Assembly (NCBI GenBank): GCA_934193095.1
Contig: CAKPUX010000002.1
Location: 17,863 to 81,862, forward strand
From: an uncultured Dialister sp.
GTDB lineage: Bacteria; Bacillota; Negativicutes; Veillonellales; Dialisteraceae
Reading direction: 5' to 3'
DNA length: 64,000 bases
Shown here: piece after piece, positions 1 through 64,000 of the stretch
Position numbering within the stretch: position 1 is the stretch's first letter
How the letters are laid out: every line of letters begins with the position of its first letter
Position numbers and translations under genes: made by a program
Notes under the pieces: generated by a model
Told to the model about the DNA's origin: nothing
What the model saw: only the letters and a program-made list of their open reading frames with translations
Database searches by the model: none

Positions 1-59
1 AATATGAAATAAAGTGAAAACAGCGCAGGTCATATCGAGCTTCATGTATGACTTCATAG

Positions 60-400
60 GGGGCAGCCGGATCTGAAGGCTCAATGGGTTCCATGACGGT
101 GATGTACGAATGCCTTTTTCCCTCCTTCCTTTGGAAGGAGGTGGCGCGAAGCGCCGGAGGTTGGCTTCTACGCTCTTCTGGCAGAACGGAATCAATGAAT
201 TTCTTCAGGCGGTACGTTTTCTGGATGATCATGGGATAGGGCTATGACGCAGAAGACCATGCGACTATTGCATTTACTCCCCGGGACGATGCAGGGAGAG
301 CACTTGTGACTTTCCCCTCCCAAGTGCTTCCTGCCTCGTCCCCTATGTAGAGCTTTCCCCTCTACATATCACTCCTTTTTCTCCTCTCTCTTTTTTCTTG
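60..400. repeat. Intergenic mosaic repeat and palindrome block at the window edge
   Basis: Contains ggaggtggcgcgaagcgccggaggttgg (GCGC-cored hairpin), which recurs at 30780-30810, plus imperfect palindromes at about 283-345 and 344-372. No credible ORF. Confidence 0.5.
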
Positions 401-404
401 AGAA

Positions 405-446
405 GCACCATACCGATGTCATTTTGGCATCGGTATGGTGCTTTTT
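405..446 (+). terminator. Rho-independent terminator
   Basis: Perfect 14-bp stem gcaccataccgatg / catcggtatggtgc followed by TTTTT. Confidence 0.8.
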
Positions 447-476
447 AATGAATTTATAAAATTCCAAAAATATTTC

Positions 477-505
477 TTGACTGTATGACTATCATACAGA
501 GTACC
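477..505 (+). promoter_or_regulatory. Promoter (-35 TTGACT) with palindromic Fur-box-like operator in the spacer, copy 1
   Basis: TTGACT at 477-482 is followed immediately by palindrome GTATGActaTCATAC (483-497). The same architecture occurs at 8920-8948 and 13895-13925. The -10 hexamer is not clear by eye. Confidence 0.55.
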
Positions 506-782
506 ATGCATGTAAATCATAAAAGGAAACGAATGGGGAATACTGGTGAGAATCCAGAGCTGTCCTGCAACCGTATGGGGAAAAGAAGCAGTGTTACGTC
601 TCTCACAAAGAGCTGCTTCTTTGAGGAACTCAGTCGGAGTGCCATGAAATTTCTTATATCCTATGAAAGTAAGCTGTAAATTTTACTTTTATATCAAAGA
701 CCTGCGAGGTATGGGTTGGATATCTTTTGCCGTTTTTAGCGTGCCAAAAGGATAGTCCAATGCATACCTGGCAGTTTTTTTT
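505..782 (+). promoter_or_regulatory. Cobalamin (B12) riboswitch-like leader with intrinsic terminator, copy 1
   Basis: Core GGGGAATACTGGTGAGAATCCAGAGCTGTCCTGCAACCGTATGGGGA (534-582) matches the cobalamin aptamer consensus as I recall it (GGGAA..GGTG.GAA.CC....C.G..C.GC.AC.GTA). A 10-bp hairpin lies at 582-591/613-622. A B12-box-like AGTCGGAGTGCC lies at 632-643. A long hairpin 702-730/745-774 is followed by T8 (775-782). Confidence 0.7.
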
Positions 783-883
783 ATTTTCTTGAGATACGAA
801 ACATAGAGTTCATTGGAAGTAAGGATCACACCGATTCGGATAATGACTGCAAAGCGTGTCTCGGCCAGAAAGGAGAAAGGAAA

Positions 884-3800
884 ATGCAAAGAAAGTGGGT
901 AAAACGGATGGTATTGGCGACCCTGTTTTTGGGAGGGGGCGCATTATTTCCTGCCGGGCAGCAGGCGCTGGCACAGGATGAGGCGGCTACTACAGGCCGT
1001 TCCTATGCGGTTCTGATGGGAGACGAGGATGTGACGCTGAGCGGCTATAAAACATCCAATGTCTATCTTTGGAAGCATGAGAAGGAAGCTCCGGATCAGT
1101 TGATCGGCGGGTCGGTGAAGGTATCCAGTGCCGGCTTACAGAATTCAGGTGACAAGGCAAGGATCACACTGGTCACCGACAGTGATGGGTTAGATCTGTC
1201 CAATGACGCCCAGGTGAAACAGGTGCTGGGGGCTCTGGCAGATAAATTGACATACACCGCATATACCAGGGGCGAAAAAAATCTGGAAGGCACCGCAGAA
1301 ATTTATGAAGGCTTGACCTTTGCTTCCGCTTCCAAGAAATTGTCTGCTTTGGATTTTGATGAAACTACGGGCAAGGCACAGCTGGCTGGAGAGGTCAAGA
1401 CCCCGTATTCCGGTGTCTTAGGTGTCGATGATGAATATGAAAAACGAGGCATCAAACAGGCCGATGGGACGTATCGCTTCCAGGAAGATGCGGTGATTCA
1501 CCCCGGCTTTAATATCACAAAGGATGATAATTACCTGAGAGATTTTGCCTCTGTGATGATTGGCAAAGATACCACCATTGATATGACAGGTCATAATCTG
1601 GATGTCATCATGCATGGCACGATTTATAATGGCGGCGGTTTTACCAATCGTGCGGCAGCTTTGTATGTACCGGGAAATGCGACCTTAACCATTAACAATC
1701 CGGGACAGATCCGTCTGGATACGGACTCTGACTATTATTACTATGCCGATATTGGTGCCATGAAGGAAGACAGCCATGTGGTCATTCATAATGATGACGA
1801 TCCAGCCCATGCCGTAGTGATGCGCGTCACTACCCCACTTAAAGGATATGAAATGAATGTGACTGCGCTGAAAACATTTGCAGGGACCATTGATATTGAC
1901 GGATTGGTCGATATTTATACCAATGGAGGATGGGCGACCAATGCAGCCAGTGGACGGATTTCTATTGGTGGCGGTTCTATTGTGACGCAGGCCTATAGTA
2001 GTGTCACCGCTCGAAGCGGGGGCGTGATGAACGTCAATGTATCGGGGTCTGTAGAAAAGGGATTGACGCCAGGAAATCATACGGTCAATATCACGGCGAA
2101 AGGAGCCACTTCTTGGGATAAAAATAGTTATGCTGCCTTGGCTTCTATGGGAGCCTGGGTAGGTGCAGACACCAATGCTACAGTAAATGCGGCATTGACG
2201 ACGGCAGATTCTACTTTGTGCGGGACAATCAAAGAAGCGGCTGGTACTCGTGATGAAGATACAACTGGTGTTCGTCTTTTCCTGCAGAATGGTGCACAAT
2301 GGACCAATAAGGGATCTTCTTCGATGCGTCATTTGTATGGCGGAAAAGATGCGGCGCATGCTGGGTATATCGATATGTCAAAGCCGGCAAACTCCAACGT
2401 CAATTCTGATCTGACGATTGCCAATTACACCGGAAATACAGTGATTTATTATAGCCAGGAAAGAGGAAGAAAAATCCAGGGAGGAAATATTCACATCGGT
2501 CATGCCGAGATGACAGATGGAAAGAAAGCCTCCATTACGATTCGTACCGATAGCAAGGGAATCAGCCAAAGCAAATTAACCAATGAAAGTTTCATGAGGA
2601 ATATGCTGAATACATTGGCTAATAAATTGTACTATGCGGCTTATGCGGAGGGGGAAAACAATCTGAAAGGAATAGTACAAATTGCTGAAGGGTTGACCAG
2701 CCAGAGTGTTTCAAGGGAAGAAGAGATTCACTTTACCAAAGGCGGCAGTGGCTATGTGGAAGGCTTTAATCAGAAACAGACCGATTTTACCACGGCTTTG
2801 ACTTGGGATATGACCAAAGATGTTGATTATGTAAATGCTAATGTACTGCGGGAAAAGGATAAAGCGACGTTTACAGAAGACACAAGTATCACCGTCAATG
2901 ATGAAGCTGCTATGCAGGCAAAAGGGGGGGATTTCGTAAAGATTGATGCCAAGCAAATCAATTTTAATTTGAAGGCAGCAGGTATTCAGGGTAAGGGAAT
3001 TGAAGTAACTGGTGAAGGCACGGAGTTTGATTTGAATAATCCAGGAGACGTTGAAATTGATGCGTCGACAGGTATAGTGACAGATGGTTCAAGGGCGGAC
3101 TTTGAGTTTAGTGGGGATAACTCTAATATTACCTTGCATCATGCAAAGACTGGTATACTAGCAACAAATAAATCTAATATTCTTATCAAGAATAAATTGG
3201 GTACTACTACCATAAATAATGAAAATACCGATGATTCTACTTTTGTTGGGGTGCAAACTCAAAATGGGGGATCTATTATAATAGCCGGACGGGCGAATAT
3301 AGACGCTGGCGCAGGGACTGCGTTAGCTGCGTTAGGAGGACGTATTGATGTCAATCATGGCGCTACGATTCAAACAAATGGAAGTACAGCGCTGGTAGCA
3401 GGTAATGGTAGCAGAATTTCTATCGCATCTTATAACTTTAACAAGCCAGCAGATATTTCTATTGATGCAGGAGATGGTTTTGCTATCGATGCTAGTGATG
3501 GCGGTTTTACCATTGGTAGTCAATCTGGTAGTCTTCGAACAACTAACGGTACAGTAAATATAAAAGGACATATCAAACTAGGGAAAGGCTATGGCACTTT
3601 AAATCTGACTAAAGAAAATTCCATTTGGACGGGTACGGCTGTGGATGGTACTGATGATGGTAGCGGGGTATTGCATCTCGCTATGGAACCGGATGCAGTT
3701 TGGAATCATGTAGATAAGGATGGTGATGCCGGGAGTGAAGTGAAGGTAGAGTTAGAAGGTGCAAGGTATATCGGATCTTCTGATGATCAGATTACCGTTT

Positions 3801-6800
3801 TGCAAAATAGTAAAAAGGGCATCCATTTTAAGGAGATTAGTCAAGTAGATGGCACGCTCAGACTTGTATTTGCCCATGAGGCAGATTCTCCGACTTCTAT
3901 CAAAGGTGGAAATATCACTATTGATACGGTAAGTACCCGGTATGTGGGTGGTACCGCTAAAGTTTTGGCTGTAACCGATAGTGATGGCATCAATATGTCT
4001 GACGATACCATGGTGGGAAATGTATTAAAGGCGTTAGCCAAGAAGATCACCTATACCCATCCGGAAGAAGCTAAATTAGTCGGGAAAGTAGGGATAGCAG
4101 ATGGCTTGACCGCCAAGAGTGCTATGCTGACAGAAGGGTTTATTCGCTTTGACCCGGATACGGGGGTAGGCAGCTATACACCACAAATGGTGGATACGTT
4201 TACCCGCTCCATGACGGGTGATGAGGCCTACGACAAGATTTATACGGATCAGGGGGTTCGCCAGAGCCAGTTCCTGTATTCCCTCGGGAAAGATACCACC
4301 ATCACCGCCGATAAATCCATGGATTGGAAAGTCAACAGTAATAGTAATGTTGTGCAGATTGTGGGACAGGGACATACGCTGCATCTGGATGCTGAAACCG
4401 CAGGTATTTATATCGGGAATGAAGAGAAAGATACTTCAAAACGTACTCAGCTGGAATTTACAGAAATGCCAGACCTGAATATAACAGCTGGTACAAATGG
4501 TAGTGGGATCCTGGTGAAAAACAGTAGTGCGAACATTGATCTAAAAGATAGCAGAATGCATATAGCAAGTAAAGATGGTGCAAAAGGTTTTGTCGGGATC
4601 AAAGTCGTAGAAGATCGTGATGTGGGAGATACAAAGGCAGGAGATACCAGTTTAAGTGTAGATGGCACTCTGGATATAGAAACGCCAGAAGGAATCGCTC
4701 TTTGGCTCGATGGAGGGAAAGGCTTAAGTCTTCTTAGTCCTGCTAATGTGATTCATGCAGAGGGCGGTACGCTGCTCAAAGTGACTAAGAGTCAGAACAA
4801 TAGTCAAGTTTCCATCAACGGTAAACAGTTAGTCGGAGACCTGGATCTTTTGGGAGCTACTGGCGGTACATATCGGATCACTTTAAATAACGGTGCTACC
4901 TGGACAGGCGGTATTGTTAACGACGTAGCGAAATCTGGCGCAGTTAGTCTTGATCTTTGGAACGATCAGTACAATATCACACCTACCGTATGGACTTATC
5001 AGTGGGAACAGAAAGATAAAGCACAGGATAGCTATATTCACACGGTGGAAGGATGGGCTCCTGGTATCGCTGAAAGTGCTATCTACATGAAAGCGGACAC
5101 AAACTTGACTATCGGCATGCTAAAACGGGGAATCCGAATCCTCTACGATCATGATGCTTCAAATCCAACGCAAATCCTTGGCGGAAATGTAACCATCAAA
5201 GAAGCAAAGAAAGTCGATCCGCAGACCACCCTTTATGTACGGACGGACAGTGATGGGATCAACATGGCAGATGAAACGCAGGTATCCGGTGTACTAAATG
5301 CCCTGGCTCAGAAAATCTACTACAAAGGAACGCCAGAAAACCTGGATAGCTATGCGGAAATCGCAGAAGGCCTGACTTCCGCTTCTGTGCTGAAAACAGG
5401 AAAATTTACCTATGACGAAACAACATATCAGGGTCATTTCTCTGGAGCGATCGAGACGCCTGGTCAGGATGGTACGTTATTTGTTACGCCTTTGTATGCC
5501 CCAAAAAGCTCTGGAAAGGATGAAAATAATACGGCCTATGCCAATGCAGGTGTCCAGCAGGATGGCAAGTACTTCATTTTCCGTAAGGATTCCAGGCTTC
5601 AGATTTCGCAGAGCGGGGAAATGCCTTACACCAGTGCTATCGATGCTTCCAATGACACTGGGGGATATGCAGCCATCAAGATGGACTTGACAGATCATCA
5701 GCTGGATGTACATATCGACGGTGGAGAAGAGGGTCTCAATGAAGCTGTAGCAGGGATCAAAGGGGTTGGCTGGAATGTGTCTGCCCAGAATGGTACCCTT
5801 CATATAGAGGCATCCAATGCCAAGGGGGATGCCATCGGTGTACAGACGGCTGGAAAATCGGAAACTTCTTCCATTATCGATTTGAAAACATTGACTCATA
5901 TTGATGCAAAGACTGGTTTCGACGTGACGGGTGGTACGGTCCGCGTCAATGCAGGAACTATTCATGCGGATACTCTGGGCAGAGTCGGTGCGAATGGCAT
6001 CCTGTCTATCGGAAATACGGGAGATGCGTCTGCCGTATGGACGGGCGACATGTCTCAGAGCGATGGACAGCTGGATATGAACCTGGATGGGGAAGATTCT
6101 ATCTGGACAGGCGCTATGGACTGGACCGGCGGCTCGAACAGCCTGATGCTTACGAATGGAGCGACCTGGAAAAATACCGGGGATTCCCATGTGGGACAGC
6201 TCGTCAGCGGCATTACGAGAAGTGTCGGCGGCGTGATTGACATGACCGGAGATTCTGGAAATATCCAGCTCGATAAGTTCAGCGGAAATGCTTCTATCCT
6301 GTACAAGCATGATGCCAATGACCTGACGAAGGTGTATGGCGGCGATGTGACTGTCACCAGCGCAGAGGCCGGCTCTCGGATCACATTGATCACGGATCGG
6401 GATGGTATCAGCGATGATGGACTTCGTGAAAAGGAAACGGTAAGCTCCCTTTTCCAGGCGATGGCAAACAAGCTGTACTACACCAATTATCAGACAGAGG
6501 GCAATCTCACCGGCATTCTCCAGATTTCGGAAGGGCTGACGGCGAGAGCGGCTTCCAAGGTCACCGGGGCTATGGAATTTGCCGGAGAAAATGGACAGGG
6601 GCAGTATAAAGCGGATAGCGCTTCCCCGTCGATTTATCCGAAAGACCAGCAGAAGGAAACCTTTACGACGGTCATGACAGGTAATGAGAGCACGGATAGC
6701 GAGTACCTCGATGGCGGTGTCATGAAGGTCGGGAATCCTTCGGATATCCGTTATGAATTCACCAAGGATAAGACCGCTGTAGAATTGGCTACGGCTTCTG

Positions 6801-8698
6801 ATACGGCGATCCAGGCGAAAGATACGAAGTATTCCATCGATATGAATGGCCATGATCTGACCATCAAAAACGAAGGGAATGCAGGTATCACCGTAGATGG
6901 CAAAGCCTTGACTTTCCGCAACGGAAAGACCACGGAGCTTACGGCGGACAAGGTCGGTATCGAAGCGAAGAACGGCGGCAATTTCAGTACCTATAACGGC
7001 GGCGTGTGGAATATCAGCGCCGATACAGCGGCGAAGGCCGATGGGGCAGGCAGTTCTATTTCCTTAGGCGCCGGTAAGGTCCAGAGCACCACGCTGGCAG
7101 AAGCTTCGAACGGCGGTACTATTGAGTTCGTTGTACCGAATGACAAGACAGCGACGGAATATGTGGGGGATGTGAAGGTCAATGACGCGGACAGTAAGGT
7201 AAGATTAGGCATTGCTACCGAAGGCTCTACCTGGACAGGCGGTCTGACCAATCATGGCGGCACCTTTGAAATGGGGCTGCAGAATGGCGGCGTATGGAAC
7301 AACACGGGAAAAGAAGAAGCCAATATTTCCCTGCTGGATGCAACGGACACCGGAAATGGCGTGATCTTCCAGAACAAGGACAGCGGCGGTATTACGGTAG
7401 ACCAGTTCCGTGGTCATGCAACGGTGCTGTATAGTCATAATGCAGCAGATCCGACCGATATTCTGGGCGGTGATGTGACGGTCAAGAAGGCCGCCGGCAA
7501 TAGCTTCCTGACCCTGCGGACTGATCGCAGCGGCATCAATATGGGCGATTATCATGGCGTAGAGAATGTGCTCGATGCGCTGGCCAAGAAACTCACCTAT
7601 ACGGATGCGGTCAATGGTGCGACCAACCTGAATGGCCGGGTAGAAATCGCAGAGGGGCTCACGGCTGCGAGCGCTGCTAAACAGTATGGTACGATCGATT
7701 TCAATAAGACCACGGGACAGGGTAGCTATAAAAAGAACAGCATGACGCCAGGCGAGGCGGATCCGGATATCATCTGGGGCAGCTCGGAAACCATGATGAT
7801 GCGTGGTGCGAAGAATGCCATGAATACGTCTATGTTGTCCTGGAGAAGCAATGTTTCCGATATGACGACTCGTATGGGAGATCTCCACTATGGCGTGGAT
7901 GATGGGATCTGGGCAAGAACCTTCGGTGGAAAGATCAAGTACGATAAAGGAACCTCTTCCTTCAGCAATAGCTTCTGGGGCGCGCAGGTCGGTGCGGATA
8001 AGCTCTTCAAGAATGGCTGGCATTTTGGCGGTGCTTTCGACTACAGCAAGGGAAGTGCCAAGTATGAAATGGGCGGCGAAGGGGATCCCAAACTCTACAC
8101 CTTCTCGCTCTATGGCACGAAGCTTTTCGAGGATGGTCAGTATGTAGATATCGCTGTCAAGGCAGGTCACACGACAAACAGCTATACCGTATACAATGAT
8201 ATGGGACATAAGCTGGATGGGGACTACAGTGCTAATGGCTTCGGCATTTCTGCGGAATACGGAAAACGGTTTGGCGGGGCCGATGGCTTTGTGGAACCAC
8301 AGCTGCAGCTGACGCTTTCCCGCCTTGGAAGTGCAGACTATGATGGCATCAGTGACTATACCGGCGGAAAGAAAATGCACGTCAGCCAGGACGGCATGAC
8401 CAGCTTCATCGGCCGTCTGGGTGTAGCCGCAGGAAAAACAACGGAACGCGGTAATTTCTATCTGAAGGCAGGCTTGCTCCATGAATTCAGCGGAAAAACA
8501 AGCACGACATTCAGCGCAGAAAATGAACCGACCTCTACCGTGGATCAGGACTTTGGTGATACCTGGGCAGAATTGACTCTGGGCGGTACCTATAGACTGT
8601 CTCCTTCGAGCATGCTTTATGGTGATATTACCAAGAGCTTTGGTGGAGATTACAAGGTACAGTGGAAGGCCAATGTGGGTGTCCGCTTCACCTTCTGA
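884..8698 (+). CDS. Giant classical (type Va) autotransporter, 2604 aa
   Basis: RBS aaaggagaaagg lies upstream. Signal peptide MQRKWVKRMVLATLFLGGGALFPAGQQALA/QDE. The C-terminal ~300 aa have autotransporter linker and barrel hallmarks (MMRGAKNAMNTSMLSWRSN..RMGDL, GIWARTFGGK, FWGAQVGADK, terminal VGVRFTF). The passenger is built from six super-repeats. Confidence 0.9.
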   Translation: MQRKWVKRMVLATLFLGGGALFPAGQQALAQDEAATTGRSYAVLMGDEDVTLSGYKTSNVYLWKHEKEAPDQLIGGSVKVSSAGLQNSGDKARITLVTDSDGLDLSNDAQVKQVLGALADKLTYTAYTRGEKNLEGTAEIYEGLTFASASKKLSALDFDETTGKAQLAGEVKTPYSGVLGVDDEYEKRGIKQADGTYRFQEDAVIHPGFNITKDDNYLRDFASVMIGKDTTIDMTGHNLDVIMHGTIYNGGGFTNRAAALYVPGNATLTINNPGQIRLDTDSDYYYYADIGAMKEDSHVVIHNDDDPAHAVVMRVTTPLKGYEMNVTALKTFAGTIDIDGLVDIYTNGGWATNAASGRISIGGGSIVTQAYSSVTARSGGVMNVNVSGSVEKGLTPGNHTVNITAKGATSWDKNSYAALASMGAWVGADTNATVNAALTTADSTLCGTIKEAAGTRDEDTTGVRLFLQNGAQWTNKGSSSMRHLYGGKDAAHAGYIDMSKPANSNVNSDLTIANYTGNTVIYYSQERGRKIQGGNIHIGHAEMTDGKKASITIRTDSKGISQSKLTNESFMRNMLNTLANKLYYAAYAEGENNLKGIVQIAEGLTSQSVSREEEIHFTKGGSGYVEGFNQKQTDFTTALTWDMTKDVDYVNANVLREKDKATFTEDTSITVNDEAAMQAKGGDFVKIDAKQINFNLKAAGIQGKGIEVTGEGTEFDLNNPGDVEIDASTGIVTDGSRADFEFSGDNSNITLHHAKTGILATNKSNILIKNKLGTTTINNENTDDSTFVGVQTQNGGSIIIAGRANIDAGAGTALAALGGRIDVNHGATIQTNGSTALVAGNGSRISIASYNFNKPADISIDAGDGFAIDASDGGFTIGSQSGSLRTTNGTVNIKGHIKLGKGYGTLNLTKENSIWTGTAVDGTDDGSGVLHLAMEPDAVWNHVDKDGDAGSEVKVELEGARYIGSSDDQITVLQNSKKGIHFKEISQVDGTLRLVFAHEADSPTSIKGGNITIDTVSTRYVGGTAKVLAVTDSDGINMSDDTMVGNVLKALAKKITYTHPEEAKLVGKVGIADGLTAKSAMLTEGFIRFDPDTGVGSYTPQMVDTFTRSMTGDEAYDKIYTDQGVRQSQFLYSLGKDTTITADKSMDWKVNSNSNVVQIVGQGHTLHLDAETAGIYIGNEEKDTSKRTQLEFTEMPDLNITAGTNGSGILVKNSSANIDLKDSRMHIASKDGAKGFVGIKVVEDRDVGDTKAGDTSLSVDGTLDIETPEGIALWLDGGKGLSLLSPANVIHAEGGTLLKVTKSQNNSQVSINGKQLVGDLDLLGATGGTYRITLNNGATWTGGIVNDVAKSGAVSLDLWNDQYNITPTVWTYQWEQKDKAQDSYIHTVEGWAPGIAESAIYMKADTNLTIGMLKRGIRILYDHDASNPTQILGGNVTIKEAKKVDPQTTLYVRTDSDGINMADETQVSGVLNALAQKIYYKGTPENLDSYAEIAEGLTSASVLKTGKFTYDETTYQGHFSGAIETPGQDGTLFVTPLYAPKSSGKDENNTAYANAGVQQDGKYFIFRKDSRLQISQSGEMPYTSAIDASNDTGGYAAIKMDLTDHQLDVHIDGGEEGLNEAVAGIKGVGWNVSAQNGTLHIEASNAKGDAIGVQTAGKSETSSIIDLKTLTHIDAKTGFDVTGGTVRVNAGTIHADTLGRVGANGILSIGNTGDASAVWTGDMSQSDGQLDMNLDGEDSIWTGAMDWTGGSNSLMLTNGATWKNTGDSHVGQLVSGITRSVGGVIDMTGDSGNIQLDKFSGNASILYKHDANDLTKVYGGDVTVTSAEAGSRITLITDRDGISDDGLREKETVSSLFQAMANKLYYTNYQTEGNLTGILQISEGLTARAASKVTGAMEFAGENGQGQYKADSASPSIYPKDQQKETFTTVMTGNESTDSEYLDGGVMKVGNPSDIRYEFTKDKTAVELATASDTAIQAKDTKYSIDMNGHDLTIKNEGNAGITVDGKALTFRNGKTTELTADKVGIEAKNGGNFSTYNGGVWNISADTAAKADGAGSSISLGAGKVQSTTLAEASNGGTIEFVVPNDKTATEYVGDVKVNDADSKVRLGIATEGSTWTGGLTNHGGTFEMGLQNGGVWNNTGKEEANISLLDATDTGNGVIFQNKDSGGITVDQFRGHATVLYSHNAADPTDILGGDVTVKKAAGNSFLTLRTDRSGINMGDYHGVENVLDALAKKLTYTDAVNGATNLNGRVEIAEGLTAASAAKQYGTIDFNKTTGQGSYKKNSMTPGEADPDIIWGSSETMMMRGAKNAMNTSMLSWRSNVSDMTTRMGDLHYGVDDGIWARTFGGKIKYDKGTSSFSNSFWGAQVGADKLFKNGWHFGGAFDYSKGSAKYEMGGEGDPKLYTFSLYGTKLFEDGQYVDIAVKAGHTTNSYTVYNDMGHKLDGDYSANGFGISAEYGKRFGGADGFVEPQLQLTLSRLGSADYDGISDYTGGKKMHVSQDGMTSFIGRLGVAAGKTTERGNFYLKAGLLHEFSGKTSTTFSAENEPTSTVDQDFGDTWAELTLGGTYRLSPSSMLYGDITKSFGGDYKVQWKANVGVRFTF

Positions 8699-8730
8699 TG
8701 CTTTTGATTTCGATAGCTCATCTCTGATCG

Positions 8731-8781
8731 TATAACAAAAAACTCGTGAATCGTAATGAGATTCACGAGTTTTTTGTTATA
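8731..8781. terminator. Bidirectional rho-independent terminator
   Basis: Palindrome TATAACAAAAAACTCGTGAATC ... GATTCACGAGTTTTTTGTTATA, 33 nt after the autotransporter stop. Confidence 0.85.
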
Positions 8782-8919
8782 TTAAGTTGCATTAGTTGTT
8801 GGAATCAAATAACCAGCAACTTACAACAATCAACAATTACTCATCCGCTATCTTATCAGTTGAAAAAGTGAATGAGAAGCTACTGCATTAAAGATTTTCA
8901 AATGTTTTTAATTTTCTCC

Positions 8920-8948
8920 TTGACTGTATGATAATCATACGGAATATC
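8920..8948 (+). promoter_or_regulatory. Promoter (-35 TTGACT) with Fur-box-like operator, copy 2
   Basis: TTGACT at 8920-8925 followed by GTATGATAATCATAC (8926-8940). The core ATGATAATCAT equals the centre of the classical 19-bp Fur box GATAATGATAATCATTATC. Confidence 0.6.
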
Positions 8949-8949
8949 A

Positions 8950-9200
8950 TTTCCTTAATGAAATGGTATGGGGAATGCTGGTGTAAATCCAGAACTGTCC
9001 TGCAACCGTATGGGGAGAAGGTTCATTGCACGTCTTTCACAAAGAAATGAATTCATCGAGGAACTAAGTCGGAGTGCCATGCTTTTTCGTAACTATCACA
9101 TCATGATGGTGTTCAAAGATCTGCGAGGTATGGGTCGGATAGAGTGATATTTCTTTTGTGATGCTCAAAATCCGGTCTATACTTGGCAGCTTTTTTATTT
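8950..9200 (+). promoter_or_regulatory. Cobalamin riboswitch-like leader with intrinsic terminator, copy 2
   Basis: GGGGAATGCTGGTGTAAATCCAGAACTGTCCTGCAACCGTATGGGGA, B12-box-like AGTCGGAGTGCC, and terminator arms 9121-9140 / 9170-9189 followed by a T-run (9191-9196). Relative to copy 1 the internal stem sequence differs while the loop ACGTCT.TCACAAAGA is conserved (covariation). Confidence 0.7.
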
Positions 9201-9233
9201 AATCAGTATATCTGAGAGAGGAGTGCGTGATTT

Positions 9234-12200
9234 ATGAAAAAGGAAATGAAAAATTGGCTTCGCAGTAGCATTGTTTTGGCTTTGGCGGCGGGTGCCTTGG
9301 TCGGAGGTTCGTCTGTGCAGGCGGCTAATACGTATGATATGACCCAGGGGGAGTTTCTGACCAATGGACTCAATTATACGACTACGAACACGTACCAAGA
9401 TAGGGATACATTGATTTATAAATGGGATGCAAAAAACAAGAAAATCATTGGGGGAAATGTTAGCGTTGGTCAAGATGTCTTGAATTCATCTTATGATGGT
9501 GTCAATGTGAATCTGGTGATTGATGCATCAGATTTGTCGAGTATGAGCAACGATGATGTCAAAGAAGCTATGACGCAGTTGGCCTCTAAAATTAAAAATT
9601 ATGCAGAGACTAACCGATATCGGCTGAATGCCTATGTACAAGTACGAGAAGGATTGACCGCTTCTTCCAAGGTTCTTCGTTCTTATCAGTTGGAATACAA
9701 AACTCCTGGTTGGAATGATCCAGATCAAGAAATCAAACCAGATGCAAATGTCGGAGATCTAGAGGAGGGTGTCTTTGCCACTTCTATTATCAATGGCGCA
9801 GCAGGCAGTGAATATGAATTTGATGAAAATGGGGTTTGGCGATATAAAGGCTTTAGAGGAGCAGTGGATGTTAATTTTACTACTCCCGCTACAGATAATG
9901 TGTATGCGGCTATTCGTACAGATGGGAAAGATACAGGAATTTCAAATCTGACGGAAAATAGTTCGTTCAATTCTACTTTACAGATGAATGCAGATGCGTC
10001 TTCTTTAGCTGATTCCAAAGCTTACTTGGCGTATAGTGGGACAGGAAATCAGGTCAGCGTGATTGCTAATGAATTGAATGCTACGGTCAAAGGGACGGAA
10101 GCAACTGGGATTTATGCAGGGCATGAAAATGGTGATACCACGAGTAAGGTAGTGGTTAATGGTGGCATTAATCTGACATTGGATGGTAAGAAAACTACTG
10201 GTGTTGAAGCAGGAAAGAATGGGGAAGTCTCCTTATTAACTGGTCAGAAGACTTATAATAGAACCAATACTGTTAGTATTGAATCACCCAATGGTCATGC
10301 CGTATATGCACATGACGGAGGTAAGGTTACTTTAGATGCTGTGAAAGTCAAGAAAGCAGATAAATCTGCCATTTACGCAGAAAAAGGTGGCAACATCACA
10401 CTGGGCATTGTAAGTGGGTTAACAGATGAATCGATTAGTACAGATGACGATGCAGATAGTCAGGTCTCTTTATCTGTGGATGGAAATTACACAGGGCAAG
10501 TTAAGGGGAATGTCAATGTAGCCTTTACTAAGGGTTCTACTTATAAGGCAGATAATGATAGCATTGGCACTGTGACTTTGAATGGTTCCACATGGGTGGG
10601 TTCCATGTTGCGTGATAATGGCTCGGTATCGATCAATTCTAATGGTCAGTGGAATATGGGAGAAACTGGTCGAGATATCAAATTATCTGCTTTGACCGGC
10701 GGTAAAACGACGGCCAGTCGTGGCTATGTGAAGATGGGCAGTGATAATCTTCACATCGGTACTTACAGTGGAAATGGCACATTTATTTATGATCATGATG
10801 CTTCTGATCCGACGAAGATTCTTGGTGGGAACATTACTATTGAAGAATCTAAGCCACTAAGTCTTTCTAGCTCTGGTTTAGGGGATAAGGGTGATTCTAC
10901 GGCAGAGGGAACTTCCGCATCTACGATTGCTATTGCTACCGATAGTGCCGGTATCGATACCACGGATAATGCTTTAGTTGAAAAAGTGCTGGATAATTTG
11001 GCAAGTAAATTGGCTTATCTGAACTATACTAAAGGGGAACGCAACTTGAGTGGTACCGTAGAATTGTTGGAAGGACTGACCAGTAGTTCTGTGACCAAGC
11101 ATTTTGCCAATCTGACTTTTGATGAAAAGACTGGTCAGGCCAAACGGGATTCGGAAGTCTATCATCCCTATGTCACCTATATCACAGGGGACGCTTCTAT
11201 CGATACGGCCTATGCAGATGCTTACAATGCAGATACCAATACCTATGATTTCAATCAGGATGTATTTATTCGAGAAGCAAAGTCTACAGATTCCGTTTGG
11301 ACTCGTGGCAGCTTGTACTATGGGCTGATTACCAATTATGGGACAGAATACGAGAAGCCAAGTAAAGGTTGGGGTATGTTTAAGAGTTCTAAACCAGATG
11401 GTGGCCCTTCCTATACAATGGATCTTCACGGAAATAATTTGACTGTTGATTTGGAAGCCTTCCCTGAAGCAAATGCCACAGGAAGCCAGCCTATGTGGAC
11501 TACAGCCGCTATCATGGCAGCTCGTGAAGGGACCATTACAATCACCAATCCTGGGGAAATTCATCTGACTTGCAATGCCAATTACTATTATGGTAGTGCC
11601 ATTCGCGCTTCGACCAGTGCTGGTACGACGAATGGTGCCCATGTAATCATTGAAAATGATCAGGGAAATTTGAAGGACCATATCGTATACCTTCGTGGTG
11701 GCATTGATACACCAGGGTATCAGCTTGATTATCGTACTATTGAGACTTACGGGAATGCTAAAGCTAAGGATATAACACAAGAAAACTCGGTATACATCAA
11801 AGGCCTCGTAGACATTGAAGCAGATAAGCATGCGGCTGTTTTTGCACGAGGCGGTTGGATTCGTCTGGGTGGTGGTCGTATTTCTGTGGATAATTACGAT
11901 GCGCTTTGGACGGCAGGTAAGGGTCGCATTGATATCAATATGCTGGTCGATGATGATGGCACTGTGAAAGGTGCTGGCAGTAATGATTTTGTACTGAAGG
12001 GTAATGCAGTGACCGCTACTCCTTACTATGGGAATAAGGGGACATTGAATTTGGCCTTTACCACAGCAAACTCCAGGTTTGATGGGGAAACTGGAGGTAC
12101 CGGTGAACAGAATCTCTATGTACAAAATGGAGCGGTTTGGAACAATACACCAGAATCGTATAACATCTGGAATTCCGGTGAAGTTGTAAAATCAGATCTA

Positions 12201-13652
12201 GCAAGTATTGCTACCCATTTATACGGGGGACAAGATGCAGCGCATACAGGTTACCTGATTCAGGACAGTGCGAAAGATTTAACAATTAAGAATTATAGTG
12301 GCTTTATGAAAGCCTATATAGCACGGGATAAATCCAAATCTGCAGGTGAAGATGGAACTGATGCAACTAGCCAGTTTAGTCAAAAAGGAAATATTATTAT
12401 CGAAAAAGCGGATCAGACAGATGGACAGAATGCAGATTTCACTTTATTGACAAGTCAGGAAGGCATTGACACTTCCAATAAAGAAGAAGTACTTTCAGTA
12501 ATGAAGGACTTGGCTGGCAAGCTGATCTATAAGGAGGCCACTGACAGTGAAAATCCGGCAGTTCATCTTAATGGACATGTAGGCTTGGCAGAAGGGCTGA
12601 TTGCTGGTTCAGTAGAAACGAGATTGGCTGATTTGACGTTTGATGGGACGTCCGATGGAACGGGTAGTGTCGTGGATAGTACCTATCAGATTCCGAAGAA
12701 TTATCCGGCTATCCTGTATGGACCTAAAGAAACTGCTATGATGCGTGGTGCTAAATCTGCCATGGCTTCTACAGCTATGATTTGGCGGGCTATCAATAAT
12801 GACGTGGAACGCCGGCTGGGCGATTTACGTGTAGGCAATGCTGAAAAGGAAAATGGTATGTGGGCTAAAGTGGGCGCTGGGCGTATGTCTTACGACGAAG
12901 GAACCACAGATTTCCGTACCCGCTTTAATGAATATCATATCGGTTATGATCATGCCGTAGGCAATGCAGGATGGAGAGCTGGTGCTTCTGTCAGCTACAT
13001 CGACGGGAAGAGTACCTATGAAAAGGGGACTGGTGATAATGATGTAACCAATTTCCATGTATATGCTACAAAGACCATGCAAAATGGGGCTTACTTGGAT
13101 ATCATTGGCAGAGTTAGCCATGCCAAGAATAAGTATCGTATTATGAACGATGCAGGGAATAAACTGGACGGCGATTATGGAACCAATGGATATGGTCTAT
13201 CTGCAGAATATGGGAAACGGTTTGTCAAAGATAGTGGATTCTATGTAGAACCACAAGCAGAACTGACTTGGGGTAGATTATCTGGCAAATCTTATGATGC
13301 TGCTAGTGATTATGGCGGAGGCCGTGCATTGCATGTCGATCAGGATGATTTTAATAGTTTGATTGGACGTATCGGTGTTGGATTTGGTTTAGTGAAAGAA
13401 CGAAGCAGCATCTATGCAAAACTTTCGCTTCTCCATGAATTCCAAGGTGGTTTTGATACACAGTATACGGCAAAAGGTGAACCTTCTAATGCGACACATA
13501 TGGACTTTGATGGTACTTGGGTATCTGCTATGTTTGGCGGTACATACCAGCTGGGAGACAGAGCCAATTTCTATGGGTATCTGGAAAAGACTTATGGTGG
13601 CGATTTAAAGACCGATTGGCGCTATAATGTAGGACTTCGTTTTACCTTTTAA
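9234..13652 (+). CDS. Classical autotransporter, 1472 aa
   Basis: RBS gagaggag. Signal peptide MKKEMKNWLRSSIVLALAAGALVGGSSVQA/AN. C-terminal translocator (MMRGAKSAMASTAMIWRAINNDVERRLGDL, GMWAKVGAG, terminal VGLRFTF). Three copies of the conserved module occur in the passenger. The central region is homologous to the N-terminal part of the 2604-aa protein. Confidence 0.9.
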   Translation: MKKEMKNWLRSSIVLALAAGALVGGSSVQAANTYDMTQGEFLTNGLNYTTTNTYQDRDTLIYKWDAKNKKIIGGNVSVGQDVLNSSYDGVNVNLVIDASDLSSMSNDDVKEAMTQLASKIKNYAETNRYRLNAYVQVREGLTASSKVLRSYQLEYKTPGWNDPDQEIKPDANVGDLEEGVFATSIINGAAGSEYEFDENGVWRYKGFRGAVDVNFTTPATDNVYAAIRTDGKDTGISNLTENSSFNSTLQMNADASSLADSKAYLAYSGTGNQVSVIANELNATVKGTEATGIYAGHENGDTTSKVVVNGGINLTLDGKKTTGVEAGKNGEVSLLTGQKTYNRTNTVSIESPNGHAVYAHDGGKVTLDAVKVKKADKSAIYAEKGGNITLGIVSGLTDESISTDDDADSQVSLSVDGNYTGQVKGNVNVAFTKGSTYKADNDSIGTVTLNGSTWVGSMLRDNGSVSINSNGQWNMGETGRDIKLSALTGGKTTASRGYVKMGSDNLHIGTYSGNGTFIYDHDASDPTKILGGNITIEESKPLSLSSSGLGDKGDSTAEGTSASTIAIATDSAGIDTTDNALVEKVLDNLASKLAYLNYTKGERNLSGTVELLEGLTSSSVTKHFANLTFDEKTGQAKRDSEVYHPYVTYITGDASIDTAYADAYNADTNTYDFNQDVFIREAKSTDSVWTRGSLYYGLITNYGTEYEKPSKGWGMFKSSKPDGGPSYTMDLHGNNLTVDLEAFPEANATGSQPMWTTAAIMAAREGTITITNPGEIHLTCNANYYYGSAIRASTSAGTTNGAHVIIENDQGNLKDHIVYLRGGIDTPGYQLDYRTIETYGNAKAKDITQENSVYIKGLVDIEADKHAAVFARGGWIRLGGGRISVDNYDALWTAGKGRIDINMLVDDDGTVKGAGSNDFVLKGNAVTATPYYGNKGTLNLAFTTANSRFDGETGGTGEQNLYVQNGAVWNNTPESYNIWNSGEVVKSDLASIATHLYGGQDAAHTGYLIQDSAKDLTIKNYSGFMKAYIARDKSKSAGEDGTDATSQFSQKGNIIIEKADQTDGQNADFTLLTSQEGIDTSNKEEVLSVMKDLAGKLIYKEATDSENPAVHLNGHVGLAEGLIAGSVETRLADLTFDGTSDGTGSVVDSTYQIPKNYPAILYGPKETAMMRGAKSAMASTAMIWRAINNDVERRLGDLRVGNAEKENGMWAKVGAGRMSYDEGTTDFRTRFNEYHIGYDHAVGNAGWRAGASVSYIDGKSTYEKGTGDNDVTNFHVYATKTMQNGAYLDIIGRVSHAKNKYRIMNDAGNKLDGDYGTNGYGLSAEYGKRFVKDSGFYVEPQAELTWGRLSGKSYDAASDYGGGRALHVDQDDFNSLIGRIGVGFGLVKERSSIYAKLSLLHEFQGGFDTQYTAKGEPSNATHMDFDGTWVSAMFGGTYQLGDRANFYGYLEKTYGGDLKTDWRYNVGLRFTF

Positions 13653-13671
13653 TAGGAGCTAGAAGCCAAGA

Positions 13672-13707
13672 CTAGGGAAACACTGGTAATGATTAAATCA
13701 ATGTTTC
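13672..13707. repeat. Solo hairpin of the AGGGAAACACTGATTAAATC repeat family
   Basis: agggaaacactgg..caatgtttctct, 20 nt after the autotransporter stop. Same terminal sequence as the 163-bp elements at 28873 and 45854. Confidence 0.6.
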
Positions 13708-13741
13708 TCTGGTATGTGTGACTGCTATTTTAGGAGAATAA

Positions 13742-13781
13742 AGAGCTGTGAATTTGAAAGGAAATTCATGGCTCTTTTTTC
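13742..13781 (+). terminator. Rho-independent terminator
   Basis: agagctgtgaattt / aaattcatggctct stem followed by TTTTT. Confidence 0.75.
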
Positions 13782-13894
13782 TTTATGAGGAAGGGGAGAG
13801 TCCTTCACATAGAAGCAGGTGTGATTAGGCAAAATCCTGCACACAATTATTGCCTGTTCGTTGTTGGAGCCTTGATAACCATAAATAGGGGACT

Positions 13895-13925
13895 TGACTA
13901 TATGATGGTCATACGGTTGATACTA
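13895..13925 (+). promoter_or_regulatory. Promoter (-35 TTGACT) with Fur-box-like operator, copy 3 (no riboswitch downstream)
   Basis: TTGACT at 13895-13900 followed by aTATGAtggTCATAc (13901-13915), then ttgatact as a possible -10. The leader to the receptor gene is only about 90-100 nt. Confidence 0.55.
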
Positions 13926-14019
13926 AATAAGAATATAAAGTATAAAAGGATAGGTGTCATATTTTATTTCATGCCCCATATTCATCGAGCAAGAGGGCAA
14001 AATGGAAGGACTGGAGAAA

Positions 14020-16656
14020 ATGAAGAAATGGAATTCATCTTGGCGTAGGGAGTCCAAGAAATCTTACCTAACAATTGGCTTACTGCTAGGAATGATCTCT
14101 ATGGGACAAATGTCTGTGTCCGCTAACGAACCAGAACAGGCGGAAGGACCCATATATACATTGCAAGGGATTACTGTAGAGGCTAAAAGGCCAGATTGGG
14201 AAGCAAAGCTTTCTCCGGGGACTGTCACCGTGATTCGCCCTCAGGATTTCAAAGGGGAGCAGAAGACGCTGCCGGATATGCTGAAAACGGTGCCTGGTGT
14301 CCATGTGCGTGAAGTGAATGGGCATGGACAGTATACGACGGTCACGGTGCGAGGCTCTACCGCGGCACAGGTCGGTGTCTTCATGGATGGGATACTGACA
14401 AACCTCGGGGGAGATGCTGCCGTCGATATTTCCACCCTTCCGGTCAAGAATGTGGAGCGTATTGAAGTGTATCGCGGCTATGTGCCGGCACGTTTCGGCG
14501 GGACTTTTATCGGCGGTGTCATCAATATCGTGACAAAGAAACCGGATAAACCCGGCATTTCTGCAGAAGTTGGAAAGAGCTCTTATGGCGGGAAGAGTAT
14601 GTCCCTTGAGTACACGGCTCCACTGGCAAGTGGTACGTTGATGGTGGCAGGAAATTATGAGTCAAGTGATAACGATTTTTCCTATACCAACTATGCGGCG
14701 GAAAGATATATCCCCTATTTGGAAAAGCAGATTAAGGGTTACCAGGGTGTAGTTGATAATTTCAATAAGGATAAAATAGACTTTTTTACAGAACCTACCA
14801 AAAATGATTGGGGGGAGGAAGGAACTCCGCTGGTTTCACTTACGCAGGATGAAATCGATCATTTCAAGAATAATCCGAATGACTGGCTGGAGTTTGTTCG
14901 CGGAAGCGGAGAGTATAGCCTTGCAGGAAAATTGACAGAGAATGCAGGAGAGACAGGCCTTGATGCAAAGGATATAGCGGATTATAAGACACAGGCAGAT
15001 CCGGAAACGAGCCCTGAACTAGCTGAATATAACAAAACAACCAAAGCGTATATCGACAAATTGAAGGAAGCCAAGGAGGCTAAACGCTGGCGCAAGTATA
15101 ACGATTATAAAAACAGCAGTGCGTTGGTCAAGTGGCAGAATGAGAACTGGGTGGTGAAAGGTTCCTGGAATCGGATTGACCGCCATTTGCCGGATGGACT
15201 TTGGGGTGGGAACGCGAATCAGGCAATCGAGAACAATGCTGTGGATTTGCGTGACCTCTATCGATATGATAGCCGCCATCAGAAATTGGATAATACGGAG
15301 GTGATGGTGCAGAACCGGAATCAGAATGGCCGTTTGGAATGGGGATGGACGGCGGACTACCTGCATCAGAAAAAGAGTTACCGGGCGGAGCATATTGTAC
15401 AGGATGCAGTGACTGATTTTGATGAGCTCAATACACCTCTTCGTAAATGGAGCCGTTATACATCCAATAAGTATAATCTGCAGCTGGACGGGACGTACAA
15501 GATTTCCGAGCGAAACATGCTGGATTTCCAAACGAATATGTCTCATGAACGGTTAAAAATCAATGGGTCTTTGATGGATAAGGTGCTGGGGGATTCTGAT
15601 CTTGGGAATGTTTTAGGACAGACCAGGAATCGATATGATCAGGATATATGGAATGTGCAATTGCAGGATACGATTACGCTGGACAAGAAGTCCAGCTGGT
15701 TTCTGACACCAAGTCTTCGTTACAACCGTTCAAAAGTCACTGGCTACAGTGACGGGAAGCGATTCGCGGAAAATCAGGAAAACCGATTCCACTGGATTCA
15801 TCCGAAGGACAGTCAGGTGGATGATAAGGTAACCTGGCAGTTGGGCTTAAAGAAAATAGTCAATGACCAGCTGACGCTTCGCATGACAGGCGGGACGTAC
15901 TATCGTCTTCTTAATATGTATGAGATTGCAGGGGATGGCGCAGGGATTCTTCCGGCACCGAGAAAGGATGCGCAGACTTCTACCTTCCCACTGCCGGAAG
16001 AAGGAAAGCAGTTCGACATAAGCGCCATCTGGAAAGGGAAGCTGCTGCATGCGGATAATAGTACGCAGCTGACATATTTCTGGAGAGACTCGACCAATAT
16101 GCTGCAGCTGGTACGCACCGGGAAAGATTACTGGTCATATTTCAATGATAATCGCGGCAAGGTACATGGCGTGGAATTCCAGTCCAATTTCAGCTGGAAG
16201 AAGGTAGATCTGGATTTGCGGGCCACTTATATGCAGACACATATGCAAAGGAAAAATAGTGCCGTAGGCTATGGTTATTCGGATATCTGGGCTACCTATC
16301 AGCCGGAGTGGGAAGGGAATGCAAGATTGACTTATCGCCCAAACCAGCATGTGGATCTATTTGGCGAAGTCCATTATACCGGTGGTTATTATACGGATTG
16401 CAGTAAAGACCCCAAGGGTGGTGAGTATGCGCATTTGTCAGGGCGGCCGGTTAATGCACTGACGACCATCAATGGCGGTGTGAAATGGAAACCGGCTGAC
16501 AGCTGGCAGTTTACTTTTGGCTGTAATGACATATTCAATAAGGGACCGAAGATGAAGATCCGAAGTAATACAGCTTTTACGGTGCCGGGATACATTAATC
16601 CGGAATTTCCTATCCAGGGGCGGACGTATTATGCATCGATCCGTTATCAATTCTAA
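14020..16656 (+). CDS. TonB-dependent outer-membrane receptor (about 880 aa)
   Basis: Signal peptide ..LLLGMISMGQMSVSA/NE and a TonB-box-like YTLQGITVEA. Plug motifs VTVRGSTAAQVGVFMDGI and IERIEVYRGYVPARFGG..GGVINIVTKKP. Terminal GRTYYASIRYQF. The start is ambiguous (ATG 14002 or 14020); the track start at 13954 is unlikely. Confidence 0.88.
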   Translation: MKKWNSSWRRESKKSYLTIGLLLGMISMGQMSVSANEPEQAEGPIYTLQGITVEAKRPDWEAKLSPGTVTVIRPQDFKGEQKTLPDMLKTVPGVHVREVNGHGQYTTVTVRGSTAAQVGVFMDGILTNLGGDAAVDISTLPVKNVERIEVYRGYVPARFGGTFIGGVINIVTKKPDKPGISAEVGKSSYGGKSMSLEYTAPLASGTLMVAGNYESSDNDFSYTNYAAERYIPYLEKQIKGYQGVVDNFNKDKIDFFTEPTKNDWGEEGTPLVSLTQDEIDHFKNNPNDWLEFVRGSGEYSLAGKLTENAGETGLDAKDIADYKTQADPETSPELAEYNKTTKAYIDKLKEAKEAKRWRKYNDYKNSSALVKWQNENWVVKGSWNRIDRHLPDGLWGGNANQAIENNAVDLRDLYRYDSRHQKLDNTEVMVQNRNQNGRLEWGWTADYLHQKKSYRAEHIVQDAVTDFDELNTPLRKWSRYTSNKYNLQLDGTYKISERNMLDFQTNMSHERLKINGSLMDKVLGDSDLGNVLGQTRNRYDQDIWNVQLQDTITLDKKSSWFLTPSLRYNRSKVTGYSDGKRFAENQENRFHWIHPKDSQVDDKVTWQLGLKKIVNDQLTLRMTGGTYYRLLNMYEIAGDGAGILPAPRKDAQTSTFPLPEEGKQFDISAIWKGKLLHADNSTQLTYFWRDSTNMLQLVRTGKDYWSYFNDNRGKVHGVEFQSNFSWKKVDLDLRATYMQTHMQRKNSAVGYGYSDIWATYQPEWEGNARLTYRPNQHVDLFGEVHYTGGYYTDCSKDPKGGEYAHLSGRPVNALTTINGGVKWKPADSWQFTFGCNDIFNKGPKMKIRSNTAFTVPGYINPEFPIQGRTYYASIRYQF

Positions 16657-16666
16657 GGAGGAATAG

Positions 16667-19600
16667 ATGATGTGGAAAATGAGTAACAAAAAACGCAAGA
16701 TGGCTTTCCTGACTGCTCTGATAGGGAGCCTCATGGCGGGATCCAGTGTAGGGGCGGCCAACCTGATGGCAACGATCCCATCGGATTATCACAATAGCCA
16801 GATGGGGGGCGTGACAGGTTCCCGCGTGACTACAACGGTTGATGCGGCTCCAGTGGTAGGAGCGGTGAAGAATTTGAACGGGGATCCGGCTACGTTCTCT
16901 GTGTTTATCAACGGAGAAAGCCAGATTTTTCTTCGTCAGTATACCTATAGTACCGTCGCATTAAAGGGCAGTGTATTGATGGATGCAGATGGAGATTGGG
17001 CATCTGTCAATAATCCAACGGGAGAAATTACGGCGGTACCAAATGCACATGCAGCAGTTGGCTATTGGAATACCCTTTATACGACAGGTTATGATAATGG
17101 GCAAATTGGCCTTGCGAAGGTTAATGGTAAGCAGCTGGTCGAGAATAAACTGAAGACGGTCAATCTAAAAACAGATATCAAAGAAAAAACGGGGGATGTA
17201 GATGCTGCCTCCTATGATACCTACAAGGATACAAATGGAAAGGTGCAATTCACCAGCGTCCATGGTGAAGGTCTTCTCATAAAGGATGGATATTTGTATG
17301 TGGCGGCCAGCGTTAATAAGAAAGGTGGCACTGACGATTATGATAATGGCTACCTTTTGCAATATAAGATTAAAAATGATGGGGGTCTGGAGTATCGAGA
17401 TTATGCCCGTATCGGAAAGAATACGAACAATGTTCGGCTGAATTCATACAATAATCTGATTCTTGCAACAGCTGTTGGCGGGTATCAGCATTATGGAAAG
17501 TTGAATCCGGAATCGGCTCTCAATTATGTGGATGTGTCGGATAATCATATCGGGCAGATACATGAGACGCGATCGGTTCATCTGCCTGAACAGGTCAAAA
17601 ATGACGGATATGATTTCCGTGATATGAAGGTACTGCCGGATGGTACTGTTTATGTGATGAAGTATACTTTGAGTGCTACAGGAGGGGAATTTACCGGCCG
17701 TGTGTACCAGACGACCATGGCCAATCTGATGTCGAAAAATCCCGATGATTGGCAAGTGGTTTTGGATGGGAAAGTAGATGATGGTTGTTTTGGTCGGCTG
17801 AATGCGGAGTATTATACCAAACGGTTATGGGTAGAATGGGGTAACAATCTCTATGTGTACGAAGATGGAGATACGAAACCTACGCACCAATGGGTGACGA
17901 AGGACTTTTCTACTGACACGCAGTTCTATCAGTTCAATTCAGTCACCATGTTGCCGACCGACCAGGTCTGGGGAAATCTTGCCAAGTTAACGACGTATCG
18001 TCCTGAAGGTTTGACTGCGTCTTCGGAAACAAAAATCACCGTGGAGAATGCAGATGCCAAGGTAGGAACTGTGACTAGAAAAGCGGGCATTACGGGGACA
18101 TCGGCGGACCAGACAGCTTTTAGTGATGTCACTTCAGATGATGGAACGTATTCCTTTACCAAGGATGAAGTGCTGAGCATCAATCTGGGGAAAGAAGGGG
18201 ATCATGCCACCAATGCAGCAGCGGTCATTCAGGCGAAAGATGGGAAGGACATCACGATCGATGCTTCTGGACACAGCCTGCAGCTGGCTTCTAAAAACTA
18301 TATAGCATCTCCTGTCGGCATTTATGCCGGAAATGGTAAGAATGTATCGATCACAGCAGACAAAGTGGATGTCGTGACTTCTGGATATTCCAGCGGGAAT
18401 TCTTTGACCAATGCGATCTGGAATGATGGCGGGAAAAATACAGCCAGCCAAATCACTGTGAATGGGGATGTCAATATTTCCATGTCTGGTGGTTACGGCG
18501 GTAATGGTGTCGCTATCCAGAAGTCGTTCCGCTGGGGAGAAAACAGTCAGGAATCGACGGCATCTTCTGCTATTACGATTCATGGCAATCTGAAAATTGC
18601 CGGGGAGGACAGTGCAACGTGGGGCATTCCTGTTAATCGGGAGAATGTTTTGTCTCGTTTTAATAATGCAGGTATCCTGACGAATATTGAAAAAAGCAAA
18701 GTCACTGTCACTGGTGATGTAGATATGGCGGTGTATGGCAATGGGATCACCACCAATGCAAGAGATAGCGAGGTATCCATTGGCGGCGGACATATTACTG
18801 TGCCGCAGGGAACGAAATACGGCTATTATACACTGGGTGCCTATGCAGGTACGATCAATGTCAATATGAATGAGGCAGGCTCCGCAGCCGGTACACATGA
18901 TGTACAGCTGGATGGAGATGTATTTGCTTTAAAATCGACGGGCACCATCAACTTGGGGCTGACAACGAAGAATTCCTACTTGAATGGTATCATTGACAAT
19001 GGCGGCAAGGTCAATATGTGGCTGCAGAATGGAGCCGTCTGGACCAATGAAGCGAAAAATACCCGCTATAAACAGGACGATGAGGATGTAGGAAGCAATG
19101 AGGTCAGCCGTGTGACATTCCTGCATGGGGGTACGAAGTCCGGTACCAGTGATACAGCGGGTGTCATCATTCAAACAGAAAACAGCAAGTCGCTGACGAT
19201 CGATAAATTCTCTGGAGCGGCCAAGGTACTGTACTCACATGATAGCAATACCCCCACGAAGATATTGGGCGGGGATGTGACCATCGGCAGCGCTATTCGT
19301 GGGTCAGAAATCGTTCTCCGGACGGATTATGATGACAACATGCAGTCTGATGCAGTAAAGAATCAGGTTTTGAATGCATTGGCGAAAAAGCTGTACTATA
19401 AAGATGCCGTCAATGAAAAAACTGCCCTTTCAGGGAAAGTGGAAATCGCGGAAGGCCTGACGGCTTCCTCTGCGGCTAAATATATCGGAAATATTGCATT
19501 TAATCAGACGAATGGGCAGGGCAGCCTTGGCAGTGGAGAAACGCCGGAACCTCCGGCTGAACAGTCGAAGACACTCTTCACGTCTTCGATGACTGGCGGA

Positions 19601-22600
19601 GATGACAAAGAGTACAAAGATGATCATGTATGGCAGGATCAGGTGTACACCTTTACCAAGGATAAAACGACTGTCCAGGTAGAGGGAGGCGCAGCTGTCG
19701 ATGCAGCGAAAGACGTGACCATCACAGCCGACGGGAATGAACTGGATCTGACCGGCGGCGAAGCTGGGATCCGTGCAGCGGCTGGAAAGACGGTAGACAT
19801 CACGGCAGGTATACTGAAAGTCAATGGCAAGACGGGGATCGATGCGGCTGGCACCGTGACACTCAAAGGCAAGAGTGAAATCACTGGGACTGAAAAGGCT
19901 GTCAACGTACAGAAGGGCGGAAGCGTAACGCTTGGCACATCGACCATCTCTGGAGATGTAGAAAACAGCGGCCATCTGACACTTGATGCAGCGACGACCG
20001 TGAGCGGCAGCATCGCCAATGCGGGCGTCCTTGCGGTAAACGGTGAGACCCATGCCAAAGATCTGACCACAACGGGAACGATGACTGTAGGAACTGATGG
20101 TGTGCTTGCGGCAGACAATATCAATGTCAATGGAGGTACCTTCACAGCCAATGGCAGTGTGAGCAGCACAGTCAAAGCTGACAAAGGCGGCAAGGCCATC
20201 CTGAAAGGAAAGAAGACCGCACTGAAAGGTCTGGTGAGTGGTGATCATTCCAGCATCGAAGCGACCCTTTCCGGAAAAGACTCCGCATTAAACGGCAGTC
20301 TTGATGGAGCAGGGAGTGTGACTCTGTCATTAGCAGATCAAGCAAACTGGACAGGGAATGCCGTTGGAAACGGAGATTACGCCGTTACCATCGGGAAAGA
20401 CAGCACCTGGACGGGAAGCAGTGCAGGAAACAATACCAGCCTCACCCTTGGAGGCACTTGGAACAACCGTGGAACAAGCAGCCTGAAGCAGATGGCAGGA
20501 AACGGCGGCGTCATCGATATGACAGATGCAAAGGCTGGCACTGTCACCATCCAGAACTATGGCGGCAGCAGCACCTATATCTACAAACACGACACAACAA
20601 AACCGGCAGACGCCAACAGTGGTTACGCTATCCTTGGCGGAGATGTGAAGATTTCCCAGGCAGACAAAGGCAGTGAGATCACCCTTCTTACCGATCGCGC
20701 TGGTTTGGATTTCACTTCGACCAAAGCAGACGAGAAGAATCTCATCAGCGGTACGTTGAATGCGCTCGCAGGAAAACTCTACTATACCGGCTACGCAGAT
20801 GGAAATCTTAGCGGAACGGTCAAGATCGCAGAAGGCCTGACAGCATCTTCTGCCAGCTTGAGATCTGAAACCATTACTTTCTCCACCGCTGATACAGGTA
20901 CCAAGAAGGCAGGACAGGGCTTCTACGATTATACTCCTGCGACGGATGATAAACCTTATGAAACCGGTCCTATTGTAAAATCTGAAAACATTGATGAAAC
21001 ACGTGTTGGCGATGTCAACGGCATTGTTTCTATTAATGTTACCGAAGCTCAGGATAGTGTAGCTGCTAGCGCGCCCAGCGCTATGTATGTAGCAGGCGAC
21101 GCAGTAAGCCCGCTTGTTGTTGACTTACAAGGGCACACCTTAAAGCTTAACACCAGCGGTGATGCAAAGATATATTTGTCTACAGTTTACGTTGATGCAG
21201 ACAAGAGCATGGAAATTAAGGATTCCAAAGGCAATGGCATCCTGAAGGTTTCCGCCGGTCTTGGTGCTGATGGCAATGCTGATACTAAAGCTAACTATGT
21301 TTATGGCATTCGTGTAGGTGAAAACGGCAGCTTTACCGCAAATACTGATGTTGAGATAGATGGAGTTAAATCTAATTCTAAACAGCGTGCTTATGGTGTA
21401 TATGTAAGTACCAAAGGCAATGTTGTATTCGAAAAGGATTTGACCATCAAGAATGTTCAGACCGGCAACAAGGTTGGACCGAATACAGCAGGTATTTATG
21501 CAGACAGTTCTTCAAGTGCAGATGCTCCTATCAATATAACTGTTAAAGGCAATCTTAATATTGAAAACGTATTGGGAAGTGCAATCCGTGCACTGAATTC
21601 TTCCACTATATCTACTGCTGGCGCAACAATTAAAGCTGCGGATATGTCTAACGGTACGGATTATAGCCAATATTATGCTTTGCAGGCCAACAAGGGTACC
21701 ATTAACCTGAATACCGGTGAAGGCATTACTGCCGGAATTCTGGATGTTACCGGTGATATGAAGGTAACAGATTACGCTGCTTCTGTTATCAATGTCAATA
21801 TGACGAAGGGTTCCAAATGGACAGGCGCAGTAAGCAATATTCCCGGCAGTACTTATAATGCACCTGCTGGTCAGTTTAATCTGACAATGGCAGAAGGATC
21901 CGTATGGAATCATGAAACCGGGCGTTCAGTAGATACGCTGAAGACAACGTTTGCCGGCAGCAATGTTTCTAAGCTGGACGGCTCCGGTGTAATCTATCAG
22001 AATTCCGACAAGGGTATTACCGTATATAATTACAGCGGTGACACAACGGTTGTTTATGGTCATGATGCAAATGATCCGCTGACCATCCATGGTGGTGATT
22101 TTACGATCAAGGCTGCCGCTGCCGATTCCAAGATCACTTTGGTCACCGATAGCCAGGGGATTACCGGTGGCTTTGAAGCTAGTGATACGGCAGCAGAAAA
22201 GAATCATGTCAAGGAAGTACTGAACAAGCTGGCTAATAAGCTGTTCTATACAGGCTACAAGGATGCAAATCTGTCTGGCGTTGTCAAGATTGCAGACGGT
22301 CTGACGGCATCTAGTGTAAGCGCTACTGTCAAAGCTTCCGGCGATGTGACCTTCTCTGACGGAACTAATGGGACGAAAAAGGCAGGGCAGGGATTCTATG
22401 CCTATACGCCGGAACAGGAAAAGCCCAATTATAAAACGGGTGCTATTACCAAGTCTGAAGATATCAGCCTGAGTCGTGAGCTGGATGAAAGCGGCGTAGC
22501 ACATGTTACTGTAACCGAATCGAATGTTACTAGTAATTTTGCCAGTGCTATTTACGCAGGCGAATCAACTGATCCGTCCAGCCCGATGACTGTAAAAATG

Positions 22601-25600
22601 TCCGGCAAGGGACTGGCTTTGAATGCTGCTCAATCGAGTGGACAGGCAGCAGCGATTTACGCAGGCGCTAATACCTATATCAAGGTTGTTAACCCGTCTG
22701 CTGACCAAAAGCTTTCAATTAGAGCAACCAATACGGATACCAGAGCCTCTCATGGCATTTACGCTCTAGGCAATGCGCACCTCAATATTTCCGGTCCGGT
22801 AGAAATTACTGAGGTTATCACTAAGGGTGATGCTGCAAATGGCATCAATATCCAGGGCCAGCAGAGCGAGATTACTATTGATGGTCCGCTGACAATCAGC
22901 AATGTCAAAGGTCTTAGAGAACGCGGCGCAGGCGTGAGTGCTTCCGGTATTCTGGTCACCGGTGACAGCTCCACTGTAACTGTCAGCGGTCCGGTCGACA
23001 TTTCCGGTGTACGCGGCAGCGGTATTAAGCTGGTGGGCGCTAATACCAAGGTATCTGTTGGCGGCGGCACTATTACTGCAGCCGAAGACAGCGATCATTC
23101 GCATAATTTCTATGCAGTCCGCGTAGATAAAGGCACGCTGGACATCAACATGAAGGACGGCGCTGCAGGCGATACGACCACCAAGATTACCGGGGATATG
23201 TATGCCACCGGCCAATATGGCAAGAAGGTCGTGGAATATACCGGCGGTGAGCTGATCGACTGGAATGACGCAGGCATTCTTAATGTGGCTTTGACCGATA
23301 AGGATTCCTTCTGGAAGGGCGTAGCAGCTTATGACCAGTATACTGATGACTATGGCACCGGCGGCAACACCACGCATGATATCGGGCAGTTCAACCTGTA
23401 TCTGCAAAACGGTGCCACCTGGACCAATGAGCAGCAGTCGCACGTGACAACAACGACCATAGCGTCCAAAAATCCTGTATGGGAAGGCAGCACGCTGGCT
23501 ACACTCAATGGCGGTAAGGATACGAATAGCGCAGGCTTGATTTACCAGAAGGATACCAATCCTATTTCTGTTGTCAATTACAGCGGTCATACCACGGTAT
23601 TCTATGATCATGATGCGAGTGACCCGACCAAGATCATCGGTGGCAACTTTAATATCACGAATGCAGCAGAAGGTTCTGCTATCACCTTTATTACCGATAA
23701 TAAGGGTATCACCTCCGGCTTTGCAGATGGCGATTCCAGTGTTGCCAAGGATAAAGTAGCAAACGTACTGAATAGCCTTGCAGGCAAGCTGTTCTACAAG
23801 AACTATACGGATGGTCATCTGACTGGCGTAGTGAAGATCGCTGATGGTCTGACCGCTTCTTCCGCGGCACTGAAGACTGGCGATATTTCCTTCTCTACGG
23901 ATCAGACGGGGACCGGTGTAGCTGGACAGGGCTATTATGCCTATACGACCAGCAAGCCTGGAAGCCAGACAGACAAAGAGTTCACAGCGGCCATCACTGG
24001 CGATGCATCGGTCGATACGGTATATGTGGATAAAGGCGTACTGAAGGACGATGGCACGTATGTATTCACGGCGGATAGCACGACTATCACACCTGAAAAG
24101 CATCTGGTTGCCGGTGGTGCGTGGGTTCCGCAGATTGGCGCAGCGATTTCCGGCTCCGATGAAAATCATAATGTGACCATGGATATGAATGGTAACAAGC
24201 TGACGGTAGATACAACAACCGATACCCATACAACCGGTATCGCGGCGATCGACAAGGGTGTGGTGAACATCAATCATGCCGGTGCCATGTCTATCAGTGC
24301 GGAAAGCACCAAGGGAGGTCAGACCGGTGCACTCTTTGTCAATGCCGGTGGTGCGATTCATATTCACAATGCAGGGGATAACAATGTACTGACTTTGCGT
24401 GCGAAGAGCACATCGCCGGCAAATGCTGCCGTGATCAAGAGCATGAACGGGGTAAACGGCGTGATGTCTTCTATCACCGTGGACGGTCTTGTCGATATTT
24501 TAGCTGAGAAGAGCGGGGGCTCCGGTGCGAATGAAGCCATCAGTGCAGTTGCCTCCAAGGTTGAGGTTGGCGGCGGCGTCATCAAGGCGATCAACGGAGC
24601 TGAATATGCGATTCGTGCTTATGGTGAATTCGCTTCCAAGAACCGCGGACAGGTGAATGTGAATGTCAAGAAGGATGCCAAAGGTGCTATCATCGGTGCA
24701 GGCAGCAATCATGTTCAGCTGGAAGGCAATATCTATCTCGGTGGCGGCATGGATAATGCCGGTGCCAGTGCAGATGTCAGTCTCGGTCTGAATACGAAGG
24801 ACTCTTTCTGGAAGGGTGATGTAAGCAATACCAATGGCAGCAGTGCAGGCATCGTCAATCTCTATATGGGAAGCGGTGCCACCTGGACTGGCAATAACCT
24901 TTCTGGCAATACGGTGAATGCAAGTCTGGATCATGCCACCTGGACCGGCTCTAGCAGCGGCAATGCGATGCACCTGAAGCTGGATAATTCTATCTGGAAT
25001 ATAAATGGCGCCAGCAAGCTGGCTTCCTTCTCCGGTGATAAAGGCAGCATCTCTGTGGCAAGTGATGCAGGCAACATCAGCGTAGGTGATTACAGCGGCA
25101 ATACCACTGTGATTTACAACCACGATGCTGATCATCCGACGAATATTCTCGGCGGCAGCTTTACTATCGGTCAGGCGAAGGACGGCTCCCATATCACGCT
25201 CATCACGGATAACCAGGGCATCACGAAAGGCTTTAACGCCTATGATAAGGCTGAAGACCAAAATACGGTCAATGAAGTTTTGAACAAGCTGGCACAGAAG
25301 CTCTTCTACACCGCGAATGATGGAAAACTGGCAGGCACTGTCAAGATCGCTTCTGGTTTAACTGCTTCTTCTGTGGCTTTGAAGACTGGCGATATTTCCT
25401 TCTCTACCGATGCAACCGGCACAAAGACACCTGGTCAGGGCTTCTATGAATATACCGAAGCAGACGATTCTGTCATTACCGATCCGATTACCGGTAACCT
25501 TGATAAGAAATATGTCAATCTGGGCATTGAAACAGAAAAAGGCATTTACAATTTCACAAAGGATGCGATTATTGATGTTACGAAGGGCGATTACAGCTTC

Positions 25601-28600
25601 AATTTGGGGGCTATCGAATCTAGGGGGGGTCCGATCACGATTCATGCGGATGGCTTGAATCTGGATGTATCCTACCATGTTCTGAAGGGCAGCAATGTGG
25701 CACGCGCAGTAGCTACTGGTAACAGTTATGGCATTAAGGATGTTACCATCAAGGCTAAGAGCCTGAAGCTCAGCACGGATACCACAGGCTTCTATGGTCA
25801 GGGTGTTTATGCAACCGGCGGCAAGATTAGCATTGATGCAGATACCACCATTTCTACCTCTGCTCAGACAGAAAGCAATGGTATTTACAGCGGCAACGGC
25901 GGCACTGTGACTATGAACGGCAACCTGACTATCCAAAAGGATAGCAAGGCAGCGAATTACTTTGCGCTGAAGTCTGATGATAATGGCGTGATCAACGTCA
26001 ATATGAAAGACGGCAAGGAAGGTACAGGCATCGTGAAGATCGATGGCGATGTCTTCACCAAGTCGGCAGAAAGCTACGATTATTGGGAGGACGAAACAAC
26101 TTCTACTTCTTCCACCGTTAATCTGGCATTGCAGGGCAAAGACAGCAGCTGGAACGGCCGCAGTCTCTACGAGGTTACTTCCTCTGGCGATGATTCAACT
26201 GATTATGGCGCTTTCAACCTGTGGTTGGCTGATGGTGCTTCCTGGACTAACGAGAAGAACGGCAAGGAGGTTCCGAGCGGCTTTACTGGTAGCCGTGTAA
26301 CTAAGTTTACTGGCGGCAGCGATGCGGCACACGCAGGCAACATCTTCCAAAACGATGCGAAGAATATCACCATCGACAACTACAGCGGCTATGCGAACAT
26401 TTACTATGCGCATGAAGGAAATGGCGAAGCGGCAGAAAACTACAAAGCGGGTGACACCATCATCAATAAGGCAGCTGCCGGCTCCCAGATTTCTCTCATC
26501 ACAGATAACACCGGTATCGCGATGGATAATGAGTACAGCGTCGCTAATGTCCTGAATGCACTGGCAGGCAAGCTCACCTACAGCGCGTATGTAAACGGCG
26601 AGAGGAATCTCACCGGCTATGTGAAGATCGCAGAAGGCTTGACGGCATCGAGCAAAGCCCAGCAGACCGGCGACATCGCCTTCAGCGATAAAGATGGCAA
26701 AGGCAGCCTGGCAGAAGGGACAGTCACACCTGGAGTCAAGTATCCGGAAACCCAGACGCCTGAAGCTACTGAAAAGAACCAGGGTATTACCGGCGATGCC
26801 AAGACTGACTATCAATACAAGAAGGACGGCATTCTGAAGAAAGACGGCTCTTATGTATTCACTCAGAATCCGACTAAGATCACGGTAGAGGAAGGAGCCG
26901 CTATCGATGCCAAGGCAGATATCACCATCGATACCAGCAAAGCGAAGCTGGAACTCACCGGCGAAGACGCCGGCATCAAGGCGGATGGTCATCAGGTATC
27001 CATCACCGGCAGCACCGTGATCACCGGCAAAGACGCGATCTCCGCTTCCAATGGCGGCAAAGTCACGCTGAATGGTATGACCGACATCAAAGCAGTTGGC
27101 GAGGATGGCACAGCGATTTCTGTAGCTGGCGAAGATAGCGAGGTCGCTATCACAGGCAATGCAGCCGCTTCGATCACGGGCGCTGTCTATGTCGCAGGCG
27201 GAAACCTTACTGTAAATACCGGGGCCACCACCACCATGACGGGAGATGTAGTCATCGATGGCGGCAAGGCTGACATCACCCTCGGAGACAAGGCTTCCAC
27301 CCTGACAGGCAATCTGTCTGTCAGCAACAATGGTCAGCTGACGCTCAATGTTAGCAATGGAGCCAAGGCGACAGGCAGCTATGCAGCAGGCAATGGCACC
27401 CTCACCATGAACGTCAAGGATGGCGGCTACTGGATCCTGAAAGATGCAGAAAACACCACCAGCCTGTATGCGATCAGCCTCGCTGATGCAGCAGAGGATG
27501 CGAACGCACCTGCAGCAGGAACCCTCAACGTCAATGGCGGCAGAGATAAAGCGCACACCGGCTACATCGACATGAGAGAGAGGACCCAGAACCTCGATAT
27601 CGCAAACTTCAGCGGACACGAAACCTTTATCATGGCGCATAAAGACGACGGCACTTTCACCAGCGGCAACGTGAACATTGCCAAAGCAGCTAACGGCTCC
27701 GGACTGACGCTTTACACAGCCAACAATGGCATCCAGATGACGGACAAAGCTGCCGTAACCAATATCTTGACAGCATTGGCACAGAAGGCCATCTATGCAG
27801 AGGGGAACGACGCAGGCAATGGCAAGAACCTGACTGGCGAAGTAAAGATCGGCGAAGGTCTCACCTCCTCCAGCGCCAAGACCGGAAAGATTGACTTCAG
27901 CAATTTGAGAGGACAGCTGGTCGTTGGCAGCATCCAGTGGGAACCGACCATTGAAACCGGTGACTACGAGACCTTCGTCATGAAGGGCGCAAGGAGCGCT
28001 GTCACCACCTCCTTCCACAGCTGGCGTGACAACATGCAGGACACCTACACCGGAGCAGACCTTGCTGATGAAGACGGCATCTTTGCCAAAGCTCTTGGCG
28101 GCAAGACCTCCTCGGATGTCAGCGGACTGAAAGACAGCAACAGCTACTGGGGCGCACAGGTGGGCTACGACAAAGCCCTTGCAAATGGCTGGAACACCGG
28201 CGTAGCCTTCGACTACCGTGATGGCGACAGCGATTACCTCCTGGGCGGCAAAGGCGACAACAAACTCTACAGCTTCGGCGTCTACGGCGTGAAGAAGATG
28301 GACAATGGCAGCTACTTCAGAGTGGCAGCCAAAGCCGGCCGTGTAGAAAACGAATACGACGTCTATACCGAACTCAGAAACAAACTGCATGCAGACTACA
28401 AAGCCAATGCCTATGGCCTCACCGCAGAATACGGCAAGACCTTCGGCAGCGAGATGAGCTACATCACCCCGAAAGTACAGCTCACCTGGTCCCGTGTAGG
28501 AAGCAAGGACTACACCGGCAGCGCAAACAATGGCGCAATCATGAACATCTATCAGGACAGCTACGACAGCCTTGTTGGCCGCCTCGGCTTCGAAGCGGGC

Positions 28601-28864
28601 ATGAAGAAAGCCAATGGCAGCCTTCATGCAGGGCTGTACCTGGCGCATGAATTCAATGGAGACATCGATACCCGCTACTTTGCCAAAGACGGCGGATGGA
28701 AATCCACCTCCTTTGACGGAGATGACACCTGGGCAGAACTGGTGCTCGGCGGAGAGTATCGCCTTGGCGGTAACACCCAGCTCTACGCAGACTTTGCCAG
28801 AGATCTGGGCGGTGACTTCCAGAGAAAGTGGAAGCTGAATGCCGGCATCCGCTTAAGATTCTGA
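16667..28864 (+). CDS. Giant classical autotransporter, 4065 aa, with a non-repetitive N-terminal ~440-aa domain
   Basis: RBS aaggagg lies 5 nt before the ATG, and the start is only 10 nt after the receptor stop. Signal peptide ..MAFLTALIGSLMAGSSVGA/AN. Seven conserved modules. C-terminal translocator (FVMKGARSAVTTSFHSWRDN, GIFAKALGGK, YWGAQVGYDK, terminal AGIRLRF). Confidence 0.9.
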   Translation: MMWKMSNKKRKMAFLTALIGSLMAGSSVGAANLMATIPSDYHNSQMGGVTGSRVTTTVDAAPVVGAVKNLNGDPATFSVFINGESQIFLRQYTYSTVALKGSVLMDADGDWASVNNPTGEITAVPNAHAAVGYWNTLYTTGYDNGQIGLAKVNGKQLVENKLKTVNLKTDIKEKTGDVDAASYDTYKDTNGKVQFTSVHGEGLLIKDGYLYVAASVNKKGGTDDYDNGYLLQYKIKNDGGLEYRDYARIGKNTNNVRLNSYNNLILATAVGGYQHYGKLNPESALNYVDVSDNHIGQIHETRSVHLPEQVKNDGYDFRDMKVLPDGTVYVMKYTLSATGGEFTGRVYQTTMANLMSKNPDDWQVVLDGKVDDGCFGRLNAEYYTKRLWVEWGNNLYVYEDGDTKPTHQWVTKDFSTDTQFYQFNSVTMLPTDQVWGNLAKLTTYRPEGLTASSETKITVENADAKVGTVTRKAGITGTSADQTAFSDVTSDDGTYSFTKDEVLSINLGKEGDHATNAAAVIQAKDGKDITIDASGHSLQLASKNYIASPVGIYAGNGKNVSITADKVDVVTSGYSSGNSLTNAIWNDGGKNTASQITVNGDVNISMSGGYGGNGVAIQKSFRWGENSQESTASSAITIHGNLKIAGEDSATWGIPVNRENVLSRFNNAGILTNIEKSKVTVTGDVDMAVYGNGITTNARDSEVSIGGGHITVPQGTKYGYYTLGAYAGTINVNMNEAGSAAGTHDVQLDGDVFALKSTGTINLGLTTKNSYLNGIIDNGGKVNMWLQNGAVWTNEAKNTRYKQDDEDVGSNEVSRVTFLHGGTKSGTSDTAGVIIQTENSKSLTIDKFSGAAKVLYSHDSNTPTKILGGDVTIGSAIRGSEIVLRTDYDDNMQSDAVKNQVLNALAKKLYYKDAVNEKTALSGKVEIAEGLTASSAAKYIGNIAFNQTNGQGSLGSGETPEPPAEQSKTLFTSSMTGGDDKEYKDDHVWQDQVYTFTKDKTTVQVEGGAAVDAAKDVTITADGNELDLTGGEAGIRAAAGKTVDITAGILKVNGKTGIDAAGTVTLKGKSEITGTEKAVNVQKGGSVTLGTSTISGDVENSGHLTLDAATTVSGSIANAGVLAVNGETHAKDLTTTGTMTVGTDGVLAADNINVNGGTFTANGSVSSTVKADKGGKAILKGKKTALKGLVSGDHSSIEATLSGKDSALNGSLDGAGSVTLSLADQANWTGNAVGNGDYAVTIGKDSTWTGSSAGNNTSLTLGGTWNNRGTSSLKQMAGNGGVIDMTDAKAGTVTIQNYGGSSTYIYKHDTTKPADANSGYAILGGDVKISQADKGSEITLLTDRAGLDFTSTKADEKNLISGTLNALAGKLYYTGYADGNLSGTVKIAEGLTASSASLRSETITFSTADTGTKKAGQGFYDYTPATDDKPYETGPIVKSENIDETRVGDVNGIVSINVTEAQDSVAASAPSAMYVAGDAVSPLVVDLQGHTLKLNTSGDAKIYLSTVYVDADKSMEIKDSKGNGILKVSAGLGADGNADTKANYVYGIRVGENGSFTANTDVEIDGVKSNSKQRAYGVYVSTKGNVVFEKDLTIKNVQTGNKVGPNTAGIYADSSSSADAPINITVKGNLNIENVLGSAIRALNSSTISTAGATIKAADMSNGTDYSQYYALQANKGTINLNTGEGITAGILDVTGDMKVTDYAASVINVNMTKGSKWTGAVSNIPGSTYNAPAGQFNLTMAEGSVWNHETGRSVDTLKTTFAGSNVSKLDGSGVIYQNSDKGITVYNYSGDTTVVYGHDANDPLTIHGGDFTIKAAAADSKITLVTDSQGITGGFEASDTAAEKNHVKEVLNKLANKLFYTGYKDANLSGVVKIADGLTASSVSATVKASGDVTFSDGTNGTKKAGQGFYAYTPEQEKPNYKTGAITKSEDISLSRELDESGVAHVTVTESNVTSNFASAIYAGESTDPSSPMTVKMSGKGLALNAAQSSGQAAAIYAGANTYIKVVNPSADQKLSIRATNTDTRASHGIYALGNAHLNISGPVEITEVITKGDAANGINIQGQQSEITIDGPLTISNVKGLRERGAGVSASGILVTGDSSTVTVSGPVDISGVRGSGIKLVGANTKVSVGGGTITAAEDSDHSHNFYAVRVDKGTLDINMKDGAAGDTTTKITGDMYATGQYGKKVVEYTGGELIDWNDAGILNVALTDKDSFWKGVAAYDQYTDDYGTGGNTTHDIGQFNLYLQNGATWTNEQQSHVTTTTIASKNPVWEGSTLATLNGGKDTNSAGLIYQKDTNPISVVNYSGHTTVFYDHDASDPTKIIGGNFNITNAAEGSAITFITDNKGITSGFADGDSSVAKDKVANVLNSLAGKLFYKNYTDGHLTGVVKIADGLTASSAALKTGDISFSTDQTGTGVAGQGYYAYTTSKPGSQTDKEFTAAITGDASVDTVYVDKGVLKDDGTYVFTADSTTITPEKHLVAGGAWVPQIGAAISGSDENHNVTMDMNGNKLTVDTTTDTHTTGIAAIDKGVVNINHAGAMSISAESTKGGQTGALFVNAGGAIHIHNAGDNNVLTLRAKSTSPANAAVIKSMNGVNGVMSSITVDGLVDILAEKSGGSGANEAISAVASKVEVGGGVIKAINGAEYAIRAYGEFASKNRGQVNVNVKKDAKGAIIGAGSNHVQLEGNIYLGGGMDNAGASADVSLGLNTKDSFWKGDVSNTNGSSAGIVNLYMGSGATWTGNNLSGNTVNASLDHATWTGSSSGNAMHLKLDNSIWNINGASKLASFSGDKGSISVASDAGNISVGDYSGNTTVIYNHDADHPTNILGGSFTIGQAKDGSHITLITDNQGITKGFNAYDKAEDQNTVNEVLNKLAQKLFYTANDGKLAGTVKIASGLTASSVALKTGDISFSTDATGTKTPGQGFYEYTEADDSVITDPITGNLDKKYVNLGIETEKGIYNFTKDAIIDVTKGDYSFNLGAIESRGGPITIHADGLNLDVSYHVLKGSNVARAVATGNSYGIKDVTIKAKSLKLSTDTTGFYGQGVYATGGKISIDADTTISTSAQTESNGIYSGNGGTVTMNGNLTIQKDSKAANYFALKSDDNGVINVNMKDGKEGTGIVKIDGDVFTKSAESYDYWEDETTSTSSTVNLALQGKDSSWNGRSLYEVTSSGDDSTDYGAFNLWLADGASWTNEKNGKEVPSGFTGSRVTKFTGGSDAAHAGNIFQNDAKNITIDNYSGYANIYYAHEGNGEAAENYKAGDTIINKAAAGSQISLITDNTGIAMDNEYSVANVLNALAGKLTYSAYVNGERNLTGYVKIAEGLTASSKAQQTGDIAFSDKDGKGSLAEGTVTPGVKYPETQTPEATEKNQGITGDAKTDYQYKKDGILKKDGSYVFTQNPTKITVEEGAAIDAKADITIDTSKAKLELTGEDAGIKADGHQVSITGSTVITGKDAISASNGGKVTLNGMTDIKAVGEDGTAISVAGEDSEVAITGNAAASITGAVYVAGGNLTVNTGATTTMTGDVVIDGGKADITLGDKASTLTGNLSVSNNGQLTLNVSNGAKATGSYAAGNGTLTMNVKDGGYWILKDAENTTSLYAISLADAAEDANAPAAGTLNVNGGRDKAHTGYIDMRERTQNLDIANFSGHETFIMAHKDDGTFTSGNVNIAKAANGSGLTLYTANNGIQMTDKAAVTNILTALAQKAIYAEGNDAGNGKNLTGEVKIGEGLTSSSAKTGKIDFSNLRGQLVVGSIQWEPTIETGDYETFVMKGARSAVTTSFHSWRDNMQDTYTGADLADEDGIFAKALGGKTSSDVSGLKDSNSYWGAQVGYDKALANGWNTGVAFDYRDGDSDYLLGGKGDNKLYSFGVYGVKKMDNGSYFRVAAKAGRVENEYDVYTELRNKLHADYKANAYGLTAEYGKTFGSEMSYITPKVQLTWSRVGSKDYTGSANNGAIMNIYQDSYDSLVGRLGFEAGMKKANGSLHAGLYLAHEFNGDIDTRYFAKDGGWKSTSFDGDDTWAELVLGGEYRLGGNTQLYADFARDLGGDFQRKWKLNAGIRLRF

Positions 28865-28872
28865 TGGGAACT

Positions 28873-29035
28873 AGGGAAACACTGATTAAATCGTTGTCAG
28901 ATTTTACTCTTGAATTTTTATGCATGGCGAGGAATAACCTGACGCGAATAGCGAGCTATTTAAGGAAGGCTATGACGAAGCCATGTATAAAAATTCTTGT
29001 AGAATCTGACTCTGCGATTTAATCAGCGTTTCCCT
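28873..29035. mobile_element. 163-bp MITE-like palindromic element, copy A
   Basis: Terminal inverted repeats AGGGAAACACTGATTAAATCG (28873-28893) and CGATTTAATCAGCGTTTCCCT (29015-29035), plus internal inverted repeats (gaatttttatgcatggc / gccatgtataaaaattc). A near-identical inverted copy lies at 45854-46016. Confidence 0.75.
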
Positions 29036-29053
29036 GGATTGACCGCGTGAGAA

Positions 29054-29112
29054 CGCAAACAAAAAAGGATGAAACTGAGCGTAAGGCTTGGTTTCATCCT
29101 TTTTTATTTGCG
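29054..29112. terminator. Bidirectional rho-independent terminator
   Basis: CGCAAACAAAAAAGGATGAAAC ... GTTTCATCCTTTTTTATTTGCG. Confidence 0.85.
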
Positions 29113-29167
29113 TGAAAGAGGTTCAGCTGGTTCTATAGGTCAATGGGTGTTGTGCGGTGTGAAAAGT

Positions 29168-29647
29168 AATAAAGCGACGTTTGTTAGATGAAGAAATTCC
29201 CGTATCGTCATCTCGAGCGAAGTCCAGGGATCTTTCTTGCGGGCTGGTTATATGGCACAGGCGAGACAGTGGTATAACGTAGCAACGAGGCGTCGTTACT
29301 GAGTCTATGCATACGTGCTGATTACCGCAGTGCAGTAGAGATCCCTCGGCTACGCTCGGGATGACGAAACGCTGATTCAATCTTGCAACGATTGAATCAG
29401 CGTTTCCTTAGGTGTCAGATATGTGAGATAAAGAAGAGCCCGTATCGTCATCTCGAGCGAAGTCGAGAGATCTTTCTTGCAGGACGGTATACGGCACATG
29501 CGAGACGGTGGTATAACGCAGCAACAAGGCATTGCTGCTGTGTCTATGCATACGTGCCGATTACCGCAGTGCAGTAGAGATCCCTCGGCTACGCTCGGGA
29601 TGACGATACGCTGATTCAATCTTGCAACGATTGAATCAGTGTTTCCT
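29168..29647. repeat. Tandem duplication (2 x 240 bp) of a long palindromic element
   Basis: cccgtatcgtcatctcgagcgaagtc occurs at 29199 and 29439, giving a 240-bp period. Each unit has arms cgtatcgtcatctcgagcgaagtc.ag.gatct / agagatccctcggctacgctcgggatgacga.acg and ends in the hairpin gctgattcaatcttgcaacgattgaatcag.gtttcc. Confidence 0.85.
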
Positions 29648-29743
29648 TAGAAATGAGAAATGGCGATACGCTATCTCATGAATCTCAATAGAAAAGCGCG
29701 AAAATCTTTGCTGGATTGTCGCGCTTTTGTGTTTGATGAAATA

Positions 29744-30634
29744 CTATTTCACTGGATTTCTGAGTGTCCCGATGGGGTCGATATTGATTTCTACCACATC
29801 GCCTTTATGAAGGAATTTCGGCGGGTTGAAGCCCATGCCTACGCCCTGCGGGGTGCCGGTGGCGATGACGTCGCCCGGGAGGAGGGTCATGCCGTCGGAG
29901 AGGGTCGCGATGAGTTTCGGAATGGAGAAGATGAGGTCGGTGGTGGTGCCTTCCTGACGGAGGCTGCCATTGACTTTCGTGTAGATGGTGAAGGGGAGCG
30001 GCCAGTCGCCGACCATGACGGTCGGGCCCATCGGGCAGAAGGTGTCGAGGCTCTTGCCGCGGAACCACTGGAGGTGTTTTTTCTGCAGGTCTCTGGCGGT
30101 GACGTCATTGATGATGGTGTAGCCATAGACGTACTTCATCGCATCTTCTTCTGCGATGTTCGCGCCTCGTTTGCCGATGATGACGCCGAGCTCGCCTTCG
30201 TAGTCGACTTCTTTTGTGACGGAAGGATGGCTGTCGATTTCTTCATCCGGCCCGATGATGGAGGTGGTGGCTTTGGTGAAGAAAATCGGATCCTCCGGGT
30301 TCTTGGCATTGGCGTTCTGGTCAAATTCTTTGACGTGGGCCTGATAGTTCTTGCCTACGCAGAGGACGTTTCTTCTGGGATAGAAGGGGGCTTCGAGGCG
30401 AACGTCTGCGAGCAGGATCGGAGTGACGGCTTTGTCCTTGCCGTTCATCTCGAGCGCGTGAGCGAGGTTCAGGAGGCCTTCTTCACCGCTTTCGATGAAA
30501 TCGCCCAGTGTCTCAGCGAGGGGGATGAAGTAGGTTTCTTCGAGATCAATGGCGGGGTAGATGGAAGTGCCGTCAGCGGACAGGACGCCCCACTGGCGTT
30601 CGCCTTTGTAGTTGTAGGATACAAGTCTCTGCAT
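29744..30634 (-). CDS. Fumarylacetoacetate hydrolase (FAH) family protein
   Basis: 296 aa with RBS aagaaagaagg. Typical FAH-family C-terminal half (..YEGELGVIIGK.., ..DVTARDLQ.., ..GDVIATGTPQGVG..). The opposite-strand ORF 29660..30655 has no recognisable features. Confidence 0.85.
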   Translation of the reverse strand: MQRLVSYNYKGERQWGVLSADGTSIYPAIDLEETYFIPLAETLGDFIESGEEGLLNLAHALEMNGKDKAVTPILLADVRLEAPFYPRRNVLCVGKNYQAHVKEFDQNANAKNPEDPIFFTKATTSIIGPDEEIDSHPSVTKEVDYEGELGVIIGKRGANIAEEDAMKYVYGYTIINDVTARDLQKKHLQWFRGKSLDTFCPMGPTVMVGDWPLPFTIYTKVNGSLRQEGTTTDLIFSIPKLIATLSDGMTLLPGDVIATGTPQGVGMGFNPPKFLHKGDVVEINIDPIGTLRNPVK

Positions 30635-30654
30635 AATAGACCTTCTTTCTTATA

Positions 30655-31135
30655 ATATAGAGTGTGGACATATTATAGCATAAATACAGGAAATATGGTT
30701 GATTGGTTCATGGCCTGGATAGCGGGGGATAACAGGTTCAAGTGGTTCAACGGGTTCGATGGGTTCAAAAGGTTCAATGGGGGTGGTGCGGCGCGAAGCG
30801 CCGCGGAGTATAGATAGTGGCGATGCCCGAAGGTTTCTTGATAGCAGGTTTCCCGCTTGGGGTTTCCTGACATTGACCGTCTTACCGCGAATGACAAAGA
30901 TCCCTCGACTTCGCTCGGGATGACGAAACGAGGGCACGGCTATGCCCACGTCCTTCGGGCATCGCCTTATTTATACTTCGCGGCGCTTCTATATTCTTAT
31001 GCGCCGCACCAGCCCCCGTTGAACCCTCTGAACCTGTTGAACCCGCCGAACCTCTTTTGCCCGCAATCAAAGGACGGCACGCCCGCGGGGCTAACCCCGA
31101 ACCCCGAACCCTGAACCCGCCAACCTGAACCTTTC
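30655..31135. repeat. Mosaic intergenic repeat block
   Basis: Contains module gcggcgc..gcgccgcac, module ttgaaccc.ctgaacc.., module caatcaaagg.cg.cacgccc...gggctaaccc.gaaccc, module gatccctcga/gcttcgctcgggatgacgaaacg, and atgcccgaagg / ccttcgggcatcgcc. All recur at other loci listed below. Confidence 0.8.
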
Positions 31136-31159
31136 CCTCAAACTTTCTCTATTTCTCCC

Positions 31160-31188
31160 TTGCATTCTGCTATCCCGTTTGTTATAAT
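31160..31188 (+). promoter_or_regulatory. Sigma-70-type promoter for rpmE2
   Basis: TTGCAT (31160-31165), 17-nt spacer, TATAAT (31183-31188). Confidence 0.7.
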
Positions 31189-31228
31189 AGCAAAGAATTA
31201 TCTATGTAGTTGAAATGAGGTGCAACAA

Positions 31229-31480
31229 TTGAAGAAGGGACTTCATCCGGATTATCATCCAGTCGTTTTCCGCGACATCGGTGCTGACTACTCTTTCCTG
31301 ACCCGTTCTACAGCAACTTCCAATCAGACTGTAAAATGGGAAGATGGCAATGAATACCCGCTGATCAATATCGATATCAGCAGCAAATCCCATCCATTCT
31401 ATACAGGACAGCAGCGTTTCGGTAAGGCTCGTGGCCGTATCGAAAAGTTCAACAAACGTTATGGCAAATCCGCAGAATAA
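31229..31480 (+). CDS. rpmE2: 50S ribosomal protein L31, type B (Cys-less paralogue type)
   Basis: [16 protein letters not shown]....FLTRST...W.DGNEYP....[11 protein letters not shown] with no CxxC motifs. The likely start is TTG 31229, 6-7 nt after GAGGTG. The track start GTG 31220 overlaps the RBS. Confidence 0.88.
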
Positions 31481-31483
31481 GGA

Positions 31484-31507
31484 ACAGGGCGCAAGCCCTG
31501 TTTTTTA
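31484..31507 (+). terminator. Rho-independent terminator
   Basis: acagggc gcaa gccctgt followed by TTTTTT. Confidence 0.8.
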
Positions 31508-31975
31508 TTGCCTTTTTTTGATATACTAGGAAAGATGGATTATAGGGTTCAGCGGGTTCTATAGGTTTTACGGGTTCGAAGGGGTTGGGGCGGCGCAGAA
31601 AAATAGAAGCGCCGCATATTAGAAGGTCAGATGTCTGACTGCGCTCTTCTCGTATCGTCATCCCGAGCGTAGCCGAGGGATCTCTACGGCACTGCGGGAA
31701 TCAGCGTGTATGCGCTGAGGGGAAACGATGTCTTGGCGCTGTCTCACATCAGGCGATGAGCGTTCTGCGATAAAGATTTCTCGGCTACGCCCCTCTGACA
31801 ACGGCGCGAAGCGCTATCAAAACTCCGCGGCGCTTTTGATTTTTATGCGCCGCACCACCCCCGTTGAACCTCTTGAACCTCTTGAACCCGCTGAACCTCT
31901 TTCGCACGCAATCAAAGGGCGATACGCCCCATGGGCTAACCCTGAACCCATTTTCTACCTATCATTTCACAGGAG
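31508..31975. repeat. Mosaic intergenic repeat block
   Basis: Uses the same modules as 30655-31135, some in inverted order. The block runs to within about 10 nt of the prfA RBS. Confidence 0.8.
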
Positions 31976-31983
31976 TAACCAAT

Positions 31984-33066
31984 ATGCAGATCAGCAAATT
32001 AGACGGTATGGAAGCCAGATATATGGCGCTGGAAGATCAGCTGAGCGATCCTTCGGTGATCGCCGATCAGAACCGCTGGAGAGAGCTCTCGAAGGAGCAT
32101 GCGGAGCTGGGAGAGATCGTTTTCAAGTATAGAGAATATAAGGAGGCGCTCAAGGGGATCCAGGATGCACTGGAACTTCTGGACGATAAGTCGCAGGCCG
32201 ATCTCCATGAGCTGGCGAAGGAAGAGCTGAAGGAAAATGAAGAGAAGCGGGATGCGCTGGATCTGGAAATCCATAAGATGCTGATCCCGAAGGATCCGAA
32301 TGACGGGAAGAATGTCATCCTGGAAATCCGCGCGGGTACGGGCGGCGAGGAGGCGGCGCTCTTTGCATCGGATCTTCTCAAAATGTACCTGAAATTTGCA
32401 GAGCGCAAGGGCTGGAAGGCAGAGATCGCGGATGCGAATGAGACGGATCTTGGTGGGTTCAAGGAAGTCACCTGCACCATCGAAGGGAAGAATGCGTATT
32501 CGATCCTGAAATTCGAGAGCGGCGTACACCGCGTGCAGCGTATCCCTGAAACGGAGAGCCAAGGGCGTGTGCATACGTCGGCGGTCACGGTGGCTGTCCT
32601 TCCGGAGGCGGAGGATGTAGATATCGAGGTGCGCCGCGAAGACCTGCGTATCGATGTATATCGTTCTTCCGGTGCGGGCGGTCAGCACATCAATAAGACG
32701 TCTTCGGCGATCCGACTGACGCATCTTCCTACGGGCATGGTGGTCACTTGTCAGAATGAACGAAGCCAGCGTCAGAACAAAGAGAAGGCGCTGCAGATCC
32801 TGAAGTCTCGTCTCTATGACCAGGCGATGCGGGAGTCGCAGAGCAAGGAAGCGGCGGACCGCAAGAATCAGGTCGGCAGCGGCGACCGTTCGGAGCGTAT
32901 CAGGACGTACAATTTCCCGCAGGGCCGCGTGACAGATCACCGCATCAATATGAGTATTTACCAGCTCGATGATTTCATGAATGGGAACATGGACGCGATC
33001 CTTGACCGGCTGATGGAAGAGGATCTGGCGCGCCGCATGAAAGAAGGGGAAGCGAATGGCCGCTAA
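31984..33066 (+). CDS. prfA: Peptide chain release factor 1
   Basis: MQISKLDGMEARYMALEDQL.. with RBS caggag, GGQ motif (SSGAGGQHINKT) and RF1-type PxT tripeptide (PET). The upstream part of the track ORF (31864-31983) is repeat sequence. Confidence 0.93.
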   Translation: MQISKLDGMEARYMALEDQLSDPSVIADQNRWRELSKEHAELGEIVFKYREYKEALKGIQDALELLDDKSQADLHELAKEELKENEEKRDALDLEIHKMLIPKDPNDGKNVILEIRAGTGGEEAALFASDLLKMYLKFAERKGWKAEIADANETDLGGFKEVTCTIEGKNAYSILKFESGVHRVQRIPETESQGRVHTSAVTVAVLPEAEDVDIEVRREDLRIDVYRSSGAGGQHINKTSSAIRLTHLPTGMVVTCQNERSQRQNKEKALQILKSRLYDQAMRESQSKEAADRKNQVGSGDRSERIRTYNFPQGRVTDHRINMSIYQLDDFMNGNMDAILDRLMEEDLARRMKEGEANGR

Positions 33067-33934
33067 TACGCTCTGGACGATCCAGCGCCTGCTCGCATGG
33101 ACGACGCAGTATTTCCAAAATCACGAGATCGAGACGCCGCGTCTGGACGCAGAGCTCTTGCTTGCGAAGGTTCTTCACAAGCAGCGGATCTTCCTCTATA
33201 CGGATTTCGAAGAAATCGTGAATCCGGAGGAACTCGCACTTTTCAAGTCTTTCATACAAAAGCGTGTGAAGGGAATTTCCACGGCGGCTATCATTGGTGA
33301 GAAAGAATTCATGGGGCTCACATTTCATGTGAATGAGGATGTCCTGATTCCTCGCCCGGACACAGAGACATGGCTGGAAAAGGTCATCCAATACCATAGA
33401 AATGACGGCGCGATCGAGGTCGCGGACCTCGGGACAGGGAGCGGGGCGATCCTCCTCTCCTTCCTGTATTATTGCAAGGAAGCGAAGGGGGTCGGCATCG
33501 ATATTTCTGAAAAAGCCCTCGCTGTCGCGAAAGAAAATGGGAAAGAGCTTGCGATGGATGAGCGCGCGGCGTGGCTTGTCGGAGACTATATCGATGCGCT
33601 GCCGGAAGATACCCTCTATGACGGCATCCTTTCGAATCCTCCCTACATCCCGAGCGCCGACATCGCCCATCTTCAGGAGGAAGTGAAGCATGAGCCGATG
33701 CTCGCGCTCGATGGGGGAGAGGATGGTCTCGTCTTCTACCGCCGGCTGGCGGAAAAGGCGGCGGGCCACTTGAAAGAGGGCGGTTTCCTCGCCGTCGAAT
33801 TCGGCATCCACCAGTGGGAAGACATTCTTTCGCTTTTGAAGGAAACGGGCGAGTTCGAAGATTTCGAAGTCATCAAAGACTACGGTGATATCGAGCGCGC
33901 GATCTATTGCAGAAAGAAGAAGCAGCATGACTGA
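33056..33934 (+). CDS. prmC: Release-factor glutamine N5-methyltransferase
   Basis: Overlaps the prfA stop by 11 nt. AdoMet motif DLGTGSGAI and catalytic NPPY. Confidence 0.9.
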   Translation: MAANTLWTIQRLLAWTTQYFQNHEIETPRLDAELLLAKVLHKQRIFLYTDFEEIVNPEELALFKSFIQKRVKGISTAAIIGEKEFMGLTFHVNEDVLIPRPDTETWLEKVIQYHRNDGAIEVADLGTGSGAILLSFLYYCKEAKGVGIDISEKALAVAKENGKELAMDERAAWLVGDYIDALPEDTLYDGILSNPPYIPSADIAHLQEEVKHEPMLALDGGEDGLVFYRRLAEKAAGHLKEGGFLAVEFGIHQWEDILSLLKETGEFEDFEVIKDYGDIERAIYCRKKKQHD

Positions 33935-34961
33935 AAAAGTAGAAGTCAACGACATATATTATAAGGATAAAGTAAAGGAGCTCGGCCGCATCATTCGTGA
34001 GGGCGGCCTTGTGGCTTTTCCAACGGAGACGGTCTATGGTCTGGGAGGAAATGCGCTCGATGCGAGTGCGGCGAAAAAGATCTACGCTGCGAAGGGCCGC
34101 CCCTCGGATAATCCGCTCATCGTCCATGTGGCGGATCCCTCCGAAGTGGAGAAGTACGCAGCCGAGGTCAGTCCGCTCGCAAGGCGGCTGATGGATACCT
34201 TCTGGCCGGGGCCTTTGACCATTGTTTTCCCGAAGAAGGATTGCATCCCGATGGAGACATCCGGGGGACTTTCCACCATCGCCATCCGCTGCCCAAGGAG
34301 TGAGGCGACACGCGCTCTCATCCGTGCAGCCGGCGTCCCCATCGCAGGTCCCAGCGCGAATATTTCCACCCGCCCGAGCCCGACAACCGCAGACGATGTG
34401 CTGCATGATATGGATGGACGCATCGCAGCCGTCATCGACGGCGGCTCCTGCCAGATCGGCCTCGAGTCCACCGTGGTGGGCATCGAAGGAGATGAGATCG
34501 TCATCTACCGCCCCGGCGGCACGACGAAGGAAGCGCTCTCTGCCATCGCACCGACCACGGTCGACAGCGCACTTGCCAAAGACGGTGCGCATCCGAAGGC
34601 ACCCGGCATGAAGTACCGCCACTATGCGCCTTCCGCGCCGCTCACCGTGTACACGGGAGAGGCGGACAAAGTGGTAGAGGAAATCCTCTCCTTTGCGGCA
34701 AAGACGGACAAGAAGTATGGTTTCTTCGTCAGCGAAGAAACCGCGCAACTTCTCCCGAAGGGACTTCCGCTCTTCGTCTGGGGACAGCGGACGGATAAAG
34801 AGAGCTTCGCGCACAATCTCTTCTCCGGCCTTCTCTATTTTAACAGCCATCCCGTCGATGCCATCATCGGCGAAGGCACGGATACCGCGGGCCTTGGCCT
34901 CGCGATCATGAACCGCCTCACCAAGGCGTCGGGGTATCATATAGTGGTGGAGAAGCGATAG
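33927..34961 (+). CDS. tsaC: L-threonylcarbamoyladenylate synthase (Sua5/YwlC long form)
   Basis: MTEKVEV... with FPTETVYGLGGNA, SANISTRPSPT and a C-terminal Sua5 domain. The start at 33927 overlaps the prmC stop by 8 nt. Confidence 0.88.
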   Translation: MTEKVEVNDIYYKDKVKELGRIIREGGLVAFPTETVYGLGGNALDASAAKKIYAAKGRPSDNPLIVHVADPSEVEKYAAEVSPLARRLMDTFWPGPLTIVFPKKDCIPMETSGGLSTIAIRCPRSEATRALIRAAGVPIAGPSANISTRPSPTTADDVLHDMDGRIAAVIDGGSCQIGLESTVVGIEGDEIVIYRPGGTTKEALSAIAPTTVDSALAKDGAHPKAPGMKYRHYAPSAPLTVYTGEADKVVEEILSFAAKTDKKYGFFVSEETAQLLPKGLPLFVWGQRTDKESFAHNLFSGLLYFNSHPVDAIIGEGTDTAGLGLAIMNRLTKASGYHIVVEKR

Positions 34962-35300
34962 GGGCTGACGGGTTCTGAGGGTTCAAAAGGTTCACAGGTT
35001 TTCCATCTTTCATGAATACCACATGTCTTAAAACTCCGCGGCGCTCGGGTACTGCCGTACATCGCCTGCTTGAGACGCTCTTTCCCGCTCTTTTTCATAC
35101 CGCCTGTGCCCTATCCGCCCCTTCGGGGCACCTTCCCCTCGAGGGGAAGGCTGACGATACGAGAGTACCGCTCATCTAAAATTCGCGGCGCTTCCATATT
35201 TTTATGCGCCGCACCTTCCCCATTGAACCCGTAGAACCTGCAGAACCCTCCGAACCTCTTTCGCCCGCAATCAAAGGATGGCACGTCCCCTGGGCTCAAC
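34962..35300. repeat. Mosaic intergenic repeat block (lies between the tsaC stop and its terminator)
   Basis: Modules gggttctgagggttcaaaaggttcac, cgcggcgcttccatatttttatgcgccgcac, ttgaacccgtagaacc.., and caatcaaaggatggcacgtcccctgggctcaacc. Confidence 0.8.
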
Positions 35301-35328
35301 CTGAAATCTCAAACCATTTCCCTAAAAG

Positions 35329-35363
35329 GAACAGCTCGCCAGCTGGCGGGCTGTTCCTTTTTA
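35329..35363 (+). terminator. Rho-independent terminator
   Basis: gaacagctcgcc / ggcgggctgttc stem followed by CTTTTT. Confidence 0.75.
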
Positions 35364-35424
35364 CGCGGCGCTGTTGTATACTGAAGTGGTACAGTAATCC
35401 TATTTTCCAAGGAGGGCAAAGAGA

Positions 35425-35868
35425 ATGAAAATTGCTATGGCCAGTGATCACGGTGGGTTTGCGCTCAAGGCTTCTCTTATGAAGCATCTGGACGAAGAGA
35501 AGATCGAATACATAGATTGCGGGACGTACTCAGAAGAGTCCTGCGACTACCCGGACTTTGCAGAGAAAGCGTGCAAGCTGGTGCAGCAGGGCGAGGCGAC
35601 GTATGCGATCCTTGTCTGCGGGACGGGCATCGGCATGTGCATTGCCGCGAACAAGATGAAGGGCATCCGTGCGGCGCTCTGCGGAGATACGTTCTCCGCG
35701 CATTTCACCCGCGCGCACAATGATGCGAATGTCATGACGCTGGGGGCGCGTGTCGTCGGACCGGGGCTTGCGGAATTCATCATGGACGAATTTTTAAAGA
35801 CTCCGTTCGAAGGTGGCCGCCATGCCAGAAGAATTGCAAAGATTGCTGCGATCGAAGAGGTGCAATAG
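35425..35868 (+). CDS. rpiB: Ribose-5-phosphate isomerase B
   Basis: MKIAMASDHGGFALK, CGTGIGMCIAANK and RBS aaggaggg. A possible extended -10 TGtTATACT lies at 35374-35382. Confidence 0.92.
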   Translation: MKIAMASDHGGFALKASLMKHLDEEKIEYIDCGTYSEESCDYPDFAEKACKLVQQGEATYAILVCGTGIGMCIAANKMKGIRAALCGDTFSAHFTRAHNDANVMTLGARVVGPGLAEFIMDEFLKTPFEGGRHARRIAKIAAIEEVQ

Positions 35869-36416
35869 TGTTTGAAGACTTACAGGAACAGGCAGTAAAA
35901 GCTTTCCATGAGCTTTGCGAAATTTCTCATTTCAGAAAAGGGAGCCTCATCGTCATCGGTGGCTCGTCGAGCGAGATCCGCGGCGGACACATCGGCAAAG
36001 ACAGCTCCTATGAAGTCGGCACGGCTGTCGTGACGGCTTTGATGGAAGCTGCAGAGAAAGAGGGACTTGCTCTGGCTTTCCAGTGCTGCGAGCATCTGAA
36101 TCGGGCGCTCATCATGGAGCGCAGCGAAGCAGAGAAGCGCGGCTATGAGGAAGTGACGGTCGTCCCCTGGCTGCATGCCGGCGGCGCCTTCTCGACGAAT
36201 GCTTTCTATCATTTCAATGACCCGGTCGCCGTGATGGAGATCAAGGCTGACGGGGGACTCGATATCGGGCTTACGATGATCGGGATGCACTTGAAGCGCG
36301 TGGCTGTCCCTGTCCGTCTGGCGAATAACCATATCGGGGCAGCCCTTGTGGCAGCTGCCCGCACCCGCCCGCTGCTCATTGGCGGAGAGAGAGCGCACTA
36401 TGTGAGGGAAGACTGA
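35868..36416 (+). CDS. UPF0340 / YwlG-family protein (TIGR01440-like)
   Basis: The GTG start overlaps the rpiB stop. GSLIVIGGSSSEI..G and synteny rpiB-ywlG-glyA as in Bacillus. Confidence 0.75.
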   Translation: MFEDLQEQAVKAFHELCEISHFRKGSLIVIGGSSSEIRGGHIGKDSSYEVGTAVVTALMEAAEKEGLALAFQCCEHLNRALIMERSEAEKRGYEEVTVVPWLHAGGAFSTNAFYHFNDPVAVMEIKADGGLDIGLTMIGMHLKRVAVPVRLANNHIGAALVAAARTRPLLIGGERAHYVRED

Positions 36417-36419
36417 AGA

Positions 36420-36660
36420 TTGAAAGCAGGGATTAGGGATTAGTGGCTAGGGATTAGGAGCCTCGAGTGACTGGTGACTGGTGACTTACATGCCATCTTC
36501 GGGCATCGTCCTATTTATACTCAGCGGCGCTTCCATATTTTTGTGCGCCGCACCACCACTCCTCACTCCTCACTCCTCACTCCTAACTAGAGAGCGCGAA
36601 TCTTTCGTACGCAATCCATGGGCGCCCCGCCCACGGGCTAGCCCTGAACCTTGAACCCTA
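36420..36660. repeat. Mosaic repeat block with 7-mer word arrays
   Basis: gggatta x3, gtgactg x3, cactcct x4 (36557-36584), cagcggcgcttccatatttttgtgcgccgcac, and caatccatgggcgccccgcccacgggctagccctgaacc. Confidence 0.8.
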
Positions 36661-36666
36661 TTTCCT

Positions 36667-36695
36667 CTTTACTTCTTCCTTATTTGTGCTATACT
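36667..36695 (+). promoter_or_regulatory. Candidate extended -10 promoter for the glyA leader
   Basis: TGcTATACT (36687-36695) with a TTTACT-like -35. It would give a leader of about 340 nt. Confidence 0.4.
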
Positions 36696-37043
36696 ATCCT
36701 TGTGAGTGATTTCACGAATAGCATACCTGCTCAACGGAAGGGCTTGGCCATGTATCCTGAAGGGTACACGCTAAGCTCTTTTTCTATATCAAGTATGCAT
36801 ATTTCAAACCCAAAGATGCATTCGTGTGCGCCTCATGATACAATAAATCAAATGTATGCAGGAACCGAAAATGAGTGACTGGGGGATATTTGGGTCAGAG
36901 AGTGCTGCTTTAGAGAGCGGTGCTTGGTGAAATGGTGCGATGCGCCGATATTTCTCCACTCTCATTGATGAAAGTTTTGCATCATGGGGTGTATGAATCG
37001 ATCCATTCGATTTCACTTTGAAAAATGAAGGGAGTTCATTTCA

Positions 37044-38282
37044 ATGAAACACTTAAAAGAAGACAAAGCGGTTTATGAAGCCATTCAGAAAGAGTTGAAC
37101 CGTCAGAGAAACAAGCTGGAAATGATCGCATCTGAAAATATCGTCAGCTATGCTGTCATGGAAGCACAGGGCAGCGTCCTCACAAACAAATATGCAGAAG
37201 GCTACCCGGGCAAGAGATATTACGGCGGCTGTGAATATGTCGATGTCGTCGAACAGCTGGCGATCGATCGTGCGAAGGAGCTCTTCGGTGCGGAACATGT
37301 GAATGTACAGCCGCATTCCGGCTCGCAGGCGAACTTCGCTGTCTACTACGGTCTCTTAAAACCGGGCGACACCATGATGGGCATGAACCTCACGGATGGC
37401 GGTCATCTGTCGCACGGCAGCCCGGTCAATATTTCCGGCAATTATTTCAATGTCGTTCCTTACGGCGTCAGAAAAGAAGATGAACTTCTGGACTATGAAG
37501 CCATGGAAAAGACCGCGAAGGAAGTCCAGCCGAAGCTCATCATCGGCGGCACCAGTGCATACTCCCGCATCATCGACTTCGAACGCATTGCAGCGATCGC
37601 CCATGAAGTCGGCGCACTCTTCATGGTCGATATGGCACACTTCGCCGGCCTTGTCGCAGGCGGTGAATATCCGAGCCCGGTGCCGTGGGCAGATATCGTG
37701 ACCACCACCACCCACAAGACTCTTCGCGGACCGCGCGGCGGCATCATCATGTGCAAGGAACAGTATGGCAAAGCCATCGATAAAGCGGTATTCCCGGGCA
37801 TGCAGGGCGGTCCTCTCATGCATGTCATCGCAGCAAAGGCTGTTGCTTTCGGCGAAGATCTCTGCGATGATTTCAAGCAGTATGCGAAACAGATCAAAAA
37901 GAATGAAAAGGTCCTCTCTGATGAGCTGCAGAAGAATGGCATCCGCGTCGTTTCCGGCGGCACCGATACCCATGTTCTCCTCGCTGATATGAAAGCGATC
38001 GGCATCACAGGTAAGGTCGCACAGACAGTTCTCGATGAGATCGGTATCACCGCAAACAGAAACACCATTCCGTTCGAGACACTCTCTCCATTCGTCACGA
38101 GCGGCATTCGTCTCGGCTCCCCGGCTCTGACCACCAGAGGATTCAAGGAAGATGACTTCAAGGAAGTCGCAGACATCATCTCGACAGTCGTCAAGAATCC
38201 GGAGGATGCGGCAGTCAAGGCGGACTGCGCAAAGCGTGTCCATGCTCTCTGCGTGAAGTACCCGCTCTACGAAGATCTGTAA
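37044..38282 (+). CDS. glyA: Serine hydroxymethyltransferase
   Basis: 412 aa with RBS gaagggag and PLP-lysine motif [14 protein letters not shown]. Confidence 0.95.
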
Positions 38283-38297
38283 TGAATACATCAAATA

Positions 38298-38326
38298 AAA
38301 GCCAGTCCGCATGGGCCGGCTTTTAT
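38298..38326 (+). terminator. Rho-independent terminator
   Basis: aaagccagtccgcatgggccggcttttatt. Confidence 0.65.
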
Positions 38327-38523
38327 TGTTTTTGTAAATGAATATTTTTTCGTTTTTGAGGCAATGTGACATCCCTTGATTCAGCGTAAGTCCTTTTTCA
38401 TAAGTACAGAAGCAGGCGGAAGGGGAAACTTTGGTGGGATACGGATGCGGTAGGGTCACTCACGGCATACTAAAAAAGCCGTCTTTGTCAGGTGCTGCTC
38501 CGCATTGCGGATAAACTTTCCCC

Positions 38524-38552
38524 TTGACTTTCCCCGGCCAATCCCGTATACT
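38524..38552 (+). promoter_or_regulatory. Sigma-70-type promoter for rpmF
   Basis: TTGACT (38524-38529), 17-nt spacer, TATACT (38547-38552). Confidence 0.7.
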
Positions 38553-38647
38553 ATTGAAGTTGATAAATTTCTCTAACGCGTTTAGAGCACTGGCGAAACA
38601 GTGAAAGACAAACGGCATAACGGCCGATAGGTAAGGAGGTGCGAGAA

Positions 38648-38833
38648 ATGCCGGTTCCGAAGACAAAAAGTTCTAGATCCCGTCGCGACAAGAGACGTGC
38701 AAATTGGAAACTGACTGTTCCGGGTCTTGTGGAATGCCCACAGTGCCATGCACTGAAAAAACCTCATCATGTATGCCCAGTATGCGGTTTCTATAAAGGC
38801 AAACAGATCATCACCAAGACTGTTGAAGAATAA
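38648..38833 (+). CDS. rpmF: 50S ribosomal protein L32
   Basis: MPVPKTKSSRSRRDKRRANWK.. with zinc ribbon CPQC..CPVC. RBS aggaggtg lies 6 nt before ATG 38648. Confidence 0.92.
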   Translation: MPVPKTKSSRSRRDKRRANWKLTVPGLVECPQCHALKKPHHVCPVCGFYKGKQIITKTVEE

Positions 38834-38844
38834 TGGTCAAAGGA

Positions 38845-38875
38845 AAATGCTTCTCGATAGAGAGGCATTTTTTTA
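38845..38875 (+). terminator. Rho-independent terminator
   Basis: aaatgcttctc gatag agaggcattt followed by TTTT. Confidence 0.8.
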
Positions 38876-38934
38876 TTGCAGAAATTACTTCTCACTATGG
38901 CGCGATATGATACAATAATAGGTGTTTCTCGAAG

Positions 38935-39105
38935 AAATAGGGTTCAGCAGGCTCTGCGAGCGAGAGCAGAAAAGGCGGCGATCATATTCACAAGGCGCCG
39001 CTGAACCTTCTTTTTATTAAAAGCTGCGGCGCGCTTTATTTTTGCGTTGTATCGCTCTCGCTCAAAAGCAGAGCCCTATTGAAGCTGTTGAACCTGTTGG
39101 ATAAA
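38935..39105. repeat. Long palindromic member of the mosaic repeat family
   Basis: Arms gggttcagcaggctctgcgagcgagagc / gctctcgctcaaaagcagagccctattgaagctgttgaacc flank a gcgccgc..gcggcgc core. Confidence 0.7.
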
Positions 39106-39127
39106 CAACGACCATCAAGGAGGAAGT

Positions 39128-40396
39128 ATGGGGAAGCATTTTTCTTTTATCCATTGTGCGGATCTGCACCTCGGAGAACCATTCGGAGGCGTGCGCCTCG
39201 GGACGAAGGGACCGTGGAATGAGCAGATCGGGAAAGCCACCTTCAAGGCCTTTGAAAAGGTGGTGGATGCGGCACTGGAAAATCGGGTAGATGCGATCTT
39301 GATTTCCGGAGATGTATATAATTCAGACCATCACAGCCTCGCGGCGCAAATGGCTTTCGGCAGGGAGCTGTATCGAGCGGCGCAGGCGGGGATCGAGGTC
39401 TTTATCGTGCATGGAAATCACGACCCGGGCGAGGCCTGGCGTGCGGATATCCCGCTGCCGGAGACGGTGCATATTTTTTCTTCCGAAGAAGTGACAGGCA
39501 TCCCGCTCATGAAGGATGGGGAAAAGGCGGCCACGATCTATGGCATCAGTTACAAGACACGCCATACGAAGGATGATCTGGTGCGCTCTTTCCATGTGAA
39601 TCCGGAGGATGGATTCACCATCGGGATGCTGCACACGGAAGCCGGCGTCGATGGGAGTCCCTATGCGCCTTGCACGGTCGAGGAGCTGAAGACTGCGGGC
39701 ATCGACTACTGGGCACTGGGGCATGTACATACGAGAAAGACGCTCTCGATGAAGCCCTATATCGTCTACCCGGGCAATACGCAGGGGCTGGATGTCACGG
39801 AAATCGGTCCCCGTGGCTGTTACCTGGTCGATGTGGGGGCCTATGGTACAGTGACGTTGAAGTTCATCGAGACGGATGTGATTCGTTGGATGGACATGGT
39901 CATCGACATCGCCCCTTTCTTGACCGCAGATGATCTTTTGAAAGATGTGGCACGCCGCCGCGCGGGGCTGAAGGAGCTGACCGGTAGGCCGAATATGGTG
40001 CGTCTGGTACTGACGGGGCATGGCGCGCTGCACAAAGCGATCGCGACGGAAGAGGGACGTGATTTCCTTCTGCAGTCTTTGAATGAAAAGGAGCAGTTCC
40101 GCCATCTCTTTGCTTATTTCACCCGCATCGAGGATCGGACGCGGCCATTCCTGAATCTGGCTGAGCGCCGCGAGCTTCCCGATGTGACGGGGAATTATCT
40201 GAAGGCTTTTGATGCGGTCATGGATCTTCCGTCGGAAGAAAGGGCGAAGATGCTCCGTGAGATGGCTTCTTCGCAGCCGGAGCTTTCGAAGTATAAGAAT
40301 CTATTGGGCAAGGTGTCTGATGAGGCACTTCTTGCTGCTTTCCGCCGGGCGGAGGTGCTGGGAGCGGAAATGCTGACAGAGGAGGATGGACGATGA
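39128..40396 (+). CDS. SbcD/YhaO-like DNA repair exonuclease (metallophosphoesterase)
   Basis: IHCADLHLG, SGDVYN and HGNHD motifs. Translationally coupled to the downstream ATPase. Confidence 0.85.
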   Translation: MGKHFSFIHCADLHLGEPFGGVRLGTKGPWNEQIGKATFKAFEKVVDAALENRVDAILISGDVYNSDHHSLAAQMAFGRELYRAAQAGIEVFIVHGNHDPGEAWRADIPLPETVHIFSSEEVTGIPLMKDGEKAATIYGISYKTRHTKDDLVRSFHVNPEDGFTIGMLHTEAGVDGSPYAPCTVEELKTAGIDYWALGHVHTRKTLSMKPYIVYPGNTQGLDVTEIGPRGCYLVDVGAYGTVTLKFIETDVIRWMDMVIDIAPFLTADDLLKDVARRRAGLKELTGRPNMVRLVLTGHGALHKAIATEEGRDFLLQSLNEKEQFRHLFAYFTRIEDRTRPFLNLAERRELPDVTGNYLKAFDAVMDLPSEERAKMLREMASSQPELSKYKNLLGKVSDEALLAAFRRAEVLGAEMLTEEDGR

Positions 40397-43383
40397 AAAT
40401 CACGGATTTGCAGCTCTCAGAGTACGGCATCTATCGGGGCGCGTCCTGGCAGCCGTCGACGTCTTCGCTGAATGTGGTCATGGGAGAGAATGAGAGCGGG
40501 AAGACGACGATGCTTCGTTTTATCCGCGATATGCTCTTCGGCTATGGGCGCGGCAAGTGGCAGGGACGGAAAGGAAATATGGCCTTCGTCCGCGCGGACG
40601 GGCAGGAGTACCGCGTCTTCCGGGAGGAGAAGGAGCGCTGGTTCGAGAATGCGAGCCATGTGAAATACTCTGAAGAACTGCCGACACTCTGGTGGCATGG
40701 TCTCACGCGCTCGATGTATGAGCAGATTTTCGCCGTCGGATTAGAGGATCTGCAGGGGGCTTCCTTCCTTGCGAATGACTCCATCCGCAGCCGTTTCTTC
40801 ATGCTGCAGGGCGGTGATAAGCTCGCCAGTGCCAAGAAGGATATCCAAGAGAATAAGGAAAAGCTCTTCGTGGCTTCGTCTCAGGGAAAGCGCAAGATCA
40901 ATCAGCTGATGGCGGATCTGGATACGGTGAATCAGGAGCTGGATCATCTTTCTCATCAGGAAAAGGATTTCGCCGAGCTGCAGAAGAAGCAGGAGCTTTT
41001 GAAAAAGCAGATCCGTGAGCTCGAGGCTTCGCTCGCCAAGGACCAGGAAAAGGACAGAGAGCTCTCGAAGCGGCTTGGCGCCTGGGAATACTACAAGCGG
41101 GCGCGTGATATCAAGCACCAGCTGGATCTCTCCTCGCAGGTGAAGATGTTCCCGTCGAATGGTAAGGAGCAGTGGAATCAGCTCATGAACCGCATGAAGG
41201 TGATCCACGACCAGAAGGCATCGCTCCAGGAAAAGATCGATGAGTACACGCCGAAGAAGAAGGAAGACATCATCCCATGGGCGAGAGAGGCTGAAGCGCT
41301 GGAAAAACTCTACGTCGATCTGGGGCAGTGGCGCCAGACCATCGTCGATGTGGAAGCATTGGAAGAGGAAAAGGAAAACTGGAAGCTCGACTTTGTGAAT
41401 CTGGGCTATTCCCTGCCGCTCTGGGACCGCGCGCTGCCCTTGGAAGATGCCTGCGTCCATGTGGACTGGGCAGAAGGACGACGCCTTGCGCAGAGCGTGA
41501 GCGTCAGGGGCAATGAGCTCCATTTCTGGGAGCAGAGAGAGCCGGAGGTCGAAGCCGTCGCTGAAGAGGCGAAGGACGGAGATATCCAGACCGAGGAAGA
41601 TTTCCAGCAGATGGAGGACATGGCCTCCTTGCTCGAGCAGCTTCTCCATCAGGAAGCAGAAATCAGGGGCAAGATCGATGCCGCTTCGCAGCTCGAAGAT
41701 AAGAAATTCACCTTCTGGTTCTGGCTGGGCATCCTCTGCATGGCAGGAGCCGCAGCTGGCATCGCCTCCTTCTACATGGCCATGGCAGGCACCGCGGCGC
41801 TCTATGGCGCAGCAGGCGGGCTCATGCTGGGTATTCTCTGCTTCCTATTCAATAATAAGAGCATCCACAAGAAAGGGAATGACCTTGAGAAATGGAATGA
41901 TTCGCTGGCTTCTCTCGTGAACGAGAGGAAGGCGATCTCCGACAAATTCCCGGGACAGGCACCGGAAGACATAGCTGATCTGCAGGCCTTCCATAACCTG
42001 ATGCAGAGCCGTCGCTCCGATTTCTACAAAGACCAGGCAAAGCGGCAGGCCATCTCCTGGAAACGGGAAACAGTACGAAAGCAGCAGCTCGCGCACCAGA
42101 AGTGGACAGAAGAAGGCAAGCTGCTTCGCGAAAAAAAGGAAAAAGCAGACAAAGACTGGGATGCCTTCCTCGCGAAAAACAAGCTCCCAAAGACCGGCGC
42201 AGAGAATCTCTCTGCTCTGCAGGAGCAGTGGCAGAAGATCTACTCCGCCGAAGGCAAGGGCAAGATCCTCGACCTGCGCTTGGAGCAGATGGATGCGCGC
42301 CTTGATGCCTACAGCCGCCGTGCAGAGAGCATCATCTCGAAGACGAAGATGCCCTACACCGTCGATCCGGACGGCATCCAGGAGCTCTACGAGGAAACGC
42401 ATACGCGCAGCCTGACGTGGCAGTCCATTCAGGAAAAGAACAACCAGCACGATGCGTACCGGAAGGAAATGGATAAGCTTGATGACGGCTGGGCCTCCTG
42501 CCAGCGGGAGATGGATACCCTTCTCCATCTGGTCAATGCAAAAAATGCGGAAGAATTTGCGGAAAAGGTGAATGCCCACGAGCATCATGACCAGCTGACG
42601 AAGGAATGGGAGGCCGTGAAGCAGGATCTGCGCCTCTATGCAGGCAGCGATGAAGAATTCCAGTCCCTCTGGAACTTCCTGGAAAGCGGACAGTACGATG
42701 ACTGGATGGAAACCCATCAGAACCTTGAAAAACACATCAAAGAAGAGACGGCGTCACTGGGTGAGCTCCAGAAGAATCAGGGAGCGGTGGAAAATGAGAT
42801 CTTCCGTCTGGCGGGGGATAATACCATCACCGATACCCTGCAGAAAAAAGAAAAGATCGAAGCCGAGCTTGCCAATGCACTCTCCGAATGGCTGACCTAC
42901 ATGTACACAGAAGAAATCCTGAACCGCGCGCAGGCCGCCTATGAGTCCGGCCGCCAGCCGCAGATCATGAAGCAGGCGAATACTTTCCTCTCTGCTATGA
43001 CCAGAGGCAAGTACGCTCTTCAGATCTCCGAAGACGGGAAAAATATCGGCATCGTGGACAGCGAGCACCGCGTGAAAGAGGCCAAGATCTGGTCCTCCGG
43101 TACAGGCGATCAGGTCTTCCTCGCTATTCGCCTCGCCATGGCGCTCTCCTTCGGAGAGCAGCTCGAGCCGCTCCCCATCGTTTTGGATGATATCTTCGTG
43201 CGCTTTGATGAAGAGCGCCAGCGTGAGACATTGCGCTTCCTCATGGAGCTAGGCAAGACCCAGCAGATCTTCCTCTTCACCTGCCACGCACAGACCATGC
43301 GCATCGCAGAAGAAGTTGGGAAGGAAAAAGCGACCGGCGAGTTCATCCACCTGAAGTCCGGGACCATCGAGCTCGGAGCATAG
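40393..43383 (+). CDS. YhaN/SbcC-like AAA ATPase with long coiled coil
   Basis: ATGA overlap with the upstream gene. P-loop GENESGKTT, C-terminal SSGTGDQ signature and Walker B LPIVLDDIF. The central part is rich in charged, heptad-like sequence. Confidence 0.85.
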   Translation: MKITDLQLSEYGIYRGASWQPSTSSLNVVMGENESGKTTMLRFIRDMLFGYGRGKWQGRKGNMAFVRADGQEYRVFREEKERWFENASHVKYSEELPTLWWHGLTRSMYEQIFAVGLEDLQGASFLANDSIRSRFFMLQGGDKLASAKKDIQENKEKLFVASSQGKRKINQLMADLDTVNQELDHLSHQEKDFAELQKKQELLKKQIRELEASLAKDQEKDRELSKRLGAWEYYKRARDIKHQLDLSSQVKMFPSNGKEQWNQLMNRMKVIHDQKASLQEKIDEYTPKKKEDIIPWAREAEALEKLYVDLGQWRQTIVDVEALEEEKENWKLDFVNLGYSLPLWDRALPLEDACVHVDWAEGRRLAQSVSVRGNELHFWEQREPEVEAVAEEAKDGDIQTEEDFQQMEDMASLLEQLLHQEAEIRGKIDAASQLEDKKFTFWFWLGILCMAGAAAGIASFYMAMAGTAALYGAAGGLMLGILCFLFNNKSIHKKGNDLEKWNDSLASLVNERKAISDKFPGQAPEDIADLQAFHNLMQSRRSDFYKDQAKRQAISWKRETVRKQQLAHQKWTEEGKLLREKKEKADKDWDAFLAKNKLPKTGAENLSALQEQWQKIYSAEGKGKILDLRLEQMDARLDAYSRRAESIISKTKMPYTVDPDGIQELYEETHTRSLTWQSIQEKNNQHDAYRKEMDKLDDGWASCQREMDTLLHLVNAKNAEEFAEKVNAHEHHDQLTKEWEAVKQDLRLYAGSDEEFQSLWNFLESGQYDDWMETHQNLEKHIKEETASLGELQKNQGAVENEIFRLAGDNTITDTLQKKEKIEAELANALSEWLTYMYTEEILNRAQAAYESGRQPQIMKQANTFLSAMTRGKYALQISEDGKNIGIVDSEHRVKEAKIWSSGTGDQVFLAIRLAMALSFGEQLEPLPIVLDDIFVRFDEERQRETLRFLMELGKTQQIFLFTCHAQTMRIAEEVGKEKATGEFIHLKSGTIELGA

Positions 43384-43451
43384 ATTTGGAGTGGCTGGTG
43401 GCTAGGGATTGATTAGGAAAATCTCGCAACGCGGTGTGATAAAAAATTGAG

Positions 43452-43490
43452 AAAAGTGACTCTCTTCGAAAAGAAAGGGGTCACTTTTTT
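43452..43490 (+). terminator. Rho-independent terminator
   Basis: aaaagtgac ... gtcactttttt. Confidence 0.7.
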
Positions 43491-43831
43491 CATATGTGTG
43501 CGATGCTATGTATAGAAGCGGGAGAGAGCATCCCGGAGATGATCGATTGACAGATTTCCCTCATCCTAGGCAGAGGGAAAAAAGGAAATCGGGCATCATG
43601 CGGCTCTCAAATGCTTCTCCCTTCGAAGGTTCTGCCCGGGAGAAATCGGCAAAGGGGGCAAGACAAGTGAAAAAGACAGGATGAAAACCTAATTACGAAA
43701 CAACTCAGATAGCTCTGACGACAAGATCAGGCTCGCCTCTAAGTTAGTAGAAGTCCTTGTTTCGTCAAGGCCGCCCTCGAAGACTCTACGCCTCCCAGCC
43801 TGGCGCCCGATTCATTGGATCTGATTCATTC

Positions 43832-43856
43832 GACAGGATGACATCCTGTCTTTTTT
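43832..43856 (+). terminator. Rho-independent terminator closing an ORF-free ~370-nt region
   Basis: gacaggatg a catcctgtc followed by TTTTTT. Confidence 0.75.
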
Positions 43857-43871
43857 GCATGGGTAATGCTT

Positions 43872-43915
43872 GGAAAACACTGATTAAATCGAATAACGGT
43901 TTAATCAGTGTTTCC
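43872..43915. repeat. Solo hairpin of the GGAAAACACTGATTAAATC family
   Basis: ggaaaacactgattaaatcgaataacggtttaatcagtgtttcc. Confidence 0.7.
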
Positions 43916-43935
43916 ATAAGGGAAATGAAAAAGTT

Positions 43936-43970
43936 CTGCAGGACTAGAGATAGTCTTGCAGGGCTTTTTT
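43936..43970. terminator. Hairpin/terminator of the CTGCAGGACTAGA..TCTTGCAGGGCTTTT family
   Basis: ctgcaggacta gaga tagtcttgcag ggctttttt. Related copies lie at 45392-45437 and 51341-51378. Confidence 0.6.
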
Positions 43971-44029
43971 ATTGTTTTGGCTATTTGTTTTCCAAATGCC
44001 GGGGCGGTCATTGATTATGTATTTAATTA

Positions 44030-45076
44030 TCAAAACATTCGGCGATAGCAGGTGTTTTTCCCTTTTCCTTCTTTGGTTAGCTCGCCCGTTGTTACCATTT
44101 TACGAAGAGCTCCTTCCACTGAGCTGAGACTCAGTGCCGGGCAGAGGTTATGGATTTCTTGCTTGGTAACACGCCCGATTTTTTGCTGACAAGCCATTCT
44201 CACTATTTTAAGTGCAGACCGTTTTCCTTCCATAAGAGCGACCCGATCGTCTAAATCCTTATATGCAGCCAAAATGGTTCCCAAGAGAAATTTCATAAAA
44301 GGAATCACATCTTCTTTTCCTTCATGCCAGCCTTTTTGAGAATCTCGAAGAGATTCGTAATATAAACTTTTATTGACTGCAATTTTTGCTTCCAAAGAAA
44401 TATATTTCCCTACAAAGAATCCATTTTGATGCAGTAACAAAGATGTCAGTAAACGGCTCATACGGCCATTTCCATCATTAAAAGGGTGAATGCAAAGAAA
44501 GTCATGGATAAAAATGGGGATAAGAAGAAGCGGATCCGCTATGAAGTTTCCAATTGCCAGATTATAGGTGGCACATAAAGCATCCAGTGCATTTGGGGTT
44601 TCATCAGGAGCGAGCGGAGTAAAAAGAGTGACGGTTTGACCGTTTGAATAAGTAGCATTGATGTAATTTTGAGTTGTTTTTGTACGTCCGGCTACTGGAT
44701 TATTCGTGTGACTATATAAAATCTTATGCAGCTGAAGTATATCATTTTGGGTGATAGGAATGGCATCATAATTTTCATAAATTAACGATAAATCATCGCG
44801 ATAACCTGTAATTTCTTGTTCATTACGGTTCCGGGGCGTCGTTTTTTCTAATGCAAGCTGTCTGAGATGGGTGCGCGTTGTCGTGATTCCTTCAATGGCA
44901 TTTGAAGATTCTATACTCTGAATTTTGGCAATTTCAATCAATTTTTCCAGTTTTGCCGGCCATTGCTTTAAAAATATCTCCTGCTTTCCTGTTTCTTTGT
45001 AAATAGCCGCGATAAGTCCAAGTAAATCGGTATCCCATTTTCGGTCACGCAGCCATGCATAATTAAATGTCCTCAT
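44030..45076 (-). CDS. Fic/DOC family protein with internal inhibitory motif and C-terminal wHTH-like tail
   Basis: Fic motif HPFNDGNGRMSR (HxFx[DE]GNGRxxR) is intact. An N-terminal SNAIEG matches the [ST]xxxE[GN] auto-inhibition motif. Confidence 0.88.
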   Translation of the reverse strand: MRTFNYAWLRDRKWDTDLLGLIAAIYKETGKQEIFLKQWPAKLEKLIEIAKIQSIESSNAIEGITTTRTHLRQLALEKTTPRNRNEQEITGYRDDLSLIYENYDAIPITQNDILQLHKILYSHTNNPVAGRTKTTQNYINATYSNGQTVTLFTPLAPDETPNALDALCATYNLAIGNFIADPLLLIPIFIHDFLCIHPFNDGNGRMSRLLTSLLLHQNGFFVGKYISLEAKIAVNKSLYYESLRDSQKGWHEGKEDVIPFMKFLLGTILAAYKDLDDRVALMEGKRSALKIVRMACQQKIGRVTKQEIHNLCPALSLSSVEGALRKMVTTGELTKEGKGKNTCYRRMF

Positions 45077-45391
45077 TTTCGTATCAGCACCTTCTTTCCC
45101 TTAAAGTATAGCAAAAATTAAGGGTATTTTGTATCCGGCTACATAGTAAGTCAAATTGCCAAGCCTTTAGCGTGAAGTGAGGAGCCATAACGCATCATTT
45201 GAAAATTTGAAGTTCTCCTGGCCGATTAGCAAATGAATGGCTTCGATCCGTATTATATCAATCAGTCGACAAGTGCTTCATTTCCGCTGGGGATGAAGGG
45301 AAAGACGGATGATCATTGTGCTGGGGAGAGTATGCGCCGGATATCAATCAGGAAAATCAAAAACGGAGGCGATAGCGTATGGGAGAAAACG

Positions 45392-45437
45392 AAAAAAGCC
45401 CTACACGACTAACCGTAGTCTTGCAGGGCTTTTTATT
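45392..45437. repeat. Hairpin of the ..TAGTCTTGCAGGGCTTTT family
   Basis: aaaaaagccctacacgactaaccgtagtcttgcagggctttttatt. Confidence 0.55.
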
Positions 45438-45499
45438 TATATCCATATAGTGCATCGTTATATTTACACTATTTAATTCACTGTAATTTACGGTAAATT

Positions 45500-45552
45500 A
45501 GTCTAAATAAGACTAAATAAGACTAAATAAGACTAACTTAGAATAAATAAGT
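45500..45552. repeat. 10-bp tandem repeat (TAAATAAGAC x3 plus degenerate copies)
   Basis: agtctaaataagactaaataagactaaataagactaacttagaataaataag. Confidence 0.8.
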
Positions 45553-45853
45553 ATACTTTTTCTCAGCCGATCTTTAGATTTCTCGTAAAAAGTACATTTT
45601 TTAGGTTGCAAAACGTGAAAGGAAGGAGTATGTTAGAAAAGAAGGCCGGAAGGATTAGGGCTGTATGTCAGAATACTTTGTTGAAGAGGACGGATAATGC
45701 ATGACAGCTGGCAGATGTCGAAAAGGCTGAACAGCGTATATGTTCCTGTTGGCTTGAAAACAGGGATAATGACTATTGCATGAGAGCAGGCGGGATTGTC
45801 ATGCTTGTGGTGCTGGCTGGAGAGATCAGGTATGAGAGATATACTTCGTTTCT

Positions 45854-46016
45854 AGGAAAACGCTGATTCAATCGCAGAGTCAGTTTTTACAAGAATTTTT
45901 ATACATGGCTTCGTCATAACCTTCCTTAAATAGCTCGCTATTCGCGTCAGGTTATTCCTCGCTATGTATAAAAATTCAAGACTAAAATCTGACAACGATT
46001 TAATCAGTGTTACCCT
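45854..46016. mobile_element. 163-bp MITE-like palindromic element, copy B (inverted relative to copy A)
   Basis: AGGAAAACGCTGATTCAATCG ... CGATTTAATCAGTGTTACCCT. The interior is the near reverse complement of 28894-29014. Confidence 0.75.
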
Positions 46017-46154
46017 GGCACTTCCTCTTTGATCTGTGAGCGGCGTATGAGCTGGCATGGTTTTATCCATTATGATAGTAGTCCTTCCTTCATTGGTTGA
46101 CTGCATTTTACCATAAGATGAGCGATGGAATGAATGGCAAAAGGAGGAAATAAT

Positions 46155-46688
46155 ATGAGCTGTCACGATATTGGACGTGGAATGAATTCTGTGGTGCTGG
46201 TTGTTTTGGACTTGTATGATCACGGGAAGATGTCTTTGGAATCTGCGCGTCAAGTGATAAAAGCTTGCCGCGAGGGGACCCAATGGTGTGATGGCAACGA
46301 GAATGAAGCGGTCATGTGTTGCTGCGAAAATCGCTGCGGATACTGTCTGGAACGATTGAAGCCAGGCGATGCTCTCTACTGCCTTTATGATATAGTCGGA
46401 GTCGCTGAAAGTGAGGGACTGCTTAAAGATTATGAACCTGTGAAAGATTTTAGGAATAGGACAGATCAGGCATATAAACTGGCAGGAAAGGATTTGGGAT
46501 ATGACTGGATTTGTGCCAACTGTTTTGAGGAGATTATTAATAAAATCACAGGGGATTCCGAAAAGACCGGGGTCTTAAAACAACTGGTGGAAAGCATATC
46601 TTTAAATGAATGGCACGTAGCAGCAAACAATATGAGTGATTACTATATGGCAAAGTATATGGAGCAGAAAGATGATGAAGCAGACTAA
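46155..46688 (+). CDS. Hypothetical Cys-rich (zinc-ribbon-like) protein
   Basis: RBS aaaggagg lies 8 nt before ATG 46155. Cys cluster CCCENRCGYC ... CANC. No family recognised. Confidence 0.6.
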   Translation: MSCHDIGRGMNSVVLVVLDLYDHGKMSLESARQVIKACREGTQWCDGNENEAVMCCCENRCGYCLERLKPGDALYCLYDIVGVAESEGLLKDYEPVKDFRNRTDQAYKLAGKDLGYDWICANCFEEIINKITGDSEKTGVLKQLVESISLNEWHVAANNMSDYYMAKYMEQKDDEAD

Positions 46689-46706
46689 CTGTAGAGACAA
46701 AATGGT

Positions 46707-47774
46707 ATGAAGGGCGTGAAAAAGATAATGAGCGTTTTTTACTTAATGAACAAAGATACACCTGCCCTGCGCGTGGAACTGGAAGCACAGCGGCATATCT
46801 GCAAAGAGGTGCAGCCGATCAATCTGGAAGCCGGCCCGATTTATCTGGCTTGCCAGGAACACCGCGTGAGTAGCGCTTTTACGGAATGGATGCGCCTAAG
46901 AGCGCCTCTGTGGGAGATTGCTTCCAGACGTAAGGAAATCCTTCAAAACTATGCAGTCAACCTTTCTGACCAATACTGGCTGCAGTCGCAGGGATCCGAT
47001 ATTACCTGGAAAGATATTACTCCATTCCGGAATGATTTTACGCTGAAAGCAGTACCCTCGCCGAATCCCTGCACGGATGGGAGACTCCCTAAACACTGGG
47101 CGATCATAGATGATAAAAGAGTACTGATCAAGGAAAGCAGCGACCCGTATTATCGCGAGGCAAAGAATGAAGTGCTGGCGTCTCTTTTGCTGGATGTCTT
47201 AGATGTGCCGCATGTTACATATACAGAGCGAAGGAATCTCTCTTACTGCGAAGACTTTATCACAGAGGATAGCGAGCTTGTTCCTGCCTGGCAGGTATTA
47301 GGCGCTTGCGAGAAGAAGGAACAAGAAAATCGATTTGACTTTTTCCGGAGGTGCTGTGATACCCTGCAGATTCCCGTCACGGAAAAAGAACTGGCGAACA
47401 TGCTGCTGTTCGACTGGCTGATCTTCAACGAAGATCGGCATTTCGGAAATTTTGGGTTCATCCGCAGCGTAAGCGATGGAAAGTTTCAGGGAATGGCACC
47501 ATTGTATGACCACGGTAATTCGCTGTGGTTTGATTTGCCGGCTGCCGACTTCCATGGCAGATACCTGAAATGTATGCCATTTGCCAAAATCTTTGAAAGG
47601 CAGAGCCAATTCATGCGGGCATCAGACCTGGATTTAGGACGACTGACGGATCGCGTAGTGGCAGAGATTTTCCAAAAAGTATGGGGTGAATGTATCCAAG
47701 AGAAAACCATCGCAAAGATGCTCTATCTGGTGCAAAGACATATTTCTTCTGTGCGAAAGCAGATGGGAAGATAA
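46707..47774 (+). CDS. HipA-like Ser/Thr kinase
   Basis: Catalytic-loop-like FNEDRHFGNFGF (compare HipA ..TDGHAKNFS..) and APLYDHGNS (compare HipA ..PLYD..). The start is ambiguous (46707 or 46728). Confidence 0.7.
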   Translation: MKGVKKIMSVFYLMNKDTPALRVELEAQRHICKEVQPINLEAGPIYLACQEHRVSSAFTEWMRLRAPLWEIASRRKEILQNYAVNLSDQYWLQSQGSDITWKDITPFRNDFTLKAVPSPNPCTDGRLPKHWAIIDDKRVLIKESSDPYYREAKNEVLASLLLDVLDVPHVTYTERRNLSYCEDFITEDSELVPAWQVLGACEKKEQENRFDFFRRCCDTLQIPVTEKELANMLLFDWLIFNEDRHFGNFGFIRSVSDGKFQGMAPLYDHGNSLWFDLPAADFHGRYLKCMPFAKIFERQSQFMRASDLDLGRLTDRVVAEIFQKVWGECIQEKTIAKMLYLVQRHISSVRKQMGR

Positions 47775-47887
47775 GGAAATGCCAGATTATGATGGCAGTG
47801 ATGCAAGGGATTGCCGACGTACATGGCTGGTTTCATCGGGCGATGCAGAGAGTTATGACTTTTTAGAAAAATCTTGGGAGATGCACT

Positions 47888-48559
47888 ATGCTATGGATCA
47901 TCACTGATACACACCTTGGCCATTACGCCATGATAAAGAGCTGCGGAAGGCCGGAAAACTTTGACGCGATCATCTGCCGGAACTGGCGAGAGAGGGTGAA
48001 GCCACAGGACACAGTCATCCATCTTGGCGACTGCGCCTGGCGCCTGGAAGGGATGAAGCGGCTTCTGGGGTTGCCGGGGAAGAAAATCCTTGTGCGCGGC
48101 AATCATGATGACAAGTCGCTGGGAAAGTACATGGAAATGGGCTGGGACTTTGCCTGCGATTCCATCGTCATGAAACTCGGCGGTGTAGTGATCCTTTTCT
48201 CCCACAAGCCTCGCTTGGGACATCGGGCAGACATCAATATCCATGGGCATTACCACAACCTGCATCGTGAAGATTTCTCCCGTCTCTATCTTCCGCTGTC
48301 ACTGGAGGCGATGGGGTATCAACCAATTGCGCTTGACACGGAGTTTCTGGGAACGATAGCGAGCTGGGTTAGTAAAAAGCGCATCCCCAAGCTAAAAGAA
48401 ATCTACGAGCTCAAGCAGAACCATCGGACACTTTGCCAGAGAGATATTTATGGACGACAGGGGAAAGAGTGTTTCTTTCGTAAATTTGAGGGGACGCCAG
48501 AGCTGAACATCCATGCAATGATGGAAAAGTTCTGCACGATTCCTGCTGATTCTACCTGA
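47888..48559 (+). CDS. Small metallophosphoesterase (COG4186-like, phage-type)
   Basis: ITDTHLGH, HLGDCAW, RGNHD, FSHKP and HGHYH form the calcineurin-like metal-binding motif set. Confidence 0.8.
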   Translation: MLWIITDTHLGHYAMIKSCGRPENFDAIICRNWRERVKPQDTVIHLGDCAWRLEGMKRLLGLPGKKILVRGNHDDKSLGKYMEMGWDFACDSIVMKLGGVVILFSHKPRLGHRADINIHGHYHNLHREDFSRLYLPLSLEAMGYQPIALDTEFLGTIASWVSKKRIPKLKEIYELKQNHRTLCQRDIYGRQGKECFFRKFEGTPELNIHAMMEKFCTIPADST

Positions 48560-48574
48560 TCTTGGGGAAGGGAA

Positions 48575-49180
48575 ATGACTATGAAAAAATACGAAAAAGG
48601 GTATCATGATGCACAATGGGAGATGGCGAACCGGCTTTATGAGTGCTATTTAAATAAATACATATTTGGCATGAGTTGGCAAATGATTGAATATATTACC
48701 GGACTATCGCTTGATGACCTTGAAAAGTTGCTATTTGAGTATGACGAGGAATTGACTGCTGCCTGTCTGGCAGAGTCGGACTCGCTGGAGGAAAAGATAT
48801 ATCGTCTGCATATTGAACGATACAGCAATGAATATATTCAGGAACAGCTTGGCGTAACGGAAGAGAAAATAAGATCGGTGATCGAAGGGAAAAACGGATG
48901 CTGCAAAGACGTTTACTATACAGTTTACAAAAAGCTCAAGGCGAAAAAACACAAGAATATTGCGGAGTATCAGTATTATCGCAATTTTACTATAGGCCGG
49001 AAAACTGGACATGAAGAGGTGCGATGGGAATGGGTACATAGGCTGCATGAAGCAGGAATGAATACGGATGAGATTTCTGAAATCCTTAAATATCTGCAGA
49101 AAGATGTAGAACGCCTATTGATGATGAAAAAAGAAGAAATCGAAGACTGGGTCAAGGATCATTGGCAAGATGAAAACTAA
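48575..49180 (+). CDS. Hypothetical protein with three HTH-like repeats
   Basis: Repeats GMSWQMIEYITGLSLDDLEKLL, YSNEYIQEQLGVTEEKIRSVIE and GMNTDEISEILKYLQKDVERLL. RBS ggggaaggg. Confidence 0.6.
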   Translation: MTMKKYEKGYHDAQWEMANRLYECYLNKYIFGMSWQMIEYITGLSLDDLEKLLFEYDEELTAACLAESDSLEEKIYRLHIERYSNEYIQEQLGVTEEKIRSVIEGKNGCCKDVYYTVYKKLKAKKHKNIAEYQYYRNFTIGRKTGHEEVRWEWVHRLHEAGMNTDEISEILKYLQKDVERLLMMKKEEIEDWVKDHWQDEN

Positions 49181-49687
49181 GGGGAAAATCTATAAGATTG
49201 GTGTCGGACCCTGAAGCAAAAGAAAAACTGCTAAATAATTTGGATAAGACAGTCATGTAGGCGGCTGTAGGAAAGAGTCTCCTAAACTGCTGGCTGCAGA
49301 ATTGAAGTCAAATAAAATCTGCGGAAGACCGTTGACACTAGAATAAGTCGGGTACTATCTGGATTCTTCTATTGAGAAGTACGAGGATCACGCGGCTTCC
49401 GTTGGCAAAGAGTAGTGAGGTTGACAGAAGAATACAATTGGTGGGTACTGTGCTAGCAAAAGGAAGTCGCGATTTTTTATGATTAAAGATTGGCTCACTT
49501 TTTCATTGACATTCACACCTTTGCCAAAGAAGAAGCCGATGCGGCCCTTAAAGCCATCGACGTCGATAACCTGTAGCAGCTCATCGAAGCGCAGATGAAG
49601 AACCTCACCGAATCTGAGATGCCAGATGTGTATTTCATAAATCCGCTCTTCTTCTTTGTTGGAAAAAGGGAAAATTTGCCAACAAAT

Positions 49688-49720
49688 TAAAAAGAGAGCA
49701 GATGTGTCTGCTCTCCTTTT
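49688..49720. terminator. Bidirectional hairpin terminator
   Basis: aaaaagagagcaga tgtg tctgctctcctttt. Confidence 0.7.
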
Positions 49721-49730
49721 GAAATGGTGT

Positions 49731-49964
49731 TTAGCGCTTAAATCTACCAGCGTAGTAAGATGCTATTCCGTACCCGTCGTTGGCTCCATCATCATACCCT
49801 AAATGGTAACCTTGGCGGCGTCCCCGAATATAAGCGGCTTTCTTCTCTTCCTCCATTTGTTGCTTTAAGCGACGAATCCGTTCTTCCGTCTGCACTTCTT
49901 TCTGGTAAATCATACTTGCTTCCCTAAAGTTATCTGCTTGGTCGCTTATCAGATAGCCCGCCAT
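49731..49964 (-). CDS. Hypothetical small protein (77 aa, Gly/Tyr-rich C-terminus)
   Basis: ORF followed by the terminator at 49688-49720. Charged helical centre and GYHLGYDDGANDGYGIASYYAG tail. No family recognised. Confidence 0.4.
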   Translation of the reverse strand: MAGYLISDQADNFREASMIYQKEVQTEERIRRLKQQMEEEKKAAYIRGRRQGYHLGYDDGANDGYGIASYYAGRFKR

Positions 49965-50066
49965 CTTTTGTCAGGCAGCCGCATTATAGATAAATTTTTT
50001 TATACAGTTATATGTCTTGGTACTATAATATGGTTAATACACTTTTATTGAAAGGATTTGAGAACT

Positions 50067-51296
50067 ATGATCTTGTTGCATATTCCTGAGGCCAAAGGCT
50101 ATACTAAAGAAAAACAAGAATTTAGAGACAAGATAAAAAAGGAGTTTGGTGTTAGATGGAATCGAGACTTAATAAACCCAGTAACCAATACTAAAGGTTG
50201 CTGGTGCATTTCTGGTGATAAGGCCGCTGGTATTCCCTCCAAATGGTTAATTAGCCAGGAAATAAATTTTGCAGATTTTCTTATGAACGCTGGTAAGCAG
50301 GTACAAGTTCCTAACCTTTTATACACATTCAAAGCGGATGTGCATGATGTATATTGCGGCCCTAATGAAGCTTTTTACATGTATACCTTGTTTACGGAAC
50401 ATAATCTTAAAAGAACCATTAAAGTAAAGGTGCCTTTTAACCTGCTCGAAGATAAGCATTACAAGGAATTCATTGATAAAGAAGTTGAAGTGACCGGTCG
50501 TGTTTTTGTATACAAGCCTTACCTTACATTCCAGATAGAGGCAATTAGCTTTAAACTGGTTGGGTCATGCACGCGGTTAAAAGAGTTAGAAAAATGGCAA
50601 TCTGTATGTGATGAATTGGTTACGAAAAAAGTAGCAAATAACGATCCCTGGCCAGATGGAATCCAAAAAGTTGGATTGATTGCAAATACGAATAGCAGTG
50701 GTTATGTTGATTTTATTGATGAAATAACAAAGCATAATGCAATACTATCAGAAAATATCATCACAAAAAATGTTACGATGAAGCTGGAAGATATAGTGAA
50801 CGCATTGCAAGAATTAAATAAAGAGTCTAATTGTGATGTTATTTGTATTGTTCGTGGCGGGGGAGATCCGGAAACCCTCATAGACTATTCTCGGCCAGAA
50901 TTCTTGGAAGCTATTGTAAATTCAAAAATACCAGTTGTAACAGGCATTGGGCATTCCACTGATAATCTATTGTGTAAACAAGTGGCATTTCATGCATCTA
51001 AGACTCCTACTGCTGCTGCTAATTATATCAATACACAGGTATATAAGAAGAAAAAAGAAAAGCGGGGAGAACAACAAGCCAAGTTCTTCAATCAGCAATT
51101 AGAAAAAAGGGAAAGGGCCGCTATTAATTGGAAGGAAAGATGCCTAAACGCGGAGAAAAAAATAGAAGAACTTGAAAAAGAAATCAGTGCGTTAAATACT
51201 CAAATTGCGAAATTAAGTCAGAAGAAAGCAGAGATAACCTCTGAAAAACAGCCAGAGCCTAAGAAGCAGAATTGGTTTTCAAAACTCTTCAAGTAA
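50067..51296 (+). CDS. XseA-like (exonuclease VII large subunit-like) protein with extra N-terminal domain
   Basis: OB-fold-like VEVTGRVFVYKPYLTFQIEA. XseA catalytic-domain signature VICIVRGGGDPETLIDY...IPVVTGIGHSTDNLLCKQVAFHASKTPTAAANYI. Coiled-coil tail. The N-terminal ~60 aa (..IPEAKGYTKEKQEFRDKIKKEFGVRWNRD..) resemble a DUF5710-type module. ATG 50067 is preferred over TTG 50058. Confidence 0.7.
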   Translation: MILLHIPEAKGYTKEKQEFRDKIKKEFGVRWNRDLINPVTNTKGCWCISGDKAAGIPSKWLISQEINFADFLMNAGKQVQVPNLLYTFKADVHDVYCGPNEAFYMYTLFTEHNLKRTIKVKVPFNLLEDKHYKEFIDKEVEVTGRVFVYKPYLTFQIEAISFKLVGSCTRLKELEKWQSVCDELVTKKVANNDPWPDGIQKVGLIANTNSSGYVDFIDEITKHNAILSENIITKNVTMKLEDIVNALQELNKESNCDVICIVRGGGDPETLIDYSRPEFLEAIVNSKIPVVTGIGHSTDNLLCKQVAFHASKTPTAAANYINTQVYKKKKEKRGEQQAKFFNQQLEKRERAAINWKERCLNAEKKIEELEKEISALNTQIAKLSQKKAEITSEKQPEPKKQNWFSKLFK

Positions 51297-51340
51297 ATCC
51301 TAAGTTGATATAAATTGCCGTAAAATCAAGGAAAATAGAA

Positions 51341-51378
51341 CCTTACAGGACTAGAAATAATCTTGTAGGGCTTTGTTC
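51341..51378. repeat. Hairpin of the ..CAGGACTAGA.ATA.TCTTG.AGGGCTTT family
   Basis: ccttacaggactagaaataatcttgtagggctttgttc. Confidence 0.55.
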
Positions 51379-51454
51379 TAAATAAAGTTTTTCTATATAG
51401 CCATATATTGTCATACTGTTATAGTATAATAAAGGAAACAGGAGGTGATACAGG

Positions 51455-51818
51455 ATGCTGAGATGGAAAAACTATTGCATCGCCGGATTATTATGTTCGC
51501 CTAAGAGATATACAAATTTCATTAGGCCTGGAACTAAAGCAAATGGGCAATCTGATATGCATTCCTGAAGTTACCTATTTATACTATGAACGTGCTAATA
51601 CAATTGAGATGTCTTTAGAAACTTTGATTCAATTTGCTGTTAAAACTTGGCGTCTCACTTGATTTCCTGATGGGCTTAACGGATGAACTAGCGCCATATA
51701 CATCTGCTTCAAACTCTGCGCCGCTGGAGAGAGCAGACACTTCAAGGGTTAGAGAAATGCGGCTTGAACAGGGGATTACGGGAAAAGCCATGGTGGAACA
51801 GTTAGAAGTTTCCGGCGG
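51455..51818 (+). pseudogene. Frameshifted XRE-family HTH regulator remnants
   Basis: Pieces in different frames: MEKLLHRRIIMFA*, LRDIQISLGLELKQMGNLICIPEVTYLYYERANTIEMSLETLIQFAVK and LGVSLDFLMGLTDE. A second HTH start REMRLEQGITGKAMVEQLEVS is cut off at the recombinase junction. Confidence 0.55.
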
Positions 51819-52805
51819 ATGATAGCAGATGCAGAAGCCGGGAAGATTGACATCATCATCACCAAATCCATACAGCGCTTCGCGAGAAATACTGTCGACC
51901 TTCTCCAGACAGTACGACAATTAAAAGAACAAGGGGGCGAGGTCTGGTTCGAAAAAGAGAATATCCATACCATGAGCGGGGATGGGGAACTGATGATGAC
52001 CATTCTCGCATCCCTTGCCCAGGCGGAAAGCCGTTCCATCAGTGAAAATGTCAGATGGAGAGTAAAGAAACGATTTGAGAAGGGCATCCCCAATGGGCAT
52101 TTCCGAATTTATGGTTATCGCTGGGAGGACGACCAGTTAGTTGTCATTCCTTCGGAAGCGGCCATCGTCAAACGCATCTTCCAGAATTTCATTGACGGGA
52201 AGTCCCGGCTGGAAACAGAGCTGGAATTTGCTGCGGAGGGGATCAAGACGCGAAACGGTTGCCAATGGCTGGATTCGAATATCAAAAAGATTCTTACTAA
52301 CATCACCTATACAGGCAACTTGCTATTACAAAAGGAGTACATTACAGACCCCATCACCAAGCATCGGAAGAAGAACCAGGGTGAGCTGACAAAGTACTAC
52401 GTCGAGAATACTCATGAAGCCATTATCGATAAAGAGACATTCGATTATGTGCAGCAGGAAATGGCACGGCGGCGTGAGCTGGGTCCATTGGCAAACAAAG
52501 CGCTGAATACCTCCTGCTTCACGGGAAAAATCAAGTGCGGTATCTGTGGCAAAAGCTTCGTCCATTGTATCCGTCATGACAGAGGTGGTTCAGAAGTATG
52601 GGAATGCCAGTCTCATAAAGTAAGGAACTGCAAGTGCAGCATGAAGGGCGCTGTTCCTGCTAAAGTGCTGCATGAAGAATGCGCTGCGGTCCTCAGTCTG
52701 GAAGAATTCAACAGGCTATGGTGCAGTCTGGTAGACTTCATCACCGTTTACAGCAAAGAAGACATTCGGGTAACCTTCAAAGACGGGACAGAAATCAAAG
52801 CATAA
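51819..52805 (+). pseudogene. Large serine recombinase lacking the N-terminal catalytic-Ser segment
   Basis: Begins inside the resolvase domain (..GKIDIIITKSIQRFARNTVDLL..LAQAESRSISENV..). The recombinase domain and zinc ribbon (CGICGKSF..C..C.C) are present. No upstream in-frame Y.R.S..Q segment exists. Confidence 0.7.
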
Positions 52806-52809
52806 AAAG

Positions 52810-52854
52810 AAATAGAGACAGCTTGTCCGAACAAACAGCAAGCTGTCTCTATTT
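52810..52854. terminator. Bidirectional terminator between convergent genes
   Basis: AAATAGAGACAGCTTG ... CAAGCTGTCTCTATTT, a perfect 16-bp stem flanked by A and T runs. Confidence 0.85.
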
Positions 52855-52859
52855 TCTTT

Positions 52860-54017
52860 TTACAAGGAATTCAACATAGCCCGAAGCCTTTTTTCAGCGG
52901 TACTGTAAATATTATCTAACGTGTCCAAGTCTTCTGCGAGTTCAGCCATAACGATTTCGACACATTCTTGATTGGTAAAGATGCGCCGATACAGGCTGAT
53001 GGATTCAAAGTGGTATAAAAGTTTTTGCCGAAGTTCCCCATCAGAAAATTCTAAGCGCCCCTGTAGATTTGCAAGCCATTGCTTTATTGCAGGGGGCAAT
53101 TTAACAGATGAGTGATCATAGGGGAAATCATATTCTAAAGCAAGTTGCAATCTGAATTTTTTACCGATGTCATCGAATTCATTATTATCCATACCGCTCA
53201 AATCATAAGCGATTACTTCACACAATAGGTTGAATGCCTGGTCATATCGCTTTTCTTCGAAGAGAAATTCATACATATTGAGCCTGGTATTGCGATAAAG
53301 GCCCATGTCACCTTCGTGCAGGTGTTTAAGTGATTCCTCATTGAAGAACTGCCAGATAAGATCCCGATAGCCAAAATGGCGGGGATTCTTATGATTCAGA
53401 CGGTCGTTCATCTCCCAGACGGACATGTACTTATGGCGGTGGAGATAGGGGACATATTGGTTTTCCGCAAGCTCCTGCTGCCCGGATTCTGTCAGTTCAT
53501 AAAAACGCACAGGAAATTTTTTCTCCAAGTCTTCGAGCGATGCATTTTCTAATAAACGGTCGATCAGCTCCGCTTTCTTTCCGCTTACCTTCTGGCCGAT
53601 GGCCTTCAGTTCCTTTTTAATCATTGGCACCGTCAGATTTTGAATGGCAGACCGTAAATCCCCTGGCTGGATGAATCCTCTTCTTTCGAGTGATTTCAGC
53701 ACAGCACCAGGATGCTCTACCGAATACTCATAATACCAAAATCCCTGGAAATGATTATTCCTGGAACTGGTAGAAAACGTGTGTGCATAGTCCAGCATCA
53801 AGATTTCATGCGGGTACAAACCTCTTTTTGTAGGGACCGCTTTTTTTAGAAGCACATTGAGCGGGACTATATCTGGCGACGGGCTGTCAGCAGGAGGTTC
53901 CTGTGAAAAGGTAATTTTCACAAGAGGAGGATTATCTTGCGCAGTCGTCTGCTCTATTACTGGCAGGTTGTCGGTGGAATTGTGAAATATTTTTTTGAAA
54001 ACGTCGAATAGGCCCAT
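52860..54017 (-). CDS. Hypothetical SAP-domain-containing protein
   Basis: RBS aaggag lies 8 nt before ATG 54017 (MGLFDVFKK..). SAP-like helix-extended-helix LTVPMIKKELKAIGQKVSGKKAELIDRLLE. Confidence 0.65.
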   Translation of the reverse strand: MGLFDVFKKIFHNSTDNLPVIEQTTAQDNPPLVKITFSQEPPADSPSPDIVPLNVLLKKAVPTKRGLYPHEILMLDYAHTFSTSSRNNHFQGFWYYEYSVEHPGAVLKSLERRGFIQPGDLRSAIQNLTVPMIKKELKAIGQKVSGKKAELIDRLLENASLEDLEKKFPVRFYELTESGQQELAENQYVPYLHRHKYMSVWEMNDRLNHKNPRHFGYRDLIWQFFNEESLKHLHEGDMGLYRNTRLNMYEFLFEEKRYDQAFNLLCEVIAYDLSGMDNNEFDDIGKKFRLQLALEYDFPYDHSSVKLPPAIKQWLANLQGRLEFSDGELRQKLLYHFESISLYRRIFTNQECVEIVMAELAEDLDTLDNIYSTAEKRLRAMLNSL

Positions 54018-54124
54018 GTAATCTACTCCTTCTCGTTGGATTTCTTTTCCTTCAGTATACCATGCTGACGGAGATTTGTAAGGGAAACGTTCTACATACC
54101 GATGCACACGGGGGTGTTCAAAAT

Positions 54125-54480
54125 CCTTGCAATCGTTTCATTGTATCAATTACGTGACCTGTTGAGATTCTTGCTGTGGATCCGGGGAAGAAAAAATGTT
54201 TGTGCAGTCCATGAAATTCATCGAAACGCACAGCGGGCGCAATGATAATGTTTCCATCTTCGGACAGAAATCAAATCCGGACACCTGAAAATGGCGGAAA
54301 TCAATATGGCCATCCGTGGAATTGAGGCAAATCTGGGGGTGTATCCGAAGGATACCTTTGTTATAGACTTGCAGTCGTGAGCGCTTCGACTTCATCATGG
54401 CCCCTTCAGCCTGTCGAACTGAGGGCAGAAAAATCTGGTGGATGACCTGCGTTCCCTCCTCACTTGATTCGGAAATCAAT
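54125..54480 (+). pseudogene. hsdM: Type I restriction-modification methyltransferase (HsdM) remnant, 5'-truncated and frameshifted
   Basis: Frame 1 reads DSCCGSGEEKMFVQSMKFIETHSGRNDNVSIFGQKSNPDT* (AdoMet motif D..CGSG and GQ.SN). After a shift it reads LKMAEINMAIRGIEANLGVYPKDTFVIDLQS*. After another shift it reads RERFDFIMAPSA.., with the NPPF motif destroyed. Confidence 0.65.
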
Positions 54481-54510
54481 TGACCGGTGTCTTACCACAT
54501 AACCTCAAAT

Positions 54511-54548
54511 CAAAAAACGCTATCCACGAAAATGTGGATAGCGTTTTA
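54511..54548 (-). terminator. Rho-independent terminator for fabK
   Basis: aacgctatccac / gtggatagcgtt stem with a T-run on the minus strand. Confidence 0.8.
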
Positions 54549-54596
54549 TCATGTCTAAAGTCTAATGGCTGATGTCTAGTCACCAGTCGCCAGCGA

Positions 54597-55655
54597 TTAG
54601 TCCTGGGTCAGTTCCTGGATGAGCTCATGGACGGTCGTGATCTTATCGATGCGATAGGCGTTCGCACCGCAGAAGACGAGGCCGTGGTCTACATCGCCGT
54701 GGACGGCGTGGATGAGGGCCATGGTGATGCAGTAGGGGGTGGTCGCCGGGTCGCAGGTCTTGAGGCAGTGGAAGCAGCCCTGCGGCGGGATGCGGTGCTC
54801 GGTGAAGGCTTTGACGAAAGGGTTCAGGAGCGCGCGGCCTGGCATGTGGACCGGGCTCTGTACGATGGTGACGTCGCTCTCTTTGGCATTCACATACATC
54901 TGTTTGAATTCGTCAGCGGCGTCGCATTCTTTGGTGGCGACGAAACGGGTCGCCATCTGCACGCCGGAGAGACCGAGGGAGAGGTAGTGCTCGATGTCTT
55001 TCTTATCGAAGACGCCGCCGCCGAAGATGACGGGGATCTTCTTTTCGAATTTTTCTTCAAATTCTTTGACAACGGCAAGGATTTCTTTGATTTCATTTTC
55101 ATAGCCGTCGCTTTCGTGCTCCTTTACCTGTTCTCTGGTGTAACCGAGATGGCCGCCGGCTTTCGGGCCTTCGATGACGACCATGTCAGCGGTACGGTGA
55201 TGGTGGCGTTCCCACAGCTTCAGGATGACGCGGGCTGCTTTCGGGGAGCCGATGATCGGGGCGATCTTGGTGTCTGTGCCTTCCACGCAGGCGGGGAGAT
55301 CGGCAGGAAGTCCCGCGCCGGAGAAGATGATGTCTGCACCGTTTTCTGCTGCGCAGCGGGCATAGTCTTCATAGTGATGGCCTTTGGACATGATGTTCAC
55401 GCCGATGATGCCGGTCTTTGCTTTTTCTCTGGCTTTCAGCAGTTCGGATTTCAGTGCGCGAAGGTTAGCATTCACTGTATTTGTTTTGAAGTCTGGTTCA
55501 TTGAAGCCTACGTTGGCAGCAGAGATGACACCTACACCGCCTTCATTGGCTACGGCACTTGCGAGGCCTGAGAGGCTGACGCCGATGCCCATGCCTCCCT
55601 GTACGATCGGTACGGTAGCGGTCAGGTTGCCAATGTGTAATGCTGGTAATTTCAT
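54597..55655 (-). CDS. fabK: Nitronate monooxygenase-family enoyl-ACP reductase II (FabK-like)
   Basis: FMN-binding NMO fold motifs IVQGGMGIGVS, EGPKAGGHLG and GVQMATRF. Positioned divergent to the fapR-fab operon. Confidence 0.7.
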   Translation of the reverse strand: MKLPALHIGNLTATVPIVQGGMGIGVSLSGLASAVANEGGVGVISAANVGFNEPDFKTNTVNANLRALKSELLKAREKAKTGIIGVNIMSKGHHYEDYARCAAENGADIIFSGAGLPADLPACVEGTDTKIAPIIGSPKAARVILKLWERHHHRTADMVVIEGPKAGGHLGYTREQVKEHESDGYENEIKEILAVVKEFEEKFEKKIPVIFGGGVFDKKDIEHYLSLGLSGVQMATRFVATKECDAADEFKQMYVNAKESDVTIVQSPVHMPGRALLNPFVKAFTEHRIPPQGCFHCLKTCDPATTPYCITMALIHAVHGDVDHGLVFCGANAYRIDKITTVHELIQELTQD

Positions 55656-56146
55656 GTGATTTTCTCCTAAAATATTCTACAAATCTCACTTTTAAATAAC
55701 TATACGGTATCACAGATATGTTTGACAAAATAGCAAGCATGAAGTATCCTGTATTTACTGTAGTTTATGCCATGAGATGAAATAAGTCAATGGATAAGTT
55801 TTTAAACAATCCTGAATTTTTAGCAAACGAATTACGCGGCGCGTTTAAATTATCACCTGGTGATAAAATCCGAGGCGAAAAAAGTCAGTAAATGTGGGCG
55901 ATTTCCCTGATTCGGAAAGAAGCCCATCAGGGAGATGCTTTACAAAGTATCTTTTAGAAATCGCTAAAACAAATGAAATTTTAATCTACGGATTCAGTGA
56001 GTCGCCCATGATATCGATGAAAATCTAAGGAATGTGAAAGAAATATGATTTCCTGCATATGTCTCAAAGAAAGGCTCTTTGCTTATTCAATTTCTTCGTG
56101 CAATCCTTGACTGCTTGTGATATAGTATTATCAGCAGGTGATAAAA

Positions 56147-56683
56147 ATGAGCAGAAATTTCAAAATGGATAAAACCCAAAGACGCGATGCGATACAGAGC
56201 CTGCTCCGCCAACATCCATGTCTGACAGATGGAGATCTGGCAGAGAAATTTTCTGTATCAAGAGCTACGATCCGTCTGGACAGGCAGGCGCTTGGCATCC
56301 CACAGATGCGTGACCGTATGGAGCACCTCGTGGCAGGAAGTCCGGAGGCGCGCGGGCTGCAGATCTTAGACAAGGATATCGGTATCAAAGGCGTGGGTCT
56401 CTTTCAGACCAGCGATGAGATGGCGGATAATCTCGGCGTGGTGGCTGCGGAAAAATTATATGGCGCAGCTGCTGCATTCGCCGAGTCGCTGGCCGGTGTG
56501 CCTTTCGCTTCGACGCAGGTCGGAAATATCAAATATAAGATCGCTGTCGAGCCCGGCACGGCGCTTGTCGTGAAAGGGCGGATCGTATTGGTCAGAGGAA
56601 ATAAAAAACATATCTATATCAGTTTCTTTGACGGTGATAAAGAAGTATACCGCGCAAAATTTATTATGCAGATCCTGCAGTAA
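56147..56683 (+). CDS. fapR: Fatty acid/phospholipid synthesis regulator FapR
   Basis: MSRNFKMDKTQRRDAIQSLLRQHPCLTDGDLAEKFSVSRATIRLDRQALGIP parallels the B. subtilis FapR N-terminus. Has a hotdog-type C-terminal half, lies upstream of plsX, and has RBS aggtga 5 nt before ATG 56147. Confidence 0.88.
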   Translation: MSRNFKMDKTQRRDAIQSLLRQHPCLTDGDLAEKFSVSRATIRLDRQALGIPQMRDRMEHLVAGSPEARGLQILDKDIGIKGVGLFQTSDEMADNLGVVAAEKLYGAAAAFAESLAGVPFASTQVGNIKYKIAVEPGTALVVKGRIVLVRGNKKHIYISFFDGDKEVYRAKFIMQILQ

Positions 56684-56695
56684 TGGAGGCGTCCT

Positions 56696-57712
56696 GTGAA
56701 AAAAATAGCTGTTGACGCGATGGGCGGGGATTTTGCACCGCTGGAAATCGTGCTTGGCGCCATTCAGGCGGTCAAGGAATACAAAGTGCCTGTCGTTCTT
56801 GTGGGAGATGAGGATGCGATCCGCCCCATCCTGGAGAAGCATCATGAGGATCAGAACCCTCTGATCGAGATTCATCATGCATCAGAAGTGATCGAGATGG
56901 GAGAGCATCCCGGGCTGGCGTACCGCAAAAAGAAGGATGCGTCTGTCTCTGTCGGCGCTCGCCTTGTGCGAGAGGGGGAGTGCGGAGCTCTCGTGGCTCC
57001 GGGATCGACCGGGGCAGCCGTTACGGCAGGACTTCTCGGCATCGGCCGTATCAAGGGCATCGAGCGTCCGGCCATCCTGACGCCGATCCCTAACCAGAAG
57101 GGCGGCTATACGTACCTGATCGATTCCGGCGCGAGCGCGCAGCCGAAGCTGGAGACGTATATCCAGAATGCTCTTCTGGGCTATATCTATGCGACGAAGG
57201 TCGCGGGTATCCAGCAGCCGAAGATCGGTCTTCTCAATATCGGGGAAGAGGCGACGAAGGGGAGCCCTTTGGTCACGGAAGCGAATGAGGCGCTTTCCGC
57301 ACAGAAGGTCATTCCTTTTGCGGGCAATGCGGAAGGCCGCGATGTGATGACGGGAGAATTTGATGTCATCGTCACGGATGGATTTACAGGGAATGTAGTC
57401 CTGAAATTTGGGGAAGGCGCCGGGAAACTGGTGGCTGCCCTTTTGAAGAATGCTGTCATGCAGGGGGGACTTCGCGCGAAGATCGGCGGGCTGCTCCTGA
57501 AGCCGGCACTCAAGAAATACATGGCAAAGCCTCTTGACTATGCTGAATACGGCGGTGCGCCGCTCATGGGTATCAAAGGCGGCCTCATTATCTGCCATGG
57601 TGCTTCGAAAGCGAAAGCGATCAAGAATGCCATCCATATGGCGATGGGCGTTTGTCAGGAGCATCTGGATGAGATCGTGATGGATGCACTGAAGCAGATG
57701 GAAAGTAATTAG
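56696..57712 (+). CDS. plsX: Phosphate acyltransferase PlsX
   Basis: GTG start after GGAGG, and MKKIAVDAMGGDFAP. Confidence 0.93.
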   Translation: MKKIAVDAMGGDFAPLEIVLGAIQAVKEYKVPVVLVGDEDAIRPILEKHHEDQNPLIEIHHASEVIEMGEHPGLAYRKKKDASVSVGARLVREGECGALVAPGSTGAAVTAGLLGIGRIKGIERPAILTPIPNQKGGYTYLIDSGASAQPKLETYIQNALLGYIYATKVAGIQQPKIGLLNIGEEATKGSPLVTEANEALSAQKVIPFAGNAEGRDVMTGEFDVIVTDGFTGNVVLKFGEGAGKLVAALLKNAVMQGGLRAKIGGLLLKPALKKYMAKPLDYAEYGGAPLMGIKGGLIICHGASKAKAIKNAIHMAMGVCQEHLDEIVMDALKQMESN

Positions 57713-57860
57713 GAATTAGGAATGAGGAATTAGGAATGAAGGTGGCGGCTTCGCCGCGAGTATATATGAGGCGATGCCCGAAAGTCGTATTCAAGTCACC
57801 AGTCACAAGTCACTAGTCACCAGTCACCCCTAATCCCTAATCCCTAGTCACCCAAAACTC
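57713..57860. repeat. Short-word repeat block inside the fab operon (plsX-fabH spacer)
   Basis: ggaat[tg]a x4, ggcggcttcgccgc hairpin, gatgcccgaaag, agtcac. x5, taatccc x2. Confidence 0.8.
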
Positions 57861-57890
57861 TTTTCAACGAACGGAAAGGACATTATATAT

Positions 57891-58883
57891 ATGAGTGAAT
57901 TATGTTCTGCAGGAATCTTGGGCACCGGTCATTATGCGCCGGAGAAGATCCTTTCCAATGCAGACCTTGAAAAAATGGTCGATACCAGTGATGAGTGGAT
58001 CCGCACCCGCACGGGCATCGAGACCAGACATATCGCTTCCCGGTCGGAGACGACTTCTGATCTTTGCGTGAAGGCGGCTCTTCCGGCACTGGAAATGGCG
58101 GGCCTTACCGCAGATGACATCGACTACATCATCGTAGCGACGGCATCTCCGGACTATGTGGTGCCATCCACGGCCTGCATGGTCCAAGATAAGCTCGGCT
58201 GCAAGCATGCCGGTGCGATGGATATTTCCGCTGGCTGCTCGGGCTACATCTATGCAGTAGCTCTGGCATCGAATCTGGTGAAAGCCGGGATGTACAAGCA
58301 CATCCTGATCATCGGTGCGGAAATCCTTTCCCGCCTCGTGAACTGGCAGGACCGCTCCACCTGCATCCTTTTCGGCGATGGGGCAGGGGCCGCTGTCATC
58401 GGAAAGGTCGAAGATGGCTATGGTCTTCTGGCTTCGGATCTTGGCTCAGACGGCAGCCTGGGCAAGATCCTGAATATCCCGGCGAGCGGCGTCGCTGAAC
58501 TTGTGACCCACCGCGCCATCGACTCCGGCCGTATCTATATCCATATGGAGGGGCCGGAAGTATTCAAAGCCGCGGTCCGTCACATGGGTGCGACCACGCT
58601 GAAGACCTTGAAAGCCGCTGGCATCACGAAGGAAGATATCAATATGTTCATTGCCCATCAGGCAAATAATCGCATCATTCAGGCGATCGCCAAGCGTCTG
58701 GCTCTGCCTGAGGAGCATATGTATGTGAATGTCAATCGCTATGGCAATACATCGGCTGCGTCCGTCGGCATCGCGCTTGATGAAGTCGTCCGCGCCGGAC
58801 GCGTGAAGCATGGCGACTACGTTGTCCTGACCGGTTTCGGTGCAGGCCTCACCTGGGGCTGCGATGTCATGAGATGGATGTAA
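57891..58883 (+). CDS. fabH: 3-oxoacyl-ACP synthase III
   Basis: Catalytic triad contexts DISAGCSGYIYA, AHQANNRI and YGNTSAASV. Confidence 0.94.
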   Translation: MSELCSAGILGTGHYAPEKILSNADLEKMVDTSDEWIRTRTGIETRHIASRSETTSDLCVKAALPALEMAGLTADDIDYIIVATASPDYVVPSTACMVQDKLGCKHAGAMDISAGCSGYIYAVALASNLVKAGMYKHILIIGAEILSRLVNWQDRSTCILFGDGAGAAVIGKVEDGYGLLASDLGSDGSLGKILNIPASGVAELVTHRAIDSGRIYIHMEGPEVFKAAVRHMGATTLKTLKAAGITKEDINMFIAHQANNRIIQAIAKRLALPEEHMYVNVNRYGNTSAASVGIALDEVVRAGRVKHGDYVVLTGFGAGLTWGCDVMRWM

Positions 58884-59165
58884 AATAGGGGAAAAGGGTT
58901 CATGTTGATGGGTTCAGGGTTAGCCCAAGGGGCGGCTCGCCCCTTGATTACTTTTGAAAGCCTCGATTGAATGAGAAATTAGAAATGAGAAATGCGAAAT
59001 GCGAAATGGTGGTGCGGCGCATAAAAATATGGAAGCGCCACGGAGGTTTGAAACTAGCGGTTTTCTCGTATCGCAAACCTAATCCCTAGCTACTCATCCC
59101 TAGCTACCAGTCACCAGTCACCAGTCACTTCTAATCCCTAGTCCCTAGTCCCTTTTAATCCCAAC
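58884..59165. repeat. Mosaic and short-word repeat block inside the fab operon (fabH-fabD spacer)
   Basis: Inverted copy of the gggctaaccc..caatcaaagg module (ggttcagggttagcccaaggggcggctcgccccttgattac), gaaatg.g x4, ggtggtgcggcgcataaaaatatggaagcgcc, and taatccctag / cagtcac arrays. Confidence 0.8.
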
Positions 59166-59203
59166 CAACAAAAGTATTTATCATATAAACGGAGTGTGAC
59201 AAC

Positions 59204-60142
59204 ATGAAAACTGCATTTCTGTTCCCTGGACAGGGATCTCAGAAGGTGGGCATGGTACAGGATCTGTTTGAAAACTATGATTCTGTCAAAGCCCTGATCA
59301 AAGAAGCGGATGAAACGCTCGGCTTCTCGATTTCCAAAATGATGTTCGAAGGCCCGGACACAGAGCTGATGAAGACCGAATTCACCCAGCCGGCCATTCT
59401 GACGGCCAGTGTCGCTGTATGGCAGGTGCTGAAGGAACACGGCCTCACGCCGGACATCGCAGCCGGTCACAGCCTTGGCGAATACTCTGCGCTGGTCGCA
59501 GCGGGTGCAATTTCCTTCGCGGATGCCGTGCATACCGTACATCTGCGCGGCCGCTTCATGCAGGAAGCGGTACCGCTGGGAGAAGGCGGCATGGCAGCTG
59601 TCATCGGTTCCACTCCGGAAACCATCGTGAAGGTCTGCGGTGAAGTTTCAACGGAAGATCTTCCGGTACAGGCGGTCAATTTCAACTGCCCGGGGCAGGT
59701 CGTCATCGCCGGTGCGACGGTAGCTGTCGAGAAAGCCTGCGAAGCACTGAAAGAAGCAGGGGCTCGCCGTGCCATCATGCTGAAGGTCAGCGCGCCATTC
59801 CATTCCACTCTGATGGAACCAGCAGCTCTTCGACTGAAGGAAGTCCTTGACAAGATCGACATCCATGACACCGCCATCCCGGTCGTAGCCAATGTCAATG
59901 CCAAGGAAGAGACCAAAGCGGACGAGATCAGAAAGAATCTGGTCGATCAGGCGGCACATCCTGTACACTGGGAAGAATCCATCCGGAATATGATCGCCGG
60001 CGGTGTCGATATGACTGTCGAAGCCGGCCCCGGCACGGTTCTTACCGGCTTCATGAAGAAGATCGCCCGCTCCGTACCCTGCCACCATGCAGAAGATGTA
60101 GCCACCATCGATGAAGTCGTGACTGCACTGAAGGGAGAATAA
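59204..60142 (+). CDS. fabD: Malonyl-CoA:ACP transacylase
   Basis: [11 protein letters not shown] and active-site [10 protein letters not shown]. Confidence 0.94.
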
Positions 60143-60888
60143 TGATGGAAACTATCGAAAAGACTGCTCTCGTCACGGGGGCTTCCCGCGGTATTGGCAG
60201 AGCCATCGCTCTTACATTGGCTGCGAAGGGCTATGCTGTCGCACTGAACTATGCCGGCAGCCAGGCTGCCGCAGAAGCTGTCAAGGGAGAAATCGAAGCC
60301 GCTGGCAGCAAAGCCTTCACCATCCAGGGCGATGTCTCCAAAGCAGAAGATGTGGATCGCATTTTCAAAACGATCAAGGAAGAATTCGGACAGCTGGATG
60401 TCCTTGTGAATAATGCAGGGATCACCCGCGACGGACTTCTCATCCGCATGAAAGAAGAAAGCTGGGATGCCGTACTCTCGACTGACCTCAAGAGTGACTT
60501 CCTCACCATCAAAGCCGCTGCGCAGATGATGATGAGAAAGAAAAAAGGCTCCATCATCAATATCGCATCCGTAGTCGGCATCATGGGCAATATCGGCCAG
60601 GCCAACTACGCAGCAGCAAAAGCAGGCGTGATCGGTCTCACCAAGGCCTGCGCCAAGGAGCTCGCTGCCAGAAATATCCGCGTCAATGCGGTCGCACCCG
60701 GCTTCATCGCGACTGACATGACTGATGCCATCCCGGAAAAGAATAAAGAAGCCATGCTGACAGCCATCCCGCTCGGACGCATGGGTCTTGCCGAAGACGT
60801 CGCCAAAGCTGTCTCCTTCCTGGCTTCCGATGATGCAAGTTATATCACCGGACAGGTTTTAAAGGTGGACGGCGGAATGGTTATGTAA
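60142..60888 (+). CDS. fabG: 3-oxoacyl-ACP reductase
   Basis: [16 protein letters not shown] and YAAAKAG (Y-x3-K). The start overlaps the fabD stop. Confidence 0.93.
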
Positions 60889-60953
60889 TATAATCAGTAG
60901 GGTACAATACAAGGAGACGTCTGTCTTCTATGAGAAAGGTGGTGAAATGAGTA

Positions 60954-61184
60954 ATGAGCACTTTTGACAGAGTAAAGAAGATCGTTGTTGACCAGCTGGG
61001 CGTTAGCGAAGCTGATGTCACCATCGACTCCACTTTCATCGATGACCTCGGCGCTGATTCCCTGGATATCGTTGAACTGATCATGGCATTTGAAGAAGAA
61101 TTCGACATCGAAATCCCGGATGATGCTGCTGAAAAGATCAAGACCGTAAAGAACGCTGTAGACTACATCGACAGCCAGATGTAA
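60954..61184 (+). CDS. acpP: Acyl carrier protein
   Basis: [26 protein letters not shown] (phosphopantetheine-attachment Ser). Confidence 0.95.
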
Positions 61185-61215
61185 TGCGCATTCGCATTTC
61201 AACATCATATTGGAA

Positions 61216-61239
61216 GCCGGAGGGGGGATCCCCTCCGGC
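61216..61239 (+). other. GC-rich perfect hairpin in the acpP-fabF spacer
   Basis: gccggagggg ggat cccctccggc with no adjacent T-run. A weaker hairpin with T7 follows at about 61270-61300. Confidence 0.5.
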
Positions 61240-61439
61240 ATGCCATATGACTTCCTTTGGGGGAGAATATTTCAAAAAAGCGAATGACCGTCGTGGTTCG
61301 TTTTTTTGAGGTCTTGTCCATGCGTGATGGATTTGAAACAGGCGGAGCCATGCCTTTTCAAGTCCTATAATTTTTGCTTAAAAACCTAACACGCGATAAA
61401 TAATGTTTAAAAGAAGTTTATAAGAGAGGTGCCCTTTTT

Positions 61440-62687
61440 ATGGAAAGAAGAAGAGTTGTTGTGACCGGCATGGGTGTCGTTTCCCCAGTCGGTATCGGTG
61501 TCGATGCATTTTGGAATGCCCTTTTGGCGGGGAAATCCGGCGTAACGCCGATCACAGAATTTGATGCCACAGATTTCCCGGTCAAGATCGCAGGCGAAGT
61601 CAAAGATTTCGACCCCGTCAAGTATGTGGGCGACAAGAAGACCGTCCGTCATATGGATAGAAATGCCCAGTTCGCTGTCGCTGCGGCGAAAATGGCTGTG
61701 GAAGATGCGAAGCTCGATATGAGCGCAGAAGATCCGAGCCGCGTCGGCACCATCATCGGTACCGGCATCGGCGGGATCAAGACCATGGAAGATACCGTGG
61801 AACGCATCGAAAAACGCGGTCCGGGAAAGGTGAATCCTTTCGCAGTCCCGATGATGATCGCAAACATGGCCTCCGGCATGGTTTCCATCACCTTCGGCCT
61901 GCAGGGACCGGTTCTGACTGACGTCACCGCCTGCGCTTCCGGCAACAATGCTCTTGGCAGAGCGACCCGCATGATCCAGTGGGGCGATGCGGATGTGATG
62001 TTTGCCGGCGGTACCGAAGCGGCTGTCGCAAAGACACCGATGGCTGGTTTTGCTGCCATGCATGCGCTCTCTTCCCGTGAATGCCCGCCGGAAGAAGCAT
62101 CCTGTCCCTTTGATGTCCGTCGTGACGGTTTCGTACTCGGTGAAGGCAGTGGTGTTCTCATCCTTGAAGAACTTGAACACGCAAAGAAGAGAGGCGCGCA
62201 CATTTATGCAGAGGTCATCGGCTATGGTACGAATGGCGATGCCTACCATATTACAGCTCCGCGTCCGGGTGGTGAACTCGCAGCTCGCTGCATGAAGAAT
62301 GCCATCGCGGATGCAGGTATTTCTCCGGAAGATATCGACTACATCAATGCACACGGCACCTCCACCGGCCTCAATGATAAGAATGAGACCAAGGCGATCA
62401 AGGAAGTCCTCGGCCAGCATGCCTATGACATCGTTGTGAACTCCACCAAGTCCATGACCGGCCATCTTCTGGGCGCTGCCGGTGCGATCGAAGCTGTCGT
62501 CTGTGTACTCTCTATCATGAACAACAAAGTCCATCAGACACTGAACCTTCAGACTCCTGATCCGGAATGTGACCTTCACTACGCGGCTGAAGGCCCGGAA
62601 GACCGCAAAGTCGATGTGACCATGTCCAATGCTTTCGGCTTTGGCGGACACAATGCCGTTGTCATCATGAGGCGCTATGAAGAATGA
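61440..62687 (+). CDS. fabF: 3-oxoacyl-ACP synthase II
   Basis: ACASGNNALG (Cys), NAHGTSTGLND (His) and STKSMTGHLLGAAG (His). Confidence 0.94.
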   Translation: MERRRVVVTGMGVVSPVGIGVDAFWNALLAGKSGVTPITEFDATDFPVKIAGEVKDFDPVKYVGDKKTVRHMDRNAQFAVAAAKMAVEDAKLDMSAEDPSRVGTIIGTGIGGIKTMEDTVERIEKRGPGKVNPFAVPMMIANMASGMVSITFGLQGPVLTDVTACASGNNALGRATRMIQWGDADVMFAGGTEAAVAKTPMAGFAAMHALSSRECPPEEASCPFDVRRDGFVLGEGSGVLILEELEHAKKRGAHIYAEVIGYGTNGDAYHITAPRPGGELAARCMKNAIADAGISPEDIDYINAHGTSTGLNDKNETKAIKEVLGQHAYDIVVNSTKSMTGHLLGAAGAIEAVVCVLSIMNNKVHQTLNLQTPDPECDLHYAAEGPEDRKVDVTMSNAFGFGGHNAVVIMRRYEE

Positions 62688-62716
62688 GACATGCTGAAAT
62701 GAGAAGAAGAGACCGT

Positions 62717-63418
62717 ATGGCAGAAATTGAAAAGTTTGCTGCGGAAAATGAAATTCCCGTGCAGAATGCACAACTTCTCAATACAGCACTCACCCATACC
62801 TCGTATGCGAATGAACATAAAAATGAAGTTATTCATGACAATGAACGACTGGAATTCTTAGGGGATGCCATCCTGGATCTGGTCATCGGGGAATACCTTT
62901 TTCTGCGTTTTCCCAGCTGGCCGGAAGGGGAGCTGACCCGAGCGAAGGCGAGCGTCGTCTGCAAGCCTTCCTGTGCGGAATGCGCAGCGAAATTCCATGT
63001 GGGCGACTACATGCGTCTGGGCCGCGGAGAAGAAATGTCCGGCGGCCGTACCCGCATCTCGATCTTAGGCGATGCCTTCGAAGCGGTCATCGGTGCGATC
63101 TATCTCGATAATAACTATGAGGTAGCATCCCGCTTCATCTTGGGGCACATGAAGAAATTCCTCGATCTGATCGATCAGGGAGACTATGACCATGACTACA
63201 AGTCTGACCTGCAGGAAATGGTGCAGAAGCACGGAGATGTGAATATCTCCTATGTTGTCACCAAGGACGAAGGCCCGGCTCACGACAAGACCATCTGGAT
63301 GGAAATCCACATCAATGGCAAAGTCATGGGCGAGAGCATCGGAAAGAATAAAAAAGAAGCAGCCCAAAGGGCTGCCAAAGAAGCCATCCGAAGGATCCAG
63401 CTTGGAGAAACGGTATGA
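62717..63418 (+). CDS. rnc: Ribonuclease III
   Basis: ALTHTSYANE and NERLEFLGDAILDL signature, with a dsRBD at the C-terminus. The start is uncertain (62684, 62699 or 62717); MAEIEKF matches the usual N-terminal length. Confidence 0.9.
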   Translation: MAEIEKFAAENEIPVQNAQLLNTALTHTSYANEHKNEVIHDNERLEFLGDAILDLVIGEYLFLRFPSWPEGELTRAKASVVCKPSCAECAAKFHVGDYMRLGRGEEMSGGRTRISILGDAFEAVIGAIYLDNNYEVASRFILGHMKKFLDLIDQGDYDHDYKSDLQEMVQKHGDVNISYVVTKDEGPAHDKTIWMEIHINGKVMGESIGKNKKEAAQRAAKEAIRRIQLGETV

Positions 63419-63422
63419 CAGA

Positions 63423-63472
63423 AAACAGGGGTTGTGAAAAAATGATGCATCATTTTTTCACAACCCCTGTTT
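63423..63472. terminator. Bidirectional terminator (25-bp perfect palindrome arms)
   Basis: aaacaggggttgtgaaaaaatgatg / catcattttttcacaacccctgttt followed by TTATTTTTT. Confidence 0.85.
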
Positions 63473-63757
63473 TTATTTTTTCAGATGAGGCATTCTTTTT
63501 AAATCTCTGTAAAAATTTTCATGAACCCCAAGCATAATCAGCGTCAAGGTGACCGGATCAAAAGTATACGCTAAGAGGTACAGCTGCGCGTCCACTTTAA
63601 ATTTGTACACAAAGACTTCACAAAGATCACCTTTCTTTTGCTCACCGACCGATGGGTCCTCGATAATAAGCCGAATCGCATGATCCACGTTTTTTCGCTG
63701 TTTTGGGAAAAGTCGTTTGTATGCGCTTTTAAAAATGCGAGTTTGTTTAATTTCCAT
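63473..63757 (-). CDS. RelE/ParE-family type II toxin
   Basis: MEIKQTRIFKSAYKRL..DPSVGEQKKGDL..VYKFKV..LYLLAY......LIMLGVHENFY. The start overlaps the upstream antitoxin stop by 11 nt. Confidence 0.75.
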   Translation of the reverse strand: MEIKQTRIFKSAYKRLFPKQRKNVDHAIRLIIEDPSVGEQKKGDLCEVFVYKFKVDAQLYLLAYTFDPVTLTLIMLGVHENFYRDLKRMPHLKK

Positions 63758-63971
63758 GATCTTCCTCGAAGGTGAAAGGCTCTGTTTCCTGATTCTTCGC
63801 AATGAGAATGTCACGAATAAAATCTACAGGTAAATCAGGATTGGCGAGTGCATTTTTTCCGACCAAAGCCCAAAAATTGAGCTGCTGAGCGGCAGAACGA
63901 AATTCTGCTTTGCCTTCAATACTGGCAGAATCAAAAAGCGCTTTATCCATGCGAACAGGAATCGTATTCAT
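63747..63971 (-). CDS. ParD-like antitoxin
   Basis: RBS aaggagg lies 7 nt before ATG 63971. MNTIPVRMDKALFDSASIEGKAEFRSAAQQLNFWALVG.. resembles the ParD_like family. Coupled to the toxin gene. Confidence 0.65.
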   Translation of the reverse strand: MNTIPVRMDKALFDSASIEGKAEFRSAAQQLNFWALVGKNALANPDLPVDFIRDILIAKNQETEPFTFEEDHGN

Positions 63972-64000
63972 GATATATCCTCCTTGTAGCAATTTACTAC

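Follow-up and report, generated by a model that had tools for sequence, protein, structure and literature searches.

Organization of the locus

The window, that is the whole stretch of 64,000 nucleotides of DNA from a gut Dialister analysed here, contains a 28-kb outer-membrane cluster composed of three classical autotransporters, one TonB-dependent receptor and two riboswitch leaders, in which a single promoter/palindrome module is present three times. An earlier note on this DNA had described autotransporters of 2604, 1472 and 4065 aa together with the receptor, and the open reading frame coordinates agree with that description exactly. The features are as follows.

477-507, + strand: promoter 1 (-35 TTGACT at 477-482, 19-nt spacer, -10-like TACCAT at 502-507)
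521-652, + strand: cobalamin riboswitch aptamer of leader 1 (Rfam AdoCbl-II; paralogue of leader 2)
696-784, + strand: expression platform of leader 1, a long terminator hairpin followed by a U-run (RNA fold)
884-8698, + strand: autotransporter 1, 2604 aa (PF03797, 5e-45; TIGR01414; repeat analysis)
8743-8775, + strand: intrinsic terminator-like hairpin and T-run after autotransporter 1 (read from the sequence)
8920-8950, + strand: promoter 2 (TTGACT, 19-nt spacer with TGTATGA-TAA-TCATACG, -10-like TATCAT)
8955-9087, + strand: cobalamin riboswitch aptamer of leader 2 (Rfam AdoCbl-II)
9112-9204, + strand: expression platform of leader 2, terminator hairpin and U-run (RNA fold)
9234-13652, + strand: autotransporter 2, 1472 aa, three repeat modules and a beta-barrel (PF03797, 4.9e-36; repeats)
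13894-13924, + strand: promoter 3 (TTGACT, 19-nt spacer with TATATGA-TGG-TCATACG, -10-like GATACT)
14020-16656, + strand: TonB-dependent receptor of a BtuB-like clade (Plug domain, 5e-19)
16667-28864, + strand: autotransporter 3, 4065 aa (10-nt gap after the receptor; pair conserved in relatives)
16754-17990, + strand: N-terminal beta-propeller of autotransporter 3, about aa 30-440 (AlphaFold2, Foldseek)
18104-27880, + strand: stalk of seven beta-helical repeat units of ~410-520 aa each (repeat analysis, AlphaFold2)
28082-28864, + strand: autotransporter beta-barrel domain (PF03797, 1.1e-38)

Autotransporters 1 and 2 are paralogous, lack a propeller and lie each behind a cobalamin riboswitch; the gene for autotransporter 2 is absent from a relative that is 93% identical. 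The receptor reading frame (13954-16656, 900 aa) opens at a GTG at 13954; the likely start is the ATG at 14020, which is followed by the signal peptide. Autotransporter 3, whose start lies 10 nt beyond the receptor stop, is co-transcribed with the receptor. This 4065-aa protein gave no match when scanned whole against Pfam, while its last 465 aa, scanned alone, matched PF03797 (1.1e-38).

A shared promoter with a putative MerR-type palindrome

The motif TTGACTRTATGA-N3-TCATAC occurs in exactly three + strand copies, at 477, 8920 and 13894, against a chance expectation of 0.04, which bears out the earlier claim that all three units have the same promoter; the fourth match listed in the motif search is the first palindrome read on the minus strand, with three mismatches. 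The palindrome is of the 7-3-7 type, TGTATGA-N3-TCATACA (TGTATGA-CTA-TCATACA at 482-498 in promoter 1), and fills a 19-bp promoter spacer, a length that was read directly from the sequence; the standard promoter scan, which covers spacers of 16-18 nt, flagged none of the three promoters. Promoter 1 is conserved in related contigs, and promoter 3 is invariant in five Dialister relatives despite diverged flanks. At ~100 nt, the distance from promoter 3 to the receptor start is too short for a riboswitch, and none is present downstream of this promoter, so that the receptor operon of the window is without one.

The palindrome had been called Fur-box-like. Counted on the sequence itself, it agrees with the Fur consensus at 9-11 of 19 positions; the invariance lies in the outer arms, and the inner bases at the centre vary. 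We rejected a Fur box because the conserved arms are unlike those of Fur, Zur and PerR boxes, because the palindrome sits in a 19-bp spacer, and because it recurs in front of a MerR-family gene; iron or haem control is therefore unsupported, and both geometry and neighbours point instead to a BmrR-like MerR-family regulator. The same observations argue against a reading, left room for in the earlier note, in which the locus imports another tetrapyrrole or a metal chelate (such as haem or a complex of cobalt or nickel) with a Fur-type metal repressor in control, the riboswitch only coupling it to the cobalt or corrin economy. The palindrome core, ATGA-N3-TCAT, does overlap the centre of the Fur consensus; taken with the receptor data given below, we consider this reading highly improbable.

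The MerR-family gene (PF13411) adjoins the locus in five contigs of the window lineage, where it lies ~2 kb upstream of the window and thus outside the window itself; the best solved relatives of its product are SkgA, Mta, BmrR and EcmrR. The palindrome is found 25-40 nt 5' of its start codon in three of the five contigs, with one mismatch in a fourth, and at one other locus (L096) the orthologous gene is itself downstream of the riboswitch subtype of this system. On this basis we infer that the palindrome is the operator of the BmrR-like regulator, a pairing predicted from sequence.

The leaders are cobalamin riboswitches

Leader 2 matches the Rfam AdoCbl-II model (clan CL00101) with 41.3 bits, over a gathering score of 36.5 (E = 1.8e-6); leader 1 reaches 31.2 bits, which is under that threshold (E = 3.8e-5 when 1 kb is searched). 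The terminator hairpins have folding energies of -40.5 kcal/mol (z = -7.5) in leader 1 and -32 kcal/mol (z = -4.9) in leader 2, and in an alignment of 23 related sequences compensatory changes are seen in 17 of 31 aptamer pairs. By these scores, folds and covariation the leaders are, as had been suspected, cobalamin riboswitch aptamers with attenuators.

A metagenome search with a pattern built from the leaders of this system returned 111 instances of the subtype, distributed over 110 contigs. For 50 instances the first large gene that follows encodes a propeller-less member of this autotransporter family (30-99% identical to the autotransporters of the window), for 41 it belongs to the window receptor's family, and for 7 it is another gene (four of which resemble autotransporter N-termini), while 13 instances were unresolved; one of the two families thus follows in 91 of 98 resolvable cases, and the downstream proteins form 20-29 sequence clusters. 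What the scan shows, given how the pattern was built, is a subtype reserved for this system; it is no measure of the frequency of the link in cobalamin riboswitches at large.

The receptor and the propeller

The best NCBIfam match of the receptor is TonB-B12, in the plug region only, and among solved transporters its plug is closest to E. coli BtuB (8.6e-19; next 3.5e-14); against the BtuB equivalog model it scores 107 bits, again in the plug only, with a cut-off of 599.7 bits. Its orthologues sit downstream of cobalamin riboswitches in many genera, and a validated riboswitch of Sporomusa ovata bears the name btuB2 (PMC9600662). Import of haem would agree with the second-best NCBIfam model, TonB-hemin, and with the fact that receptors of this class often transport haem or siderophores; the proximity of the plug to BtuB and the riboswitch control of orthologous receptors speak against it.

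The propeller domain was modelled with confidence by AlphaFold2 as an all-beta structure (pLDDT 87, pTM 0.87), and no Pfam or NCBIfam family matched it. With this model Foldseek retrieves mainly seven-bladed propellers, including the BtuG chains 8bmx_D (BtuB-BtuG complex) and 8bn0 (B12-bound) at a target-normalised TM of 0.61; lactonase-like and amine-dehydrogenase propellers score as high as BtuG or higher, the propeller fold being generic. A profile search found no similarity to BtuG, with E up to 10, or to any solved protein. We propose the propeller as a candidate corrinoid-capture or lid domain. The one stalk repeat unit modelled (pLDDT 77) is a generic autotransporter beta-helix with weak matches, to autotransporter beta-helices, and no ligand-binding fold could be recognized in it; nothing points to corrinoid binding by the repetitive beta-helical passengers of autotransporters 1 and 2, which the earlier note had envisaged.

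These structural data also bear on the possibility that the autotransporters serve as ordinary adhesins or in aggregation, the receptor alone handling B12 and B12 being only the regulatory cue: under B12 scarcity the cell would put out long beta-helical fibres to hold on to B12 producers, mucus or host cells, and the passengers, possibly including the propeller, would bind surfaces or glycans, not corrinoids. The adhesins TibA, Ag43, pertactin and UpaB are among the weak matches of the repeat unit, sialidase and glycan-active propellers are among the fold matches of the propeller, Pfam scans detected no known B12-binding domain (e.g. DUF4465) in the passengers, and repeat number and gene content differ among close strains, as is typical of adhesins. 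What simple co-regulation leaves unexplained is the tie of the propeller, fused or stand-alone, to the receptor gene described in the next section; with the near-confinement of the riboswitch subtype to these two gene families among resolvable cases, it makes this explanation rather unlikely.

Conservation of the receptor-propeller pair

The propeller profile search identified 52 genome loci, in Negativicutes and Fusobacterium, and in 49 of them the gene immediately 5' of the propeller gene encodes a homologue of the window receptor (41-98% identity); of the other three loci, two are truncated at a contig end. The analogy drawn earlier with BtuG next to BtuB fits this arrangement, with the propeller as N-terminus of the 4065-aa autotransporter. 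Autotransporters directly following orthologous receptors start with the same domain (48-85% identity), each Dialister genome has two propeller loci, and in Anaerosinus gibii a stand-alone propeller homologue of 422 aa follows a second riboswitch-controlled receptor. Stand-alone homologues are mostly without signal peptide, so that their surface location is not evident.

RF00174 is found at gathering score upstream of the receptor-propeller pair in 22 of 47 scanned loci, comprising all scanned Selenomonas and Sporomusa loci, the second Dialister locus (L022) and the stand-alone-type Phascolarctobacterium loci; L030 has a sub-threshold copy of the L022 riboswitch. A cobalamin riboswitch likewise precedes the pair in L002 and L004, and in L013 RF00174 lies upstream of a propeller-autotransporter without receptor. 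Together with the metagenome scan, this establishes the recurrence in other Negativicutes of the riboswitch-receptor-autotransporter linkage for which the earlier note had suggested looking. No cobalamin riboswitch was found at the autotransporter-type Phascolarctobacterium and the Fusobacterium loci, which is a point in favour of the haem or metal chelate reading and, like the lack of a riboswitch at the window's own receptor operon, counts against the reading favoured below.

The ligand might also be a B12-carrier protein (haptocorrin, intrinsic factor, transcobalamin or binders of other bacteria), from which propeller and/or passengers would strip the cofactor, or present it to the receptor, as in TbpB-TbpA and HxuA-HxuC, rather than a free corrinoid. 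The genera concerned inhabit the mouth and gut, where B12 is mostly protein-bound; a long stalk suits reach toward macromolecular ligands, and in Sporomusa a papain-like peptidase is encoded directly 3' of the stand-alone propeller. BtuG2, moreover, is reported to take B12 off intrinsic factor (PMC10404256). Yet the same receptor-propeller pair occurs in Sporomusa, whose species are free-living acetogens, and no protein-binding domain was recognized; we regard carriers as an improbable ligand.

A model for corrinoid acquisition

The reading we favour, with a probability of roughly 0.6, is that the locus supplies the outer-membrane components of a regulon for corrinoid (vitamin B12) acquisition in a Dialister species (Veillonellaceae, Negativicutes), with capture by the propeller and a MerR-type operator. 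Of the corrinoid or tetrapyrrole capture system postulated earlier, the role in B12 uptake is supported by the riboswitches, the linkage and the propeller; Fur/haem control and corrinoid-binding beta-helical passengers are not supported. The core would be an operon of two genes, one for a BtuB-like TonB-dependent transporter, the other for a giant type Va autotransporter whose distal N-terminal propeller, held out on the long beta-helical stalk, may capture corrinoids at the cell surface and then pass them to the transporter, or cap it. The riboswitches ahead of autotransporters 1 and 2 would terminate transcription when corrinoid is plentiful; we infer that these two proteins belong to the same low-B12 response as the receptor operon, possibly for additional binding of corrinoids or B12 carriers, or for adhesion. 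The MerR-family regulator, acting at the palindrome, would add a further layer of control, in this lineage the sole one on the receptor operon. Dialister and Phascolarctobacterium are the main succinate consumers of the gut, by a B12-dependent pathway (PMC11441152). No earlier description of such a system was found in the literature, and the 28-kb cluster looks like an undescribed mode of vitamin B12 capture.

Comparison with known systems

The promoters of MerR-family activators (MerR, BmrR, EcmrR) have, as here, a 19-bp spacer between -35 and -10, and the dyad, which here begins at the last base of TTGACT, is placed in the same way; the merT promoter of Tn501 has this very geometry. The neighbouring regulator has a MerR-type HTH and a BmrR-like length, and the dyad of the three promoters recurs before its gene. 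In contrast to these systems, its effector domain belongs to no recognized family; the gene is situated outside the window, and binding of its product to the dyad is a prediction.

E. coli btuB also encodes an outer-membrane B12 transporter under a cobalamin riboswitch, and its plug is the closest solved relative of ours; BtuB has no surface partner, whereas here the attenuators precede autotransporters and the receptor of the window has none. The haem-capturing passenger of the E. coli haemoglobin protease Hbp/Tsh (SPATE) belongs to a classical autotransporter, and the repeat unit has a weak fold match to PDB 1wxr, but Pfam scans found no serine-protease or other domain in the passengers here, and Hbp is neither encoded with a receptor nor preceded by a riboswitch. 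TbpB-TbpA, HpuA-HpuB, HxuA-HxuC and HasA-HasR follow the same logic of an exposed or secreted binder and a receptor in one operon; they differ in fold, in ligand (iron or haem carriers) and in secretion (lipoprotein, two-partner, type I). HasA, like the stand-alone propellers, has no N-terminal signal peptide.

In the Bacteroides BtuB-BtuG system (with BtuH/BtuJ), as in the relatives described here, a riboswitch-controlled TonB-dependent transporter adjoins the gene for a surface beta-propeller, the fold class is common to both by Foldseek (8bmx_D, 8bn0), and several loci are possible per genome (cf. the two of Dialister). BtuG2, a propeller of seven blades, has its corrinoid-binding site in the central cavity (PMC10404256). 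Unlike BtuG, the propeller has no sequence homology detectable by profile search and no lipoprotein signal, and is either the N-terminus of a classical autotransporter of 1,200-4,800 aa or a stand-alone protein, mostly without signal peptide; unlike BtuB, the receptor has about 880-950 aa and scores far under the equivalog cut-off. The capping of transporters by lipoproteins has been described as apparently confined to Bacteroidetes (PMC10404256); by function the propeller would correspond to Bacteroides BtuG, with type V secretion in place of a lipid anchor for its display.

Gene layout and anatomy of the autotransporters

The plus strand of the window carries four large genes, at the coordinates at which they were first noted:

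884-8698, +, autotransporter 1 (2604 aa)
9234-13652, +, autotransporter 2 (1472 aa)
13954-16656, +, TonB-dependent receptor ORF (900 aa from a GTG start; likely start ATG 14020)
16667-28864, +, autotransporter 3 (4065 aa)

The Autotransporter beta-domain PF03797 is found at the C-terminus of autotransporter 1 (5e-45) and autotransporter 2 (4.9e-36); autotransporter 3 scanned whole gives no Pfam match, and its last 465 aa alone match PF03797 with 1.1e-38. The stop codon of the receptor ORF lies 10 nt before the start of the 4065-aa gene. The ORF coordinates, PF03797 in three proteins, the Plug domain of the receptor and this 10-nt gap bear out the layout that an earlier note had read from the sequence. 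A classical (type Va) autotransporter consists of a C-terminal 12-strand beta-barrel, an N-terminal signal peptide and a beta-helical passenger; correspondingly, all three proteins contain PF03797, signal peptides are recognizable in the translations, and the passenger is modelled as a beta-helix.

The passengers of all three autotransporters are built of repeat units of ~410-520 aa, each ending in a conserved ~110-aa module, 'HDxxxPTxILGG...TDxxGI...VLNALAxKLxY...IAEGLTASS'. A single unit was modelled as a beta-helix (pLDDT 77), whose fold matches, all weak, include the fucoidan lyase FdlA and the autotransporter passengers TibA, Hbp, Ag43 and pertactin; this search, made with one repeat unit, gave nothing beyond generic beta-helix matches, all at E above 0.001. 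No known B12-binding or protease domain was found in the passengers with Pfam.

An exact-match search of public assemblies did not find the 1472-aa protein. The nearest public contigs are from Dialister (Veillonellaceae): the N-terminal domain of autotransporter 3, a beta-propeller described below, is 95% identical to that of locus L006, 86% to that of Dialister sp. UBA10667, and 76-77% to those of two further Dialister assemblies. The metagenomic contig L001 (93% identical) is without the whole 1472-aa gene (window 9234-13652) and its riboswitch, and also without one ~1.4-kb repeat unit of the 4065-aa gene (window 20937-22370), so that both autotransporter gene content and repeat number differ among close strains.

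Riboswitch leaders

Autotransporters 1 and 2 are each preceded by a leader with the following aptamers:

521-652, +, leader 1 aptamer, paralogue of leader 2; 31.2 bits, below the cut-off, E 3.8e-5 in a 1-kb search
8955-9087, +, leader 2 aptamer, Rfam AdoCbl-II, 41.3 bits against a gathering score of 36.5, E 1.8e-6

A cobalamin riboswitch was taken to be any sequence reaching the gathering score of a member of Rfam clan CL00101 (RF00174 / RF01689), and leader 2 belongs to the clan on this basis. The Rfam search thus sustains the original reading of the leaders as cobalamin riboswitches, directly for leader 2 and, for leader 1 (31.2 bits), by its clear paralogy. In an alignment of 23 sequences of the window riboswitch subtype, compensatory (double) changes occur in 17 of the 31 predicted aptamer pairs. 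Both leaders end in long terminator hairpins followed by U-runs (-40.5 kcal/mol, z -7.5, for leader 1; -32 kcal/mol, z -4.9, for leader 2), which identifies them as transcription attenuators. The leaders are predicted to bind corrinoid and to repress the genes downstream, with termination expected at 775-783 and 9191-9196.

The receptor

The receptor contains a Plug domain (PF07715, 5e-19), PF00593 is also present in its close homologues, and the combination of plug and beta-barrel places it among the TonB-dependent transporters. It does not pass the BtuB equivalog model (TIGR01779 / NF007926), scoring 107 bits against a cut-off of 599.7 and over the plug region only; TonB-B12 is its best-scoring NCBIfam model, though far under the equivalog cut-off. 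Among solved transporters E. coli BtuB is nearest to the receptor plug (8.6e-19, the next best being 3.5e-14). Homologues are common in Negativicutes. The window receptor gene has no riboswitch, the third promoter copy lying only ~100 nt from its start; riboswitches do precede receptor orthologues at 22 of 47 scanned loci, and at the related loci L002 and L004. For Sporomusa ovata, reporter validation has been published for a riboswitch named btuB2 (PMC9600662), whose gene may be that of the receptor considered here. The receptor is best described as BtuB-like, with cobalamin as the predicted substrate.

A propeller without a family

The first ~440 aa of the 4065-aa protein give an all-beta model of ~26 strands (AlphaFold2 with a 24-sequence alignment; pLDDT 87, pTM 0.87), whose Foldseek matches are mainly seven-bladed beta-propellers. 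Among these is BtuG, both in complex with BtuB (8bmx_D) and bound to B12 (8bn0), with a target-normalised TM of 0.61 and 11-12% identity. Other propellers score equal to or above BtuG in the same search, and the likeness therefore reflects a fold class and is not evidence of homology. A profile of 24 propeller sequences run against all PDB chains, BtuG included, returned no BtuG match at E up to 10, and sequence homology to BtuG or to any other solved protein was rejected since this search of solved chains yielded nothing. Neither Pfam nor NCBIfam has a family for the propeller or its distant relatives, and the group is small: 372 cluster representatives at E ≤ 0.001 among 1.84 billion.

Two features of BtuG are found in the propeller, namely the seven-bladed fold (in the model, and not specific to BtuG) and a gene adjacent to that of the transporter (49 of 52 loci; a 10-nt gap in the window). 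Two are missing, sequence homology and a lipid anchor: no lipobox cysteine occurs in the Sec-type signal peptide of autotransporter 3, the propeller being fused to the autotransporter instead. On account of these two the locus is not filed as a member of the BtuG family.

Autotransporter-fused propellers carry a Sec signal, unlike most stand-alone forms. Stand-alone homologues (loci L049-L053 and L055-L057, and L002:7691-8959) start with 'MSENLFAYT' and have no signal peptide, L054 being the only one that does. A surface location is not evident for the stand-alone forms, and a HasA-like secretion without signal peptide is conceivable but unsupported.

Conservation of the linkage

In the three contexts examined, Anaerosinus gibii included, a giant autotransporter with the same propeller start (48-85% identity) directly follows the receptor. 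Behind a second A. gibii receptor comes a propeller homologue of 422 aa that stands alone (30% identity, E 3e-35). A scan with the propeller profile, restricted to one genome per species, gave 52 loci in Dialister, Selenomonas, Centipeda, Schwartzia, Phascolarctobacterium, Sporomusa, Megamonas and Fusobacterium. At 49 of them a receptor homologue (41-98% identity) is immediately upstream of the propeller gene; two of the other three are cut by contig ends, and the third is L013, from a Schwartzia bin, where a cobalamin riboswitch (L013:3907-4070) stands directly before a propeller-autotransporter with no receptor gene upstream. Most lineages have the propeller fused to an autotransporter; the stand-alone form (415-464 aa) occurs in Sporomusa ovata and relatives, Megamonas, some Phascolarctobacterium and Fusobacterium.

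RF00174 reaches its gathering score before the receptor-propeller pair at 22 of the 47 loci scanned, with up to 120 bits and often in tandem; both A. gibii receptors, and that of L004, likewise have a cobalamin riboswitch in front of them. The 22 comprise all scanned Selenomonas and Sporomusa loci, the stand-alone-type Phascolarctobacterium loci, and L022, a second receptor-propeller-autotransporter locus carried by the same Dialister genomes. Among other copies of this second Dialister locus, L030 has the L022 riboswitch sequence just below threshold, and L021 and L031 are negative at the gathering score. No riboswitch is recognizable at roughly half of the loci scanned; these include the autotransporter-type Phascolarctobacterium and the Fusobacterium loci, at which relaxed thresholds revealed none except a 25-bit match in L037.

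We also scanned metagenomes with a pattern of the window riboswitch subtype, obtaining 111 instances on 110 contigs. The first large gene downstream is a propeller-less autotransporter of the window family (30-99% identical to those of the window) in 50 instances and a member of the receptor family in 41; seven others are four genes resembling an autotransporter N-terminus, one ExbB, one transposase and one MerR-family regulator, and 13 are unresolved. Clustered by sequence, the proteins encoded downstream form 20-29 groups, and the set is thus not one species repeatedly sampled. As the pattern was derived from the window system itself, it says nothing on frequency among riboswitches in general: what it shows is a subtype dedicated to these two gene families. 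Taken with the 22 of 47 loci, L002 and L004, the scan supplies the linkage of riboswitch, receptor and autotransporter in other Negativicutes that the earlier note had proposed to look for.

Other neighbours were recorded at some loci. In Sporomusa (L049:6213-8906) the genes after the receptor-propeller pair encode a papain-like C1 peptidase, a 382-aa protein of unknown kind and an amidase; in Fusobacterium (L055:5803-7675) they are exbB-exbD-tonB. Several 'cleanbin' assemblies with the locus (L006, L029, L031, L032, L037, L038, L041, L048) are titled Fusicatenibacter, Escherichia coli, Segatella copri, Bacteroidaceae, Bacteroides or Paludibacteraceae; a Negativicutes-type locus in bins with such titles suggests binning contamination.

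Promoters, palindrome and regulator

The promoter module TTGACTRTATGA-N3-TCATAC has exactly three plus-strand copies in the window, at 477, 8920 and 13894, where 0.04 are expected. Within it is a 7-3-7 dyad, TGTATGA-N3-TCATACA/G, whose arms are invariant in seven promoters of diverged Dialister loci, the three central bases and the flanks being variable. At all three promoters the final T of the -35 hexamer TTGACT is also the first base of the dyad, which fills a 19-nt spacer; the -10-like hexamers are TACCAT, TATCAT and GATACT, respectively. A standard promoter scan, with spacers of 16-18 nt, does not flag any of the three.

The palindrome had been read as Fur-box-like. It is indeed shared by the three promoters, but the Fur label fails: by our own count 9-11 of 19 positions match the 19-bp Fur consensus, and the invariant bases are those of the outer arms, TGTATGA/TCATAC, and not those of the centre. 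A Fur-family box has 7-1-7 arms with a conserved inner AAT-N-ATT. Zur and PerR operators were also rejected, on both consensus and conservation pattern. The E. coli NikR operator has half-sites GTATGA/TCATAC placed 16 nt apart; the palindrome has these half-site words, but at a spacing of 3 nt. An over-long spacer (19-20 bp) with an internal operator dyad is the signature of MerR-family promoters, and this is the geometry of the window promoters.

Five contigs of the window lineage share one gene order upstream of autotransporter 1: first the MerR-family gene, which is divergent, next a small ORF, then the gene of a 159-aa protein, Skp/OmpH and lastly the riboswitch. The window begins at the last skp codons (1-12), so that the regulator, ~2.2 kb upstream, lies outside it. 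The regulator (for example L118:8271-9140; also on contigs L129, L146, L108, L083 and L096) has 290 aa and a MerR HTH (PF13411), and its nearest solved relatives are SkgA, Mta, BrlR, EcmrR and BmrR. The sequence GTATATGA-N3-TCATACGG occurs 25-40 nt before the regulator start codon in three of the five contigs, and with one mismatch in a fourth. In L096, a contig of another species, the regulator orthologue (42% identity) is found behind a riboswitch of the window subtype, and the pair of the 159-aa protein and Skp lies behind a TTGACC-palindrome promoter. We infer that the palindrome is a putative operator of this BmrR-like MerR-family regulator, and MerR-type control probably takes the place of the Fur/iron element; such an operator would account for control of the receptor operon in a lineage with no riboswitch there.

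The 156-159-aa protein, which lacks a signal peptide and belongs to no Pfam or NCBIfam family, adjoins an OmpH/Skp gene by the autotransporter loci of many contigs (window 1-12, the skp end; L001:1-915; L096:235-1159; L004:20896-21815); the two may be a dedicated chaperone pair for giant autotransporters.

Remainder of the window

No regulator or B12 genes were found elsewhere in the window, the region checked being 29-64 kb. This region contains the housekeeping genes prfA, prmC, sua5, rpiB, glyA, sbcCD and rnc and genes of fatty-acid synthesis. Between housekeeping blocks, positions 44030-54107 encode Fic, a HipA-like kinase, a serine recombinase and a SAP-domain protein, and may be a small mobile or toxin-antitoxin island. 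After the stop of autotransporter 3 there is a 162-bp element (28872-29033) with inverted repeats GGGAAACACTGATTAAATC ... GATTTAATCAGCGTTTCCC; similar ends occur near 13674-13712, and the element is found between genes in the opposite orientation in L001:9694-9855. Its appearance is that of a miniature mobile element or of a scar left by recombination. Two tandem copies of a ~240-bp unit occupy 29190-29650, each with a hairpin GAAACGCTGATTCAATC...GATTGAATCAGCGTTTCC at its end; downstream of them is a 331-aa ORF (29660-30655) with no Pfam/NCBIfam match.

A proposed route for corrinoid capture

The observed gene order, domains, riboswitches and conserved linkage can be fitted to the following scheme. 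When corrinoid is scarce, the riboswitches would read through and autotransporters 1 and 2 would be made, while the MerR-type regulator would set the activity of all three promoters by pairing with the palindrome. The receptor and autotransporter 3 would be co-translated from a single mRNA. With its barrel in the outer membrane, autotransporter 3 would expose a long beta-helical stalk with the propeller at the tip; the propeller would take up corrinoid and hand it over to the BtuB-like transporter. The scheme is weakest as to what autotransporters 1 and 2 do: they are members of the B12 regulon whose ligand is not readable from sequence.

Of the B12-capture idea put forward in the earlier note, the part concerning the receptor and the propeller-tipped autotransporter has substantial comparative support, from the linkage, the riboswitches and the BtuB-like plug, and the Fur/iron element drops out. 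In its full form the proposal is that diderm Firmicutes and Fusobacteria have their own, hitherto unrecognised class of corrinoid capture, in which a propeller family unrelated in sequence to BtuG partners a BtuB-like transporter, in most lineages from the tip of a giant type V autotransporter, with riboswitch-gated autotransporters acting as 'fishing lines' for corrinoid or B12 carriers and with a dedicated MerR-type regulator. We put its probability at somewhat under one half (about 0.45). If true, it would be the first B12 role for autotransporters, which would gain a function in nutrient uptake, and the first case outside Bacteroidota of a lid-type partner for a TonB-dependent transporter; a propeller with no Pfam or NCBIfam family would likewise gain a function.

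Comparison with known systems

To our knowledge, B12 surface capture is known only from Bacteroidetes, and outer-membrane B12 acquisition in diderm Firmicutes is essentially unstudied. In the open-access literature we found no description of a link between autotransporters and cobalamin riboswitches, or of BtuG-like proteins outside Bacteroidetes. Dialister and Phascolarctobacterium are the main converters of succinate to propionate in the human gut, by a pathway that needs B12 (PMC11441152). In Bacteroidetes, competitive fitness is decided by surface capture of B12, which can also remove the vitamin from intrinsic factor of the host (PMC10404256).

Functionally, the known system that comes nearest is the BtuB-BtuG pair of Bacteroides, which is under riboswitch control and in which the transporter is always found beside a seven-bladed propeller that holds the corrinoid in its central cavity (PMC10404256). 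The locus described here differs from it in having neither sequence homology to BtuG nor a lipid anchor; by analogy, its propeller may nevertheless work as BtuG does. Lipoprotein-capped transporters seem exclusive to Bacteroidetes according to the authors of that study (PMC10404256), and a survey of lid proteins surmised that other diderms are without the machinery for surface export of lid lipoproteins (bioRxiv 10.1101/2023.03.17.533168). Type V display would bypass this limit, and a propeller displayed by an autotransporter would represent an independent solution to it. On our rating of the evidence, the system is of a known kind, a surface binder joined to a TonB-dependent B12 transporter, in a new form.

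Follow-up and report, generated by a model that had tools for sequence, protein, structure and literature searches.

Introduction

Hbp/Tsh is an example of an autotransporter that scavenges a tetrapyrrole, and the adenine riboswitch of Bacillus subtilis pbuE is an ON switch that acts by disrupting a terminator. Cobalamin riboswitches (clan CL00101; RF00174 for Cbl-I and RF01689 for Cbl-II) share a core of helices P3–P6 around a four-way junction, the motif series GGGAA...GGUG...AAUCC, a B12 box, and a kissing loop between L5 and L13, and their platform in Firmicutes is an intrinsic terminator. To our knowledge, the kissing loop is stabilized by the ligand in every solved cobalamin riboswitch. 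At the protein level, BtuB–BtuG (and BtuH) of Bacteroides are surface systems for the capture of B12 (PMC10404256).

The leader analyzed here, RS1, has all of these riboswitch features and precedes the gene of a giant autotransporter, AT1, in a stretch of 64 kb (the whole stretch of DNA that was analyzed, hereafter the window). We propose that RS1 is a corrinoid riboswitch that works as an ON switch through competition between the hairpin P13 and the terminator, within an outer-membrane B12 system of Negativicutes, and we give this proposal about an even chance of being right.

The RS1 aptamer

A candidate promoter, a promoter-like box at 477–507 (+) composed of TTGACT (477–482), a 19-nt spacer, and TACCAT (502–507), would place the start of transcription near position 514. 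Its spacer holds the palindrome GTATGA-CTA-TCATAC (483–497). Two further copies of the box, likewise with a 19-nt spacer, are located at 8920–8950 and 13894–13924, and outside these three boxes the 64 kb contain no exact copy of the palindrome core. A simple promoter and terminator scanner was uninformative, as it missed both the promoter with the 19-nt spacer and the long mismatched terminator at 702–782, the latter because the scanner restricts both mismatches and the size of the loop.

The aptamer lies at 521–655 (+). A match to RF01689 (AdoCbl-II) spans 521–652 (+) over the full length of the model with 31.2 bits, short of the 36.5 bits of the gathering score (E = 2e-5 in a search of 521 nt and 0.0024 in the whole window). 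RF00174 also overlaps RS1 with a lower score, masked by the clan filter and below its own gathering score, so that RS1 falls short by the score rule given in the earlier note. The low score results from a weak outer helix and from a 59-nt P6 extension that has no counterpart in the AdoCbl-II model, and the core is not its cause. In the Rfam alignment, the outer helix P1 is weak and contains mismatched pairs, and the 59-nt insertion stands where the model has 5 nt and forms a covarying hairpin. The same full-length alignment shows GGGGAAU, GGUGAGAAUCC, CUGUCCUGCAACCGUA, and AGUCGGAGUGCC, that is, the core and the B12 box in the right order; the conserved core that had been quoted as lying in the expected order occupies positions 531–580.

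The predicted helices are P1 (524–529/650–655), P3 (533–536/642–645), P4 (543–546/554–557), P5-L5 (561–569), and P6 (571–573/635–637). The stem-loop pointed out earlier at 582–622 is the P6-extension hairpin (582–591/613–622, with an inner hairpin at 600–603/609–612), which carries compensatory changes between RS1 and its paralogue RS2, and the B12-box-like sequence reported at 632–643 is present there as AGTCGGAGTGCC. As predicted from these elements, RS1 is a reduced variant with no P2 hairpin and short P1 and P3 helices, in which the 59-nt P6 extension has been kept.

A custom covariance model (R1) built on RS1 and RS2 retrieved 88 relatives. In alignments of these relatives, which had been fitted to the model structure, 90.7% of cells were paired, as against 36–44% with the partners slid; double-sided changes occurred in 30 of the 34 pairs, with support for the junction helices P3–P6, and the covariation score was 0.373, compared with 0.04–0.08 for the slid control. 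A MAFFT alignment of diverged aptamers was left out of the pair counts because P3 was misregistered in it. Among RS1 orthologues, the diversity of the aptamer was 0.015, whereas that of third codon positions was 0.113 and that of the adjacent spacer 0.081. The custom covariance model, the strong covariation, and a diversity about 8-fold lower than that of synonymous sites show that the RNA is functional. As judged from its sequence, RS1 is a genuine, selectively maintained riboswitch of the cobalamin clan that probably senses a corrinoid.

It is very unlikely that RS1 is a relic, decaying or blind to ligand since the loss of P2 and of part of P1, with the hairpin and U8 being a constitutive attenuator or a leftover. 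Such a fate would accord with an Rfam score under the gathering threshold, with the mismatches in the outer helix, and with the complete loss of the riboswitch from the receptor operon of this lineage, but the aptamer is 5–8 times less diverse than the neighboring noncoding DNA and the synonymous sites, and positions 701–727, which hold P13, are invariant in 12 RS1 orthologues. Moreover, with an overall identity of only ~75%, RS1 and RS2 still retain the core along with the kissing-loop element and compensatory pairs, and many diverged leaders maintain this reduced architecture as well. A switch of ligand, in which a cobalamin-derived aptamer would respond to an incomplete corrinoid or another tetrapyrrole with the same attenuation output, is hardly to be expected. 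The variant architecture, which mixes features of the Cbl-I and Cbl-II classes, and the U in L5 where the classical type has C would agree with it; the conserved core and B12 box and the genomic linkage to BtuB/BtuG-like proteins argue against it.

The terminator and the P13/L13 element

In the folds, the linker that follows the aptamer (656–700, +) contains a variable hairpin (662–673/682–693) that RS1 has and RS2 lacks. Its first nucleotides, 656–661 (AUAUCC), can pair with 718–723 (GGAUAU), a weakly supported pairing for which the comparison of RS1 with RS2 yields a single compensatory change.

The long hairpin ending in T8 that the earlier note had described is found as an intrinsic terminator at 702–782 (+). 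Its 5′ arm (702–733), apical loop, and 3′ arm (740–774) make up a hairpin of 73 nt (702–774), with U8 (775–782) directly 3′ of it, and the energy of the arm–arm duplex is −38.7 kcal/mol. The fold of the whole leader has z = −3.85, and none of 200 shuffles folded equally well. Between RS1 and RS2, the terminator has a compensatory change from U–A to C–G, and its 3′ arm shows G–U-tolerant changes among orthologues.

A second element, the kissing-loop hairpin P13/L13, is predicted at 701–715 (+), with a stem of CCUG (701–704) and UGGG (712–715) and a loop of CGAGGUA (705–711). The L13 sequence UGCGA (703–707) is complementary to CUGCA (565–569) of L5, and the hairpin has its homologue in the ACCUG-CGAGCGA-UGGG element of classical relatives, in which the stems covary. 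In 103 leaders, the local P13 stem was 71.5% paired, as compared with 36–49% when slid, and L5:L13 covariation across leaders takes the form of C:G, U:A, and U:G. In leader L002, the pair 702:714 is changed from C:G to U:A, although position 714 is unpaired in the terminator.

The nucleotides of P13/L13 are used by the lowest 12 bp of the terminator (702–713/763–774). Because P13/L13 is the base of the terminator 5′ arm, the kissing loop and the terminator are mutually exclusive. This arrangement is the inverse of that in experimentally validated OFF riboswitches, and the platform can no longer be called a "classical" attenuation platform, as it had been at first. When P13 was locked in the folding, RS1, RS2, and the leaders L109, L096, and L117 had no hairpin beside the U tract, nor any alternative small terminator at that place, whereas the terminator stayed intact in three validated OFF riboswitches (Selenomonas sputigena btuB1 and btuB2 and Sporomusa ovata tonB3; sequences from Table S1 of PMC9600662). 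Of 35 independent leaders of the RS1 type, 32 have a terminator whose 5′ arm starts −4 to +5 nt from the UGCG motif, and the terminator energies of such leaders range from −24 to −47 kcal/mol, as against −5 to −18 kcal/mol in the OFF controls. A first automatic classification of terminators over long sequence windows was noisy and merged antiterminator and terminator, and it was replaced by the motif-anchored analysis.

Autotransporters and TonB-dependent receptor

The gene downstream of RS1 (884–8698, +) encodes AT1, the 2604-aa autotransporter of the earlier note, as recognized by PF03797 (E = 5e-45, residues 2342–2582) and TIGR01414. AT1 is a classical autotransporter with a signal peptide, six repeated passenger modules, each ended by a motif domain of ~110 aa, and a C-terminal β-barrel. 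An AlphaFold2 model of one passenger module (pLDDT 85) is a β-helix like those of IgA1 protease, UpaB, Hbp, and pertactin. In sequence searches of Pfam, NCBIfam, and the PDB, the β-barrel was the only part of the autotransporters that was matched. The earlier note's central claim, a cobalamin-riboswitch-like leader with a terminator ahead of a giant autotransporter, is sustained by the Rfam match, the paralogue above threshold, the covariation, the purifying selection, and the Pfam hit.

A paralogous unit, RS2, follows at 8920–9196 (+) and consists of the second promoter box (8920–8950), an aptamer (8955–9092), P13/L13 (9120–9134), a terminator (~9121–9190), and a U tract (9191–9196). Its aptamer matches RF01689 at 8955–9087 and, with 41.3 bits, clears the gathering score (36.5). 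RS2 precedes AT2 (9234–13652, +), a head-less paralogous autotransporter of 1472 aa with three motif domains, and a terminator is located downstream of AT2 at 13740–13777.

The third promoter box (13894–13924, +) is not accompanied by a riboswitch. It is followed by the gene of a BtuB-like TonB-dependent receptor (TBDR) of 900 aa with a plug domain (13954–16656, +). The best NCBIfam match of the TBDR is the TonB-B12 receptor TIGR01779, in the plug region only (107 bits versus a cutoff of 600), and its best solved relative is Escherichia coli BtuB (E = 1e-18); no record of its exact sequence was found. Among TBDR homologues, a cobalamin riboswitch lies upstream in 58 of 69 assessable loci.

The next gene (16667–28864, +) encodes AT3, a 4065-aa autotransporter with an N-terminal BtuG-like propeller, at least seven passenger modules, and a barrel. 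The β-propeller (aa 27–417, nt 16745–17917, +) was assigned by an HMM, a PDB profile search, and AlphaFold2. It matched an HMM of stand-alone BtuG-like proteins with E = 1.4e-54; in a profile search of the PDB, BtuG chains alone were matched (E = 1e-3); and in its AlphaFold2 model (pLDDT 86), BtuG2 (8BMX) was the fourth best fold match (E = 2e-7, TM 0.50/0.62). The BtuG-like HMM had no match in AT1 or AT2, and the head had no profile similarity to the passenger modules (hhalign probability 0.1%). A corrinoid-binding domain could not be recognized in AT1 by the BtuG-like HMM, by hhalign, or from the module fold, which is a generic β-helix.

The gene order of riboswitch, BtuB-like TBDR, and giant autotransporter recurs across Negativicutes. 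AT3 orthologues also carry the BtuG-like head, as do receptor-adjacent autotransporters, and in metagenomes RS1-type leaders precede autotransporters or TBDR–autotransporter pairs. AT1 and AT2 are, on their predicted domains and leaders, head-less paralogues with riboswitches of their own in an outer-membrane system of Negativicutes around the TBDR and AT3, and the AT3 part of this system would capture corrinoids by its BtuG-like propeller. The earlier statement that the gene regulated by RS1 is neither a transporter nor a B12 enzyme is literally correct, but AT1 is not an orphan cargo: its family is systematically coupled to riboswitch-controlled BtuB-like receptors. No B12 genes were found elsewhere in the 64-kb window; the rest of it contains prfA, prmC, sua5, glyA, and genes for SbcCD-like, Fic, and HipA-like proteins and a recombinase. 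This B12-linked outer-membrane system of Negativicutes has not been described before; our literature search found nothing that joins a cobalamin riboswitch with an autotransporter, or BtuG with Negativicutes.

Regulatory sign of RS1

Here, we propose a mechanism in which the RS1 leader would be transcribed from the promoter at 477–507 and would govern read-through of the very strong terminator (702–782) ahead of AT1. Two structures, the local P13 hairpin and the long terminator hairpin, would compete for nucleotides 701–715, and the P13 hairpin would offer L13 (UGCGA) to loop L5 of the aptamer. Binding of a corrinoid would lock P13 and stop the zipping of the last ~12 bp beside the U tract, so that RNA polymerase would read into AT1 (ON), and the terminator would form when no ligand is bound. 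Since the ligand stabilizes the kissing loop and the kissing loop excludes the terminator, antitermination on binding is the most self-consistent reading, and an ON sign is thereby suggested for RS1. This sign conflicts with what would be expected of genes for B12 uptake, namely repression by B12.

A conventional OFF switch is a substantial possibility, and we consider it rather less probable than not. RS1 would then be a genuine cobalamin riboswitch in which the corrinoid favors the terminator, an unseen antiterminator forms without ligand, and AT1 is induced by B12 starvation as btuB and btuG are. All characterized cobalamin riboswitches are OFF switches (PMC11477304), and all 38 of the 38 reporters scored functional in PMC9600662 were repressed. 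The homologous TBDR–autotransporter operons of Sporomusa and Selenomonas have classical three-element riboswitches of the same design as the validated OFF controls, and the BtuB-like TBDR and the BtuG-like head point to an uptake system, which is normally induced by starvation. Furthermore, the antiterminators of validated OFF switches can escape sequence inspection, and the ligand-free structure is not clear even for the validated yvrC switch (PMC7367189), so that an unseen OFF mechanism may exist at RS1. On the other side, the kissing-loop nucleotides lie inside the terminator stem, and the ligand-stabilized contact and the terminator cannot coexist. Pairing of the aptamer with a terminator arm was considered as an antiterminator and rejected as evidence: its most stable duplexes, of −23.6 and −21.3 kcal/mol, were matched by 100 of 300 and 90 of 300 shuffles, and the best pairing is not the same in RS1 and RS2. 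P13 itself is the only conserved structure that competes with the terminator.

None of the riboswitches tested in PMC9600662 has a platform of the RS1 design, and we found no description of a natural ON cobalamin riboswitch in the literature. Leaders related to RS1 occur in the genomes and metagenomes of Dialister-like, Schwartzia, and rumen Selenomonadales organisms. RS1, RS2, and these leaders could be the first natural ON (ligand-activated, antiterminating) cobalamin riboswitches, controlling a new corrinoid-capture apparatus that includes the BtuG-like-headed autotransporter, the BtuB-like receptor, and the head-less paralogues, a wider claim for which we see a little less than an even chance. 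The ON type would then go back to a change by which the kissing-loop hairpin came to serve as the terminator's base.

With RS1, the regulon of cobalamin riboswitches comes to include type V autotransporters, and the surrounding system may represent the Negativicutes counterpart of BtuB–BtuG capture, with a propeller of the B12-binding type atop a giant β-helical stalk. It bears on the competition for corrinoids in gut and rumen and suggests a function for giant proteins that are unannotated and number in the hundreds. The placement of the kissing-loop partner inside the terminator is a widespread and conserved design. If the sign is inverted, a simple rearrangement of the platform turns an OFF riboswitch class into an ON class, and the leader would be a natural B12-inducible genetic switch.

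Comparison with known systems

RS1 resembles Cbl-II riboswitches in having no P2 hairpin and short P1 and P3 helices, and Cbl-I riboswitches in its 59-nt P6 extension, which the AdoCbl-II (Cbl-II) class lacks. RS1 differs from known CL00101 members in that it scores below both gathering thresholds and regulates autotransporters. In classical cobalamin riboswitches, a separate P13 lies upstream of an antiterminator/terminator pair, whereas L13 of RS1 is inside the 5′ arm of the terminator, which predicts the opposite sign. RS1-type leaders are, like cobalamin riboswitches in general, linked to genes of the B12 type, namely those of BtuB-like TBDRs and BtuG-headed autotransporters. The predicted two-element logic of RS1 is similar to that of ON riboswitches of the pbuE type, in which a ligand-stabilized contact overlaps the terminator 5′ arm and binding keeps the 3′ arm from invading. 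The overlap in RS1 is at the kissing-loop partner outside the aptamer, not at the P1 helix, and the presumed ligand belongs to another class.

The Bacteroides BtuB–BtuG systems also have a riboswitch-controlled gene for an outer-membrane receptor followed by a gene for a surface-exposed β-propeller. The head of AT3 has homologues in the stand-alone BtuG-like proteins of Negativicutes, and its best fold matches include BtuG2. In sequence, the head resembles Bacteroides BtuG only marginally (E of about 1e-3 to 2e-5 over one blade), and B12 binding by the head is putative. The Negativicutes propeller forms the N-terminal tip of an autotransporter stalk of 2,000–4,000 aa, whereas Bacteroides BtuG is a lipoprotein lid, and AT1 and AT2, unlike the Bacteroides systems, have no propeller. 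AT1 shares with type Va autotransporters the signal peptide, the right-handed β-helix passenger, and the C-terminal barrel of the 12-strand type (PF03797). The passengers described here differ from other type Va members in that they are composed of 3–7 or more modules of ~380–500 aa with an end motif unknown to Pfam, have no protease domain, and are placed under cobalamin-riboswitch regulation.

Family assignment and architecture of the two leaders

The leader, hairpins, B12-box-like stretch, and ORF described in the earlier note were all found where it had placed them. The covariance-model check of its proposed cobalamin aptamer, RS1 (521–655), fell short of the family threshold: nucleotides 521–652 aligned end to end with the AdoCbl-II model RF01689 of Rfam at 31.2 bits (E = 2e-5 when 521 nt were searched and 0.0024 for the whole window), under the curated gathering score of 36.5. 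The low score is explained by a weak outer helix and by the AdoCbl-II model having no P6 extension. A paralogous leader, RS2 (aptamer 8955–9092), exceeded the gathering score in a gathering-level scan of the window (8955–9087, 41.3 bits). The RS2 unit (8955–9196) shares its promoter box with RS1 and, like RS1, has a platform whose terminator contains the kissing-loop element. Aligned from the promoter-like box through the aptamer to the long hairpin and U tract, RS1 and RS2 are ~75% identical overall, and their aptamer cores are almost identical. Both contain a structured 59-nt P6 extension, absent from the AdoCbl-II model, and both are missing the P2 hairpin of relatives that score 51–99 bits on RF00174; the RNA thus combines the Cbl-I and Cbl-II architectures in reduced form. 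RS1 belongs to the cobalamin clan by its core sequence and its fold, by its kissing loop, and by its context.

Covariation and selection in the aptamer

The P6-extension hairpin differs between RS1 and RS2 by compensatory changes (GCAG/CUGC versus UCAU/AUGA). A custom covariance model was built from RS1, its orthologues, and RS2, with explicit P1, P3, P4, P5, P6, extension hairpin, and inner hairpin, and it gave 88 matches among related loci. Standard pairs occupied 90.7% of the alignment cells versus 36–44% when the 3′ partners were slid, both sides had changed in 30 of 34 pairs, and the covariation score was 0.373 versus 0.04–0.08; the alignment was fitted to the model, which biases these figures in its favor, but the margin is large nonetheless. 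Among 12 distinct RS1 orthologues, diversity was 0.015 in the aptamer, 0.081 in the downstream spacer, 0.088 in the linker, and 0.113 at AT1 third codon positions, and positions 701–727 were invariant. Judged from these sequence comparisons, the RS1 aptamer is genuinely of the cobalamin type and is maintained by selection.

Linkage to a BtuB-like receptor in Negativicutes

The window also encodes a BtuB-like TonB-dependent receptor (TBDR; 13954–16656, 900 aa). Its best solved relative was Escherichia coli BtuB, matched in the plug domain (E = 1e-18) far ahead of siderophore receptors, and its top NCBIfam match, below cutoff, was a B12-receptor model. Homologues were found at 80 genome loci (closest 94–97% identical) from Dialister-labelled MAGs and isolates, Phascolarctobacterium, Acidaminococcaceae, Selenomonas, Schwartzia, and Sporomusa; many of these loci come from MAGs, and some taxon labels are evidently wrong. 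A cobalamin riboswitch lay ≤1 kb upstream of the receptor gene at 53 of the 69 assessable loci and upstream of an intervening autotransporter at 5. At 45 of 72 assessable loci, the gene immediately downstream encodes a giant autotransporter belonging to the same family as those in the window. Bona fide RF00174 elements (Rfam, 51–99 bits) precede TBDR–autotransporter pairs in L002, L003, L005, and L006. A metagenome scan with the conserved P5–P6 core, a pattern that itself selected RS1-like cores, yielded 62 matches on 61 DNA stretches (54 unique leaders); the first downstream gene was an autotransporter in ~31 of the 62, and a TBDR followed by an autotransporter was found in 8.

Contigs labelled Fusicatenibacter, E. 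coli, Bacteroides, or Segatella in MAG records (L007, L013, L014, L017, L019, and others) carry this Negativicutes locus and are probably binning errors. In some lineages, small ORFs of ~70 aa, or of ~100 aa and beginning MLKYKELK..., separate the riboswitch from the receptor or autotransporter gene and may encode leader peptides (L124, L126, L134, and L136, ~+128 nt from the aptamer core; L012–L019, downstream of the riboswitch).

Autotransporters and the BtuG-like head

AT1 (884–8698, 2604 aa, 3′ of RS1) and AT2 (9234–13652, 1472 aa, 3′ of RS2) both have a C-terminal PF03797 domain. Together with AT3 (16667–28864, 4065 aa) they are paralogues, with 30–37% identity along long stretches, and consist of repeated modules of ~380–500 aa. 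The C-terminal part of each module is a motif domain of ~110 aa (ILGG-V-I...TD--GI...VLNALA-KLYY...IAEGLT-SS) for which no counterpart was found in Pfam. For one AT1 module, AlphaFold2 confidently predicts a right-handed β-helix (pLDDT 85, pTM 0.84) like those of IgA1 protease, UpaB, Hbp, and pertactin.

In some relatives, a protein of ~420 aa takes the place of the autotransporter after the riboswitch–TBDR pair. This protein weakly matched chain B of PDB 8BLW (E = 2e-5), the Bacteroides thetaiotaomicron BtuB1–BtuG1 complex (PMC10404256). Stand-alone BtuG-like proteins of ~420–460 aa occur at this place in Sporomusa, Anaerosinus, Anaerospora, and some Phascolarctobacterium (L005 7691–8959, L036 12736–14058, L039 12611–13978, and others), and in Anaerosinus gibii both arrangements adjoin. 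An HMM of the stand-alone proteins matched the N terminus of the TBDR-adjacent autotransporter at essentially all loci (E = 1e-39 to 1e-86). In AT3 the match covers residues 27–417 (16745–17917, E = 1.4e-54); none was obtained in AT1 or AT2. A profile of the AT3 head matched only BtuG chains in the PDB (E ~1e-3). Its AlphaFold2 model is a β-propeller (pLDDT 86, pTM 0.87), for which BtuG2 (8BMX) was the fourth-best fold match (E = 2e-7, TM 0.50/0.62) and one of several Bacteroides seven-bladed propellers matched. Remote homology, predicted fold, and context point to a relationship between the AT3 head and BtuG. The window would then encode a BtuB-like receptor, a predicted "BtuG on a stalk," and two riboswitch-bearing, head-less paralogues. 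No paper linking BtuG with Negativicutes was found in the searchable literature.

A fold search of the module, the BtuG-like HMM, and profile comparison detected no recognizable corrinoid-binding domain in AT1. AT1 would be coregulated with the predicted corrinoid-capture apparatus by corrinoid status; it may offer an additional surface for capture or hand-off, partner AT3 structurally, or serve as a B12-conditional adhesin.

Transcription units and the remainder of the window

A common promoter-like box (477–507, 8920–8950, and 13894–13924), with the sequence TTGACT-19 nt-TA(C/T)CAT or GATACT, is found at three transcription units (AT1; AT2; TBDR plus AT3) and is also present in L001. Its spacer contains the palindrome (G/A)TATGA-N3-TCATAC, whose core has exact copies in the window only at these three sites, which suggests a candidate operator for a common DNA-binding regulator. 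The 19-nt spacer with an internal dyad is, we presume, reminiscent of MerR-type promoters. The TBDR operon of this lineage has the box and no riboswitch. Clean terminator-like hairpins close the upstream OmpH/Skp-like gene (404–444), AT1 (8745–8775), and AT2 (13740–13777), so the three autotransporter/receptor units are predicted to be separate transcripts.

Elsewhere, 44030–54107 (Fic/DOC, HipA-like, serine recombinase/resolvase, and SAP-domain proteins), downstream of the housekeeping genes prfA, prmC, sua5, glyA, and SbcCD-like, looks like a mobile-element or toxin–antitoxin island. A near-perfect palindromic hairpin at 63410–63489, matched on both strands by plant miRNA models far under gathering (30.7 and 27.8 bits), is probably a bidirectional terminator.

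Expression platform and regulatory sign

The classical-riboswitch relatives have a conserved element 3′ of P1, ACCUG-CGAGCGA-UGGG-GAGGGGAUUA. Its 4–5-bp stem covaries (CCUG/CAGG, UCUG/CAGA, CUUG/CAAG, and CCCA/UGGG), the nucleotides at the start of its loop complement those of the aptamer loop L5, and the flanks covary. These sequence features agree with published descriptions of P13/L13, the kissing-loop hairpin of cobalamin riboswitches (PMC9600662, PMC7367189). The element is found in both RS1 and RS2. In RS1 (stem 701–704/712–715, loop 705–711), folding indicated that its nucleotides double as the basal 12 bp of the terminator (702–713 with 763–774), directly followed by the U tract (U775–782). 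When P13/L13 was locked, no hairpin was left beside the U tract in either leader, and the leader segment as a whole folded at −25.5 instead of −49.6 kcal/mol (RS1) and at −17.4 instead of −37.9 kcal/mol (RS2). Both structures are evidently under selection, because RS1 and RS2 differ in the terminator by a compensatory change (U-A versus C-G) and the P13 pair 702:714 changes from C:G to U:A in L002, though 714 is unpaired in the terminator. Among the leaders from the metagenome scan, the terminator 5′ arm starts −4 to +5 nt from UGCG in 32 of the 35 with both the motif and a U run. In the window, seven positions in the 3′ arm of the terminator (702–774) that are G-U paired or mismatched in most RS1 orthologues (L001, L011, L028, L087, and others) form Watson–Crick pairs, and the U tract has two more U than RS1 orthologues; the terminator is therefore predicted to be stronger than those of its relatives.

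Two variants were observed. A still more reduced Cbl-like leader (L002 22136–22330), 5′ of a second autotransporter, has a short P6 hairpin, AAAAA in place of GGGAA, L5 AUGCA, and L13 UGCAA, and its 24-bp terminator is again built on the kissing-loop element; with the custom model it scored only 26 bits. In L127 (1822–2130), an RS1-type aptamer 5′ of a 2101-aa autotransporter has unrelated sequence in place of the P13/terminator platform and may be a natural platform-loss variant.

As controls, we applied the locking test to Selenomonas sputigena btuB1 and btuB2 and Sporomusa ovata tonB3 (sequences from Table S1 of PMC9600662), for which repression was shown experimentally (PMC9600662); one RS1 apical-loop U was changed to A in this run to avoid an internal U5, leaving the stems unaffected. 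Locking P13 left the terminator intact in all three. The coexistence of P13 and terminator seen in these validated OFF switches is lacking in RS1, whose platform had been called classical attenuation in the earlier note. RS1-type terminators are also stronger (−24 to −47 kcal/mol versus −5 to −18 kcal/mol), and a search for aptamer:terminator-arm pairing that might provide antitermination in the ligand-free state found none that was significant or conserved. These secondary-structure arguments take no account of kinetics or tertiary contacts.

To our knowledge, the corrinoid stabilizes the L5–L13 contact in all solved structures; with P13 placed in the terminator, the RS1 design would on this premise be that of a two-element terminator-disruption switch. 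Here, we propose that ligand binding would lock P13 and that locked P13 would permit read-through into the downstream gene. The chances that RS1 is such an ON switch are about even, slightly better than for OFF. The conventional sign, with corrinoid binding causing termination, is a serious though lesser possibility: every characterized cobalamin riboswitch is OFF (PMC11477304), homologous operons of Sporomusa and Selenomonas bear riboswitches of the classical design validated as OFF, and induction by starvation is expected of a capture system. Searchable literature yielded neither a description of a natural ON cobalamin riboswitch nor a paper linking cobalamin riboswitches with autotransporters, and there is a substantial chance that RS1 represents qualitatively new behavior. 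Compared with known systems, RS1 departs from AdoCbl-II RNAs in their defining feature, the absence of a P6 extension, and the wiring of its proposed ON mechanism resembles that of terminator-disruption ON switches such as pbuE.

Follow-up and report, generated by a model that had tools for sequence, protein, structure and literature searches.

The RNA encoded at positions 8955-9087 of the window, i.e. the whole 64-kb stretch of Dialister DNA that was analysed, is, judged from its sequence and pairing, almost certainly a cobalamin (vitamin B12/corrinoid) riboswitch that is predicted to bind its ligand. It is the aptamer of a leader that has a promoter at its start and a long intrinsic terminator at its end, and that is followed by an autotransporter gene. 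Aptamer and terminator are linked by a hairpin, P13, that shares nucleotides with the 5′ arm of the terminator. The explanation that accounts best for the whole, and to which we give about even chances, is a cobalamin riboswitch acting from the transcription start, in which P13 would compete with the terminator and a bound corrinoid would activate the gene. All coordinates given here are those of the window, and all features lie on its plus strand.

The aptamer was identified by searching the whole window against Rfam. The only match above a curated cut-off is RF01689 ('AdoCbl-II') at 8955-9087, with 41.3 bits (E 1.8e-6) against a curated gathering score of 36.5 bits. At relaxed thresholds, a second leader, referred to as copy 1, is matched by RF01689 at 521-652 with 31.2 bits (E 5e-4), below the cut-off; the leader at 8955-9087 is referred to as copy 2. 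The copy 2 aptamer is composed of P1, P3, P4/L4, P5/L5, P6, and J6/3 (9058-9079), which is B12-box-like. The L5 loop UCCUG (8998-9002), placed by the Rfam alignment, is the aptamer half of a putative kissing loop; the family consensus of L5 is UCCCG, and kissing-loop formation is its role in the family (PMC10327014). The sequence blocks GGGAAU, L4 GGUGNNAAUCC, the L5 region CUGNCCNGCAAC, and the B12 box of J6/3 are invariant or nearly so in 20 aligned sequences, and they also align to the consensus of the RF01689 model. Neither copy falls into class Cbl-I, as RF01689 outscores RF00174 in clan competition and both copies lack a multi-helix P6 extension. The sequence-only reading of this DNA had not named the cobalamin/B12 family.

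Relatives of the leader were collected by pattern scans of species-representative genomes and metagenomes, and by a protein search with the autotransporter passenger followed by contig look-ups. About eleven distinguishable lineages in Dialister and other Negativicutes bear the leader. The Dialister lineages comprise orthologues of copy 1 and copy 2 in several species, L027b, L045, L032, the L004/L017/L020/L028 group, and L015. The non-Dialister or metagenomic lineages are L007 (a Negativicutes MAG), L010 (Selenomonadales), and the metagenomic L037 and L049. On RF01689, L027b, L007, and L032 score 39.3, 37.2, and 36.3 bits, respectively, while the distant relatives L010 and L037 pass the cut-off of RF00174, which is their best model.

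We then counted pairs in a MAFFT alignment of 20 sequences, covering P3, P4, P5, P6, an 11-bp P7, and a 5-bp P8; another MAFFT alignment (A4), in which the P3/J3-4 region was misaligned, was left out of the counts. The aptamer helices are paired in 94.2% of cells, compared with 40-50% in slid controls, in which the 3′ partners are offset by 1-3 columns. Both sides have changed in 19 of the 31 pairs, with a covariation score that is not attained by any column shuffle. In a model-fitted alignment, which holds more sequences and leans towards structure by construction, 93.4% of cells are paired and 22 of the 31 pairs have changed on both sides. Compensatory changes, for which the sequence-only reading had proposed a wider alignment, are abundant. 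In the MAFFT set, changes on both sides occur in three of five P3 pairs, two of four P4 pairs, and one of three P6 pairs, P5 is invariant, and 89-100% of cells are paired; in the model-fitted alignment, P4 has three of four such pairs and P5 one of three.

The copy 2 leader ends with an intrinsic terminator at 9121-9196, which consists of a 5′ arm (CUGC-G-AGGUAUGGGUCGGAU, 9121-9140), an apical hairpin (9141-9169), a 3′ arm (AUCCGGUCUAUACUU-G-GCAG, 9170-9189), and a U6 tract (9191-9196). The terminators of both copies were called from minimum-free-energy folds together with U6-U8 tracts. The fold has −37.9 kcal/mol in copy 2 and −49.6 kcal/mol in copy 1, and it ends 0-1 nt before the U6 or U8 tract. 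A simple terminator scanner, limited to loops of 3-8 nt and unbroken stems, called neither of them because their stems are long and interrupted. Across the lineages, the lower stem is paired in 91% of cells, compared with 27-43% when slid, and almost all variation is on the 3′ side. The 5′ arm has the consensus A-Y-C-UGC-N-AGGUAU-R-G-G-R-U-N-GGAUA and stays constant even where P3/P1 change. As this conservation goes far beyond what a terminator needs, a second partner of the 5′ arm is implied. The downstream gene is likely to be controlled through the terminator.

The P13 element spans 9093-9142 and is supported by partial-transcript folds, by covariation of its inner helix, and by the location of its outer partner directly after P1. 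Its position is that of the kissing-loop hairpin of the cobalamin family (PMC10327014). The outer helix (CUAUC/GAUAG, 9093-9097 with 9138-9142) has 5-6 bp among the lineages, where it appears as AUAUCC/GGAUAU, CUAUC/GAUAG, CUAUCU/GGAUAG, or AAUCC/GGAUU, and its 5′ strand always directly follows the 3′ strand of P1. The inner helix (GAUCU/GGGUC, 9118-9122 with 9132-9136) has 4-5 bp and appears as GAUCU/GGGUC, GACCU/GGGUU, GAUC/GAUC, or CAUC/GAUG. It is 100% paired, and two of its pairs change on both sides (G-C/G-U/C-G and C-G/U-A/U-G). Most lineages have a variable hairpin between the inner and outer helices, which in copy 2 is a lineage-specific insertion at about 9098-9112. P13 includes a three-way junction, and its inner helix is one pair short in L045, both of which speak against the switch proposed below. 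The inner helix is capped by the 9-nt loop L13 (GCGAGGUAU, 9123-9131), which carries C(G)AGG, complementary to CCUG of L5. The copy 1 counterpart consists of AUAUCC (656-661), GACCU (699-703), L13 (704-712), GGGUU (713-717), and GGAUAU (718-723). In folds of the nascent transcript that stop short of the 3′ arm, P13 has the minimum free energy in copy 1, L027b, and L032, and the corresponding fold of copy 2 is a P13 variant with other outer pairs. Two other candidates for this element were rejected. The hairpin inserted between P1 and the 5′-arm block has loops that are neither conserved nor complementary to L5, and it is absent in L017 and L020; the apical loop of the terminator, tried as L13, is neither conserved nor complementary to L5.

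Nucleotides 9121-9140 serve twice, in P13/L13 and in the 5′ arm of the terminator. There is support for either fold, and the columns common to them covary with both partners. L13 and the P13 3′ strands coincide with the 5′ arm, which makes P13 and the terminator mutually exclusive. In L037, whose sequence is different, P13 (AAUGAU.GUUUG[CUCGGUA]CAGAC...AUCAUU) is overrun by a long terminator with its base starting in L13.

The candidate partner of L5 is UGC-N-AGG (9123-9128), located in the expression platform within the P13 loop, and we infer that the L5-pairing bases are C(N)AGG in L13. In Dialister, L5 and L13 can form four Watson-Crick pairs with one bulged base, or four of five continuous pairs with a central C.A mismatch. 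The proposed bulge is the only variable L13 position in Dialister, being G, A, or U. Where L5 differs, the corresponding L13 block differs along with it, and five of five pairs can form in L007 (UCUUG with CAAGG) and in L049 (UGCCG with CGGUG). L5 and L13 are complementary in all lineages; with only three L5 variants, and one lineage permutation that scores equally well, their apparent covariation is suggestive. The proposed kissing-loop bases lie within the 8 bp that close the terminator stem beside the U tract.

P13 has −10 to −15 kcal/mol and the terminator −38 to −50 kcal/mol, so the default state should be termination. Without a corrinoid, the weak P13 would be displaced by the terminator, and transcription would stop ahead of the gene. 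With a corrinoid bound, the L5-L13 kissing loop would lock the nucleotides that are needed to close the terminator stem beside the U tract, RNA polymerase would read through, and the autotransporter would be expressed, making the leader an ON switch. This sign of regulation, B12 activating rather than repressing the autotransporter genes, is put forward with the scales roughly level. According to the activation rule, which comes from mutational work on two model riboswitches, a P13 stabilised by the kissing loop shares nucleotides with the terminator, while in repression P13 lies apart from the terminator and is bridged to it by an antiterminator (PMC10327014). Synthetic activators were obtained by making the 3′ arm of the terminator complementary to L13 (PMC10327014). 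The P13/terminator overlap that is the design criterion of the activator type represented by Alkalihalobacillus halodurans cobT is present in copy 2 and L037. Against activation, the geometry of L007 looks closer to the repressing type, the Dialister kissing loop is imperfect, the BtuB-like receptor nearby points to an uptake locus, and a strong prior comes from nearly all characterised cobalamin riboswitches being repressors. Only one natural activating corrinoid riboswitch has been reported (PMC10327014).

A conventional repressor is possible, though we lean against it. An antiterminator, either the P13-like fold itself or the 5′ arm paired with the aptamer or with the P1 3′ strand, would then hold the 5′ arm in the absence of B12, and B12 would lock the aptamer and free the 5′ arm so that the terminator forms. 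Repression is what would be expected for B12 capture, and the adjacent receptor with its BtuB-like plug suggests a corrinoid-uptake locus. L007 may also have a separate antiterminator. In copy 2, GGUAUGG of the 5′ arm can pair with CCAUGCU of the P3/P1 3′ strand at −17.7 to −21.6 kcal/mol, as in a classical antiterminator, but the same pairing has only −9.5 to −13.5 kcal/mol in copy 1, L032, and L017. It is not conserved: the P3/P1 3′ strand varies (CCAUG becomes CCGCU in L017) without any change in the 5′ arm. On the whole, shuffled controls pair with the aptamer as well as the 5′ arm does. P13 is the only alternative fold with covariation support, and the ligand should stabilise rather than break it; moreover, a P13 far weaker than the terminator makes the default state look terminated. 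Among the candidates tried, an aptamer-based antiterminator was rejected as a conserved feature: shuffled arms form duplexes with the P3/P1 3′ strand or the L5-P6 core that are at least as strong as those of the real 5′ arm, and no covariation links this arm to P3.

The remaining part of the aptamer is the P6 extension (9017-9057), which the sequence-only reading had described as an internal hairpin with a conserved loop. It is built of P7 (9017-9027 with 9046-9057), a GCACG bulge (9028-9032), P8 (UCUUU/AAAGA, 9033-9037 with 9041-9045), and a CAC triloop (9038-9040). Both helices covary: 10 of the 11 P7 pairs change on both sides in the MAFFT alignment and all 11 in the model-fitted one, and three of five do so in P8. 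The P7 sequence is completely different in each lineage, and complementary in all of them. The 5′ bulge is GCACG, GCAAG, GUAAG, or similar, P8 is replaced by CCUUU/AGAGG, UUCUU/AAGAA, CUCUU/AGGAG, or CCCCU/AAGGG in other lineages, and the CAC triloop is nearly invariant. A pairing between L4 and P8 (GUGAGA/UCUCAC), perfect in copy 1, was rejected as it fails in L032, L007, and L049.

The fold of the P6 extension makes it very unlikely that a 16-nt loop ACGUCUUUCACAAAGA (9030-9045) is single-stranded and serves as the regulatory kissing-loop partner, as was initially proposed. The segment is indeed strongly conserved, both between the copies (15 of 19 positions of bulge and P8) and across the lineages, with U-CAC-A nearly invariant, and CAAAGA also occurs just upstream of the terminator. 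However, it is not an open loop but forms the 5-bp P8 helix, three pairs of which show compensatory changes (UA/CG, CG/UA, UA/CG), and L5 UCCUG finds no complement in it. Its position is within the aptamer, while L13 of the family belongs to the expression platform (PMC10327014).

The two copies are 8.4 kb apart and are the only ones in the window. The loop motif ACGTCTNTCACAAAGA occurs exactly twice, at 596-611 and 9030-9045, with 0.06 occurrences expected, and a covariance model of the leader also finds two copies, at 505-661 and 8939-9096, which agrees with the earlier assignment of a second leader copy to 8950-9200. The whole copy 1 leader spans 477-782, with the promoter at 477-507, the aptamer at 521-652, the terminator at 702-774, and a U8 tract at 775-782. 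The aptamer cores are nearly identical, as had been noticed, with 46 of 51 positions matching in the 5′ half and 22 of 24 in J6/3 and the B12 box. The internal stem is replaced with its pairing kept, again as first read: it is AAAGAAGCAG/CUGCUUCUUU in copy 1 and GGUUCAUU/AAUGAAUU in copy 2, where 10 bp can be reached if one bulge and one mismatch are allowed, and the P7 strands are identical at only 6 and 7 of 11 positions, yet complementary. The linker matches at 14 of 46 positions. The terminator arms match at 27 of 29 positions on the 5′ side and 14 of 21 on the 3′ side, and variable columns number 4 and 10, respectively. The sequence-only reading had held that 5′-arm substitutions in the terminator are matched by changes in the 3′ arm. 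One truly compensatory pair exists (U to C in the 5′ arm, A to G in the 3′ arm), but the claim was overstated, as the other five differences lie in the 3′ arm only, where pairing is kept or restored through G-U.

The leader precedes a large signal-peptide protein wherever downstream DNA is available, and a homologous autotransporter where this can be checked; the L004 and L015 loci end before the downstream gene. Homologues of the autotransporter without a riboswitch are found in L034, L039, and L043, and L035 has a decayed riboswitch. Several Dialister genomes retain both paralogous leaders, each as an orthologous group of its own, hence the duplication is old. Recently duplicated DNA or a mobile repeat that resembles a riboswitch without regulatory function, to which two copies 8.4 kb apart with identical promoters and the decayed relative in L035 might point, has a negligible chance and appears refuted as far as sequence data can do so: the Rfam score exceeds the curated cut-off, the stems differ in sequence with pairing kept and show compensatory changes in the wider alignment, both copies persist as distinct orthologues, the 64 kb contain no more than these two, and all relatives lie upstream of homologous autotransporter genes rather than at unrelated loci, which upholds the earlier view of a functional RNA.

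Copy 2 is transcribed from a predicted promoter at 8920-8950, with TTGACT (8920-8925) as −35 and TATCAT (8945-8950) as −10 element. Its 19-nt spacer contains the palindrome GTATGATAATCATAC (8926-8940), which gives it a MerR-type geometry. The same motif is present at 477-497 and 13894-13914, and also before homologous genes in L032, L034, L035, and L037. The 19-nt-spacer promoter with the palindrome GTATGAnnATCATAC is common to all three transcription units, i.e. autotransporter 1, autotransporter 2, and the receptor with a giant ORF. A sigma-70 promoter scanner that allows spacers of 16-18 nt did not call the 19-nt-spacer promoter. A gene for a 281-aa MerR-family regulator is linked to the locus in L034, L015, L003, and others. 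The palindrome was also considered as a Fur box, but the 19-nt spacer and the linked MerR gene favour a MerR-type site.

The gene downstream of copy 2 (9234-13652) encodes a 1472-aa autotransporter with a signal peptide, a repetitive passenger, and a C-terminal β-barrel (PF03797, E 4.9e-36) that matches the EspP/Hbp/BrkA barrels in the PDB. Downstream of copy 1, the gene at 884-8698 encodes a 2604-aa protein with a C-terminal autotransporter β-domain. The two proteins are paralogues of repeated modules. In PDB and Pfam searches, only the β-barrel was matched, with no hint of a B12-binding domain in the passenger. The third promoter/palindrome copy (13894-13914) precedes, without a riboswitch, a gene for a TonB-dependent receptor (13954-16656). 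The plug domain of this receptor resembles that of E. coli BtuB most (1e-18; the next-best different protein has 3.6e-14). The receptor gene is followed by a 4065-aa ORF with no Pfam matches. In Dialister L003, a third, different cobalamin riboswitch lies before a 237-aa gene and an OmpH/Skp-like gene, and these two genes end exactly at the start of the window. The leader and autotransporters occurring in several Negativicutes lineages beside a BtuB-like receptor hint that gut and oral diderm Firmicutes have a corrinoid-linked surface system not described so far. Full-text literature searches combining cobalamin riboswitch with autotransporter, Dialister, or Veillonella found nothing relevant.

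The aptamer per se is ordinary, as the cobalamin riboswitch family has been known for two decades and copy 2 is recognised by Rfam. What is new is the predicted ON-type platform and the autotransporter regulon. At slightly under even chances, the leaders and their Negativicutes relatives would constitute a natural family of corrinoid-activated transcriptional riboswitches, which use the kissing loop as antiterminator and switch on giant autotransporters from a MerR-type promoter shared with the BtuB-like receptor. If so, B12 would not only repress by feedback but would also induce remodelling of the cell surface or the capture of corrinoids. A conserved activating family would also mean that ON logic is natural and recurrent, and would yield components for B12 biosensors. 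No B12 riboswitch has been reported to target giant autotransporters, and a riboswitch leader on a MerR-type promoter is predicted to be a tractable case of two-signal control, acting at initiation and attenuation.

We finally compared the leaders with known systems. With RF01689 and RF00174 (clan CL00101), they share the P3-P6 four-way junction, GGGAAU, L4 GGUGNNAAUCC, P6 CCG/CGG, the B12-box-like AAGUCGGAGUGCC, and an L5 that is UCCUG here and UCCCG in the consensus. The RF01689 model has 5 nt in P6 where both window copies carry a 59-nt hairpin (P7, bulge, P8, and CAC triloop), whereas the P6 extension of RF00174 is more complex than this single bulged hairpin. The genes under control, giant autotransporters, are also different. 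In the outer-membrane B12 capture of Bacteroides, BtuB and the surface proteins BtuG/BtuH are under a B12 riboswitch. The Dialister locus is similar in that a B12 riboswitch adjoins a BtuB-like TonB-dependent receptor and large surface-exposed proteins, but these are type V autotransporters, and the receptor gene lacks a riboswitch of its own.

The metE repressor of Priestia megaterium has the same order of aptamer, P13/L13 hairpin after P1, and intrinsic terminator, and the C-C/U-G bases of its L5 are likewise the proposed core of the kissing loop (PMC10327014). The metE P13 stands apart from the terminator, and its 3′ strand forms an antiterminator with the terminator 5′ arm (PMC10327014); in Dialister a single set of nucleotides provides both of these strands, and the search for a third structure gave none. 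In the cobT activator of A. halodurans, as in the Dialister leaders, P13 with L13 shares nucleotides with the terminator 5′ arm, the two folds are exclusive, and a bulged kissing loop of about four pairs has been proposed (PMC10327014). Different from cobT, the base of the Dialister terminator is formed by L13 as well as by the P13 3′ strand, a hairpin is inserted in P13, the terminator has an unusual length of about 27-40 bp, and the gene encodes a surface protein rather than CobT.

Besides the cobalamin riboswitch leaders of the two autotransporter genes (copies 1 and 2), a further cobalamin riboswitch lies on the plus strand of the related locus L003 (3971–4083). It is distinct from both copies, having an L5 of AGACC and a short P6 hairpin, and is located 5′ of two genes, one for a 237-aa protein and the other for an OmpH/Skp-like chaperone. 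The counterparts of these genes end at positions 1–15 of the window, and the riboswitch position in Dialister is just 5′ of the window. Hence, the whole cluster would carry three B12 riboswitches. The platform of the L003 riboswitch (AUCUGCGGGAGU...) also seems to contain a candidate P13, the hairpin whose loop is the proposed partner of L5, within a long terminator.

In the P6 extension of the aptamer, the P7 and P8 helices flank a 5-nt bulge. This bulge (GYAAG/GCACG) is almost invariant between lineages, as is the P8 apex (U-CAC-A), while the neighbouring helices are variable (9028–9045, also 592–611 in the window), which points to a putative tertiary contact.

Relatives of the leaders occur in several forms. 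The copy-1-type leader of L027 (1925–2100) has an insertion of ~170 nt that separates the aptamer from P13; by eye, the inserted sequence looks related to that 3′ of a decayed riboswitch relic in L035 (2570–2719, 38 bits). The core and B12 box of this relic are degraded, and the promoter/palindrome 5′ of it is still intact. L040 has a tandem pair of classic RF00174 cobalamin riboswitches (1883–2060 and 2158–2319; 108.8 and 70 bits) ~700 nt 5′ of a homologous autotransporter gene (P0009); the intervening DNA contains an ORF of 57 aa and a hairpin resembling a terminator. Both Dialister-type leaders, almost identical to those of the window, are present in L002 and L014 (contig CAVBQN010000004.1), from a MAG labelled Fusicatenibacter saccharivorans; under this label, the contig is probably a binning contaminant.

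Two other features of the window were noted. Located 3′ of the first autotransporter gene, a near-perfect palindrome of ~20 bp (ACAAAAAACTCGTGAATC...GATTCACGAGTTTTTTGT; 8731–8781) is bordered by runs of A and T and probably acts as a bidirectional terminator; its several low-score Rfam matches are spurious. At 44030–52805, one Fic-like and one HipA_C-domain gene are clustered with a CcrB/XisF-like serine recombinase gene and several ORFs that gave no family match, possibly as an integrated mobile or toxin–antitoxin island, which has no relation to the riboswitch finding.

The TonB-dependent receptor gene (13954–16656, plus strand), which lacks its own riboswitch, encodes a plug nearest to that of E. 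coli BtuB (1e-18) and is followed by a 4065-aa ORF on the same strand (16667–28864), in which no Pfam domain was found. The gene order autotransporter–receptor is kept in L032, L034, L040, and L045. The three transcription units share a plus-strand promoter (477–507, 8920–8950, and 13894–13914) composed of TTGACT and TAnCAT separated by a 19-nt spacer. Within the spacer lies the palindrome GTATGAnnATCATAC, or its variant TATATGATGGTCATAC at the third site. Homologous genes for autotransporters and receptors in L032, L034, L035, and L037 are preceded by the same motif; in L032, a metagenomic relative, group II intron fragments (88–156, RF01998; 359–430, RF00029) lie directly 5′ of the riboswitch promoter. 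A gene for a MerR-family protein of 281–309 aa, with a C-terminal domain lacking family assignment, adjoins the locus in L034, L015, L003, L009, L011, L002, and L022. As read from its 19-nt spacer, the promoter is of MerR-type geometry.
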